A stretch of 64,000 nt of DNA. It comes from Mobula hypostoma (lineage: Eukaryota). The stretch spans positions 1,798,001 to 1,862,000 of the forward strand of contig NC_086109.1 in the NCBI RefSeq assembly GCF_963921235.1, written 5' to 3'. Under the pieces are notes generated by a model. It was not told the origin of the DNA. It searched no databases and saw only the letters and a program-made list of their open reading frames with translations. Both the position numbers and the translations under genes were made by a program. Shown here piece after piece: positions 1 to 64,000 of the stretch (the first letter of the stretch is position 1; each line of letters opens with the position of its first letter).

Positions 1-2312
1 ACACCCAGTCTCAGGGGTACACTGTCCCCCACATACCCAGTCACTGGGGTACACCGTCCCCCAGACACCCAGTCACTGGGGTACACAGTCCCCCAGACAC
101 CCAGTCACTGGGGTGCACTGTCCCCCAGACACCCAGTCACTGGGGTGCACTGTCCCCAGACACCCAGTCACTGGGGTGCACAGTCCCCAGACACCCAGTC
201 ACCGGGGTACACTGTCCCTTCACACACCCACTCAGTGGGATACATTGTCCCTCGCACACACAGTCACTGGGATACACTATCCCCCACACGCCCAGTCACT
301 GGGGTACACTGTCCCCACACACCCAGTCTCAGGGGTACACTGTCCCCCACACACCCAGTCTCAGGGGTACACTGTCCCCCACATACCCAGTCACTGGGGT
401 ACACCGTCCCCCAGACACCCAGTCACTGGGGTACACAGTCCCCCAGACACCCAGTCACTGGGGTGCACTGTCCCCCAGACACCCAGTCACTGGGGTGCAC
501 TGTCCCCAGACACCCAGTCACTGGGGTACACTGTCCCTTCACACACCCACTCAGTGGGATACATTGTCCCTCACACACACAGTCACTGGGATACACTATC
601 CCCCACACGCCCAGTCACTGGGGTACACTGTCCCCACACACCCAGTCTCAGGGGTACACTGTCCCCCACATACCCAGTCACTGGGGTACACCGTCCCCCC
701 ACACCCAGTCACTGGGGTACACCATCTCCCCGACACCCAGTCACTGGGGTGCACTGTCCCCCAGACACCCAGTCACTGGGGTGCACTGTCCCCCAGACAC
801 CCAGTCACTGGGGTGCACTGTCCCCAGACACTCAGTCACTGGGGTGCACAGTCCCCAGACACCCAGTCACTGGGGTGCACAGTCCCCAGACACCCAGTCA
901 CTGGGGTACACTGTCCCTTCACACACCCACTCAGTGGGATACATTGTCCCTCACACACACATTCACTGGGATACACTATCCCCCACACACCCAGTCTCAG
1001 GGGTACACTGTCCCCCACACACCCAGTCTCAGGGGTACACTGTCCCCCACATACCCAGTCACTGGGGTACACCGTCCCCCAGACACCCAGTCACTGGGGT
1101 ACACAGTCCCCCGGACACCCAGTCACTGGGGTGCACTGTCCCCCAGACACCCAGTCACTGGGGTACACTGTCCCTTCACACACCCACTCAGTGGGATACA
1201 TTGTCCCTCACACACACAGTCACTGGGATACACTATCCCCCACACGCCCAGTCACTGGGGTACACTGTCCCCACACACCCAGTCTCAGGGGTACACTGTC
1301 CCCCACATACCCAGTCACTGGGGTACACCGTCCCCCAGACACCCAGTCACTGGGGTGCACTGTCCCCCAGACACCCAGTCACTGCTGTGCACTGTCCCCC
1401 ACATACCCAGTCACTGGGGTACACCGTCCCCCAGACACCCAGTCACTGGGGTACACCGTCCCCCAGACACCCAGTCACTGGGGTGTACTGTCCCCCAGAC
1501 ACCCAGTCACTGGGGTACACTGTCCCCCAGACACCCAGTCACTGGGGTACACTGTCCCTTCAGACACCCACTCAGTGGGATACATTGTCCCTCACACACA
1601 CAGTCACTGGGATACACTATCCCCCACACGCCCAGTCACTGGGGTACACTGTCCCCACACACCCAGTCTCAGGGGTACACTGTCCCCCACATACCCAGTC
1701 ACTGGAATATACTGTCCCCCCACACCCAGCCACTGGGGTACACCATCCCCCCACACCCAGTCACTGGGGTACACCATCCCCCAGACACCCAGTCACTGGG
1801 GTGCACTGTCCCCCACACCCAGTCACTGGGGTACACTGTCCCCAGACACCCAGTCACTGGGGTACACTGTCCCTTCACACACCCACTCAGTGGGATACAT
1901 TGTCCCTCACACACCCAGTCACTGGGATACACTGTCCCCCACATACCCAGTCACTGGAATACACTGTCCCCCCACACCCAGCCACTGGGGTACACCGTCC
2001 CCCCACACCCAGTCACTGGGGTACACTGTCCCCAGACACCCAGTCACTGGGGTGCACTGTCCCCCATACACCCAGTCACTGGGGTACACTGTCCCCAGAC
2101 ACCCAGTCACTGGGGTGTACTGTCCCCCAGACACCCAGTCACTGGGGTACACTGTCCCCAGACACCCAGTCACTGGGGTACATTGTCCCTCACACACACA
2201 GTCACTGGGATACACTATCCCCCACACACCCAGTCACTGGGATACACTGTCCCCCACATACCCAGTCACTGGAATACACTGTCCCCACACACCCAGTCAC
2301 TGGGGTGCACTA
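1..2312. repeat. Minisatellite/VNTR, ~30-31 bp unit (CCCAGACACCCAGTCACTGGGGT[G/A]CACTGTC-like), truncated by window start
   Basis: Dozens of tandem variant units are directly visible. The three long P/T/H/S-rich ORFs in all three + frames simply reflect the repeat. Confidence 0.97.
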
Positions 2313-2333
2313 TCGTCCACCCCCTATATGGCT

Positions 2334-2465
2334 CAGTTCTGATGAAAGGTCTCGGATTGAAACATCAACTGTTTTTTTCATTTCCATGGATGTTGTCTGA
2401 CCTGCAGAGATCGTCCAGCAGTTTGTGTCCGGCTATGTGCATTTCCAGCATCTGCACAATCTTCT
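2334..2465 (+). mobile_element. Penelope-like element 3' terminal fragment with hammerhead-like motif (2334-2371)
   Basis: CAGTT-CTGATGA-AAGGTCTCGGATT-GAAACATC-AACTG followed by TTCCATGGATGTTGTCTGACCTGC. The same tail follows the Penelope ORF remnants at 15235 and 61698. Confidence 0.75.
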
Positions 2466-2825
2466 GCATTAATGTCCAGTTCTGTGTATTTTCTGATGAA
2501 CAGACTGGGATGTAATGTTTGTACTGGTCAGCAATTTGTGCAGATGAAAGTTGTGTTGATGTTGGGTCAGTGTCAGTGTTTGGACTTCGTGATTGGTGAT
2601 GTGCTGGTGACTGGAACTATTGAGTCTGTGTCCCGTTGTGTGTTTCTCTGCATTTGTTTTTCTCCCGATGTGCCCTATCCATCTCTCCGTATGTCCAGTC
2701 CCGTGTCTCCTAACTCTGGGTGTTCCATCTCCTTGAAGTCCTCTCTCTCTTTGTCCCTGTCTCCATGTCCTTCTCTGTGTAACCCTGAACTGGTATGAGA
2801 CTGACAGGCTTTCCTTCTGTTGCAG

Positions 2826-2933
2826 TTTGTTGATCCTGAGGTTCATCCCGAGACTCCCCAGACTGAGTACGCTGCAGTCATGTTCCGTGCCAGACCACAC
2901 CCTGGATCGGCTGGAGAAGCAGCCCGTAGATAA
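2826..2933 (+). CDS. Terminal coding exon of an upstream immunoreceptor (SLAM/CD2-like) with ITSM: FVDPEVHPETPQTEYAAVMFRARPHPGSAGEAARR*
   Basis: Acceptor CTTTCCTTCTGTTGCAG at 2825, phase-0 open frame to TAA 2931-2933. TEYAAV matches the TxYxx(V/I) ITSM consensus. Confidence 0.7.
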   Translation, partial: FVDPEVHPETPQTEYAAVMFRARPHPGSAGEAARR

Positions 2934-3589
2934 CGTCCCGCAGTCTAGGATGGACCCTCCCTCCCTTCGCTCAGGCACAAGGATGGCACTGACCCTCGAG
3001 GGGAGCCGAGGGTGGGTAGGGAGATATTGGGGATTCACTGTGTCCCATGGTTGTGGCTGTTGATGTTGTTTCGTATGGCAGCTGTTTTTCCCTTCACATG
3101 TCTAATTGGTTTCTGTCAAGCCAGTCCTCTAACTCAATGACCCACGGCAAAGCCGTCTTGGACCTTGTTGAGAGGGCATGTTGGGACCAGGTGGCGGGTG
3201 TCCTGGGTTGTGGCACCACAGGGGCAAGCTGAGCTTTGTCCGATGCCCCATCGGTGCAGAATTTGCGCTGTTTTGGCATGTCGACTTCTGAGTCTATTTG
3301 CGGCTGTCCAGTATTTTCTGATAGCTGTAGTAAAGCCCGTGAGGAGTGAGGTGGGGTCCTCGATCAGACCACCACTGGCAGGAACGTTGGTGTGCTAGTA
3401 TTGGTGTCATTGTGTGTGTTCATCATAGGAATCGAGGTTTTTCAAGTTGTGGAAAGGTTTGTGGGATTTGTGTCGGGAAGTTGAAGGTTGTGGTGGGACT
3501 AATGGGACAACAATGTGGCTGCACATTCCTGCTGGACTTTGTAAGTGTTGGATATTAGTTTATCGACTTTGTTTGTGAGCTCCATCTGT

Positions 3590-3860
3590 ACAAACGCCCC
3601 CGTCCGTAATCATCCCATGTGTACCCACACCTCCGTACATAATCGGCCTATCTGCACCCACAACCCTGTCTTTCATCGACCCATCTGCACACACTCCCTA
3701 GCCCATAATCGACCTATCTGCCCCCACATCCCCCGTTTGTAATCAACCCATCTGCACACACTTCCCAGTCTGTAATCAACCCGTCTGCAGCCACAACCCC
3801 ATCAGTAATCAAACCGTCTGTATCCACTTCCCCAGTCCATAATCCCCCTTGTCTGTAACT
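3590..3860. repeat. Degenerate ~40 bp tandem repeat (ATAATC..CC.ATCTGCAC.CAC..CCC)
   Basis: About 6 imperfect copies of (A/G)TAATC(G/A)(G/A)CC(T/C)ATCTGCAC. Confidence 0.65.
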
Positions 3861-5410
3861 TTCCCTGTCCAAAATTGGCCTGTTGACACCCACTTATCCA
3901 GTAGTTTATTATTAATTGAAAAATTGAGTTTGTGCCCAGCGTCTATCTTCTCACTGCTACCCCACCTCAGGCAATCAACCCTCAACACTGGTTCACAGCC
4001 AGGATGTGGCGTAATGGCCAGAAAAGGTCTCACCTATGACTTGTCCAGGTGTAAAATGACATCACGACTGCTCTCATTATTATTTACAAGGTGGCACCGA
4101 GTTGTGATGTGGCTGTCACTTTGTGGTTTAGAATCGCAGGGACAGTTAATGGTGACAGGGTGGGAAGTTTCAGGCTAGGTTAGCTGTAGTGACCTGGTGA
4201 GGGGAGTGAGAGGTCAAGGGCAGAAAGTGAGTAGTTAGGGGAAGGAACTGGACAATCAGTTTGGGCTGCTCTGAGGTTAGAGGCTAGTGATCCCCAAGAA
4301 CAAGGGCCAGTGATTCCCGAGGACAGTGAGTCCCAGGATTGGAGGTCCAAGGTCATTCAACAAGGCCTGAGGTCAGCGGCTCTTGATTGGTGAGTCCTGG
4401 TGTTGAAGACCAGAGATCAGAGTTCCCATGTCTGAGAGTCTGGGGACACAGTCTGGCTGTCGGAGGCCACGAGGTGGCCTGCCCTGGGGAGGGAAACCTG
4501 TCTGTGTGTGGGAGTGGGGGTTGGGAAAAGGTTTTTTTTGCTGTTTTTCCCAGTTCTATGTTGATTACATGTTGTTCTACAAGACATTATGGGCATGCAA
4601 TATTGTCGCCAGAACTTGTGGTGACACTTGCGGTCCGCCCTCAGCACATCCTCACGTTGTGTTGGTTGTTATCTAAATGGTGCATTTCACTGTATGTTTC
4701 AATAAACGCAATTAATAACAAATAAATCTCAATTTCCGTCTGATTCAATGTTCACCATCCTGTCTACCTGTGTTGTCACTTTCAGGGAATTATGGGAACT
4801 ATGGACATGTGTCCCTTGCTCGCTCAGTTCCATAACACACTCCAGAGACGACCATTTGATGTGTATGTCCTGCCTCTGTGTGACTTACCAATAAGCAATA
4901 CTTCATACTTCCCTAAACTAACCTCCATCCGTGATCCTTCAGCCCACTTCCCCAGCTGATCAAGCTCAATAATTGTTTTCACTGTCCACTTTGCCACCAA
5001 TTGCTAAGGTCCATGCAGACAACATCTACCTCAATAGCCTTGTTAATCATCTGGTGACATCTTCAACAACTTCAATCAGAATTATGAGCCATGGTTTCTC
5101 AGGCACAAAGCCATGCTGACCACACCTAATCAGTCCTCACCTTGCACAAGTCTAACAATCCCTTCCAATTTCATTCCCTGCACTGCCATCTGACTTAGCA
5201 GTTCCCAGGTGCGTCCCTGCAGTCTTTTTGAGAAAAAGGCACAAAATTAGCCTCCCTCCAGTATTTCAGATCCTCATCTCTGCTAATGACAACACCAATA
5301 TCTTTCCAAAGGCCCTCACTTCCCTGGCCTCCCACAATACCTTGGGGCATTCTTGGACAAGTTTCAATTACAGAACGACACTGACACTCCTAACATCTTA
5401 TCTTAGTTAC

Positions 5411-5770
5411 TTGGATGCTGTCCAAGTTGCATGCCATCTTGGACAATGTCTCCCATCCACTACATAATGTACTGGGTGGGCACAGGAGTACATTCAGCCA
5501 GAGACTCATTCCACCAAGATGCAGCACAGAGTGTCATAGGAAGTCATTCCTGCCTGTGGCCATCAAACTTTATAACTCCTCCCTTGGAGGGTCAGACACC
5601 CTGAGCCAATAGACTGGACCTGGATTTATTTCCTGGCATAATTTACATATTATTATTTAATTATTTATGGTTTTATATGGCTATATTTATACTCTGTTCT
5701 TGGTTGGTGCGACTGTAACGAAACCAAATTTCCCTCGAGATCAATAAAATAGGACTATGACTATGACTAA
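5411..5770 (+). mobile_element. Rex1/Babar-like LINE 3' end
   Basis: Encodes LSKLHAILDNVSHPLH...RSTFSQRLIPPRCSTE..RKSFLPVAIKLYNSS, then AATAAA and a (CTATGA)n tail. Near-identical copy at 46531-46965, shorter ones at 12372 and 25580. Confidence 0.75.
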
Positions 5771-6235
5771 TATGTGTCACGTGCTAACTAACCTGATGGG
5801 TTGTTGGATATGCTACAGGGGAAGCTGGTCTGCTAGTGCAGCCTATAACCCTGAACCAAAGTGAGTTTGATACTTTGATAATGAGACTGGAGCTGTGAAG
5901 GGAGCATGCGACGGCACTGCCCATAGGAATGACACCCGCCAATCAACTGCTTTGAAAGATGTAATCAACCTTCCTGCATAAATCCCCATCTCGGAAGCTG
6001 CTTCATGAGGATTCAGGTGAAGTCCCCTACTGTAAGCACAAAGAGATGGGACGAGGCTTAGGTAACAATATGTGAAATACGTTTATATGACTGATGATCC
6101 TCCAAATCCCATTAATGGTTCTTACTGGACATGTGACCATCAGAACTAACACTGTCCGCCAGCGGAACACCTTCTGAAATGGGATATTTGACCTGAACCA
6201 GATCCATGTACCACCTGCCTATGTTCTGTCTACAC

Positions 6236-6315
6236 CAGGGGTTCCCAACCCAGGGTCCATGGACCCCTTCCGTAATGGTATTGGTCCATGGCATGAAGGA
6301 GGTTGGGATCCCCTG
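6236..6315. mobile_element. 80-bp hAT-type MITE
   Basis: TIRs CAGGGGTTCCCAACC / GGTTGGGATCCCCTG (14/15 match). Flanking 8-mers GTCTACAC / CTCGACAT match at 5/8. Confidence 0.75.
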
Positions 6316-6499
6316 CTCGACATCCTACTGTTTGGGGCTGCCATCAAAAGTAATACAGAAACTCAGCATTTCTGGTTAATAGCATCCCTGTTCTGGGGAC
6401 CCGTCAGACTGGCTCACGCAAGCATCAATATGCCCTCGGCGCTACTAGAGGGATTGGCTAATGAAGAGTCTAGAACTACATGTTATGAGCCAGGCCATC

Positions 6500-7500
6500 A
6501 ATGACATTACTGCCAAAATGATGGCCCTTCAAATTTGACTAGCACCAGACTTCTTGTTGGTTGCGAAAGGTACTGATGCCGGAGTCGAATCTTCGGGAAT
6601 ATAAAAATCTGGATATTGATTCCCAAGTCAGACAAGCACTCGAGGGGAGTAATCTGCTTCCCAGTAATGGTCCCCAAGGTCGCCTTTTTGTGCCACACGA
6701 AATGAGGTCGGAAGTCCTCAAATGGATGCACGCATCCAAGGTAACAGCGCACCCTGGGGATTTCACGCACCCTAGAATTCATAAAAAGACGTTATGCTGG
6801 CCTGGTATTAATAGGGACGTTAAGTCATTGGCCTGAGACATTTGTGCCAGTTCCAAAGATTCCATTCTCCTCCTCGGGGTCTTTTCTGTCCCCTCCTGCT
6901 CCTGGTCCCATCTCTCGCTGGATTTTTATCACTGGTTTGCCCAGGTCACGCTCCTTTACTGTCACTTTCGTCGCAGTTGATCGATTTTCCAAGTCTCATT
7001 AATTTTTTCCCTTCACTAAATAGCCCACAGCCTGTGAAACGGAGCAGGTGTTTTGGGTGCAGGAATTTCATTCTGACACTGTCTCTGACAGGGGTACACA
7101 ATTTGTGCCCAAATTTCGGCAGGTGTTTTGTCAACTTATGGAGCTACTTCTCGCCTCTCTTCTAGCTTTCACCCACAAACAACTGGCCAGATGGAGAGGA
7201 CTAGCCAAGATCTCGGACGCACGCTTTGTTGCCCTGTCTCTGATAACCAACCCTTTGTAGTAGCTCATAACACACCACCATCTTCGATTAACGTGTCTCC
7301 TTTCGAATGTCAGTTTGTGTTCCCTTTGTCGAGTGCTGCAGACAGCGATGGCTTCAAGCCAAGAAGTCTTTGGGCTTTGGTGAGGCCACAGTCCTATTCC
7401 ATCAGGAGGAGGTGTCTGAGACTTTCTTTTTGTGTGGGTCAGCAGCTTGGCTCTCTACCTTTGAAGAAGGTCCTCTTTTTTTGAAGAAGGAGGTCATCTG
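6500..7500 (+). mobile_element. pol: Degenerate Ty3/Gypsy pol (integrase zinc finger and core)
   Basis: Fragments RLFVP...VLKWMHASKVTAHPG, CWPGINRDVK, GTQFVPKFRQVFCQL and GATSRLSSSFHPQTTGQMER across several frames. Confidence 0.8.
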
Positions 7501-7519
7501 AAGAAAGAGGATTCTTTGA

Positions 7520-7925
7520 TTCTCACAGCTACCTGGACTACACCTCTTCCCACCCTGTCACTTGTAAAACTGCCATCCCCTTCCTTGAGTTCTTCTGCCT
7601 CCACCATATCTGCTCTCAGGATGAGGTTTTTCATTCCAGAAAGAATGAGGTGCCCTCCTCCTTCAAAGAAACGGGCTTTACTTCCACCACCATCGATGCT
7701 GCCCTCGCCACATCTCCTCCATTATGCACAGCCTACAGGGATAGGGTTCCCCTTGCCCTCACCTACCATCCCAGTAGCCTCCATGACTTCTGCCATCTCC
7801 AATAGGATTGCACCACTAAGCACATCTTTCCCTGCGGCCTGCCCCCGCTTCCCACTTTCCACAGGGATTGCTCCCTATTCGACTCCCGTGTCCATTCATC
7901 CCTCCCACTGATCCCCTTCCTGGTA
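7520..7925 (+). mobile_element. Penelope-like RT C-terminal fragment
   Basis: Nucleotide similarity to 60590-61000 (SYLDYTSSHPVTCK.AIPF). Confidence 0.75.
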
Positions 7926-8086
7926 CTTGACTTAAGGCAGGTTAAGGGGCAGTTCCAGTACTGAGTTGATTGGGAGGGAATGGTCCGGAGGAAAGGATTT
8001 GGGTTCTTGTCCGGAATAGTTTGAATCCTGATCTGATTATTGACTTTCAACAGCTTCATCCCGACCACCCAAGCTGCCAAGAGTCT

Positions 8087-8512
8087 GATATAGATGCTGG
8101 GGTGCAGATTGGGGTGCTGGGGTGTGGGTTGGGCTGCTGAAATAGATTTTGGGGTGTAGAGTGAGGTGGGATGCGGGTTGGGGTGCTGATATAGATGCTG
8201 GGGTACGGGGTGGGGTACTGGGGTGCAGGTTGGGTTGCTGATATAGATGCTCGGGTACGGGGTGGGTTGCTGATATAGATGCTGGGGTACGGGGTGGGTT
8301 GCTGATATAGATGCTGGGGTACGGGGTGGGTTGCTGATATAGATGCTGGGGTACGGGGTGAGGTGCTGATATAGATGCTGGGGTACGGGGTGAGGTGCTG
8401 ATATAGATGCTGGGGTACAGGGTGGGGTGCTGGGGTGCAGGTTGGGTTGCTGATATAGATGCTGGGGTACGGGGTGGGTTGCTGATATAGATGCTGGGGT
8501 ACGGGGTGGGGT
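8087..8512. repeat. Minisatellite, ~31-32 bp unit GCTGATATAGATGCTGGGGTACGGGGTGGGTT
   Basis: About 11 tandem variant copies, G-rich on the + strand. Confidence 0.93.
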
Positions 8513-8569
8513 GCCTTTAAAAAGAGATTCCTTTTTGTGAGTATGTTTATATCTCGGAATCATTTTCAT

Positions 8570-9500
8570 ACAATCTCTCCCAATCCTCCCTTTTCCCCCT
8601 CCCTTCATCTTCCTCTCCTTTTCTTTACTCCACCCCTCCCTGTCTCCTTCTTTGTACACTCCCTCCTCTCCATCTTCCCCTTCCCCTCTCCCCGCATTCA
8701 TCAGCCAGTCTACTGTTGCAGGTGAACTTACACAGGGACAAGAGTCGACATATCTCCATCCTCTGTGGAGGGACACTGACTGTGAGATCCCCTCCATCTC
8801 TTCCTCTTCCCCACCCCTCACATCCGGAATCACCCTCTCTCTCCAACTCTGTCCTCCCGCCTACCCCCTCATTCCCTGCCCACTCTCCTCCCCACTTCAT
8901 CCCTCACCCTCTGCCCTCTACTCTTCCTCCTCCTTCTCCTCTCCTCCCTCTCTCCCCTCCAACTCTTTCAACTCACCCCTTCCTCCTGACCATTCCTCAC
9001 CCCATCCTCCTCCTCTATCTCCTCTCAATCTCCCTCCTGCCTCTGTATGCCCTCCTTCTTCCTTCCTCTCTCTCACACACCTGTTCATTCCTTCCCTCAC
9101 CCTCGTCCCTTCCTTCTCCCTCCCCCTTCCCCTCCCCTCCCCCTTGCACTACTGCCCTACCCGCTGCACCTCACCATCCTCTTTCTTCCCTCTCCCACTG
9201 CTGCTGTCATCACTTCCTCCGCATCACCCCCTCCCTCTGCTCTACCTCTCACCCCGTCCTTTCCCTCACCCATTTTGCCTCTGCCCTACCACTCTCATCC
9301 TTTCACCATCTCATCTGACTTTCCCCTCACTAATGTGGAACGCTCTGTCCTCAGCAAGGGCCTGAGCTTTGTCTTCAGGTACCCACACCTCAGCGAGGTC
9401 CATGCCCAGTCATGATGCAGACTGTTCTTCCGTCACCACTGTCTCTGAGCCATTCACATCTTTCCCACCCTCCCCGTTCCATTTCTGCAAGGGTCTCAGA
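8570..9500 (+). mobile_element. Penelope-like ORF N-terminal, C/T-rich region
   Basis: ORF 9047-9415 contains FTISSDFPLTNVERSVLSKGLSFV, the LSKGL.F motif that precedes the Penelope RT. Confidence 0.65.
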
Positions 9501-10378
9501 GACAGAACAGTTTGGCAATGTCATTTCTCCCACCAATCTTACCCTTTTGCCCCATTAGTCACTCCTCCTTGTTCTGCCCCTGTCCAGTTTCCCCAGTAGT
9601 TAACACACTTTGGACAGTTTGGGGCATCCGAAAACAATGCCTGGGTTAGTGGGAGCAGGTACAGTACCACCTACACTGGTGGGAGGGCAATATCCTTTTA
9701 TATTCGTCTGAGCATGTGGACGCTGATCTGTGGGTTCAAGTAAGACATTTGTTGTGGAATAAAACTGTAGGATGCTAGAATCCCTGTTGGAATGTTCGAA
9801 TTCTGCATCTGAAATAGTTATTACCCCCAACCCAACAATAGAATTTCCTGTTTCTTCTGGGCCAGGAAGAGGCAGATTTAAACCCTTAGTCTGGTTTTGC
9901 TAGAGAGGTGTGAAGGCTGGAGTTGGCGGTTGATGTACAGTTATGCTGGAAAGTTAAGACAAAGTGCGTTGAGGAGAAAGCCTCTGCATATTTGTAAATT
10001 TTTGTACATCTGTTTTTCTTTTCATTTGCCGACTTGTAAATGTTTTTCTTCACAACCTTGGGGCAGCTTTTGCACTTTTTCCTCCTGGCACAAAATAAAT
10101 CCCCTTGCACTAACGTGCTGTTGCAGATTACCATTTTTGTTCTTCCAAATGGTGACCCTCATCGGGCATGCTTTCTCACGCTTGGTAGAGAGGTGTGACC
10201 ATTGCTCTTACTGTGACACAGACATCTCACCTCTCCCGGAAGTTCCGGGAGTCTCCCGCATATTGATAGTTGCTCCCTGACGGCCGGAAATTATATACAA
10301 TATCCCGGAATTCGATTTTTTTGAGAAAAAGAGGGAGAGGGAGAGCGAGCATCCTGATTGGTCTCTCTTCGTGCTAAG

Positions 10379-12787
10379 AGTGGTCCCCAACCAGCGGGCC
10401 GGGGACCGGTACCGGGCCGCAAAGCATGTGCTACTGGGCCGCGAGGAAACGATATGATTTGGCGATATGAAACGATATGAGTCAGCTGCACCTTTCCTCA
10501 TTCCCTGTCATGCCCACTGTTGAACTTGAACCCACACGAGGTCATTACCCGCACGTCATCCATGTCAGCGTGGGAAGATCATCAACTCCTCGAGCTTACA
10601 AATGACGGTGGGCTGAAAAGTATGTTTGAAATAGCATCTCTGCCGGAATTCTGGATCAAAGTCAAGGCTGAGTATCCTGAGATAGCCACGAAAGCACTGA
10701 AAACGTTGCTTCCATTTCCAACATATCTCTGCGAAGCGGGGTTTTCTGCAATGAATGCAACGAAAACTAAATTGCGGAATAGACTGGACATAAGGAACCC
10801 ACTTCGAGTATCGCTGTCTCTCGTCACCCCTCGATGGCACCGTCTTGTTACAGGGGAACAAGCCCAGGGCACGCACTGATTCAGCAATATTGGTGTGTTG
10901 TAATGATTTTATATGTTCATACAAGGAAAATATGCGCTGTTTAGAAACATAGAAACATAGAAAATAGGTGCAGGAGTAGGCCATTCGGCCCTTCGAGCCT
11001 GCATCGCTATTCAGTATGATCATGGCTGATCATCCAACTCAGAACCCTGTACCAGCCTTCCCTCCATACCCCCTGATCCCTTTAACCACAAGGGCCATAT
11101 CTAACTCCCTCTTAAATATAGCCAATGAACTGGCCTCAACTGTTTCCTGTGGCAGAGAATTCCACAGATTCACCACTCTCTGTGTGAAGAAGTTTCTCCT
11201 AATCTCAGTCCTAAAAGGCTTCCCCTCTATCCTCAAACTGTGACCCCTCGTTCTGTACTTCCCCAACATCGGAAACAATCTTCCTGCATCTAGCCTGTCC
11301 AATTCCTTTAGGATTTTATACGTTTCAATAAGATCCCCCCCTCAATCTTCTAAATTCCAGAAAGTATAAGCCTAGTCGATGCAGTCTTTCATCATATGAA
11401 AGTCCTGCCATCCCAGGAATCAATCTGGTGAACCTTCTTTGTACTCATGCTATGGCAAGGATGTCTTTCCTCAGATTAGGGGACCAAAACTGCACACAAT
11501 ACTCCAGGTGTGGTCTCACCAAGGCCTTGTACAACTGCAGTAGTACCCCCCTGCTCCTGTACTCGAATCCTCTTGCTATGAATGCCAGCATATCATTCGC
11601 CTTTTTCACCGCCTGCTGTACCTGCATGCCCACTTTCAATGACTGGTGTATAATGACACCCAGGTCTCGTTGCACCTCCCTTTTTCCTAATCGGTCACCA
11701 TTCAGATAATAATCTGTTTTCCTGTTTTTGCCACCAAAGTGGATAAACTCACATTTATCCACATTCAATTGCATCTGCCATGAATTTGCCCACTCACCTA
11801 ACCTATCCAAGTCACCCTGCATCCTCTTAGCATCCTCCTCACAGCTAACACTGCCGCTCAGCTTTGTGTCATCCGCAAACTTGGAGATGCTGCATTTAAT
11901 TCCCTCATCCAAGTCATTAATATATATTGTAAACAACTGGGGTCCCAGCACTGAGCCTTGCGGTACCCCACTAGTCACCGCCTGCCATTCTGAAAAGGTC
12001 CCATTTATTCCCACTCTTTGCTTCCTGTCTGCTAACCAATTCTCCATCCACATCAATACCTTACCCCCAATACAGTGTGCTTTATGTTTGCACACTAATC
12101 TCCTGTGTGGAACCGTGTCACAAGCCTTTTGAAAATCCAAATATACCACATTCACGGGTTCTCCCCTATCCACTCTACTAGTTACATCCTCAAAAAATTC
12201 TATGAGATTCGTCAGATATGATTTTCCTTTCACAAATCCATGCTGACTTGTTTAATATCCAAACGTTACTTAAAATGTTATGATGCTATTGACTTATAAG
12301 TGACTTATAATTGACTTATCACTATATTCGGGCTGACTGGAAGTGCACTGAGAGTGGTAAGCGTAAAGGAGTTGGAGGGTCAGACACCCTGAGCCAATAG
12401 GCTGGTCCTGGACTTATTTCCATCTGGCATAGTGTGCATATTGTTGTTTGATTGTTTGTGGTTTTTGTATTGGTATATTTATGCTCTATTCTTGGTTGGT
12501 GCAGCTGTAACGAAACTCAATTTCCCTTGGGATCAATAAAGTATGTCTATGTCTATGTCTATGTTTATGTCTATATTCATGCAAGGAAAATATGTGCTGA
12601 GTGTTTAATATTAGATTCGTTAGGCAAACCCTTTTAGAAACGAAACTGAGTGTATAAGTGACTTATAGTTGACTTATCACGTATATTCCGGTTGTGATTA
12701 ACACCCCCAACCCTGGTCGGCCGGTCCGCAAGAATATTGTCAATATTAAACTGGTCCACGGTGCAAAAAAATGGTTGGGGACCCCTG
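10379..12787 (+). mobile_element. Internally deleted hAT (Charlie/SPIN-like) transposon with nested insertions
   Basis: Ends AGTGGTCCCCAACC ... GGTTGGGGACCCCTG. ORF 10520-10879 is a hAT dimerisation domain (FWIKVKAEYPEIATKALKTLLPFPTYLCEAGFS..KTKLRNRL). Confidence 0.85.
10943..12255 (-). mobile_element. 5'-truncated CR1 LINE nested in the hAT element
   Basis: ORF 11445-12233 (-) carries RT motifs (YLDFQKA, GVPQGSVLGP, FADDTKL). (TTTCTATG)n tail at 10943-10965. Confidence 0.92.
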
Positions 12788-13329
12788 CTAAGTAGACCTA
12801 TCAGTTTTCTCTGTGGGCGGGCTGTACAGCCGACCTCAAAAATGAGTGTGGCTGGCTGCACTGTTTACAACAGTGACTTTTCTATTGCCCAAGGCGGGTT
12901 AAAATGTTAAAGACATGTTGAGGTGAGTTTAACAGGTGCCATTCGTTCATTAGCCCAGCTAACGTTATTTAAACTAGCTGGCTGGCTGCCAAGGAGCTAC
13001 TCTATTGATGTCCTACATGATGAGGCCAAACTCCCTGTAGAGTTGCTTAAAGTTGTCATAGAGTAAACATGATAATATAACATAGTAGAAGTACATATTT
13101 TAATGTCATATTTTCTGCATGTAGCCAACTTGGTTTACAGATTAGACAAAATCACTAAGCAAAGTATTACATACACCCTTGGAGGTCGACCAGTGGGGGG
13201 CGGGGGGAATACGGGGTTGTGGGGGGCAGGGGTGCTACCTCCCTGAAATGGTGGTCGTACCTCCCTGAAATGAGTTTTTGCAGGGTGGGATGTGTATGTG
13301 ACATCACTTGTCCCCTTGTCCCCTCCCCA

Positions 13330-15360
13330 ATGATCTCCCTCCTAACATTTATCCTTGCAAGTGGAAGAAATGCTGCACCCACCCATTCACCTCCTTCCCC
13401 CCTCACCACCGTTCACAGCCCCGAACAGTCCTTCCAGCTGAGGCAACATTTCAAGTGCAAGTCCGTCAGGGTCACCTACTGAATCACTTCTTATCAGTGT
13501 GTATCTGTGAGACACAAATAGACACAAGTGTGGGCTGTTCCTTTGTCAAGCATCTTCAGTCTGGCCACAACAGAGAAGATTTCCTGGTGGCTAACTATTT
13601 TAATTCCACTTTGCTTTCCCATTTCAACATGTTGGTCCATGGCCTCTTCTACGGTCACAATGAGGCCAAACTCAGTTGGAGGATCAACACCTCATATTCT
13701 AGCTGGGAAACCTCTAATCTGACAACATGAACATCGATTCTCCAAATTACAGTCATTTCCCTTCCTCCCTTCCTCCTCATTTTCCATTTGCTATTTAGCT
13801 TCCCTCTGTTATGTACCCCTAGGGGTCATAATTTTTTATCGGCTATACCTTTAAAAAGAGAGAGAGAGTTGTACAACACAAACACCTTGTTATTAAGAGA
13901 GAGAGAGGCAAAGATTGCTTTGAGATGGTGTTATGGTTTCTCTTGTTATGTACCCCTGGGGTTCCTTTTTGCTGTGAGCTGTCACTTTAAGGCACGAGGA
14001 AGAACTTTTGGATTTCTGCTGAGAGAGAGAGGGGCAGAGTCTACCTTCCAGCTCGTGTTTTGAATTTACAAGGACTACTGACTACTGCTGTCAGCTCTTG
14101 GGTTGCCATGGAAAGAGAGAGAGGTGGAGTTATTTGATGGATAATCGATGTTATGGTTTCTCTGCAGTTTACTTTTTACAAGGACATTTACAGACACAGA
14201 GAAACACATGCTCGAAGTCAAGATGGATTCGATCAATGAAAGACACCAGTGAGTGAGGTCCTGGTTTTAACTTTCAGTAGACCGAAAAGGGGTGAGTTGG
14301 GTTCAATACTGAGTATTGATAAATGACTCTTACAAGTTTTCTGCATGTTTTCTGGAACGAGTTTGCAGGAAGAGAGAAGGGAGGAGCTGCTTGATGGACA
14401 GTTGGTATTCAGCACAGTGAGATAACTAGAAGGTCAGCTGTTAGACCTACAGACACATGGTTTTGGACACTGAATGAGCTTTGTTGTGCCCACAGAAAAG
14501 GTGGGTTTTGGAGGATCGATCAGTGGCTCTTGAAGTGTAAAATGGGTGTGACCAGTGGGGAGTTATTTGTGTGCCAACCCTTGCCTGGGTTGATAATTCC
14601 ACCAAAGAAGAACGGTCCCCTTTGTTGTAGTCACAGTCGGTGACTTCTAAAGGATTTTGGAGGACAACGGGAAGATCAACGGTGTCAGCTCACCTGAAGA
14701 CTCAAATCTCTCTCTCCATCACTACTCAACTCAATACCATGAACTGAACTGAGCAGTACTCATCATTGTAAGAAGATCTATTCACCCCTAAACTTGAAGA
14801 AGCTTGGTTTTCATTTATTTCTACGCACATGTATATATTCATTGCTAACCTGTTTTATATATATAATTTTATATTACTGTACTGTATAGTTACTAACAAA
14901 TACCATTAGCTACTAGCAATACTGGACTCCAAAGTGTTTTCTATTTATGCTGGCTCTTTATTCCTGTCACTGGGTACGTGACACCTCCTACTCCTCTTCA
15001 ATGTCCATCATTCTGCCCCGGTGCCTCTCCTTCTTCCCTTTCTCCCATGGTCTACTCTCCTTTTCTATCAGATTTCTTCTTCTTCAACCCTTCCACCAAT
15101 CGCCTCCTAGGTTCTCACATAATCCCCCCTCCCAACTCATCCACTCCCTCCTCACCTGGTCTCACCTATCACGTGATGGCTTGTACTCCTTACTCACGCC
15201 ACACCTAGTTTCTAGCTTCTGCCCCCTTCCTTTCCAGTCCTGATGAAGGTTCTTGGCCCAAAACGCTGACTGTTTTCCTCTCCATAGACTCTGCCTGACC
15301 TGCTGAGTTCCTCCAGCATGATGTGAGTGTTGCTCTGGATTTCCAGCATCTTTAGAATCT
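13330..15360 (+). mobile_element. Penelope-like 3' region (GIY-YIG remnant plus terminal hammerhead-like motif at 15235-15272), split by a solo LTR
   Basis: Colinear with 61010-61740. Ends in CAGTC-CTGATGA...AAAACGCT-GACTG plus the conserved tail. Confidence 0.75.
13807..14983. mobile_element. Solo LTR (Gypsy-like) with 4-bp target-site duplication
   Basis: Termini TGTTATGTACCC ... GGGTACGTGACA (TG...CA, imperfect 12-bp inverted repeat). CCTC flanks both sides (13803-13806 and 14984-14987). Confidence 0.85.
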
Positions 15361-15529
15361 CTTGTGTAAATGCTTTGGGAAAGTACAAGGGAACAGGTCC
15401 ACAGCAATGTTTTGAGAACTCAGAGTGAGTAGCAGCCTACTGCCTGCATAATCTCCCATATTTCTATCATCCATGTGTCTTTCTAAATGTCACTAATGTC
15501 ACTAATGTAACTGTTTCTGCCACCACCAA

Positions 15530-17150
15530 GTGCTCCCATCACTATCTGTGTAAAAGCACCTACCTCAGTCATCCACCCTATAATTTCCTCCCAACAGCTT
15601 ACAATTATGTCCCCTGATACTCGCCATTTCCTTCATGGGAAAATGTCTCTGGCTGTACACGCAATCTATGCCTCTTATCACCCAGTACACCTCTATCATC
15701 ACCTCTGATCCTCCTTTGCTTCAAAGACAAAATTCCAGTTTGATCAACCTGTCCTCATAGCATACGCTCTGTAATCCCGGTATATCTCCTCTGCACTCTC
15801 TCTAGCTTCCACACCCTTCCTATAATGAGGCAACCAGAAGTGAGCACAATACTCCAACTGAGGACTAACCAGAGTTTTATAGAACAATATTGCCTCACAG
15901 CACCTGAGCTCAATCACCCGACACATCATATACTTTCTTAATAACTTGTCATTTTATGCAGTGACTTTGAGGAATCTATGGATGTAGACCACAAGATCTG
16001 TTACCCCTCACTGTTAAAAATCCTGTTATTAACCTGTATTCTGCCTTTCAAATTTGACTTTCAAAGTGAATCTCTTCGCAGTTTTCCAGGACTCCATCTG
16101 CCACTTCTCAGCCTTGCTCTGTAACCTGGAACAACCTTGAACACTTCCACAACATGACCAACCTTTGCGTATCTGCAGACTTACTAAACCACCATTCCAC
16201 TTCCTCATCCAAGTCATTTATTCAGATCACAAATAGTTAAGGCTCCCCGAACAGATCACTGATCACCAACCTCCAGGCAGAATGCACCCAATCGCCAACT
16301 ACGCTCTGCCAATTCTGAATCCAGACAGCCAAGCTTCCCTGGATGCCATACTTCCTGACATTCTGAATAAGCCTGCCACAGGGTACCTTATCAAACACCT
16401 TATTAAAATCCATACACACTACATCCACTGCCTTACCTTCATCAATGTGCTTTGTCACATCCTCAAAGAGTTCAATTACTCTCACAATGCATGAATTTCC
16501 CATCACAAAGCAATGCTGACTATCCCTAATCAGACTTTGCTTCTCCAGATACTTGTAAATCTCGTTTCTAAGAATCTTCTCCAATAATTTGCCCACTACT
16601 GAAGTAAGAATTAGTAAGACTCACTACTCTGTAATTCTCAGAGTTTTCCCTACTCCCTTTCTTGAACAAAGGAATAACATTTGCTACTCTCCAATCATCT
16701 GGTACTACTACTGTGGCCAGTGAGGATTCATCGATAATTGCCAAAGGTACAGCAATCACACCTCCCATAGAGGTGTATCCTGTCCAGACATGGGGACTTA
16801 TTTATCCGAACATTTCCCAAAAGTTTCAGCACATCCTCTGACTTAACGATAACATGTTCCAGAATATCAGTCTGGTCTATGCTCAAACTCACATTTGTCA
16901 AGGTCCTTCTCACTGGTCCTCTACCTCTACATTTCCTCTTTCATCCCTGGTCATTCCTACCCTCTCTTTAGCCATTCCCCTGTTCTTCAATATGCAGCAT
17001 GTGTAGGACTTGGAATCTTTCTTAATTCTACCTGTCAAGGCCATCTCCTGCCCTCCCCCACTGCAGTTTTCCCAAGTCCATTCTTCAGCTCCTTCCTGGA
17101 TACCCTGTAACTCTCTAGAGCCCTGACTTGATCATTGCTTCCCAAACCTT
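15530..17150 (-). mobile_element. Degenerate CR1 ORF2 fragments
   Basis: ORFs such as MGKLLEKILRNEIYKYLE...FNKVFDKVPCGRL and LFYKTLVSPQLEYCAHFW. Confidence 0.8.
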
Positions 17151-17443
17151 AAGTAAGCTTTTTCGCTTCCTCTTGGCTAGATGTTCCATAGCTTTTGTCA
17201 GGTCATGGTTCCTCCATCCTCAATACTCACCCCAATGGTCCATATCTCCCTGTTTTTTCTATTCATGTACTTGTACAATTATCTGCTAAATATTGTAATA
17301 CAGCTTCAGGCAGCTTGTTTCATGTACCCAACAGTCTCTATAAAAAAAGTTGCTCTTGAGGTTCCTTTTAAAACTTTTCTCTCTCACCTTAAACCTGTGC
17401 AGTGTAGTATTAAAATGCCATTTCCTGGGGAAAAGAAAACTGA

Positions 17444-17540
17444 CTGTCCTGATGAAGGGTCTCGGCACAAAACATCGACTGTACCTCTTCCTAGAGATGC
17501 TGCCTGGCCTGCTGCGTTCACCAGAAACTTTGATGTGCAT
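17444..17540 (+). mobile_element. Penelope terminal fragment with hammerhead-like motif
   Basis: CTGTC-CTGATGA-AGGGTCTCGGCAC-AAAACATC-GACTG plus tail. Confidence 0.7.
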
Positions 17541-18709
17541 TGCTGTCCATGTTCTCCATATCTTTAATGATTATATATACTTCTACAGGATCACCCCTCA
17601 AGCTCCAGTGCTCCATGAAATGTAGACATAGACTATCCAGTCTGTTTTTACAACTCAAGCTCTCCAAGCCTGGTGACTTCATTGTGAATCTTTTCTGCAC
17701 TGTTTCTAGCTTCAGACACCCTTCCTGCAGTGGTGGGATCAGATCTGTGCACAGCGCTCCAAGAGTGGTCTCACCATTGACCTATACAGTTGTGTCATCA
17801 CATCCTAACTCTAGTACTCAATACCTGACTGATGAAACCAAATGTTACAGCTCCTTCTTCACCATCCTGTGGATGTAACTGCTACTGGACGATAATCATT
17901 CAGGCAGGTTACCTCGTTCTAACCACATTGGCACAGGTATGAGTGAAGCCTGGTTGAACAGGTGGGTACCTCACTGCCGAAGCGAGAACTCAAAGATATG
18001 AGTGAACGCTCCAGCCAGTTCATCAGTACAGGTCCTCAGTTCTTGGCCACTTACAATAGGGTCTTTTTAAGAGGCCCCTGGATAGGTACAGAGAGCTTAG
18101 AAAAATAGAGGGCAATGGGTAACCCTAGTTAATTTCTAAAGTAAGTACACTTTGGCACAGCATTGTGGGCTGAAGGGCCTGTATTGCGCTGTAGGTTTTC
18201 TATGTTTCTATGTTTTTTTAAACAAATTAGAATCAATGAAAAACAACAGAGATGGAGAAACAACCAATGAACAAAGACAATAAACACAATACAAAGAGAA
18301 AAGAAAATCAATTATAAATAAAATAAGGAAAAAATAATGTGAATACAAATTATAGGGTCCTTAAAAGTGAGTCCACAGGTTGTGGAATTTGTTCAGTGTT
18401 TGGGTGAGTGAAGTTACCCTGTCTGGTTCAAGAGGAGTAATAACTATTCCTGAACTTGGTGATGTGCAACTTGAGGTTCCTGTACCATCATCCTGATGGT
18501 AGCAGTATGAAGAGAGCATGAAATGGATGGTGGGGTTCTTGAGGATGGATGCTGCTTTATTTGCTTTGCATGATTATTTGCATGTTTGTAAATCTGGTGC
18601 CTGCTCAAGGATTTCCTACACACCCGACCACCACACGGGGTTTGTCCTGAGACTACTGGAGGCTGACTGTGGTGGAGTGAGAGAGAGAGGAGGGGGAAAG
18701 CAATTGAGA

Positions 18710-20260
18710 GATAAGAACATAAAAAATAGGAACCGGAGTAGGCACCAATAAGATCATGGCTTTCCTGACAATGGACTCATCTCCATCTACCTGCCTTTTC
18801 CCCGTAACCCTTCATTCCCCAACTATGCAAAAAATCTATCTAACATTCTTAAATATATTTCCCAAGGTAGCCTCCACTGCTTTATTGGGCAGCGAATTAC
18901 ACACATTCATCACTCTTTGGGTATAGGAGTTTTCGCTCATCGCCATCTTAAATTTATTCCCTCAAATTTTGAGGCTATGTCCCCTAGTTCTAGTCTTGTC
19001 TACCAGTGGAAATAACTTTCCTGCCCCTATCTTATCTATCCCTTTCATAATTTTATATATTTCTATAAGATCTCCTCTCATCTTTCTGATTTCCAGTGAG
19101 TACAGTCCCAGGTGACTCAATCTCTCCTCATAGTCCAACTCCCTCATCTCTGGAATCAACCTGGTGAACCTCCTCTGCACTGCCTTCAAAGCCAGTACAT
19201 CCTTCCTCAAGTAAGGAGACCAGAACTGCATGCAGTTCTCCAGGTGTGGCCTCACCAGTACCCTGTACAGTTGTAGCATAACCTCCCTGCTCTTAAATTC
19301 AATCCCTCTAGCAATGTAGGCCAACATCCCATTTGCCTTTTTGATAGCCTGCTGAACCTGCAAATGAACCTTTTGTGATTCATGCACAATCATTCCCAAG
19401 TCCTTTTGCACAGCAGCATACTGCGATCTTTTACCATTTAACTAATAATCTGATCTTCCATTTTTACTTCCAATGTGGATGACCTCATATTTACCAACAT
19501 TGTATTCCATCTGCCAGACCCTTTCCCACTCACTTAACCGATCTATGTCTCTCTGCAGACTCTCCATATCTTCTGTACAATTAGCTTTTCCACTCAACTT
19601 AGTGTCATCAGCAAACTTAGATACACTACACTCAGTCCCCTCCAGATCGTTAATGCATATCGGTAACAGTTGCAGGCCCAGCATCTAACCCTGCGGCACA
19701 CCGCACACCACTGATTGCCAATCAGAATAACACCCATGTATACCGACTTTCTGCTTCCTATTGTTTCACCAACGCTATATCCATGCTAAGACATCACCTC
19801 CAACTCTCTGCAGCCTTATCCTATCGATAAATCCTTTATATGGCACCTTATCGAACACCTTCTGGAAAGCCAAGTAAATAGCATCCATCTGTTCCCCTCT
19901 ATCCACTGTGCTCGTTATATCCCCAAAGAACTCCAGTAAGTTTCTCAAACAGGACCTTCCTTTGCTGAATCCATGTTGCGTCGTCCTGATGGATCCATTT
20001 CTTTTCAGATGCTTAGCTTTCTTCTTTAATGACAGCTTCAAGCATTTTGCCAACTACAAATGTTGAACTGACTGGCCTTTATTATCCTGCCTTTTGTCGA
20101 CATGCTTGTTTGGAACAGTGGCGTGACATTCACCATCCTCCAATCCGCCGGGACCTGCCCAGAGTCCAGAGAATTTTGGTAAATTACCACCAAAGCCTCA
20201 GCTATAACCTCTGCCATTTATTTCAGTACCCTGGGATGTATTCCACCAGGGGAGTTGTCC
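18710..20260 (-). mobile_element. CR1 LINE ORF2 (RT) 3' portion
   Basis: ORFs 18962-19411, 19442-19684 and 19775-20053 (-) with FADDTKL and LVRPHLENCMQFWSP. Tail near 18710. Confidence 0.9.
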
Positions 20261-20516
20261 CACGTCTGCTCAGCACTACCTCTTTAGTGATAGACTGGTA
20301 CAGGGTGGGTGCAGTAGGAGGAAACAGGCAGGGATAGCGATTAAACAAGGCTGTGGGCAAAGATAAAGTAGAGCAATGTGTCATAACAGACCGAGAGCAT
20401 CGTCTCACTGAATTCCTGCATTTCAGAAAGGGCTTGGCAGCTGTAACCAGAAATCTCCCAACAGTCTCCGAAACTCCAGATCGTCAAAAAGTGCTCAGTG
20501 TGGAATTCTCTTCGGG

Positions 20517-20562
20517 ATGGTGTCGCCCCTGCTCTGCGTTGCCGTCTGGGTCACCTGTGTGG
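20517..20562 (+). CDS. Signal-peptide (leader) exon MVSPLLCVAVWVTCV-g of the multi-V receptor gene
   Basis: Strong Kozak context gggATGG, 15 hydrophobic codons plus 1 nt, perfect donor GTAAGT at 20563. Phase 1 matches all downstream V exons (G+CT gives ...VTCV-A-GTGDS). Confidence 0.75.
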
Positions 20563-20919
20563 GTAAGTTCAGATTGTGGTCACCAGTAGTGATTAAAGAA
20601 CAGGGGGAACAGGTTGCACAATCGTGAGGGAGTGACCGGTGTGAAGCGTGTTTCTGCGATTGGCTTTCAACCCACTGTGGTCTGAGAGAGGGGCTACTGA
20701 CTTCTCCCTCCCTTCGCCTCTCATTCCACCCACTGCTCCCCTTCTCTTCCTCAGCCACCCGCTCCCCCCACCCCCACCACCCCACGCCCTGAGTCCCAAC
20801 AATCTCATTTTCTCACCACCATTTGCAAGGTTTAGTTTCCGTGATCAGCTCTGCTTGCGGAGCAGTGAGTGTGTGAGGTGTTCGCTGCGGGCAGAAGACT
20901 TTTCTGCCCATCGTGGCAT

Positions 20920-21135
20920 TCTCTGGGTCTGCCAGACCGCTATGACAAACAGACACAAAGCATCCCCTCCCCACCCCACCCCGCCTCATTCTGTGGGTCT
21001 GCCAGACCACTATGACAAACAGACTTAAAGCATCCTCTCCACCCCCCCACCCCTCCACCCCGCCTCATTCTCTGGGTCTGCCAGACCACTACTAAAAGCA
21101 GATGCAAAGCATCCTCTCCACCACCACCCCCCGCC
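20920..21135. repeat. Three tandem ~65-75 bp copies (TCTGGGTCTGCCAGACC.CTA...AAAGCATCC.CTCC)
   Basis: Direct repeats beginning near 20921, 20991 and 21070. Confidence 0.8.
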
Positions 21136-22869
21136 ACCCTCTCGGTTTTTGCTGAGAAGCCTTGGATTATCAGACTCGCCCCTCTCTGAAGTGTTCAGAG
21201 AGCTCTGTGTTTCTATCCATAAACTCAATCTCTATCCTCCTCTTTTCCCTTTCACTCTCTCTTCCTCCATGAGTAATCTAATGATGACAGAAATAATTTA
21301 CACCTAACTGTAGGGTTGGAGAGAAGTGTTGTAGATGGGGCAAACATTCTGAGAATAATCGTGCTGTGGATGTCACTAGCTTTCGATAGATAGATACTTT
21401 CCTTACTGATTGTGGTCTGCCAGTCAGGAGGTTAAAGATCGAGTTGCAAAGGGAGGTAGGCGTCTTTACTGGATGAGGAGTCAAATGAGGGGGCAGGGTG
21501 AAGAAGCCCTGTAGATGGTGCAAGCATTGTTTCTGTGGACCGCAGTGAGGGGGAGAACTCCACACAGCAGGGAGAAGGAGATGGTTTGTCCAGCTGGTCA
21601 GGGAGGCTGTGGGACGTGGAGGGGAACCTGTAGGTGGTGGTGCTTTACCCACGTGCTTTTTTCAATCTCCTGGTAGTGTTTCTCCCATGTCATTTGTACC
21701 CTCGTCCTGACTGCTCTTCTGCAGCCTGTAGAAACTCCCTTCAGGGTCTTGTAACCTTTGAAATTCTTCAACTCTACCCACAATGTTCTTCATCTTCTGA
21801 TCCTATCATCACTCTGTTTTATGGGTTTAATTTCATTTTTTACTGACAGTGCCACTCCTCCCCCCCCCCGATGGGATGTATATCGTTAGGTGTTTAGATC
21901 CCAGCTCTGACCCTCTTTCAGCCACATCTCCATAGTGCCCACAAGCTCGTACCCACCAGTTTTGATCATGGTAATACTTGGAGAGTCTATTTCTGGAGGG
22001 TCATCCAGTGAGGCTGTACATGTACAGCTTATAGGGGATGATCACTTTGATGGATGTACTGTGCTGTAGGTCCCAGTAATCAGTGGGAATTAGAGAAGTT
22101 ACAGATAGCTGTAGGAATAATAGGATTGTTACAGGTCCCTGACAGAGAATGGGACTGCCACAGTGCCAGGGTATTGAATGGGATGGAGTTAGTTGAATGT
22201 GTCAAGTAAGGCCTTCTGAAGAAATGTGTAGATGGTTCTCAAGTTTCAGAGTAAATTCATTATCTCAGTACATATATGTCACCATATACAACACTGACAG
22301 TTGTTTTCTTGCGGTAAATCCAAGGAACAGAACCGAATCTATGAAAGACCACACACAACAGGATTTATAAACCACCAATGTGCAAAAGACAACAAACTGT
22401 GCAAAAAAAAAAGAACAATAATAACTAACTGAGCAATAAATGTTGAGAACATGAGATGAAATGTCAAGGGCTGAAGAAAATGGAATCTGATAGGAGAGGA
22501 GTGTGGAGCATGGGAGAAAGGGAAGGAGAAAGCATGCCAGATTATCAGAGAAACTTGCTCACACCGATCAGACTTAAACAAAGACACAGACCCCGGTATT
22601 TGGTTCAATTTCTTCAGTACGTGATGAAGGAGAGCCCACTAACAGACTCTGCTAAAGCAAACATAAACATATTCTTTTATGCCTTAAAATATGTGCAGTT
22701 CAGCAGTTTTCAGGATCAAGAGTTCCTGCTTAGACCTTATTGACAAGGTTCAGGATGTTTCCATACATTACACAGAATTAGGCAGAGGATCCCCACAAAC
22801 ACAAGCTGTTTCCCATCGATTAGAAGAAAGCAAGCCATCAGTCCAGTAGCTGTTGGAGGCCGAAGGAAC

Positions 22870-24420
22870 CTCCCCATTCATCATAAGAAACCAAGTTATT
22901 AGTCATGTCGTCTTGAGGGCTAAGGGTGCTGCCTGACATACACCATCTGTGCTTATCAGTTCTTCATTTCTAACAGAACTTTCTACATCCATCCATATCA
23001 GTTCTGCATTACCAACAGAACTTTCTGCATCCGTGCTTATCAGTTCTTCATTTCTAACAGTCTGACTGGACAGGCAGATCCTATTTGCTTCTTACCCTGC
23101 CCTGCTATCCTCATGTTTTTGTTGAGCTTAATTTTCTTCCAGAGTCCCCTCCTTTTTGATCGTCAGATCACGTTCATCCCTCCTCACCTTCTGGATAGGG
23201 GGCTTCATAGCTTGGGGGTAGAGGCCGCATTGTCTAAACAAGCGTCTTCATACTCAGGATCAAAGGGTTACAACTTCACCTTTAGACATATCCCTGCCCG
23301 GGCTGGGATACCAGGGAAGATGAAAATTTAAAGATTCCTACTGCCACTACTATCAATACTAACATTAATACATAATGCACCACCGATGTTCACCACCATC
23401 CTTAGAGATTCCCAAAAAGCCACCACCGTCCGGGAGAATAATAGTTATGAAATTCTTCTCCTACCTTACATATTTCTTTCCCACTCTTCTGAATATGGCC
23501 GGCCATATGGGTTACATTCTTGGTCTCACTGAGTTCCTGTCCTGTGATAGCACTGGTTCCACCTTTCTCAGCTAGTGTGAAGTCCAGAGACATTCGATTT
23601 CTCAGGGCCACTCTCAGCAGTCAGTTTCAGAATCCGCTGCTGTGTTTCCTCCAGGACTAAAGTGGTATCACTGTCTATCTTTCAGCGGCTGAGGCCACTT
23701 GTGTCAATTCCTGAGCTGCCCTGTCTGCCCCAGAAGTAAGAAACAATCATCCAGAACCTCCCAGCCCCAGTGATAGCTCTCTTAATCCGGAGGTTGCGAT
23801 GCAAGTTTAGGGGTTTTAGGTGCCTCATAAAGAGAGCCACATAGGCCAAATAACAGACCGTGCCCAGTTTCGGGGCAGCCGGGAAAAGGCCCGGTAGCAG
23901 CAGGCAAGGTAAGTACCATTATCAGGAATCATATTGAAAATGAACTCTGTGTCGTCTGTTGATCGATTGTGTCGGTAGGCGAATTGTCGGGGGTCTCGTT
24001 TGGGTGGACGAAAGTTTAACTGCTAACGATAGCCCAGTTGTAGCCGAGTGTCCCAATGGGGGCACCTCTGCCTTCTGAGGGGTCTGGTTCTCTTCTTTCT
24101 TAGATTTAACCTTTGGTGGCTGTTAACATCTTGCCATCCCTTCCCAATTATTAAAACACCAGTTTGTCCCAGTTCAGATCCCCTTTGCTGTTTAGTGTTT
24201 CCAGGATGGAATTGTCTTTAGATCAATAAACCCACTGTACGGCCAATCACCACAACTTCACCCACACAAATCTCGAGAGACTGTTACAGAGTACCTGCTG
24301 TCCCTTGTTTCCAAAGAACTTTGTCGGCGAGCAAACCCGGGGAACCAACAGGTCACCCACGAGTTGTTTTGTCTACTTATAATTTTCAATCTTTCTTCGG
24401 ATATTGCTTATACTTTATTA
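22870..24420 (-). mobile_element. env: Endogenous retrovirus remnant: degenerate env plus polypurine tract and 3' LTR
   Basis: On the minus strand, NGTYLAC..LPRNW / GTVCYLAYV...HRNLRIKR|AITGAGRFWMIV (furin site 23778-23789), then ALRNRMSLDFTLAEKGGT (immunosuppressive-domain-like) and a hydrophobic anchor HYVLMLVLIVVAVGIF. PPT AAAAAGGAGGGGAC at 23144-23157, with U3-like direct repeats downstream. Confidence 0.8.
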
Positions 24421-25099
24421 TCTAGCACTCCCCCTTAGTTGGCCAACCAAATACTAAACACTGACGTCCCTGTTTTAATCTATATCAGTCTTGTCCCTTC
24501 TTCCAAATCCCTTCTTGTTCCTTACCCAAACTCAGGACTGGTCACCGGCCGGTCTGGGACAACCCTCTCCCCCAATCCTGACCTTGATTCTGAGTCAGAG
24601 TCAGAATCAGCTTTATTATCACAGGCATGAGTTGTGAAATTTGTTCACTTGGCAGCAGCAGTTCAATGAAAGACATACCGTAATATAGAAAAATTAATTA
24701 ATGTATATGTATATTGAAAAGGAAAGGTACGCTGCATCTGGAGTTTCTCCGGTTAGCAGACGATTTCCCTCCATGCCTCTCTGATGTAGTGAGGAACCAC
24801 ATAGGAGGCAAGTTACAGCAGTGGTTTGCCATTGCCTTCCATATTGAATATATTAAAAATTGTGCAAAAACAGAAATAGTAAAGAAGAACAGTAATAGAG
24901 GCAATGTGCTGTGAAACTACTAGCAAGGAGAGGCTGATGATTGGACAAAATTACAGTCAATAGGATGAGTCGCAAAACCTGGGAAGCTCCACACCCTGGG
25001 TCTCTGTACCTCCATCTGTAGCTGGATCCTCAACTTTCTAACCAGAAGACATAATCTGTGCAGATTGGAAATAACATCTCTACTTCGCTGACAATCAAC

Positions 25100-25540
25100 A
25101 CTGGCACATCTCAGCGATGCGTGCTTACTGCACACCCATGACCATGTGGCTTGGCACAGCTCAACTGTCATCTATCAATTTGCTGATGATACAACCATTG
25201 TTAGCAGAGTCTCAGATGGTGATGAGAGGGCGTACAGGAGCAGCTAGTTGAGTGATGTTGCCATAACTCACTTGCACTGAACATCAGTAAGACCAAAGAA
25301 CTGATTGTGGACTTTAGGAGGGGTAAGATGAGGGAACACACACTCCTCAGGGAGTGATCAGAAGTGGACACAGTGAGTATTTTCAAGTTCCTGGGTGTCA
25401 ATATCTCTGAGGAGGGAACCTGGACACAAAATATCGACGCAGCTATAATGACGAGAAAATAGCAGCTATATTTCATTAGGAGTTTGAGGAGATTTGTTTT
25501 GTCACAGAAAAGACTTGAAAATTTCTACAGATGTCCTGTG
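25100..25540 (+). mobile_element. Rex1/Babar-like RT fragment
   Basis: Degenerate FADDTTI..., LNISKTKELIVDFR and FKFLGVNIS motifs. Confidence 0.65.
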
Positions 25541-26059
25541 AGAAGCTTCCTATACATATTATAGATGGATAGATAGCTAGATGTACTTTATTAATCCCGA
25601 GGGAAATTTGGTTTCGTTACAGCCGCACCAATCAAGAATAGAGCGTAAATATAGCAATACAAGAACAACCAACAGTCAAACAACAAAATGCAAACTATGC
25701 CAGATGGAAAATAAGTCCAGGACCAGTCTATTGGCTCAGGGTGTCTGACTCTCCACGGGAGGAGCTGCACGTTCAATGGTCACAGGCAGGAACGACCTCC
25801 CAGACCGCCAAGGGTTGTATCACGGTGGAATGTGGCCGAAGTCCAACAGTAAAAAGTTCGGTATCCAGTCTGCAAACACGTTCCTCGATCGTAATATGGC
25901 CAGGATTGCACCTTCTGTTGTTAGCCAGAACAGTAAGCACCCAACTCCTTCACGCTTACTACCTTTACACCCTTTATTCTGCTTCTCTTTCCTCAAAGCC
26001 TCTCTGTATGTTAGATCTGGCTTTACTCCATGCACTTCTTTCACTGCTTTATCGCTCTG

Positions 26060-27360
26060 GGTCCCATCCCCCTCGCAAATTAGTTTAAACCTTCCTGAAC
26101 TATGCTAGCAAACCTACCTGCAAGGATATTGTTCCCCCTCAAGTTCAGCTGCAACTTATACAATCTGTACAGGTCCCACCTTCCCCAGAAGAGACCCCAA
26201 TGATCTGAAAATCTAAAACCCTGCTCCCTGCACCAACTCCTCAGCCACGCATTTAACTGAAATCTCCTCTTATTCTTACCATCACTATCATGTAGCACTG
26301 GTAGCAATCCTGAGAACACCACCCTTGAGGTCCTGTTCTTCAGCCTTCTGCCTAGTTTCTAAAACTCACACTTCAGGACCTCATCCCTCTTCCTGCCTAT
26401 GTCGTTGGTCCCAACAAGTATCACGACTTCTGGTTGCTTTCCCTCTCGTACCAGAATGTCGTGCACCCGTTCAGAGACATCCCAGACCCTGGCACCTGGG
26501 AGGCAACAAACCATGCGGGTGTCCTTCTCACGTCCACAAAATTTCCTGTCTGCTCCCCTAACTATAGAGTCTCCAATGACGACAGCTTTCCTCTTCTCTG
26601 TCCCACCCTTCTGCACCACCGGGTCAGACTCAGTGCCGGAGGCCCTGCCACCGTGGCTCACCCCGGTCGATCATCCCCGCCGACAGAATCCAGGATGGTA
26701 AACTTATTATTCAGGGGAATGGCTACAGGGGTGCTCTGCACTACCTGTCTGCTCACCTTCGCTTTCCCCCCTCTGACTGTCACCCAACGACCTGCTTCCA
26801 GCAGCCTAGCTGTGACTACCTCCCTGTAGCTCTCATCTATGACTGCCTCATTCTCCCTTATGAGTTGAAGGTCATCCAGCTGCTGCTCCAGATTCTTTAC
26901 ATGGTCTTCTAGATCACCCAGCCGCATGCACTTCTGGTAGATGTAACTCTGCGGGAGAGGGGAGAGCCCCCAAGACTGCCACATCTCACATGAGAGGCAC
27001 ATCACCGTCTCAGGAAGCATTGTAAAGCCTAGCTGGGAGCAAGCTCGTCCTCTGCCTCTTCTCGTCAAAGCCTCAAAGCTCCACTCCTTCACTGGCCCGC
27101 TCACTCACTGGCTGCTCCGCTTGAGCTACCCCTCTATTTATTTGTTTGAGGTTTTCAAACTGTTTCATCACCTGACCTCGATTGCCCAATCAGCTGCTTT
27201 CTGCTGAGTCTGAGCTATTCAAATCTTGATTGTCTAATCAACTGCTTTCTGCTGATCTGTTCAAATCTTGATTGACTTGATTGTGCAGTCCAACTGTCAA
27301 AACCGCCAGACTCTCTCGAGTCAAAACCTCAAAGCTCCACTCCTTCACTGGCCGCTTTCT
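26060..27360 (-). mobile_element. CR1 5' region: ORF1 (zinc finger/coiled coil plus SGNH esterase) and 5' UTR
   Basis: CLSCEMW...QKCMRL, VVIGDSIVRG...CCLPGARV...VGTNDIG and NNILAGRF. Confidence 0.85.
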
Positions 27361-27949
27361 AGTGAGATTTGTGATAGAGATGGGAATTCATCGATAGCCT
27401 ATGCTTCCTTGGGATCGAAGGGACTGAGAAGATGGAAGAATTAATATTTGATGGCTCTGGGCCTGTACATTTAGAGAATTATGGGGGCTTTGTGTGGTGG
27501 AATCTCATTGAAATGTATTGAAAGAAGCTGCAGAAAGCTGTAAATTTAGTTGGCTCCATCTTGGGTACTAGCCTACAAAGTACTAGGACGTCTTCAAGGA
27601 GCAGTGTCTCAGGAAGGCAGCATCCATTATTAAGGACCTACAGCACCCAGGGCATGCCCTTTTCTCACTCTTACCATCAGGTAGGAGATACAGAACCCTG
27701 AAGGCACACACTCAGTGATTTAGGAACAGCTTCTTCTCCTCTGCTATCCAATTCCTAAGAGAACATTGAACACGTGAACACTACCTGACTTGTTTAATAT
27801 GCATTATTTTGGTTTTTGCATGATTTTAATCTATTCATTATATAGATATTGTAAATTTACTTATTTATTGTCATTATTTTATTTGTTTTTCTTTTTCTGT
27901 ATTATGTATTGCATTGAACTGTTGCTGCTAGGTTAACAAATTTCACGAC

Positions 27950-29315
27950 ACATGCTTGGTAAGTTGATGGAGAAGATCCTGAGAGGCAGAATTTACGAAC
28001 ATTTGGAAAGGCATAATATGATTAGGAATAGTCAGCATAGCTTTGTCAAAGGCAGGTCGTGGCTTATGAGCCTGACTGAACATTTCGAGGATGTGACTAA
28101 ACACATTCATGAAGGCAAAGCAGTAGATGTAGTGTATATTGATTTCAGCAAGGCATTTGATAAGGTACCCCATGCAAGGCTTATTGAGAAAGTAAGGAGG
28201 CATGGGATCCAAGGGGTCATTGTTTTGTGGATCCAGAACAGGCTTGCCCACAGAAAGCAAAGAGTGGTTGTAGATGGGTCATCTTCTGCATGGAGGTCAG
28301 TCACCAGTGGTGTGCCTCAGGAATTTGTTCTGCGATTTTTACTCTTTGTGATTTTCATAAGTGACCTGGATGAAGAAGTGGAGGGATGGGTTAGTAAATT
28401 TCCTGATGACACAAAGATTGGGGGTGTTGTGGATAGTGTGGAGGGCTGTCAGAGGTTACAGCAGGACATTGATAGGATGCAAAACTGGGCTGAGAAATGG
28501 CAGATGGAGTTCAACCCAGATAAGTGTGAGGTGGTTCATTTTGGTAGGTCAATTATGATGGCAGAATATAGTATTAATGGTAAGACTCTTGGCAATGTGG
28601 AGGATCAGAGGGATCTTGGGATCTGAGTCTATGGGATACTCAAAGCAGCTGCGCAGGTTGACTCTGTGGTTAAGAAGGCGTACGGTGTATTGGCCTTCAT
28701 CAATCGTGGAATTGAATTTAGGAGCCGAGAGGTAATGTTGCAGCTATATAGGACCCTGGTCAGACCCCACTTGGAGTACTGTGCTCAGTTCTGGTTGCTT
28801 CACTACAGGAAGGATGTGGGAACCATAGAAAGGGTGCAGAGGAGATTTAGAAAGATATTGCCTGGATTAGGGATCATGCCTTATGAGAATAGTTTGAGTG
28901 AGCTTGGCTTTTTCTCCTTGGAGCGACAGAGGATGAGAGCTGACCTGATAGAGGCATATAAGATGATGAGAGGCTTGAATCATGCTGATAGTGAGAGGCT
29001 TTTTCCCAGGGCTGAAATGGCTAGCATGAGAGGGCAGTTTTATGGTGCTTGGAAGTAGGTACAGAGGAGATGTCAGGGGTTAAGTTTTTTACGCAGAGTG
29101 GTGAGTGCATGGAATGGGCTGCCCGCGGCGGTGGTGGTGGAGGTGGATATGATAGGGTCTTTTAAGAGACTCCTGGATAGGTACATGGAGCTTAGAAAAA
29201 TAGAGGGCTATGGGTAACCCTAGGTAACTTCTAAGGTAAGGACATGTTTGGCACAGCTTTGTGGGACGAAGGGCCTGTATTGTGCTGTGGGTTTTCTATG
29301 TTTCTATGTTTCTAT
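27950..29315 (+). mobile_element. 5'-truncated CR1 LINE inserted in a Rex-like 3' tail
   Basis: ORFs 27952-28626 and 28666-29058 with RT motifs and a (TTTCTATG)n tail. The host tail resumes with GATAATAAACCTGATTCTGATTCTG. Confidence 0.9.
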
Positions 29316-30347
29316 GGTAATGATAATAAACCTGATTCTGATTCTGATTCTGAATATTAAAAGACTCGGACAGATGGACGTGTAGAGGAAGTTCCCTTTA
29401 GTGGGGGTGTCCTTGACCACAGGGCACAGCCTCAAAACATAACTGAAACATAATTGCCCCTCCTTGTTCCCTTTCTCCCATTGCCCTTTGTTCTCTCCAA
29501 TCAGATACCTTCTTCTCCAGCCCTTTTCCTTTCTCCGGTGAGGGGACTCTTCCCAAAATGACAACTGTTTACTCTTTTCCATAGAGGCTGCCTGGCCTGC
29601 TGAATTCCTCCAGTATTTTGTGTGTGTTGCTTGGATTTCCAGCACGTGCATATTTTCTCATCTTTACCATTTCCCACCTACATGACTTCATCCACCATCT
29701 TCCAGCCAGTTCTCCTTCCCCTCCCCCCAGAGAAAACTAGAAGCAAACACACGATATTTACTAAAAGTTAACAAGCAGGTGATAATTCAAACATAAACTC
29801 AAACAAACAAAGCTAAAACCACAAGAAAAAGGACAATTAAAAAATAAAAATTGTAGACCTTAATCCGACAACGTCACTGTGAAGAACCAGTGGTCAGGGT
29901 CAGCCGAGAGGACCAGTGCCACAGTCGACCTCTGCAGAAGGACAGGGTGGACGAGCTTCATTCTGTACATGACCTGTGCACTGGGAGTGGGTGAAAGGAC
30001 AGTGTAGATGGTTATTTCCCGTATTCCCTCATTGTGTTCACTCTCTCCAAACACTACAAACCTTTTCTCCAGACTGGAGCCCATTTGCCATGTCTCTGCC
30101 TCCCTGTCATGACAACCGATATCTGGCTGCAGGCTGCAACTCCCTTCCTCAGGGCCGGGTGTGGAGAGTCTTCACTCTGTTCCCCCAGTGGGCTCACTGT
30201 GTGATGGAGGAACTGTGTGCCGGGTCTCTCTCAGGGTCAGGAGTCAGATGATGGGCCACATGGCCTGCTCCTGTAACTATGATCCACCCGGCTCTGATTC
30301 TACAGTTACTGTATTCACCTGCTGACTGTCTCCTCTTGTCTCCTCAG

Positions 30348-30668
30348 CTGGGACTGGGGATTCCCCGACCACTGTGAATGGAACACGGGGACAGTCGGTC
30401 TCCTTACATCCTGGGATCCCAGTCGGACCGGACGTTGTTGAGCTTGTGTGGAGACGGTTGTCACCCAGGATGAAGATAGTGACATATTCAAACAAGATCA
30501 GTGACTATTACGGATCTGAGGAGTACAAGCGACGGATAACTCTTCATCCCGGGAACTTCGGTCTGGAAATCCGTGATCTACAGAAAAGTGACTCTGATGT
30601 TTATGAGGTGTCTGTTACAGCAAGTACAGGAGCACAGACTCAGAACAAAATGCGACTGGATGTGTACG
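30348..30668 (+). CDS. Ig V-set exon A1, cysteine-less CD2/SLAM/CEACAM N-domain-like
   Basis: Acceptor CTGAC...TCTTGTCTCCTCAG, donor G|GTGAGT, 321 nt, phase 1-1. V-frame motifs: VNG.RGQSVSL, VWRR, KRRITL, LEIRDL..SD..VY and MRLDVY. Confidence 0.9.
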
Positions 30669-31929
30669 GTGAGTGAGATGCTGCGGAGGGGCCCGGGTTT
30701 CATCAGTTCCTGAAGCACCCCAATTAATGATCCTGTGTGTTCCCCTGTTTACTGAACCCCACTGACTGCCCGTGTCCAGAGCTGGGCTCACGGTCCCAGT
30801 GTAGTGAGGTTGAGTCAGTGTGAGTCTGGAGGACACACTCACCACATCCCCGGAGACTGGACCAGAGACTGTGAAGCATCGAACTGTCAATGGGAAACCT
30901 CGTGACTCTGAGGCTGGAGGAGCTGAGCAGATGGGGAACAGGGAACGGGAGATAGGCTGATCTGGTGGAAGGGACTGGTGGACGGGCTAAACAGTCTATA
31001 TCTGTGGGTCAGTTAAACAGATCCCTCTGTATCCCCAGGTCAAAGGCCTGGTCTTTCATGTTCAGGGATCCCATTTTCAGAGGCACTGCTTGTTAATTCC
31101 CCAGACTGAGGTCTGAGCTCAGCAAGGTGTTTATTCCTCAGCCTTCATGCTGTGCTGTGCTGAGTGAGACCCTGTGTGTTCATTACACTGAATATAATGT
31201 CCCAGTGAGTGACACAGTACATGGACACAACAGTACACTCACACACAGCAATATGGTTCCTGACTCACTCCAACAGTAATATCACATTCACAATAATCTC
31301 ACTCAGCAACGTCTGCCTGAGAAATCTCCTCCACCTCAGGTTTAACGGGTCCCATTGGAGGGAGGAGAATGTCAGAACGTGGGGAATGGAACATCAGAGG
31401 AACAGCTCCTCAGCTCATGACGTGCTGCCAAACTCATTGCTAATGGAACCCAGTTAAGCTAATCCCTTCTGACTGTTCGTGCTCCATATGCCTTTATTCT
31501 CTAGACATTCATGTGTGTATCTGACAGTCTCTCAAAAATCTCTCTGGCCTTTGCCTCTATCACCACTCCTGGCAGCCCATTTCAGGCTCCCACCACTCTC
31601 TGTGTAAAGAAAAACTTGCCCTGCACATCTCCTTTGAATTTACCCCTGTCACTTTAAAGGAACCATCTCTGGTATTAGAGACTTTTTATTTGAGATACAG
31701 CAGGGAATAGTCCCTTCCGGGACTTTGAGCCATGCAACCCAGAAATCCCTGAATTTAACCCTAGCCATGAGAATTATCTCGGCAATGAAAGGGTTCTTCC
31801 AGGGTTGTATCTCTCATCTCTATGGGTCTGTTGCTGGTGCAGTTTATCTTTATCTCTTCTGTTTCATCTCCGTTTGGTCTCAGAGCCAACGTGGTGGAGT
31901 TAGCGGTCAAGAGTGCTGATTTCTCTTCC

Positions 31930-32340
31930 ATCTGTTGGTTCGAACTAAACAGCAGGGTGATGTTGTCTGCAAACTCTTAGTGATCAAGTTGCTGCCACAT
32001 AGTCCACTGGATCCATTTCATTTTTCACTTGTTGTCTGTTTCATTATCTAGTTTGTTGCCAACAGGAACAGGAAAGGACCCAAACATTCCAGCTCCACCC
32101 CAGTGTTGACATTGAAGCTTTCTGCCAGTTTTCCCACATGTATGACTTTGCATGACATGTTGTAGAGTTCCTAAAGATATTGACAAATTTCTGTGATATT
32201 CCATAATGTTTCATCAGTTTCCATATGGTGTTTGTGTCTAAGTATCGAAGGTTTTGTTGTAGTGATGAAGTTGACATAGAGAGAAATATTCCATTGTTCT
32301 CAAAGGTTCAAAACTCACCTTTCTTTGGAAGCTTTATTTG
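31930..32340 (-). mobile_element. RTE-like LINE RT fragment (duplicate at ~39852-40262)
   Basis: IWKLMKHYGISQKFVNIFRNS and a degenerate QWT.W.QL...FADNI motif. Confidence 0.65.
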
Positions 32341-32409
32341 GGAAACACATAGGGGAGAGATGTTGAGGCTGAAATTAGATGATGCGGACACGCCTGGTCC
32401 AACCTCGAG

Positions 32410-33055
32410 ATCTGGCTCAGCATAGAGGGTGATGGAGATGGGAGTTCATTGATAGCCTATGCTTCTTTGCGAGGTAAGGGCCCAAGAAGATGAAAGAGTT
32501 AATAATTGATTGCTCTGGGCCTGTAGATTTGGAGAATGACAAGGGGTTGTGTGGTGGAATATCATTGAAACCCATTGAAAGAGGCTGCAAAGGATTGTAA
32601 ATTGTAAATTTAGTCAGCTCTGTCTTGGGTACTAGCCTACAAAGTACCCAGGACATCTTCAAGGAGCGGGATCTCAGAAAGGCAGCGTCCAGTATTAAGG
32701 CCCTCCAGCACCAAGGGCATGCCCTTTTCTCGCTGTTACCATCAGGCAGGAGGTACAGACGCCTGAAGGCACACACTCAGTGATTCAAGAACAGCTTCTT
32801 CCCTTCTGCCGTCTGATTTCTAAATGGACATTGAACCAGTGAGCACTACCTTACTTTTTAAAATATATTTATTTCTGTTTTTGCACTATTTAAATCTAAT
32901 CTATATCGATATACGTAAATTAATTCACTTATTTATTATTATTATTTTATTTGTTTTTCTTCTCCTTCTATATTACGTACTGCATTGAACTGCTGCTGCT
33001 AAGTTAACTAATTTTACGACCCATGCCGGTGATAATAAACCTGATTCTGATTCTG
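32410..33055 (+). mobile_element. Rex1/Babar-like LINE 3' end (duplicate at ~40332-40977; relatives at 27380-27950 +, 18360-18600 -, 21270-21650 -, 52130-52700 -)
   Basis: HQGHALFSLLPSGRRYRRLKAHTQ.FKNSFFP motif and an (ATTCTG)n tail. Confidence 0.7.
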
Positions 33056-33246
33056 AATATTGAAAGACCGAAACAGATGGACTTGGAGAGGATGCTTCAA
33101 ATGGGGGGTGTGCCTTTGACCACAGGGTACAGCCTCAAAACACAATGATGTCCCTTTGAAACAGAAATGCCCCTCCTCTTCCCCTTCTCCCATTACCCTC
33201 TGTTCTCTCCTATCAGATACCTTCTTCTCCAGCCCCTTTCCTTTCT

Positions 33247-33279
33247 CTGATGAAGGGTCTCGGCCCGAAACATCGACTG
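33247..33279 (+). ncRNA. Penelope-derived minimal type I hammerhead-ribozyme-like motif (identical copy at 41169-41201)
   Basis: CTGATGA-A-GGG-TCTCGG-CCC-GAAA-CATC-GACTG. The catalytic core and helix II are intact, but the 5' strand of helix I is lost and the ACGT palindrome has decayed to ACAT, so it is probably inactive. Confidence 0.55.
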
Positions 33280-34047
33280 TTCACTCTTTTCCATAGATAC
33301 TGCCTGGCATTCTGAGTTCCTCCAGCATTTTGTGAGTGTTGTTTGGATTTCCAGCATCTTCAGATTTTCTCATCTTTATCTTTCCCCACCCACCTGACCA
33401 CCCACCATCTTCCAGCCAGTTCTCCTTCCTCTCCCCCCACAGGAAGCTAGAACCAAAGATACCCCATTTACTAAAAGTTGACAAACAGGTGATAATTCAA
33501 ATATAAACTCAAACAAACAAAGCTAAAACCACAAGAAAAAGGACAATTAAAAAATAAAGATTGTAGACCTTAATCCGACAACGTCACTGTGAAGAACCAG
33601 TGGTCAGGGTCAGCCGAGAGGACCAGTGCCACAGTCGACCTCTGCAGAAGGACAGGGTGGACGAGCTTCATTCTGTACATGACCTGTGCACTGGGAGTGG
33701 GTGAAGGGACAGTGTAGACGGTGATTTCCCGTATTCCCTCATTGTGTTCACTCTCTCCAAACACTACAAACCTTTTCTCCAGACTGGAGCCCATTTGCCA
33801 TGTCTCTGCCTCCCTGTCATGACCATCGATATCTGGCTGCAGGCTGCAACTCCCTTCCTCAGGGCCGGGTGTGGAAAGTCTTCACTCTGTTCCCCTGGTG
33901 GGCTCACTGTGTGATGGAGGAACTGTGTGCCAGGTCTCTCTCAGGGTCAGAAGTCAGATGATGGGCCGCATGGCCTGCTCCTGTAACTGTGATCCTCCCG
34001 GCTCTGATTCTACAGTTACTGAATTCACCTGCTGACTGTCTCCTCAG

Positions 34048-34368
34048 CTGGGACTGGGGATTCCCCGACCACTGTGAATGGAACACGGGGACAGTCGGTC
34101 TCCTTACATCCTGGGATCCCAGTCGGACTGGACGTTGTTGAGCTTGTGTGGAGACGGTTGTCACCCAGGGTGAAGATAGTGACATATTCAAACAAGATCA
34201 GTGACTATTACGGATCTGAGGAGTACAAGCGCCGGATAACTCTTCATCCCGGGAACTTCAGTCTGGAAATCCGTGATCTGTAGAGAGAGGACACTGGTGA
34301 TTATGAGGTGACTGTCACAGCAAGTTCAGGAGCACAGACTCAGAACAAAATGCGACTGGATGTGTACG
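34048..34368 (+). pseudogene. Ig V-set exon A2 with in-frame TAG at 34281-34283, splice sites intact
   Basis: Paralog of A1/A3. GATCTGTAG here corresponds to GATCTACAG/GATCTACGG in the other copies. Confidence 0.88.
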
Positions 34369-35154
34369 GTGAGTGAGATGCTGCGGAGGGGCCCGGGTTT
34401 CATCAGTTCCTGAAGCACCCCAATTAATGATCCTGTGTGTTCCCCTGTTTACTGAACCCCACTGAGTGCCCGTGTCCAGAGCTGGGCTCACGGTCCCAGT
34501 GTAGTGAGGTTGAGTCAGTGTGAGTCTGGAGGACACACTCACCACATCCCCGGAGACTGGACCAGAGGCTGTGAAGCATCAAACTGTCAATGGGGAACCT
34601 CGTGACTCCGAGGTTGGAGGAGATGAGCAGATGGGGAACAGGGAACGGGAGATAGGCTAATATGGTGGAAGGGACTTGTGGATGGGCTGAACGGTCTATA
34701 TCTGTGGGGCAGTTAAACAGATCCCTCTGTATCCCCAGGTCAAAGGCCTGGTCTGTCATGTTCAGAGATCCCATTTTCAGAAGCCTTCATGCTGTGCTGT
34801 GCTGAGTGAGACCCTGTGTATTCATTACACTGAATATAGTGTCCCAGTGAGTGACGCAGTCCACGGATACAACAGTACACTCACACACATGAATATGGTT
34901 CCTGACTCATTCTCACAGTAATATCACATTCACAATAATCTCACACAGCAGCGTCTGCCGGGGAAATCTCCTCCACCCCAGGTTTAACGGGTTTGCCTTT
35001 GCCTCTACCACCACTCCCGGCAGCCCATTTCAGGCTCCCACCACTCTGTGTGTAAAGAAAATCTTGCCCCACACATCTCCTTTGAATTTACCCCTGTCAC
35101 TGTAAATGCACAATCTCTGGTATTGGACTCCTCTTATTTGATTTTTTTAAAAAT

Positions 35155-35430
35155 TTTATCGAGATACAGCAGGGAATAGTCCCTTCCGAGATTTGAACCA
35201 CACTGCCCAGCAATCCCCCAATTGTAACCCAGCCTAATCACAGGACAATTTATAATGACCAATTAACCATGCAATTGGTATGTCCTTGGACTGTGGGAGG
35301 AAACCAGAGCACGCAGGGGAATCCCACGTGGACACAGGGAGAATGTACAAACTCCTTACGGGCAGCGGGAATTCAGTCTGGTTCACTGGTACTGTAAAGT
35401 GTTGTGCTAAGGACTACCCATTCGTGCCAC
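35155..35430 (-). mobile_element. tRNA-derived V-SINE/HE1-like SINE (copies at ~37295-37570 and ~58475-58711)
   Basis: The minus strand reads GGCACG...TTAGCACAACACTTTACAG...GTGCTCTGGTTTCCTCCCACAGTCCAA, the V-SINE-like central core. Confidence 0.75.
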
Positions 35431-36134
35431 CCCTGGGAAAAAAATACTATCTGTCTACTTCATCTGTGTCCTTATAAATGTCATAAGCTTGTATCAGCTC
35501 CGACACTCAGAGGAAACAGCCCAAATTAGTCCAATGGAATACTCCAGATGTAGCTTGATCAGAGTTTTTAAAGATGTAGCATAACTTCCTGACTTCTGAA
35601 CTCAGTGCCTCGACTGATGAAGACAAGCATGTAAAGACCCTCTTGGGCACCCGATCAACATGCAGCCACGTTTCCCCACCCATGTCTGCATCTGATCCAT
35701 GTCCAAATGCATCTATTGGCGCTCCTCTGCACCATCCACAACACCGACAGTCTGTTGGAGGCCTTTGGCCCACCTAGAGCCTATTCCCCACTCACTGAAA
35801 TCAGGGTTGGTCTGACCCTGATCTCAGCTCTACTTTCCTGCCTGTTTCCACCCTCTCCCCAAATCCTCTCCAGACCAAAACTCTGTCTGAACCTTGAATA
35901 CAGTGACTCAGCCTCCACAACTCTCTGGGGAAGAAAATTCCATCGATTCCTGAACCTTAGAGAAGAGAAATCCTTCCTCATATCTGTCTGAAATTATGGT
36001 CCCTTATTCTGAAACTGTGCCCTCGTTTTAGATCATACAGGAGGGGGAAACATCCTCCCAAAACCACCCCCCCCACTCCGATCCTGCTCCAGTCACTGAA
36101 CTCACCGGCTGACTGCCTCCTCTTGTCTCCTCAG

Positions 36135-36437
36135 AGCGGATGGGGACCGTGACAAGACCTTGGGGACAGTGGGTCTCCCTACCTGCTGGGATCACACGTG
36201 GGCTGGACGTTTCTCAGGTGGTGTGGAGAAGAGACGGAACCACAATAGCAGAATATGCAAATGGGAACATTTTCTACTTCGGTCCTGAGGAGTACAAGCG
36301 ACGGATAACTCTTCATCCCGGGAACTTCAGTCTGGAAATCCGTGATCTACAGAGAGAGGACACTGGTGATTATAAAGTGACTGTTACATTAAGTAGAGGA
36401 GGACAGATTCAGATGGAAATGCGACTGGAGGTGTACG
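36135..36437 (+). CDS. Ig V-set exon B1 (ERMGTVTRPWGQWV...MRLEVY)
   Basis: Acceptor TCTTGTCTCCTCAG, donor G|GTGAGT, 303 nt, phase 1-1, open frame, no Cys. Confidence 0.9.
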
Positions 36438-38275
36438 GTGAGTGAGACGCTGCGGAGGGGCCCGGGTTTCACCGGTTCCTGAAACACCCCTAATTACTGG
36501 CTGAGGGCAGATCCTGTGTGTTTCCCTGTTAACTGAGCCCCACTGACTGCCCGTGTCCAGAGCTGGGCTCACGGTCCCAGTGTAGTGAGGCTGAGTCAGT
36601 GTGAGTCTGGAGGACACACTCACCACATCCCCGGAGACTGGACCAGAGGCTGTGAAGCATCAAACTGTCAATGGGGAACCTCGTGACTCCGAGGCTGGAG
36701 GAGATGAGCAGATGGGGAACAGGGAACGGGAGATAGGCTAATATGGTGGAAGGGACTTGTGGATGGGCTGAACGGTCTATATCTGTGGGGCAGTTAAACA
36801 GATCCCTCCGTATCCCCAGGTCAAAGGCCTGGTCTGTCATGTTCAGAGATCCCATTTTCAGAAGGCACCTCTTGTTAATTCCCCAGACTGAGGTCTGAGC
36901 TCAGCAAGGTGTTTATTCCTCAGCCTTCATGCTGTGCTGTGCTGAGTGAGACCCTGTGTATTCATTACACTGAATATAGTGTCCCAGTGAGTGACACAGG
37001 ACACGGACACAACAGTACACTCACACACATCAATATGGTTCCTGACTCATTCTCACAGTAATATCACATTCACAATAATCTCACTCAGCAGCGTCTGCCG
37101 GAGAAATCTCCTCCACCCCAGGTTTAATGGGTTTGCTTTGCCTCTACCACCACTCCCGGCAGCCCATTTCAGGCTCCCACCACTCTGTGTGTAAAGAAAA
37201 TCTTGCCCCACACATCTCCTTTGAATTTACCCCTGTCACTGTAAATGCACAATCTCTGGTATTGGACTCCTCTTATTTGATTTTTTAAAAAATTTTATCG
37301 AGATACAGAAGGGAATAGTCCCTTCCGGGATTTGAACCACACTGCCCAGCAATCCCCCAATTGTAACCCAGCCTAATCACAGGACAATTTATAATGACCA
37401 ATTAACCATGCAATTGGTATGTCCTTGGACTGTGGGAGGAAACCAGAGCACACAGGGGAATCCACGTGGACACGGGGAGAATGTACAAACTCCTTACGGG
37501 CAGCGGGAATTCAGTCTGGTTCACTGGTACTGTAAAGTGTTGTGCTAAGGACTACCCATTCGTGCCACCCCTGGGAAAAAAATACTATCTGTCTACTTCA
37601 TCTGTGTCCTTATAAATGTCATAAGCTTGTATCAGCTCCGACACTCAGAGGAAACAGCCCAAATTAGTCCAATGGAATACTCCAGATGTAGCTTGATCAG
37701 AGTTTTTAAAGATGTAGCATAACTTCCTGACTTCTGAACACAGTGCCTCGACTGATGAAGACAAGCATGTAAAGACCCTCTTGGGCACCCGATCAACATG
37801 CAGCCACGTTTCCCCACCCATGTCTGCATCTGATCCATGTCCAATTGCATCTATTGGCGCTCCTCTGCACCATCCACAACACCGACAGTCTGTTGGAGGC
37901 CTTTGGCCCACCTAGAGCCTATTCCCCACTCACTGAAATCAGGGTTGGTCTGACCCTGATCTCAGCTCTACTTTCCTGCCTGTTTCCACCCTCTCCCCAA
38001 ATCCTCTCCAGATCAAAACTCTGACTGAACCTTGAATACAGTGACTCAGCCTCCACAACTCTCTGGGGAAGAAAATTCCATCGATTCCTGAACCTTAGAT
38101 AAGAGAAATCCTTCCTCATATCTGTCTGAAATTATGGTCCCTTATTCTGAAACTGTGCCCTCGTTTTAGATCATACAGGAGGGGGAAACATCCTCCCAAA
38201 ACCGCCCCCCCCCCCACTCCGATCCTGCTCCAGTCACTGAACTCACCGGCTGACTGCCTCCTCTTGTCTCCTCAG

Positions 38276-38578
38276 AGTGGATGGGGACCGTGACAAGACC
38301 TTGGGGACAGTGGGTCTCCCTACCTGCTGGGATCACACGTGGGCTGGACGTTTCTCAGGTGGTGTGGAGAAGAGACGGAACCACAATAGCAGAATATGCA
38401 AATGGGAACATTTTCTACTTCGGTCCTGAGGAGTACACGCGACGGATAACTCTTCATCCCGGGAACTTCAGTCTGGAAATCCGTGATCTACAGAGAGAGG
38501 ACACTGGTGATTATAAAGTGACTGTTACATTAAGTAGAGGAGGACAGATTCAGATGGAAATGCGACTGGAGGTGTACG
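38276..38578 (+). CDS. Ig V-set exon B2
   Basis: Differs from B1 at 2 nt, both non-synonymous (R>W, K>T). Same splice sites. Confidence 0.9.
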
Positions 38579-41500
38579 GTGAGTGAGACGCTGCGGAGGG
38601 GCCCGGGTTTCACCGGTTCCTGAAACACCCCTAATTACTGGCTGAGGGCAGATCCTGTGTGTTTCCCTGTTAACTGAGCCCCACTGACTGCCCGTGTCCA
38701 GAGCTGGGCTCACGGTCCCAGTGTAGTGAGGTTGAGTCAGTGTGAGTCTGGAGGACACACTCACCACATCCCCGGAGACTGGACCAGAGGCTGTGAAGCA
38801 TCGAACTGTCAATGGGGAACCTCGTGACTCCGAGGCTGGAGGAGCTGTGCAGATGGGGAACAGGGAACGGGAGATAGGCTAATATGGTGGAAGGGACTGG
38901 TGGACGGGCTAAACAGTCTATATCTGTGGGTCAGTTAAACAGATCCCTCTGTATCCCCAGGTCAAAGGCCTGGTCTTTCATGTTCAGGGATCCCATTTTC
39001 AGAGGCACTGCTTGTTAATTCCCCAGACTGAGGTCTGAGCTCAGCAAGGTGTTTATTCCTCAGCCTTCATGCTGTGCTGTGCTGAGTGAGACCCTGTGTG
39101 TTCATTACACTGAATATAATGTCCCAGTGAGTGACACAGTACACGGACACAACAGTACACTCACACACAGCAATATGGTTCCTGACTCACTCCAACAGTA
39201 ATATCACATTCACAATAATCTCACTCAGCAACGTCTGCCTGAGAAATCTCCTCCACCTCAGGTTTAACGGGTCCCATTGGAGGGAGGAGAATGTCAGAAC
39301 ATGGGGAATGGAACATCAGAGGAACAGCTCCTCAGCTCATGACGTGCTGCCAAACTCATTGCTAATGGAACCCAGTTAAGCTAATCCCTTCTGACTGTTC
39401 GTGCTCCATATGCCTTTATTCTCTAGACATTCATGTGTGTATCTGACAGTCTCTCAAAAATCTCTCTGGCCTTTGCCTCTATCACCACTCCTGGCAGCCC
39501 ATTTCAGGCTCCCACCACTCTCTGTGTAAAGAAAAACTTGCCCTGCACATCTCCTTTGAATTTACCCCTGTCACTTTAAAGGAACCATCTCTGGTATTAG
39601 AGACTTTTTATTTGAGATACAGCAGGGAATAATCCCTTCCGGGACTTTGAGCCATGCAACCCAGAAATCCCTGAATTTAACCCTAGCCATGAGAATTATC
39701 TCGGCAATGAAAGGGTTCTTCCAGGGTTGTATCTCTCATCTCTATGGGTCTGTTGCTGGTGCAGTTTATCTTTATCTCTTCTGTTTCATCTCCGTTTGGT
39801 CTCAGAGCCAACGTGGTGGAGTTAGCGGTCAAGAGTGCTGATTTCTCTTCCATCTGTTGGTTCGAACTAAACAGCAGGGTGATGTTGTCTGCAAACTCTT
39901 AGTGATCAAGTTGCTGCCACATAGTCCACTGGATCCATTTCATTTTTCACTTGTTGTCTGTTTCATTATCTAGTTTGTTGCCAACAGGAACAGGAAAGGA
40001 CCCAAACATTCCAGCTCCACCCCAGTGTTGACATTGAAGCTTTCTGCCAGTTTTCCCACATGTATGACTTTGCATGACATGTTGTAGAGTTCCTAAAGAT
40101 ATTGACAAATTTCTGTGATATTCCATAATGTTTCATCAGTTTCCATATGGTGTTTGTGTCTAAGTATCGAAGGTTTTGTTGTAGTGATGAAGTTGACATA
40201 GAGAGAAATATTCCATTGTTCTCAAAGGTTCAAAACTCACCTTTCTTTGGAAGCTTTATTTGGGAAACACATAGGGGAGAGATGTTGAGGCTGAAATTAG
40301 ATGATGCGGACACGCCTGGTCCAACCTCGAGATCTGGCTCAGCATAGAGGGTGATGGAGATGGGAGTTCATTGATAGCCTATGCTTCTTTGCGAGGTAAG
40401 GGCCCAAGAAGATGAAAGAGTTAATAATTGATTGCTCTGGGCCTGTAGATTTGGAGAATGACAAGGGGTTGTGTGGTGGAATATCATTGAAACCCATTGA
40501 AAGAGGCTGCAAAGGATTGTAAATTGTAAATTTAGTCAGCTCTGTCTTGGGTACTAGCCTACAAAGTACCCAGGACATCTTCAAGGAGCGGGGTCTCAGA
40601 AAGGCAGCGTCCAGTATTAAGGCCCTCCAGCACCAAGGGCATGCCCTTTTCTCGCTGTTACCATCAGGCAGGAGGTACAGACGCCTGAAGGCACACACTC
40701 AGTGATTCAAGAACAACTTCTTCCCTTCTGCCGTCTGATTTCTAAATGGACATTGAACCAGTGAGCACTACCTTACTTTTTAAAATATATTTATTTCTGT
40801 TTTTGCACTATTTAAATCTATTCTATATCGATATACGTAAATTAATTCACTTATTTATTATTATTATTTTATTTGTTTTTCTTCTCCTTCTATATTACGT
40901 ACTGCATTGAACTGCTGCTGCTAAGTTAACTAATTTTACGACCCATGCCGGTGATAATAAACCTGATTCTGATTCTGAATATTGAAAGACCGAAACAGAT
41001 GGACTTGGAGAGGATGCTTCAAATGGGGGGTGTGCCTTTGACCACAGGGTACAGCCTCAAAACACAATGATGTCCCTTTGAAACAGAAATGCCCCTCCTC
41101 TTCCCCTTCTCCCATTACCCTCTGTTCTCTCCTATCAGATACCTTCTTCTCCAGCCCCTTTCCTTTCTCTGATGAAGGGTCTCGGCCCGAAACATCGACT
41201 GTTCACTCTTTTCCATAGATACTGCCTGGCATTCTGAGTTCCTCCAGCATTTTGTGAGTGTTGTTTGGATTTCCAGCATCTTCAGATTTTCTCATCTTTA
41301 TCTTTCCCCACCCACCTGACCACCCACCATCTTCCAGCCAGTTCTCCTTCCTCTCCCCCCACAGGAAGCTAGAACCAAAGATACCCCATTTACTAAAAGT
41401 TGACAATAACAGGTGATAATTCAAATATAAACTCAAACAAACAAAGCTAAAACCACAAGAAAAAGGACAATTAAAAAATAAAGATTGTAGACCTTAATCC

Positions 41501-41971
41501 GACAACGTCACTGTGAAGAACCAGTGGTCAGGGTCAGCCGAGAGGACCAGTGCCACAGTCGACCTCTGCAGAAGGACAGGGTGGACGAGCTTCATTCTGT
41601 ACATGACCTGTGCACTGGGAGTGGGTGAAGGGACAGTGTAGACGGTGATTTCCCGTATTCCCTCATTGTGTTCACTCTCTCCAAACACTACAAACCTTTT
41701 CTCCAGACTGGAGCCCATTTGCCATGTCTCTGCCTCCCTGTCATGACCATCGATATCTGGCTGCAGGCTGCAACTCCCTTCCTCAGGGCCGGGTGTGGAG
41801 TGTCTTCACTCTGTTCCCCCGGTGGTCTCACTGTGTGATGGAGGAACTGTGTGCCAGGTCTCTCTCAGGGTCAGAAGTCAGATGATGGGCCGCATGGCCT
41901 GCTCCTGTAACTGTGATCCTCCCGGCTCTGATTCTACAGTTACTGAATTCACCTGCTGACTGTCTCCTCAG

Positions 41972-42292
41972 CTGGGACTGGGGATTCCCCGACCACTGTG
42001 AATGGAACACGGGGACAGTCGGTCTCCTTACATCCTGGGATCCCAGTCGGACTGGACGTTGTTGAGCTTGTGTGGAGACGGTTGTCACCCAGGATGAAGA
42101 TAGTGACATATTCAAACAAGATCAGTGACTATTACGGATCTGAGGAGTACAAGCGACGGATAACTCTTCATCCCGGGAGCTTCAGTCTGGAAATCCGTGA
42201 TCTACGGAGAGAAGACACTGGTGATTATGAGGTGAGTGTCACAGCAAGTTCAGGAGCACAGACTCAGAACAAAATGCGACTGGATGTGTACG
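41972..42292 (+). CDS. Ig V-set exon A3
   Basis: 321 nt, phase 1-1, open frame, intact AG/GT. Confidence 0.9.
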
Positions 42293-43029
42293 GTGAGTGA
42301 GATGCTGCGGAGGGGCCCGGGTTTCATCAGTTCCTGAAACACCCCCAGTTAATGGGTGAGGGCAGATCCTAGAGGTGTACGATGAGTGAGACACCACGGT
42401 GGGGGGGCGGCAGGAGAGCAGGTTTTACCGGTTCCTGAAACACCCCTAATGTGTGGGTGAAGGCAGATCCTGTGTGTTCCCCTGTTTACTGAACCCCACT
42501 GACTGCCCGTGTCCAGAGCTGGGCTCACGGTCCCAGTGTAGTGAGGCTGAGTCAGTGTGAGTCTGGAGGACACACTCACCACATCCCCGGAGACTGGACC
42601 AGAGGCTGTGAAACATCGAACTGTCAATGGGAAACCTCGTGACTCTGAGGCTGGAGGAGCTGAGCAGATGGGGAACAGGGAACGGGAGATAGGGAGATGA
42701 TCTGGTGGGAGGGACTGGTCGATGGGCCGAACAGTCTATATCTGTGGGTCAGTTAAACAGATCCCTCCGTATTCCCAGGTCAAAGTCCTGGTCTGTCATG
42801 TTCAGGGATCCCATTTTCAGATGGCACTGCTTGGTAATTCCCCAGACTGAGGTCTGAGCTCAGCAAGGTGTTGATTCCTCAGTCTTCATGCTGTGCTGTG
42901 CTGAGTGAGACCCTGTGTGTTCATTACACTAATATAGTGTCCCAGTGAGTGACACAGTACACGGACACAACAGCACACTCACACACACCAATATGGTTCC
43001 TGACTCACGGAAACAGTAATATCACTTTC

Positions 43030-46000
43030 ACAATAACTGGGGCAGAACGGGCTGGCAACCCAATCTGTGTCATCTGAGAGGAGGACCCCCACAAAAGCTC
43101 GATGAATCGAAGGGAATGATACCCCCGGGGTGCCCGAGAGGTGGGGGGGGTGGAGGATGAGCAACCCAGTCGGACAGACACAATGGGATCAGAACCAGGC
43201 GATGAACGAACGACTATGAGTAAACACAAAATACTCTGCAGATGCTGGAGTCAAAGCAACACTCACAACACGCTGAAGGAACTCAGCAGGTCGGACAGCA
43301 TCCGTGGAAACGATGAGTCAATGTTTCGGGCGGGAACCCTTCATCAAGATTGAAGAGAGAAGGGGCAGAGGCCCTATAAAGAAGGTGGGGGAGGGTGGGA
43401 AGGAGAAGGCTGGTAGGTTCCAGGTGAAAAACCAGTAAGGGGAAAGATAAAGGGGTGGGGGAGGGGAAGCAGGGAGGTGACAGGCAGGAAAGGCGAAGAA
43501 AGAATAGGGGAAAACACAATGGGTAGTAGAAGGAGGTGGAACCATGAGGGAGGTGATAGGCAGCTGAAGGGGGGGGGGCAGAGTGAAATTTGGATAGGGA
43601 AAGTGAGGGGGCGGGAATTACCGGAAGTTGGAGAATTCTATATTCATACCAAGGGGCTGGAGGCTACCTAGACGGTATATGAGGTGTTGCTCCTCCAACC
43701 TGAGTTTAGCCTCATCATGGCAGTAGAGGAAGCCATGTATGGACATATCCGAATGGGAATGTGAAGCAGAGTTGAACTAGGTGGCTACCGGGAGATCCTG
43801 TCTGTTGTGGGGACGGAGCAGAGGTGCTCGATGAAGCAGTCCCCCAATCTGTGTCAGGTTTCACCGATGTAGAGGAGGCCGCACCGGGAGCACCAGATGC
43901 AATAGATGACCCCAACGGACTCACAAGTGAAGTGTTGCCTCACCTGGAAGGACTGTTTGGGGCCCTAAATGGTGGCAAGAGAGGAGGTGTAGGGACAGGT
44001 GATGAAGATGTCAACCAAATTCCGGAGGCAATGGTGAAGGGAGGGGTCGATAGGAAGCTACAAGCCATGACAACAGTCATTGTCAGCATCGCAGCGGAAC
44101 GGTTCGGAGAAGAGGAGAAGGAAGGCTCCAATACACTTTACTCGAAGAACCGAAGAGCATTGAGGATCCACAACATCAGGCAGGAGATGAAAGTGCTGAA
44201 GTCCCAATAGAAGGAGGCAGGAGAAGAGGAACGCATTGGCTTGGCCCAGCTGATGTGCATACTACGAAAGAAGATCAGGGTCCTCTGCTGGGCAGAGTGG
44301 CATCGGAGGCGTCGTTGTGAAAGGGCCCGAAAACGTGCTACCTTTATCGCCAACCCCTTCAAGTTCACCAAGGAGTTGCTGGGGGAGAAGCGCACTGGGA
44401 AACTGGCCTGTTCGCAGGAAGACATAGACCAACATCTGAAGAAGATATATAATGATCCTGAAAGAGAGCAGGAGTTGGGGGAGTGCGACATCCTAATAGT
44501 CCCACCTGAACCGGATGTGCAGTTCGACATGTCAGAGCTGCAACTAAAGGAAGTCAGAGAGGTCGTCCGCAAAGCAAGGGCAAGCTCGGCTCCAGGACCA
44601 AGCAACACCTCGTACAAAGTGTACAAAAACTGCCCCAAACTCCTGCTGCGTCTGTGGAAGATCCTGAGAATCTTCTGGAGAAGGGGGAAGATCCCAGAAC
44701 AGCGGAGAGTGGCTGAAGGGGTGTGGATCCCGAAGGAGGAAAATGCCACCCAGATAGACCAGTTTCACATCATCTCCCTGCTGTGTGTCGAGGCGAAGAT
44801 CTTCTTCAGTGCAGTTTCTAACCGGCTGTGTACCTACCTAGCAAAGAACACCTACATTGATACATCAGTCCAGAAGGGTGGCATTTCAGGGATGCCAGGC
44901 TGTCTGGAGCACATCGGTGTGGTGACACAGCTCATCAGGGAGGCCAGAGAGAACAAGGACAACCTGTCAGTGTTGTGGCTCGACCTGGCAAATGCATATG
45001 GCTCCATTCCGCACAAGCTGGCGCAGCTCACATTGACCAAATATCACGTCCCCAGCAGAGTCAGAGACCTTATCACTGATTATTACAGCAACTTCAGGAT
45101 GAGGGTCTCTTCAGGAGCAATTACATCAACCTGGCGCAAGATGGAGGTCGGCATCATAACAGGGTGCACTATCTCAGTGACACTGTTCTCCCTAGCCATG
45201 AACATGCTCACTAAGTCTGCTGAACCAGAGTGCAGAGGGCCCAGAATGAATTCCACTCAACGGCAACCACCTATCAGGGCATTCAGGGATGAGCTCACAG
45301 TCACCACAGAATCAGTCCCAGGCTGCCGGTAGATTCTGCAGGGGCTCGAAAAGCTGGTGGAGTGGGCCCGGATGCCTTTCAAACCTGCCAAATCAAGATC
45401 GATGGTGCTGAGGAAAGGGAAGGTGGAGAACAAGTTCCGGTTCAGCATCGCAGGCACAGCCATCCCAACCATCACAGAAAAGCCAGTCAAGAGCTTAGGC
45501 AAAGTTTTTGACAGCTCTTTAAGGGACACAACATCCACTCAGGCAACCTGCACCGAGTTGGATGGCTGGCTGAAATCTGTGGACAAGTCTGGCCTACCTG
45601 GGAAGTTTAAAGCCTGGGTGTATCAGCATGGCATTCTTCCCAGAATCTTGTGGCCCCTCCTCTTCTATACAGTTTCGATCTCGACAGTCGAAACCTTAGA
45701 GAGGAGGGTTAGCAACCACCTCAGGAGATGGCTGGGGCTGCCAAAGAGCCTGAGCAGCATCGCACTCTATGGACACCACAACAAACTGCAACTGCCGTTC
45801 AAATCCTTGGAGGAAGAATTCAAGGTAACTAGTGCCAGAGAAGTGCTACAGTATAGGGACTCAAGTGACCCGAAGGTGGCCAGAGCAGGGATCTAAGTAA
45901 GTACTGGCAGGAAGTGGAGGGCAGAGGAAGCTGTTCAGGAGGCAGAGGCGAGTCTGCGTCACAGGAGGCTGGTGGGAATGGTCACACGAGGCCGAGCTGG

Positions 46001-46520
46001 GCTAGGATCCTTTCCAACTCCCCAAATGGACACCAGAGGGAAGGAAAGGTGTCGTCTAGTTCAGGAGGAGGTGAGAGCAGTAGTGGAGGAGATGAGAGCC
46101 TGCAAGGCGGTGGGAATGAAGCAACAGGGAGCTTGGACAAGATGGGAGAATGCAGTTGAGCAGAAAGTGAATTGGGCTGAGCTTTGGGAAGCCGAACCAC
46201 ACTGCATCCAATTTCTCAACCAGATAGTGTACGATGTGCTTCCAAGCCCATCAAACCTGCACACATGGGGCAAGGCAGAGTCATCTGCATGCCCACTGTG
46301 CTCCAAGCGAGGAACCCTGGAGCACATCCTCAGCGGCTGCGCAAGGGCACTCGGTGAGGGACGGTACCGATGGAGGCATGATCAGGTCCTGAAGACCATC
46401 GCTGAAGCCATTAGTGCAGGAGTTGAGTGAGCGAAGCGGTCCCGACCCTCCAAGCAGACCATTGCCTTTGTCAGAGCTGGGGAGCAGCCAATACCTGCCA
46501 AAAGAACATCAGAATAGACC
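43030..46520 (+). mobile_element. Hero-like RLE-class non-LTR retrotransposon, inactivated and interrupted
   Basis: One continuous frame from ~44000 to 46500 with RT motifs (WLDLANAYGSIPH, GIITGCTISV, FRDELTV) and a CCHC knuckle (CPLCSKRGTLEHILSGC...RWRHDQVL). The endonuclease C-terminus is truncated. The clade call is from recalled motif similarity. Confidence 0.8.
43230..43995 (-). mobile_element. Penelope 3' portion (GIY-YIG remnant plus terminal hammerhead-like motif at ~43316-43351) inserted in the Hero-like element
   Basis: Reverse complement of the 61070-61740 type sequence. Minus-strand motif CAATC-TTGATGA-AGGGTTCCCGCCC-GAAACATT-GACTC. Confidence 0.8.
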
Positions 46521-46530
46521 CTTCTGGGAT

Positions 46531-46965
46531 TTGAACCACACTGCAAAGCTTGTCCAGGAACTGGATTCTCTGACTGTGGTGTCTGAAAAGAGGATGCTGT
46601 CCAAGTTGCATGCCATCTTGGACAATATCTCCCATCCACTACATAATGTATTGGTTGGGCACAGGAGTACATTCAGCCAGAGACTCATTCCACCGAGATG
46701 CAGCACAGAGCGTCATGGGAAGTCATTCCTGCCTGCGGCCATCAAACTTTACAACTCCTCCCTTGGAGGGTCAGACACCCTGAGCCAATAGGCTGGTCCT
46801 GGATTTATTTCCTGGCATAATTTACATATTACTATTTAACTATTTATGGTTTTATATTGCTATATTTGTACTCTATTCTTGGTTGGTGCAACTGTAACGA
46901 AACCCAGTTTCCCTCGGGATCAATAAAGTATGTCTGTCTATCTATCTATCTATCTATCTATCCAT
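46531..46965 (+). mobile_element. Rex1/Babar-like LINE 3' end with (TCTA)n tail, truncating the Hero-like ORF
   Basis: Near-identical to 5411-5770. Confidence 0.8.
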
Positions 46966-48362
46966 CTATCCATATCATAATCCTTTCACAAAGAAAATCA
47001 CTACAGTCCACTGAAATCCAAACTCTCCCCCATTTTCCAGTGTTGCCTTCAGCTGTTCTTTTTGACTTTTCCTCCCATAATCCCAGCTCAACAAGACAGC
47101 TCCTCTCTGTGTCCGATCTCAGGAGTGTGTGGAACAGCGCGGAATGAACAAGGATTCTGTGTTTTACTCGTAACTTCTTCCGGTTAAGATGGTGCTGGTG
47201 AACCTCTGCGATCTCTGGGTGGCAGTTAACAAAACAAGGACAGCAACTAAATACTTTGTTAACCACACTTCTGGCAAACGATCTTCACAGTAGTCTGTAA
47301 CTTCTGTTTGGGGTTGGAGGCAATTCGAGGCGGCGGAGCCGAGGCGAGGCGAGGCGGTGGACCCATTGCCGACAGCGTGGGAAATCAAGAAAGATCAGGC
47401 ACGGGCGGAATCGAAACTGCATGGTCAAGGCACCAGACGTGACTGAGCACAATCTACGGACGGAGATTTACGGGCCGAATCAATGCCACGGGGTCAGGCA
47501 CCAGACACAACTAAGCATGATCTTTGGATGGAGATTTGCAGGAGAATTGAAGTGGTAGAAAAGGTCAGGTTGTTGAGGCCTGAGGCAAGGCTTGGGCAAC
47601 CTCAGATGTTGCGATGGAGAGTTACGCTCCGAGCCAGATTGGAAACGTCAGGGTGTCAGAAAGGTCTGGGTGACGGGGACCGAGGTGAGGTTCGGGCTGA
47701 TTAAGGTCGCTGCTCCACAATGTTTACATGGCTCTACACTAAAGTATGGGACTCTCTTGCAGACCTCAGTTCAGAAACACGACTGGCTTGCAGTTACTGT
47801 TTACATGATGGATTGTTTCTATTGCACATTGAGTATTCGACGGTCTTTTTTCATATCGGTGTGTTTGTTTTTGTGTTTCTTTGTCTCGTGGCTGCCTGTC
47901 AGGAGATGAATCTGGAGGTTCTATAATGTATGCACATTTTGATAAACTGTACTTTGTACTTTGAACTTTAATTGGGGATAGAGTCAGGGATACAGGGTGA
48001 TGGAGAGGGGTTTCTGTGGGAAGGTGTGAGGGAGTTGGATTAACATCAATTGAGATACAGTCAGCGATACAGGGCACTGTGGGAGTGTGGTTACCAAGTG
48101 ACAGTGTGAAGGAACTTGTTTAACATCAGTGGAGATACAGTTGGTGACATTGTTGGCTGTGATTTAAGGGGAGTGATGTGAGGATGATTGGAACTGGGAG
48201 TGTGGGAATGGGATTAATTCTGTAATCCTTTCTCTCCATCCCCCTCCCCCTTCATGTTGGGGAGTTTTATCTGGCCTGTGGTGAGAGGGAGCAGATCCAT
48301 CGATTCCTTGTCACTGGGTGTATGAGGATGGGATTAATCACAAAATATTTTTTCCTCCCCAG

Positions 48363-48515
48363 ATCCTGCTGACAGATCGTCACCCGCTGCTTGGATCATT
48401 CCTGTCCTTGTGATACTCATTCTGCCCCTTGTGTGTTGCTATATATATAGAAAGAGGGAGTATCTTCACTCACACTGGGACAAACGTATGGGAAAGAAAT
48501 CCGGTACATCTGACG
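48363..48515 (+). CDS. Transmembrane exon TM1: (D)PADRSSPAAWIIPVLVILILPLVCCYIYRKREYLHSHWDKRMGKKSGTSD
   Basis: Acceptor TTTTTTCCTCCCCAG, phase 1 matching the V exon ends, 19-aa hydrophobic stretch followed by RKR, donor G|GTAGGT at 48516. Confidence 0.8.
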
Positions 48516-48560
48516 GTAGGTGTCTCCCCCCCAACCCCCCGCCACCCCCACCAGTGCCAG

Positions 48561-48735
48561 ATTATAGATCGTCACACACTGGTTGTATAATTCCCATTGT
48601 GATACTCAGTTTGATCATTGCGTGTGTCGTATTGCATATAATCCGGGGTCATCTTTGCTCTGTAAACTCTGGCATCATTGTCACTCATGCAAGTCCACCC
48701 CAATGGGAAAGGCATCAAGAAGGATACATATGGCA
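48561..48735 (+). other. In-frame duplicate of the TM exon (TM2: DYRSSHTGCIIPIVILSLIIACVVLHIIRG...), homologous donor apparently lost
   Basis: Shares AGATCGTCAC, ATTCC, TGTGATACTCA and ATGGGAAAG blocks with TM1 at a ~192-nt offset. Preceded by CCAG in phase 1. Confidence 0.65.
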
Positions 48736-48739
48736 ATGG

Positions 48740-49455
48740 GGAGGGGCAGTGGGAACAGGGAGGAGGAGGGGAGGTTCTGGGAGAGTAGGGAGGAGGAGGG
48801 GAGGATCTGTGGGCATAGGGAGGAGGAGGGGAGAGTCTGGGAGAGCGGGGAGGAGAAGGAGAGGGTCTGGGGGAGTAGGGAGGAAGAGGGGGGTCTGGGT
48901 GAGCAGGGAGGAGGAGGGGAAGGTCTGGGAGAGTAGGGAGGAGGAGGGGAGAGTCTGGGAGAGTGGGGAGGAGAAGGGGAGGGTCTGGGGGAGTAGGGAG
49001 GAGGAGGGGGGTCTGGATGAGCAGGGAGGAGGAGAGGAGGGTCTGGGAGAGTAGGGAGGAGGAGGGGAGGGTCTGGGGGAGTAGGGAAGAGGAGGGGGGG
49101 TCTGGGTGAGCAGGGAGGAAGAGGGGGGTCTGGGTGAGCAGGGAGGAGGAGGGGAGGGTCTGGGAGAGTAGGGAGGAGGAGGGGAGGGTCTGGGGGAGTA
49201 GGGAAGAGGAGGGGAGGGTCTGGGGAGGAGGAGTGGAGGGTCTGGGAGTGTAGGGAGGAGGAGGGGTGGGTCTGGGGGAGTAGGGAGGAAGAGGGGGGTC
49301 TGGGTGAGCAGGGAGGAGGAGGGGAGGGTCTGGGAGAGTAGGGAGGAGGAGGGGAGGGTCTGAGAGAGTAGGGAGAAGGAGGGGAGGGTCTGGGGAGTAG
49401 GGAGGAGGAGGTGAGGGTCTGTGGGAGCAGGGAAGAGGAGGAGTGGAGGGGCTGA
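48740..49455. repeat. G/A-rich minisatellite, ~30 bp unit GGGAGGAGGAGGGGAGGGTCTGGGAGAGTA
   Basis: More than 20 tandem variant copies. Confidence 0.96.
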
Positions 49456-49535
49456 GGCAGTGGATTAGAGGGGTGTATGTGTCGATCAGGAAAGGCACTG
49501 ACGGGGCCTGCTCACCTCTGCTCTCTGTCCCACAG

Positions 49536-49705
49536 AGCCGGTGGTGGTGTTTTTGAACAGTCGACCTGGTGGAGAACACAGCTCATAGACACCCTCTCCA
49601 TCGGAACAGTGTGTGCTAGATCCTGGAGAACAGTGCCCACCCATGGCACAGACGGAGAGCGTCGGAGCATCCCACTGGAATCACTGTCCCTGTTCCACAA
49701 TCCCG
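49536..49705 (+). other. Candidate cytoplasmic exon; the phase-1 reading gives EPVVVFLNSRPGGEHSS* (TAG at 49586-49588)
   Basis: Strong acceptor CTCTGCTCTCTGTCCCACAG and donor CCG|GTGAGG in unique, non-repeat sequence after the TM exon. Confidence 0.45.
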
Positions 49706-50067
49706 GTGAGGGGGGAGTTTCTTTAAACACCTGGGGGTTCTGCAGTGACCTGGATCTGGTCAGTCTTCCAGACTGAGCTTTATTACTGAACCCGTGCTGT
49801 GCTCTGTGTTACTGTGTTACTCCACTGATCTTCCTGCAGCCTTTCCTGGGATATCCTCCCAGTTCTCGTGCCCCATCTAACCGTTAACATCCTGGAGGAT
49901 AGTTCCTGAAATTGAAATCAACCAAAGAGCCCCTGGGAAATCCAGTGAGACCCCCACCCAGCAGTTCAGACTTGGTGAAGAGTCCTGGGGCCCCTCGCCC
50001 CACACCCCAGGGCTGGGGAAGGGTCTCGTATTGCAAGTAGTTTATTGATGATATTTTGTTATCACAG

Positions 50068-50203
50068 CCAAAGTGAACCAGTTCAGGTTTCACCAGAGAA
50101 ACCACAGTCTGAGAGCCTGTCGATGGGTGTTTCAGGCAGTGGGCACATTACTCAGCTGTGCAGTGTCACACATCGCGTGTCTCAGGCAGCGTCTGTGAAG
50201 TGA
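50068..50203 (+). other. Candidate terminal exon, similar to the ITSM exon at 2826 but lacking the tyrosine (QSEPVQVSPEKPQSESLSM...SVK*)
   Basis: Acceptor TTTTGTTATCACAG. CCAGAGAAACCACAGTCTGAG matches CCCGAGACTCCCCAGACTGAG at 16/21 nt. ATTAAA at 50349. Confidence 0.4.
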
Positions 50204-52779
50204 GACAAAGAGTTAATGTTTCAGGTTCCACACCCTTTGACTGAATCTCTCTCCACACACGCTGTCTCACCTGCCCAGGGCTTCCATCGTTTCCAACTGT
50301 TGCTTCAGATTTTCAGTCTCTGCTCGAAATATGTCAATGTACAATAACATTAAAGAACCGTTCTAAACAAAATTCTGCTGTTGGATGTTCATGAAGCTGT
50401 AAGGGGTTACAGAGTGTGGGAGGGGAAGAGTGTCACAAAGATAGGGAGGGGCCCAGGGGCCAGAATGTGTTACAATGATCAGGAGGATGGATCAACCCTG
50501 ATAAGTGTTGGAGCTGCCTTCACCCAGGCAAGTGGAGAGTGTTGCATCACACTGCAGACTTCTGGATGGGGGAGAGGTGTTGGAGTGTGAAGAGGTGAGT
50601 CACTCCCCACATGATCCATTACCCTAACGTAGTCCGTAAAAAGCTGCACCCAAATGCACATCTTGCAGATATAATCACTGGGGACACTGGAGCTCATCCT
50701 CAGTTGCTTGGAGGAGAAAAGGCCAAGTTCACTCAACCTATCCTCATAAGGCACACTCTCCAATCCAGTCAACATCCTTGTAAGTCTCCTCTGCACTCTC
50801 TGTACAGTATCCACATTTTTGCTGTAGTGAGGTGACACAGTCCTCGGACTGGGGTCTAAGTTGGGTCACGGGGTAGATCAATGGGAGTAGGCAGTATAAA
50901 TGTTTTTGGCATGGACAACTTGGGCCAAAGGGCCTGTTTCTGTGCTGCACTTTTCTATTCCTGTATGAATAATCATTGTGCCTGTTCCCTTCAATAAAAA
51001 GCGTACTGTTCTGGATACTATTAGATGATGTTGCAGAGGAAAGCCACAGCAGTCTGGTGTCTGGCAGTGTCTGGTCCTGTGGCTCAGGAGGGAAAAAGGT
51101 GAGCAGTAGCGATAGAGGATTCACTGGTTAAGGGGACAGAAGAGATTCTGTGGATGAAAACATGACTAATGGATGTGACGTTGCCTTCCAGGTGCCGGAG
51201 TCAGAGACATCTCTGAGTCCGTTGCATTCCTAATGGGAAAGGTGAGCAGCCAGAGGTCAGGGTCCACATCAGCACCAGTCACAGAGGCAGAAAGGGTGAT
51301 GAACTCTTGTAAAGTGCATTCAGGGAGTGAAGTGCTACGTTAAAGGGCACTTGCCACGTGCTCGTGAGGCCAGAACTAGGAAGACAATGCACTGAAACAT
51401 ATGGCTAAGGAGATGATGCAGGGGGAGGGATTCAGATTAGATTAGATTAGATTATGAGGACACTCAGTCCTCGTATATTGTCATTTAGAAATGCATGCAT
51501 CAAAAAATGATACGTTCCTCCAGAATGATATCACAAGAAAGCACAGGACAAACCAAGACTAAAACTTATAAAACCACATAATTATAACATATGGTTACAA
51601 CAGTGCAAAGCAATACCATAATTTGATAAAGAGCAGACCATGGGCACGGTAAAAAAAAGGTCTCAAAGTCCCTGTAGCCTCATCATCCCATGCAGGCGGC
51701 AGAAGGGAGAAACTCTCCCTGCCATGAAACTCCAAATGCCGCAAACTTCCCAATGCTGCACCATTGGAAGCACCCGACCGCAGTGGACTCTGAGTCCGTC
51801 CGAAAACTTTGAGCCTCCGACCAGCCCCTCCAACACAGCCTCTCCGAGCACCATCCTCTGCCGAGCACTTCGACCCCACCCCGGCCGCCGAGCAAGAAGC
51901 AAAGCCGAGGACTCGCGGCCTTCCCCTCCGGAGATTCTGGACCACACAGTAGCAGCAGCAGTGAAGCAGGCATTTCAGAAGTTTCACTAGATGTTCCTCC
52001 ATACTCTCACATCTGTCTCCATCAAATCAGGATTATGCACAGCACACAACTTGACAAATCACAGACATCACCACCGGAGCGGCCGCTGCGAGCTGCGTCA
52101 CGTCGCCATCTTCTCCTCCCTTTGGATCATTGGATTCTCTTCCAAAGTTTAAAGTAAATTTGTTATCAAAGTACATAGCTGTCACCATATACAAACCTGA
52201 GATTCATTTTCTTGCGGGCACTCACAGTAAATCCAAGAAACATGATCGAATCAATGAAAGGCTGCACGCAACAGAAAGGTCAAATGCCAATGTGCAAAGG
52301 ACATCAAATTACATAAATATAAAATGAAAAATAAATAAATAAATAATAAATATCGAGAACATGAGATGAAGAGTCTTAAAAGTGAGTCCACAGATTGTCG
52401 GAATGGCTCAGTGACAGGTAAACGAAGTTGAGTGCAGTTTCCCCCCTCTGGTTCAGCAGCATGATGGTTGAGGGATAATAACTGTTTCTGAACCTGGTGG
52501 TGTGGGTCCTGAAGTTCCTGTACCACCTTCTGATGGCCTCACTAAGAATAGAGCATGGTGGATGGTGGGGGTCCTTGATGATGGATGCTGCTTTATTGCA
52601 ACAACACTGTGTAGATGTGTCCAGTGATGGGGAGGGCTGAAGTCAATAATCTTGGGACTTGCTGACACTGACTGAAAGGTTCTTGTGTCACCACTCATCC
52701 AGATTTTCAATCTCCTTCCTGTATAAGTGTATCGAGCTGCAGTTCTTTAGAGACTGTGTTAAAGAAATTGAACTGTAGC

Positions 52780-55700
52780 CTTATGACCTTTAGCTCATAT
52801 GGGAGAAGGAGGAGGTGATGGACAGGAGCTGCAGGGTAGTAGTCACCCTTAAGCTGCAGCAGGAAGTTCCCTGGGTGACTGTCAGGAGAGGAAAAGGAAC
52901 TATGATAGAATTCACCCTACAGTTTGAGAAGGAGAAGCTACAATTGTATTTATCAGTATTACAGTGGAATAAAAGGAATTATAAACATGAAAGAGGAGCT
53001 GTCCAATGTTGACTGGAAGGGGACACTCACGGGGATGATAGCGGAACAGCAATGGCTTGAGTTTCTGACTGTACAGTATAGATACATCCCAAAGGTGAAG
53101 AAATCATTCTGAGAGAATGAGGCAACAGTGGTTAACAAAATAAGTCAAAGACAGCATAAAAGCAAAAGAGAGGGCAAATACTTGAGCAAAAATTAATGAG
53201 AAATTAGTGGATTTGGAAGCTTTTATAAACCAACAGAGGCAGCTGAACAAAAAGCTCGAAAAAGAGTAAAGATGAAATACAAAGATAAACTAACCAATAA
53301 TATAAATGAAGATACCAAAAGCTTTTTTCAGACATATAAGGAGTAAAAGAGAGATGAGAGAGGATATCAATCTGCTGGAACATGATGCTGGAGAGGTTCT
53401 AATAGGTAAGAAATGTCAGAGGAACTTAATAAGTATTCTGTGCCAGTGTTCACTGTGGTGAATGCCAGAAAAGTGGGAGTGTCAGGGGCAGAAGTGAGTG
53501 TAGTTGCTATTACTCAGGAGAAGCTGTTTGGGAAGCTGAGAAGTCTGAAGGTAGATAGGTCATTGGAACTACAACGCAGGGTTCTGAAAGAGGTTGCCGA
53601 AGAGATTGTGGAGGCATTAGTATTTATCTTTAAAGAGTCACTAGATTCTGGAATGATTCTTAAGGACTGGAAAATTGTAAATGTCTCTCCTCTATTTAAG
53701 AAGGGAAGGAGGCAGAAGAAATGGAATAATATGCCAGTTACCCTGACTTCAGGGGTTGGAAAGACATTGGGATCTATTATTAAGGATGAGGTTTTGGGTT
53801 ATTTGGAGAAATATAACCATAGAACATAGAACATAGAACATAGAATAGTACAGCACAGTACAGGCCCTTCAGCCCACAATGATGTGCTGACCCTCAAACC
53901 CTGCCTCCCATATAAGCCCCCACCTTAGATTCCTCCATATACCTGTCTAGTAGTCTCTTAAACTTCACGAGTGTATCTGCCTCCACCACTGACTCAGGCA
54001 GTGCATTCCACGCACCAACCACTCTCTGAGTAAAAAACCTTCCTCTAATATCCCCCTTCAACTTCCCACCCCTTACCTTAAAGCCATGTCCTCTTGTATT
54101 GAGCAGTGGTGCCCTGGGGAAGAGGCGCTGGCTATCCACTCTATCTATTCCTCTTATTATCTTGTACACCTCTATCATGTCTCATCTCATCCTCCTTCTC
54201 TCCAAAGAGTAAAGTCCTAGCTCCCTTAATCTCTGATCATAATGCATACCTTCTAAACCAGGCAGCATCCTGGTAAATCTCCTCTATACCCTTTCCAATG
54301 CTTCCACATCCTTCCTATAGTGAGGTGACCAGAACTGGACACAGTACTCCAAGTGTGGCCTAACCAGAGTTTTATAGAGCTGCATCATTACATCGCGACT
54401 CTTAAACTCTATCCCTCGACTTATGAAAACTAACACCCCATAAGCTTTCTTAACTACCCTATCCACCTGTGAGGCAACTTTCAGGGATCTGTGGACATGT
54501 ACCCTGAGATCCCTCTGCTCCTCCACACTATTAAGTATCCTGCCATTTACTTTGTACTCTGCCTTGGGGTTTGTCCTTCCAAAGTGTACCACCTCACACT
54601 TCTCCAGGTTGAACTCCATCTGCCACTTCTCAGCTCACTTCTGCATCCTATCAATGTCTCTCTGCAATCTTTGACAATCCTCTACACTATCTACAACACC
54701 ACCAATCTTTGTGTCTTCTGCAAACTTGCCAACCCACCCTTCTACCCCCACATCCAGGTTGTTAATAAAAATCACGAAAAGTAGAGGTCCCAGAATAGAT
54801 CCTTGTGGGACACCACTAGTCACAATCCTCCAATCTGAATGTACTCCCTCCACCACTACCCTCTGCCTTCTGCAGGCAAGCCAATTCTGAATCCACCTGG
54901 CCAAACTTCCCCAGATCCCATGCCTTCTAACTTTCTGAATAAGCCTACCATGTGGAACCTTGTCAAATGCAGGTCATTTGACTATATAGGCCAAAGTCAG
55001 CATGCCTTCCTTCAAGGGAAAACTTGTCTGACAAATCTGTTGGAATTATTTGAGGAAATAACAGAAGAGACTTGGTATTACAGAACAGATACTAAGAGGG
55101 ATAGAAGATTGGCTGACTAACAGGAAGAAATGAACAGGAATAAAAAGGGCCTTTTCTGGTTGACTGTCAGTGTCTAGTGGTGTACCACTGGGGTCGGTGT
55201 GGGATCATTTCTTTCTTATGTTATATGTAAATGACTTGGATGGAAGTATGGATGGCTTTGTGGTCAAGTTTGTAGATGTTGCAAGATAGGTGGATGTGCA
55301 GGTAGTGTTGAGGAAGTAGGATGTCTGGAGAAGGATTTGGACAGATTGGGTAAAGAAGTGGAAGATGGAATATAGTGTAGGGAGGTGCATGGTCATGCAT
55401 TTTGGCAGAAAGAATAAAGATGTGGACTATTTTGTAAATGGGGAGAAAATTGAAAAATCAGAGGTGCAAGGTTTCTTGGGAGTCCTCCTTTAGGATTCCC
55501 TAAAGGTTCACTTGCAGGTTGAATGAGTGGCGGGAAAGGCAACTGTGATGTTAACGTTCATTTCACCAGGACTAGAATACAAAAACAAGGATGTAATGCT
55601 GAAGTTTTATAAGGCATTGGTCAGACGGCACATGGAGAATTGTGAGCAGTTTTGGGCCGCTCTGCTAAGAAAGAATGTGCTAGCATTGGAAACAGTCCAT

Positions 55701-55980
55701 AGGAAATTCGTGAGAATGATCTGAGGAATGAAAGGGTTAATATATGATGAGTGTGGGCTTGTATTGGCTGCAGTTCAGAAGAATGAGGTGGGATCTCATT
55801 GGATCGTATTGAATATTGAAAGCTGTGCATAGAGTGGACGTGGAGAGCGGACTGGGGGTCTACTTGCTGGAGTTTAGAAGAATGCAGGGGAATCTCATTG
55901 AAATTAATCAAATATTGAAAGGTGTGGATAGAGTGGATGTGGAGAGGATGATTCCTGTCAGGGTTGTGAGCATAGAACAC
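52780..55980 (+). mobile_element. Degenerate CR1 (ORF1 piece and ORF2) interrupted by an antisense CR1
   Basis: + strand ORF fragments at 53413-53829 and 55527-55724. The RT sequence resumes at ~54975 after the insert. Confidence 0.8.
53817..54975 (-). mobile_element. 5'-truncated CR1 nested in another CR1
   Basis: ORFs 53894-54178, 54284-54619 and 54635-54904 (-). (TTCTATG)n tail at ~53817-53845. Confidence 0.9.
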
Positions 55981-56138
55981 CACAATCTCACATTTACCTC
56001 CAATAAAGAATACAGCCCTCAGCTACTCAATTTTGTTCTCCAGCAACTAGAGATTTGCTAACAAGATGCCGGGTCAAGGGAGTCTCATTCCCAAAGAAGA
56101 GAAAATCTGCAGATACTAGAAATGGAAGTAACACACAC

Positions 56139-56310
56139 ACACAATGCTGGAGGAACTCATCAGGCCAGGTAGCATCTGTGGAAAAGAGTTGTCGACGTTT
56201 TGGGCTGAGACCCTTCACACAATCCTGCTGAAGGGTTTCAGCCTGAAATATTGACTGTACTCTTTTCCATAGATGCAGCCTGGCCTGCCGAGTTCTTCCA
56301 GCATTTTGTG
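56139..56310. repeat. Head-to-head inverted pair of Penelope terminal (hammerhead-like) segments
   Basis: The left arm ...GCTGGAGGAACTCATCAGGCCAGGTAGCATCTGTGGAAAAGAG..GTCGACGTTTTGGGCTGAGACCCTTCA is the reverse complement of the right arm TGAAGGGTTTCAGCCTGAAATATTGAC...CCAGCATTTTGTG. Spacer about 11 nt. Confidence 0.85.
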
Positions 56311-56499
56311 GGGTCTCATTCCTTTGTGTTTCAGCCTGGCTTGGAGTGCCACCCATCTGCCTAGCTTCCAGCCACTGAAATTAACCTTCACCCACTTAAT
56401 GCTTCCATACCTGTCAGCTTGAGAGTTAAGTCTTCAAGTCCTTTAGAAGGTTGTGAAATCTATAGTTCATTAAATCGATTTAAAAGTACATTGTTAAAG

Positions 56500-57600
56500 G
56501 GAAATTACATTCTGCAGGTTGTAGTAAGAGTAATTCAAAAGAGGTACATTTAGAAGCATTTCACTGTGGTAAGAAAATGGAATTTTATTGTCTGGAACAA
56601 AATGGAACCTGTATTGTACCAGAGTGTTTTGCTGATAGTGTTTGGTTCAACATTGTGCCAGTGGACCTTGAGTATAAGGAAACCTGCAGAAAGGCAGCAG
56701 ATATGGAACCAAGGGGTGTATAGCGATCTTGGATGGAAAGAGAATTATGGGGCAAGGTAGGAGAACTGCCTGGCCCAGAGATGGTTTGGAAAAAGCTATT
56801 CAGAAAAGGATGTTATCTTATGCAAAAGATAGTTATTGTGTAAAATGCGAGCTATTACCTGTCCTCCTGAGGGACATAATGTGTGTGTATCAAACTGTGG
56901 ACTGTACTATTTCAGTAGTATTCAATCACTTTTGTACAAGTGACAGTTTTTCACTACCCACTTATCAAGGAGCTTGGAACATTTTTATGAGAGTGCCTTG
57001 AAGGCCTTTGGAGACTTATCCAGATTCTGTTTAGATCCACTGTTCGGTAAGTGCGACTATTCCCTTCACTGAAGAGCTTACTATGACTCTGCTGGATATC
57101 TTTCCCTGAGACTGAATAGGGGTTTGATGGATTATATAATTCAAACATGATATGCCCGTAGTTTATTACAAGCAGCAAATGTTTGAAATGTGTTTTACAA
57201 AATCTAGAAAAACTAGTGAAGGTGGGAGGACCTCATACACCACCCTCTGATGGATTGTTGGTGCATTTACAGATGGATACTGTAGAATTACCTTCATGTG
57301 AAGGATGTACATTTGTATTGGTCATTATTGGTGGTTTTTCATGGTGGATTGAAGCATTTCCCTGTCGAAAGAATGATACAGTCATAGAAGTTTATTGAAG
57401 TGAATCATCCTGAGATTCGGAATACCCGGAAAACCGTCTCGCGACAACGGTACCCCCGTTATGGGAAGGTAATGGGAGAAGTATGTAAGGCCCCAGAGAT
57501 TGATCAACATTTCCATTGTCGCTCCCATCCTCAGTCGGCAGCTTAGTAGAAAGGGTGAATGGAATGGATAAAACAAACTGCGCGATTGAAAGTTACTGAG
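56500..57600 (+). mobile_element. pol: Degenerate endogenous retrovirus integrase region
   Basis: HLQMDTVELPSCEGCTFVLVIIGGFSWWIEAFPCRK followed by ILRFGIP...RDNG and ...HPQS..LVERVNG-like fragments. Confidence 0.75.
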
Positions 57601-58729
57601 GTGAGTGAAGTATTTTTTTTATCGAAAGGTACGCCAAGCATGTGTAAAACTATAAAACCGGCATGTCAGAGACAGTGAAAAATCTGAAGTGCAAATCTCT
57701 GCATTAACCGAACGAGCGAAAGAGTACTGTGGTTCAATCGATATGCATTGTCTGAAGTTTCAAAGCGAAAAACAAAACGTGAAAGCGCTGCCGTCTAGTG
57801 ACGCTTCGGGGGGATGATGGTAGTGACGCGTCTGCTGGCGGTCCGGTCTGAACAGCCCCGTGCAAGGAGTTGCAGCTCACACCACATAGTCTCCACCATC
57901 CGAACTCAGGTGAATTACAGAACTCCGAAAACATCTCTGCAACTGTAAGGTCTAAGGGAGCAGTAAATTTAATGTATGAAACGGACTAATCTCGGTCCTC
58001 CCCATCCGCTGAAAAGGGTATGTGGCTACTGGGGCTTACCCTGGTTACCGGCTGTGTTCTCGAGTATGATGGGATGTGGAGAGACCAGACGTCCTGAAAA
58101 GGCGGCTGTGATCTTGCCTGCACTGTGCCCCCCATGCGACACATGGCATCACCACCTCACCATTGCCTGGTCCGGCGGCACTGGAGATCCACGATAGACG
58201 CCGAGAAATTCTGGGTAATCGCCTTTCTGCAATATGGGATTGCGAGATGATCCCGGGTACTAATAAATGGGACAGCAGTTTGGAGAAAAAGCGAATAAAA
58301 CCGGATAAAATGCGTCATAAAGAGAGCTTTTGCGACATTAGCCTTCATAAATCAGAGTACTGAGTACAGGAGTTGGCGAGTTATGTTGAAGTGATAAAAG
58401 ACAATGATGAAGACAAATTTGTAGTATTGTGTGCACTTCCGATCACTTACCTACATGAATGATTTTTCTATTTATTTATTAATTGAGATAGAGCACGGTA
58501 TGAGCCCTACCAGCCTTTCGAGCCATGCTGCCCAGCAACCCCCGATTTAACCCAAGCCAGGTCACGGGACAATTAATCTACTGACTAATGCGTCTTTGGA
58601 CTGTGGGAGGAAACCGGAACACCCGTCGGAAACCCACGCGGTCATGGGTAGAACGTACAGTGTCAGGAACCGAACCCGGGTCGCTAGCACTGTGAAGTGT
58701 TGTGCTAACCCCCAACTTCCGCAAGCTTG

Positions 58730-59165
58730 AAGGAATGCAGGGAAATTTTTCGCCAATCTCACTGGGACTTGGGGATCTGAGTTATAAAGAAAGGTTGGAT
58801 CGGGTAGGACTTTACACCCTCAAGTGCAGGAGAATGAGGGGATATCTTATAGAGGTATGCAAAATTGCGACAGGTAGAGATAGGGTAAATACATGCAGGT
58901 TTCTACCCTGAGGTTGGGTGAGTAGAAGGAGAGGTCACAGGTTATAGGTGCAAAATTAAATATTTGATGGGAGGTTCTTCACTCAGAAGGGTGTGAGTGT
59001 GGACCAAGCTGACAACAGAGATGATGGAGAGGGGCTTAAGAAGTTTGGATAGATGAAAGAGGTATGGAGGGCTAAGGCGAACATGTCGGTAGAAGGGACC
59101 AGGCAGAAAAACAGACTGGTATCTATTAGATGGGTCGAAGGGCCTATTTTTGTGCTGTATTCTCT
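58730..59165 (+). mobile_element. CR1 3' end fragment
   Basis: LSYKERLDRVGLYTLKCRRMRGYLIEV and the GAAGGGCCT..TGTGCTGTA tail. Confidence 0.8.
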
Positions 59166-59854
59166 ACGACACTGCAATGGCAGAACCCAACACCCTGCCC
59201 CCAAATGTCACCCGTCTTCAAACACCACCGCATCCCCAACCGACCACATCTAACACCCTGCCCCAAATGTCACCCCACCCCCAACAGACCACGTCCAGTA
59301 CCCTGGTCCACATGACAACTGGCTCAAACACCATCCCACCCTCAACAGTCCACATCCAAAACCCTGTCTTTAAACATTATCGCACCCCCCCCAACAGACC
59401 AGCCACATTGAGAAACACCTCTCAGACAATAACTCACCTCGAAAGAACACATCACTAACACCCAACAGACATCAAACAACACACCCTAATCAACACTAAA
59501 CCCTAATGGTTACACAAAACAACAACCCATCCGAAACAAACGTCATGGCAAACAACAGCCCAACACTAATGAACATTCCACTCCAATCAACACCCAGGCT
59601 AAAAAACTCCCTACATGCATACCACTTCATCTCAGTTGACATCTGATCCCAGGTAGACAATCTCTGAAGAATATTGAATGGGGTCACCTGTCTTGTAAAG
59701 ACACTGCCCTGAAGGCAATGGCAAACTACTTCTGTAGAAAAAGTCGCCAAGAACAATTATGGTTATGGAAAGACCATGATCAGTCAGATCATTTAACATG
59801 GCACATAACGAATGAATGAGCCCAATAATCCATCCTCAAAAACACATCACTGCC

Positions 59855-61740
59855 AACCAACCTCATAGTTCCAGCACCCTGCACCTCCCGCTTCTACCTC
59901 CTTCCCAAGATCCACAAACCCACTGGTCCAGGTAGACCCATTGTTTCAGCTTGATCCTGCTCCACTGAACTCATGTCCGCATACCCCAACTCTGTCTTAT
60001 CGCCCCTAGTTCAATACCTTCCTACCTACATCTGTAACACTTCCCACACTCTGAATCTTTTCCATGATCTCAGGTTCCCTGGCCACCATCATCTTATTTT
60101 TACAATGGATGTCCAGTCCCTATACACCTCCATCCCCCACCAGGAAAGCCTCAAAGCTCTCCTTTTTTTCTGAACCCAGTTCCGCTCCACCACCACTCTT
60201 CTCCACCTAACGGAACTTGTCCTCACTCCATATTATTTCTCCTTTGGCTCCTCTCACTTCCTTCAAACAAGAGGTGTAACCATGGGCACTCGCATGAGTC
60301 CCAGCAAATCCCGTTTGTTTGTCGGCTACGTGGAACAGTCAATGTTGCAAGCCTACACTGGTGACCGTCCTGCTCTTTGCCTGCGCAATTTTGACGACTG
60401 CATTGGTGCAGCTTCCTGCACCCATGCTGAACTAGTCGACTTCATCCACTTTTCCTCCAACATCCACCCTGCCCTCAAATTCACCTGCTCCATTTCCGAC
60501 ACCTCCCTCCCCTTTCTGGATCTCTCTGTTTCTATCTCTGGAGACAGCTCATCTGCTGTTATCTATTACAAACCCCCAGGCTCTCACAGCTATCTGGACT
60601 ATTCCTCTTCCCACCCTGTTACTTGTAAATACGCCATCCCCTTCTCTCAATACCTCCGTCTCCACCGCATTTGCTCTCAAGATGACGTTTTTCTTTCCAG
60701 AATGAAGATGTCCTCCTTCTTCAAAGAAAGGAGCTTCCCTTCCTCCATCATCAAAGTTGCTCTCAACTGTATCTCTTCTATTTCACGCATGTCTGCTCTC
60801 ACACCATCCTCCCACCACCCTACCATGGATAGGTTCCCTCTTCTCCTCACCTACCACCCCACCACCCTCTGCATCCAGCATATTATTCTCCGTAACTTCC
60901 GCCACCTTCAATGGGATGCCACCACCAAGCACATCCCCCCCAACCACTATCTGCTTTCTACGTGACTCCTCTATCCATTCGTCCCTTCTCACTGTTCTCC
61001 CCCTGACACTTATCCTTGCAAGCGGAACAAATGCTACACCTGCCCATATACCTCCTCCCTCACGAACATTCAGGGCCCCAAACAGTTCCTCCAGGTGAGG
61101 CGACACTTCAGCTCTGCATGTGTTGGGGTCAGATACCATGTCCGGTGCTCCCAGTCTGGTCTCCTGTATATTGGTGTGACCCAACGTAGATTGGTAGGCC
61201 ATTTCACCAAGCACCTACGCTCTTCCGCCAGAAAAAGCGCGATCTCCCAGTGGCCATCCATTTTAATTCCACTTCCCATTCCCATTCTGATAAGTCCATT
61301 CATGGCCTCCTCCACTGTCGTGATGAGGCCACACTTATGCTGGAGGAATGTCACCTTACATTCTGTCTGAGTAGCCTCCAACCTGATGGCATGAACGTCA
61401 ATTTCTCAAACTTCCGGTAACCCCCTCCCCTTCACCATTCCCCATCCTCATTACCCTCTCTCATCTTATCTCCTTGCCCATCCATCTCCTCCCTCTGGTA
61501 TTCCTCCCATCTTTCCTTTCTTCCATGGCCTTCTGTTCTCCCCTGTCACACTCGCCCATCTCCAGCCCTGTATCTCTTTCACCGATCATCTTCCCAGCTC
61601 TTTACTTCATCCCTCCCCCTTCCAGTTTCACCTATCACTTTATCTTTCTCTCCCTCGCCCCCCGCACCTTGTAAATCTATTTCGCAGCTTTTTACTCCAG
61701 TCCTGCTGAAGGATCTCTTACGAAACGTTGACTGTACTCT
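59855..61740 (+). mobile_element. Penelope-like element: degenerate RT plus GIY-YIG endonuclease and a terminal hammerhead-like motif (61698-61734)
   Basis: KIHKP..PGRPIVS, TMDVQSLYTSIPH, MGTRMSP...(N)FDDC and VRYHVRCSQSGLLYIGVTQRRL. Ends CAGTC-CTGCTGA...GAAACGTT-GACTG. Confidence 0.9.
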
Positions 61741-62679
61741 GTTGCCTTTAAGGCATTTATTTGACTTTGTTGGGTCTACGTTTTAAATGATTTGTTTGTA
61801 ACTATTTTCTAGGTAAAGTTAAAGGTTGATGACTATGTTACAGTTTAACAAAGGTAAATTCATTGTCTATGGTATATCGCGGCATGCGATGACGTCACCT
61901 CCGGTTTCTCCGCGTCTTGTGCGTAACTTCCGGTTCGGAGAAGGTGTGAAGGCGGGAGCCATGCGTGCAGCGTGATCGTGAAGAGCTCCGTGTCTACCCA
62001 CAAAGAAACATTATAGAAGCAACGCCGTAAATTCATATGAATGTATTTGAAGTAAAAATATTAACGCGGTTTCTGTTAAGGAAGCGGTGGTTGGGGCGGC
62101 GCGCGTGTCGGCTCGGGCCCGGCGGCGGTTTGACGCGACCCCCTCGCCCCCTACTCGGGGCGGCCGGAGACTCTCGCTAAAAGAAGAGAGCGCGGGTGGT
62201 CTCCAGAATGAAACAGACGCTGTACTGAATATATTTATATTTTTCTATCAACAGTTTTCACCATACGACGTTAATGTGGAAGAGTGCACAGTAAATGGTT
62301 AACCTTACTACGACTCTGTCTTCATTGGCTCCGGTTTAACTTGGTGTTTAGTTAGAGTTTCAACATACTGCACCAGAATACTACATACTCTTTTCCATAG
62401 ATGCAGCCTGGCCTGCTGAGTTCCTCCAGCATTTTGTGTATCACTGCTGACAGTAGCCAGACTTCTAGCATCTGAATCCCAGAAGCTGTCACGGTTGGAA
62501 ACATCTCGTAATAAAACCCCCTCCCTGGCTGCTCGGAGAGGCGGTGATTGGAGTCGCGGATGAAAGTCGGATACAAGATGTCTCTTTCAGGCAACCAGCA
62601 CCTATTCTCGGCTCCGAATCCCTCCCATTGCCGAACTCCCCAAACAGTGCGTGAGTCAAAACATCGTCTCACCATGAGG

Positions 62680-63160
62680 ACCTGTTCTACTTTGATAAAC
62701 CCGCATGGTGGTGGGGCGGATCGTGATGGGGCTACAGAGCTGGTGCAGACTCCTGGCCTTCACATGTGGCATAGTTCTTATGCCCGGTGGAGCTGTTCTC
62801 ACTGACAGGAGAAGAGGCAAAGGCACCTTCAAACCAGTTGCTCCGGGCAGACGGGGCTCGTTAGCCACGGATGGTAGCTCACCCAGGAGAGGGAAAACTC
62901 CGATTTCAAACCTCCGCTGCCTTGCGGCTATACCTGCTCATGGGAAAGGCTTTGGGAGTAAACCCCGAGGAAAAATCCGGAGTCGGAGTCCCGAAGGCGG
63001 CTGACTGCTGTATCCAACACCGGCACGGCAACTCCTGCTGTGCTGCTGGTACCAAGCCGTATCGACTTTCATTGTTCCTTTGGACCTATCATCAGCACGG
63101 AGAGGGGGCCCCACTGCATGGGCAACAGACAGATCTCCATATCAACTCTGCCCTGGTTTG
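62680..63160 (+). mobile_element. RTE-like 5' UTR / RTE-related SINE fragment
   Basis: GATGGTAGCTCACCCAGGAGAGGGAAAACTCCGATTTCAAACCTCCGCTGCC. Related short pieces at ~24720-24860 (-) and ~59690-59800. Confidence 0.45.
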
Positions 63161-63169
63161 CGCCCGGGA

Positions 63170-64000
63170 GAGGCTTCGCTTCATAGCGTCGGACAGTGAC
63201 TACCAGAGGCGCAAAACCCATGGTCGACCATGACCGTCAGAGGGCACACACACAATGGGAACCTGCAAGGAGAGAGCTGGAGAGATTAGAACGGCCCCGC
63301 TGCTGAATGGAATACAGACTCGGAGGATGAGGAAATGGGGGTGTGGTATATGCTGCCTTTTGCTAACTTTCCATTGATTGAAGAAGAGATTCCTAACGTT
63401 TCTCACGCTGAGTCAGGTGAAATCGGGTGGGGTTGGGGGTGTGCTTACCGTGGACAGACTGGATTTCAGTGGGACCATGAAAAGGATGAAGCGGGGCTCA
63501 GCAACATGTCAGAGAGGTCCGAGTTGCAGGAGGGCATGAGTGATAGACTGGGGGAGGCCTCACCACATAGACAGAAGTATCCCAGGGAGTGTCTGAACCT
63601 GAAGAAGTAGATGACAGGGTAAAGCGGTCTCAAAGAATGAGCAGACAACCAAATAGGCTGGCCTATGTCGCAGCAGGGGAACAGAATGTGGCACCTATCT
63701 CCTTGGGGAGCTGCGTCACTGCCATTTACACTTGGGTTGAGCTTTGTTCTTTGTATGAACGGGTGGCAAATTAACTCAATATCCTGAGAACAAGACTAAC
63801 TTCGGTGGGGGGAGAGTGTCTCACCCTGGGAAAGGGTTCACTGCTAACGTAATGGTCTTTCTGTAGAAGCAGTGTTTGGGTGATGGTCAGAGATAACGGG
63901 TGTTTTGGAATGAGAGACGTCTAATGAAGGGAGTGAGTTTTCGTGTTGTGTGCCTGACACCGGTGTGAGCTGGGTCTTTGGTTTGGTGGGAGATGAAGGG
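63170..64000 (+). mobile_element. Gypsy internal 3' end, polypurine tract and start of the 3' LTR (63817 onward)
   Basis: VKRSQRMSRQPNRLAY integrase-tail motif. PPT GGTGGGGGGAGAG directly followed by TGTCTCACCCTGGG. Confidence 0.7.

Follow-up and report, generated by a model that had tools for sequence, protein, structure and literature searches.

The window analyzed here, a stretch of 64,000 nucleotides of the Mobula hypostoma genome, contains the gene annotated in RefSeq as LOC134355364. Positions 20517 to 49588 comprise one leader exon, five Cys-less V exons of phase 1-1, one phase-1 transmembrane (TM) exon and a short tail exon (Table 1); the gene span recorded for isoform X1 (P0212), 29,072 bp, is the same interval. 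RefSeq isoform X2 (P0166, XP_062921212.1) was matched by the window exon by exon with 100% identity, in the order leader-V1-V3-V4-TM-tail. The leader-to-V1 and V4-to-TM junctions were taken from the RefSeq model and not directly from reads. Each of the five V exons is 321 or 303 nt long, is flanked by an AG acceptor and a G/GTGAGT donor (the slash marks the splice site) and contains no cysteine codon. The acceptor tract of V2 lacks 9 nt that V1, V3 and V4 retain, and among the five V exons the internal donor GAG/GTGAGT was found only in V5. The alternative terminal exon of isoform X3 has unused copies at 30072-30248 and 33782-33958.

The initial annotation had described a single gene with one leader ending in a phase-1 donor, five Cys-less V exons with intact AG/GT sites and one phase-1 TM exon, and all these features were confirmed. 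It had also reported that no further leader, TM or intact C2 exon was present among the V exons. Consistent with this, sensitive tblastn searches of the window with leader, TM and three C2 queries from paralogs found neither a C2 exon nor a second leader, and when the window was searched for a second TM exon by relaxed tblastn and blastn, only a degenerate relic was obtained. This TM-like relic (48561-48661) and the tail exon (49536-49588) were absent from the initial annotation.

Table 1. Exons and other features of LOC134355364 (positions refer to the window)
Feature	Position	Strand	Remarks
Leader (signal peptide) exon, coding part	20517-20562	+	ATG at 20517; donor G/GTAAGT, phase 1; P0166 residues 1-15, 100% identity
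Mosaic of tandem segmental duplications with all five V exons	29338-43036	.	self-blastn
V1, A-type Cys-less V exon	30348-30668	+	321 nt, phase 1-1; domain 1 in three of three RefSeq isoforms
V2, A-type V pseudo-exon	34048-34368	+	in-frame TAG at 34281-34283; in none of three RefSeq isoforms
V3, B-type V exon	36135-36437	+	303 nt, phase 1-1; protein domain 2
V4, B-type V exon	38276-38578	+	protein domain 3; recent near-copy of V3 (301/303 nt)
Alternative terminal coding exon of isoform X3	41707-41885	+	cryptic acceptor in pre-A intron; P0211 residues 325-383, 100% identity
V5, A-type V exon	41972-42292	+	open frame; internal consensus donor GAG/GTGAGT between 42231 and 42232
Transmembrane and juxtamembrane exon	48363-48515	+	153 nt, phase 1-1; P0166 residues 325-375, 100% identity
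Degenerate TM-exon duplicate	48561-48661	+	in no model; tblastn 42% over 36 aa, blastn 80% over 46 nt
Last coding exon	49536-49588	+	17-residue C-terminal tail and stop; P0166 residues 376-392, 100% identity

By sequence as well as by fold, the V domains are of the CD2/SLAM type, as had been proposed. They passed the Pfam V-set gathering cut-off (29-36 bits versus 26), and the best solved sequence relatives found by phmmer were SLAMF6 (3e-5), CD48 (1e-4) and CD84 (2e-4). The AlphaFold model (pLDDT 92.9) showed a V-type strand pattern, and its top Foldseek matches were the V domains of 2B4, CD48, CD2 and CD84, with query-normalised TM-scores of 0.76-0.85. CEACAM N domains were among the weaker matches of both kinds. 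The canonical B-F disulfide is missing from the V domains of the window, as is characteristic of CD2/SLAM V-sets.

The product would be a type I membrane protein consisting of a signal peptide, three serial Cys-less V-set domains, a TM helix and a tail, with V1 (type A) followed by V3 and V4 (type B). A Cys-Cys pair would be located in the juxtamembrane region beside the single TM helix, and the tail of about 40 residues would have neither an ITSM nor an ITIM. No ITSM (TxYxx[VI]) was found in P0166 residues 346-392, where the only tyrosines lie at the edge of the membrane or within EYLHS. Because the tail has no ITSM, coupling to SAP is not expected. By homology with CD2, CD48 and SLAM, the protein may serve leukocyte cell-cell recognition through V-V contacts; lacking an ITSM, it would be a ligand or a partner in adhesion rather than a signalling receptor coupled to SAP.

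Members of the SLAM/CD2 family (SLAMF6/NTB-A, CD84, CD48, 2B4, CD2, CD58) resemble LOC134355364 in being type I membrane proteins whose V-set domain lacks the inter-sheet disulfide, and they gave the best sequence and fold matches. LOC134355364 shares its chromosome record with conventional V-C2 SLAM-like genes, with which it may form a tandem cluster. It departs from the V-C2 ectodomain of the family in having three serial V domains without any C2-set domain (the RefSeq protein is V-V-V-TM) and in its short tail devoid of the TxYxxV/I motif. The ray orthologs are named 'Ly-9-like' in RefSeq. Like LOC134355364, Ly-9 (SLAMF3) has a SLAM-family ectodomain enlarged by internal tandem duplication and thus more than one V domain, but in Ly-9 it is the V-C2 pair that is repeated (V-C2-V-C2) and ITSMs are present, whereas LOC134355364 repeats V exons alone and has no C2. 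In the CEACAM/PSG family, especially in rodent PSGs with several tandem N domains, phase-1 exons likewise encode Cys-less V-like N domains; duplication of exons and genes is rapid, and isoforms differ in domain number and in being membrane-bound or soluble. Unlike LOC134355364, CEACAM/PSG proteins retain C2-type A/B domains, and in sequence LOC134355364 is nearer to SLAM/CD48 than to CEACAM. At least four Cys-less CD2-like V domains were found in multi-V chains of teleosts and other organisms (a loach protein, P0059; a Logan protein, P0022; cyprinid proteins with 8-15 matched stretches). Some of these have a TM segment, there are many predicted isoforms, and they are likewise uncharacterised, but their identity with the V domains of the window is only 26-33%. 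They probably expanded independently of the ray family.

LOC134355364 is part of a tandem paralog cluster, LOC134355361 to 367, and the paralogs share a 98.2-Mb record with V-C2 genes named 'SLAM family member 5-like' and 'Ly-9-like'. V1, V2 and V5 fell into the domain-1 (A) clade of the domain tree (SH-aLRT 99), whereas V3 and V4 were placed among domain-2 (B) sequences. V1 grouped with the V domains of LOC134355366/7 (SH-aLRT 99), with which the 3' half of V1 shares the same residues. One clade (SH-aLRT 93) united the domain-3 (B') sequences of stingrays with those of devil rays, which indicates that the three-V layout is older than the split between the two groups. The A-B-B' layout is common to stingray and devil-ray relatives, and the serial-V design is old. 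The family, found in rays, would have had A-B-B' as its ancestral layout, without a C2 domain. The suggestion that the locus represents an undescribed diversification system was not supported: the gene is already annotated, and other rays have conserved the three-V layout.

The duplications that house the V exons consist of three preA-V-post and two preB-V-post units. Identity between units was 87-98% in self-blastn, and 97-98% for the V3/V4 and V2/V5 units; for the segmental duplications that gave rise to the extra exons it was 92-99%. Because they are housed in tandem segmental duplications with 92-98% identity, the five V exons are not independent coincidences. When A and B units were compared, identity was 93-100% from the middle of the exon on into the intron downstream, and further upstream the sequences were 50-78% identical or unalignable; the recombination breakpoints fall within the V exon. 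The duplicated V exons are conserved no better than their introns. Recent segmental duplication combined with intra-exon recombination would have added three exons (V2, V4 and V5). V4 would be an intact copy of V3 that is included in the product, V2 would have died through its nonsense codon, and V5 would have been crippled by a one-base change creating the internal consensus donor.

The same V1-V3-V4 ectodomain is present in all three RefSeq isoforms (X1, X2 and X3). Use of the internal donor of V5, represented by isoform X1 and also detected in RNA, puts the TM exon out of frame, and the end of isoform X1 is a frameshifted reading of this exon. In a contig of RNA run X2, GATTATGAG was joined straight to the start of the LOC134355364 TM exon (loose end at 36373). 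A joint between the A donor and the V3 acceptor (GT..AG), specific to LOC134355364, was present in all four RNA runs, and the joint between the V3 donor and the V4 acceptor was found in RNA run X1 at a depth of 158. RNA runs X2 and X3 contained a joint between the A donor and a V4-type acceptor, which could mean occasional skipping of V3; the contig of run X3 has a Trp-to-Leu difference and may come from another allele or a paralog. Neither a V4-to-V5 joint nor a joint using the normal donor of V5 was listed in the four RNA runs, and a V5 query yielded no transcript-derived Logan protein fragments across V-V or V-TM junctions. Logan contigs are short unitigs confounded by close paralogs (loose ends at A-type donors, for example, run into the C2 exon of LOC134355366/7); they show presence and not absence, and rare forms are possible. 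Low-level use of the normal V5 donor could produce a four-V membrane form.

The exons and the V4-V5 interval were covered by RNA, and the V3-V4 intron was almost without coverage. Because this intron is nearly silent, the contigs represent RNA and contamination of the runs with DNA was rejected. RNA contigs placed on V2 differed from it at 34129, 34170 and 34281 (CAG versus TAG). They were also rejected as proof of V2 expression, as they fit the paralog LOC134355363 or V5 equally well or better.

Processing of the transcript would yield a single membrane form, V1-V3-V4-TM-tail, along with several forms that are truncated or soluble. Isoform X1 would arise by splicing from V4 to V5 and from the internal donor to the frameshifted TM exon, and isoform X3, a soluble form, by splicing from V4 to the cryptic exon at 41707. 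The RNA coverage between V4 and V5 suggests possible read-through past V4; the in-frame sequence after the V4 donor encodes Gly-Glu-stop. The isoform variety of LOC134355364 appears to lie mostly in whether the product with the V1-V3-V4 ectodomain is a membrane form or a truncated or soluble one.

The initial annotation had regarded the five V exons as interchangeable, forming either a multi-V chain or an array of alternative cassettes. The first of these agrees with the RefSeq isoforms; the second does not, since all three have the same ectodomain and V5 is included only by way of its frameshifting donor. Similarly, the stop-bearing V2 is indeed skipped in every RefSeq isoform, but this does not imply cassette splicing: as V2 is a nonsense pseudo-exon, its skipping is no evidence of regulated cassette choice. 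Regulated splicing in which symmetric phase-1 V exons are combined variously to give functional receptors whose V domains number 2, 3 or 4 would be compatible with the symmetry and intact splice sites of all five exons, and with the occurrence of the A-to-V4-type joint beside the A-to-V3 joint in runs X2 and X3. Relatives point in the same direction: a paralog in Mobula birostris has RefSeq isoforms that omit, in frame, either the A exon (P0215) or the B' exon (P0169); in the M. birostris model P0220 a B exon is followed in frame by an A exon and the TM exon; and for the neighbouring LOC134355363 (P0214), whose A and B exons are doubled, the model contains about five V domains. Nevertheless, we consider such regulation unlikely, given the invariant V1-V3-V4 ectodomain, the nonsense codon of V2, the frameshift that accompanied V5 wherever its use was observed, the lack of V4-to-V5 and normal V5-donor joints in the four runs and the doubtful origin of the X3 contig. 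Furthermore, it is common in the superfamily for phase-1 Ig exons to be skipped in frame from time to time. Exclusive or combinatorial choice of in-frame exons of the Dscam kind was not found; within the short contigs the RNA joints run serially from A to V3 to V4. Splice-diversification of the V domains of LOC134355364 is thus weakly supported. A broader proposal, that the C2-less all-V CD2/SLAM branch of rays constitutes a germline-plus-splicing repertoire, with mid-exon recombination, exon copy number (possibly polymorphic between haplotypes) and exon skipping causing genes, individuals and transcripts to differ in how many V domains they have and of which type, also seems rather improbable.

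The high identity of the tandem V3/V4 and V2/V5 units could also mean that the gene is in truth a simpler A-B(-A) gene whose extra V exons stem from haplotypic duplication or mis-assembly; a haplotype with only one B exon could then be the source of the transcript joining the A donor to a V4-type acceptor. This is very unlikely, because the B-donor to B-acceptor RNA joint requires two B exons per transcript, both B exons are in the RefSeq gene model, the RNA contigs showed 0-2 differences from the V4-V5 interval over 1.4 kb whereas the upstream copy is about 3% different, and exon doubling is also seen in the neighbouring paralog. Also very unlikely is the idea that V2 and V5 derive from separate genes, now headless, instead of being exons of LOC134355364: each A unit has about 1 kb of shared upstream sequence including the isoform X3 terminal-exon ORF, but there is no leader, TM or C2 exon beside V2 or V5, V5 is spliced into LOC134355364 transcripts (isoform X1; RNA contig), and each unit is an intron-exon-intron block duplicated internally in tandem.

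Taken as a whole, LOC134355364 probably encodes a three-V CD2/SLAM-type membrane protein together with truncated or soluble forms, its extra V exons being recent duplicates. Within the CD2/SLAM family it belongs to an undescribed multi-V branch without C2, of which it is an ordinary and fast-evolving member; a search of the literature on SLAM/CD2 genes in cartilaginous fish found no relevant paper, and none on the LOC134355364 family. The claim of a new splice-based diversification in cartilaginous fish is removed, as the locus is an annotated gene with one main three-V membrane protein and truncated forms. The interest that remains is modest and concerns an uncharacterised ray branch of the CD2/SLAM family in which C2 was lost and Cys-less V domains stand in series. 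At this locus exon birth and death are under way, with V4 in use, V2 killed by a stop codon and V5 crippled by a new donor. LOC134355364 illustrates cleanly how immune-type receptor genes evolve, and is not a new mechanism.

With the V5 peptide as query, an exhaustive search that used no profile found ray proteins in which two or three V stretches were matched; they come from Hemitrygon akajei, Hypanus sabinus, Mobula hypostoma, Mobula birostris, Pristis pectinata and skates. In RefSeq they are named 'Ly-9-like', 'SLAM family member 5/8-like', 'CD48-like' or 'uncharacterized'. One of them, the 392-aa isoform X2 of M. hypostoma LOC134355364 (XP_062921212.1, here P0166), could be placed on the window as six segments (leader, V1, V3, V4, TM and tail), all at 100% identity. 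Since the gene span recorded for the longest LOC134355364 product (29,072 bp) also matches 20517-49588, the locus is this annotated gene, and the multi-V chain envisaged in the initial annotation exists as a RefSeq product.

The exons are listed in the table. When the V ORFs were compared with the window by tblastn, exactly five V copies were found, all on the + strand. Reading of the exon borders showed AG before and GTGAGT after every V exon; the exon lengths make all five phase 1-1, and none of them encodes a cysteine. All parts described initially, a leader, five Cys-less phase 1-1 V exons and a TM exon, are thus present. A relaxed search of the window with paralog-derived queries (C2, leader, TM and tail) yielded neither a C2 exon nor a further leader, as had been stated. 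A decayed TM copy and the tail exon were found in addition.

Exons of LOC134355364 and a decayed exon copy (window positions; the slash marks the splice site)
Feature	Position	Strand	Properties
Leader exon	ATG 20517, end 20562	+	donor G/GTAAGT, phase 1
V1	30348-30668	+	type A, 321 nt, phase 1-1
V2	34048-34368	+	type A, 321 nt, phase 1-1, TAG at 34281-34283
V3	36135-36437	+	type B, 303 nt, phase 1-1
V4	38276-38578	+	type B, 303 nt, phase 1-1
V5	41972-42292	+	type A, 321 nt, phase 1-1
TM exon	48363-48515		phase 1-1
Tail exon	49536-49588		17 residues; relaxed search with paralog queries; absent from initial annotation
Decayed TM-exon copy	48561-48661	+	relaxed search with paralog queries; absent from initial annotation

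The decayed copy starts 46 nt past the donor of the real TM exon, retains the hydrophobic stretch RSS...IIP...IL, has no evident in-phase donor and is used by no RefSeq isoform. The TM-tail intron contains a G-rich minisatellite (48738-49461, unit about 30 bp), whose reverse strand has a long, probably meaningless proline-rich ORF. Reverse-transcriptase-like ORFs or other retrotransposon fragments lie in introns at 43824-46800 (+), 27952-29058 (+) and 26359-27104 (-), and the window opens with 2.3 kb (1-2311) of a tandem array whose unit is about 32 bp long.

In the profile search that had been proposed, every V peptide passed the Pfam V-set threshold and gave weak Receptor_2B4 matches. Among solved structures the best sequence matches were SLAMF6, CD48 and CD84, with CEACAM1 and CD2 lower in the list. 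V1 was modelled with AlphaFold from 49 family domains (pLDDT 92.9), and the model was structurally closest to the V domains of 2B4, CD48, CD2, CD84 and NTB-A. Because of these profile, sequence and structure matches the V domains are assigned to the CD2/SLAM type. Unlike the usual members of the CD2/SLAM family, LOC134355364 has no C2 domain, and in contrast to SLAM receptors it lacks an ITSM, which is absent from the tail of P0166; the TM segment of P0166 contains no charged residues.

Besides P0166, RefSeq has two LOC134355364 isoforms. In isoform X1 (P0212), leader-V1-V3-V4 is followed by V5, cut at 'DTGDYE', and by the TM exon, read out of frame until a stop; in isoform X3 (P0211) it is followed by a 59-residue exon (41707-41885) ending in a stop. 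V2 is in none of the isoforms, in agreement with its stop codon and with the initial view that it must be skipped. Splicing was examined in four RNA runs from one organism (run names are distinct from isoform names), which contained 51-74% of the words sampled from 34000-42400. Contigs aligned to 34000-39999 were inspected for GT..AG joints. A joint between an A-type donor and the V3 acceptor occurred in each of the four runs (depths 157, 130, 12 and 51), the acceptor side (AGCGG...) being specific to LOC134355364 among the paralogs that could be compared. Because V1, V2 and V5 share the same final 30 nt, the donor is most simply taken as V1, as in RefSeq. The V3-V4 joint was found in run X1 (depth 158), and the V3-V4 intron had almost no contig coverage, which shows that the runs are RNA rather than DNA.

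Paralogs contribute to several of the contig signals. Loose ends past A-type donors continued into sequence coding 'PVSGTVIMVQ', the C2 exon of the paralogs LOC134355366/7 (proteins P0007 and P0156) outside the window, and loose ends past the B donor into a TM exon that belongs to a different paralog. Contigs aligned on V2 differed from it at 34129, 34170 and 34281 (CAG for TAG) and fitted V5 or the first A exon of the neighbouring paralog LOC134355363 at least equally well; they are no proof of V2 expression. RNA depth reached thousands at short segments (35200-35400, 37220-37620 and 40420-41020), as expected of dispersed repeats.

In one contig of run X2, '...GATTATGAG' was joined directly to the start of the LOC134355364 TM exon. 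Among the five V exons GAG/GTGAGT is present at this internal site only in V5, through a single C-to-G change relative to V2. The contig and the V5-specific site confirm the frameshifting junction of isoform X1.

Contigs were also aligned to 36420-42419 at 97% likeness. The V4-V5 interval (38600-42000) was covered end to end by contigs that match it nearly perfectly, among them one of 1,448 nt with a single difference; depth was 20-30% of the V4 exon depth in runs X1 and X2. Contigs passed unspliced over the V4 donor and the V5 acceptor, and no V4-V5 joint was listed among them. Since the frame continues past the V4 donor as Gly-Glu-stop, read-through RNA would encode a soluble V1-V3-V4 protein. 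The RNA could represent intron retention with an alternative 3' end, or a transposon-borne transcript. AATAAA occurs in the interval at 40956 and 41477.

There is some evidence for variable V-domain number in the family. RefSeq isoforms of an M. birostris paralog skip, in frame, the A exon or the exon for the third-domain type of ray relatives, B' (P0215 and P0169); another M. birostris model (P0220) reads B-A-TM in frame, and the model of LOC134355363 contains about five V domains. A joint between an A-type donor and a V4-type acceptor, detected in runs X2 and X3 (depth 39 each), might reflect V3 skipping in LOC134355364. However, the run X3 contig has a Trp-to-Leu change at 38312, found in no annotated paralog compared, and an origin from an allele with one B exon or from an unannotated copy is as likely. 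Such variation is what phase-1 Ig exons ordinarily show and does not amount to a dedicated mechanism of diversification. The proposal of a new diversification system is not borne out. Neither is that of interchangeable cassettes: all RefSeq isoforms carry V1-V3-V4, V2 is unused, and the observed use of V5 shifts the frame. Overall, the initial interpretation is partly supported.

In a tree of 63 V domains, V1, V2 and V5 grouped with domain 1 of every three-V ray protein, as well as with V domains of V-C2 SLAM-like genes (SH-aLRT 99), V3 and V4 were sisters inside the second-domain group, and the B' (third) domains from devil rays and stingrays made up a separate clade (SH-aLRT 93). The A-B-B' three-V layout thus predates the devil-ray/stingray split. 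LOC134355364 has lost B', and a fresh B copy serves instead. The V exons lie within a mosaic of tandem segmental duplications (29338-43036, 87-98% identity); there are 2 differences in 303 nt between V3 and V4, and 8 in 321 nt between V2 and V5. The flanking introns are as similar as the exons, thus the duplicated exons show no extra conservation. The acceptor tract 'cctcttgtctcctcag' is kept by the used exons V1, V3 and V4, and V2 and V5 lack 9 nt of it.

Starting about 170 nt into the exon and continuing to 450 nt into the downstream intron, A and B units (for example 34218-34780 and 36300-36860; other pairs are alike) show 93-100% identity, whereas the 5' halves of the exons are 50-78% identical and the upstream sequences cannot be aligned. 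This switch indicates that recombination or gene conversion had a breakpoint within the V exon, which would account for the D-E-F core common to both types. The V1 3' half (30500-30668) and the V domain encoded by the V-C2-V paralogs LOC134355366/7 have identical residues (GLEIRDLQKSDSDVYEVSVTASTGAQTQNKMRL), and V1 looks like a hybrid exon from exchange between paralogs.

Automatic annotation already contains the locus, a member of the CD2/SLAM superfamily with V domains in series and no C2 domain; a literature search found no papers on SLAM/CD2 genes of cartilaginous fish. The serial-V architecture is not unique to rays, as uncharacterised proteins of teleosts and one protein of a Logan (SRA-run) assembly also have four or more serial Cys-less CD2-like V domains. 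Those of cypriniform fishes and the Logan assembly (P0059, P0022, P0010 and P0027, outside the window) have 4 to 15, one of them with at least 28 predicted isoforms, and this family is perhaps a better place than LOC134355364 to seek splice diversification. The main value of the locus lies in exon birth-and-death and in an undescribed ray family.
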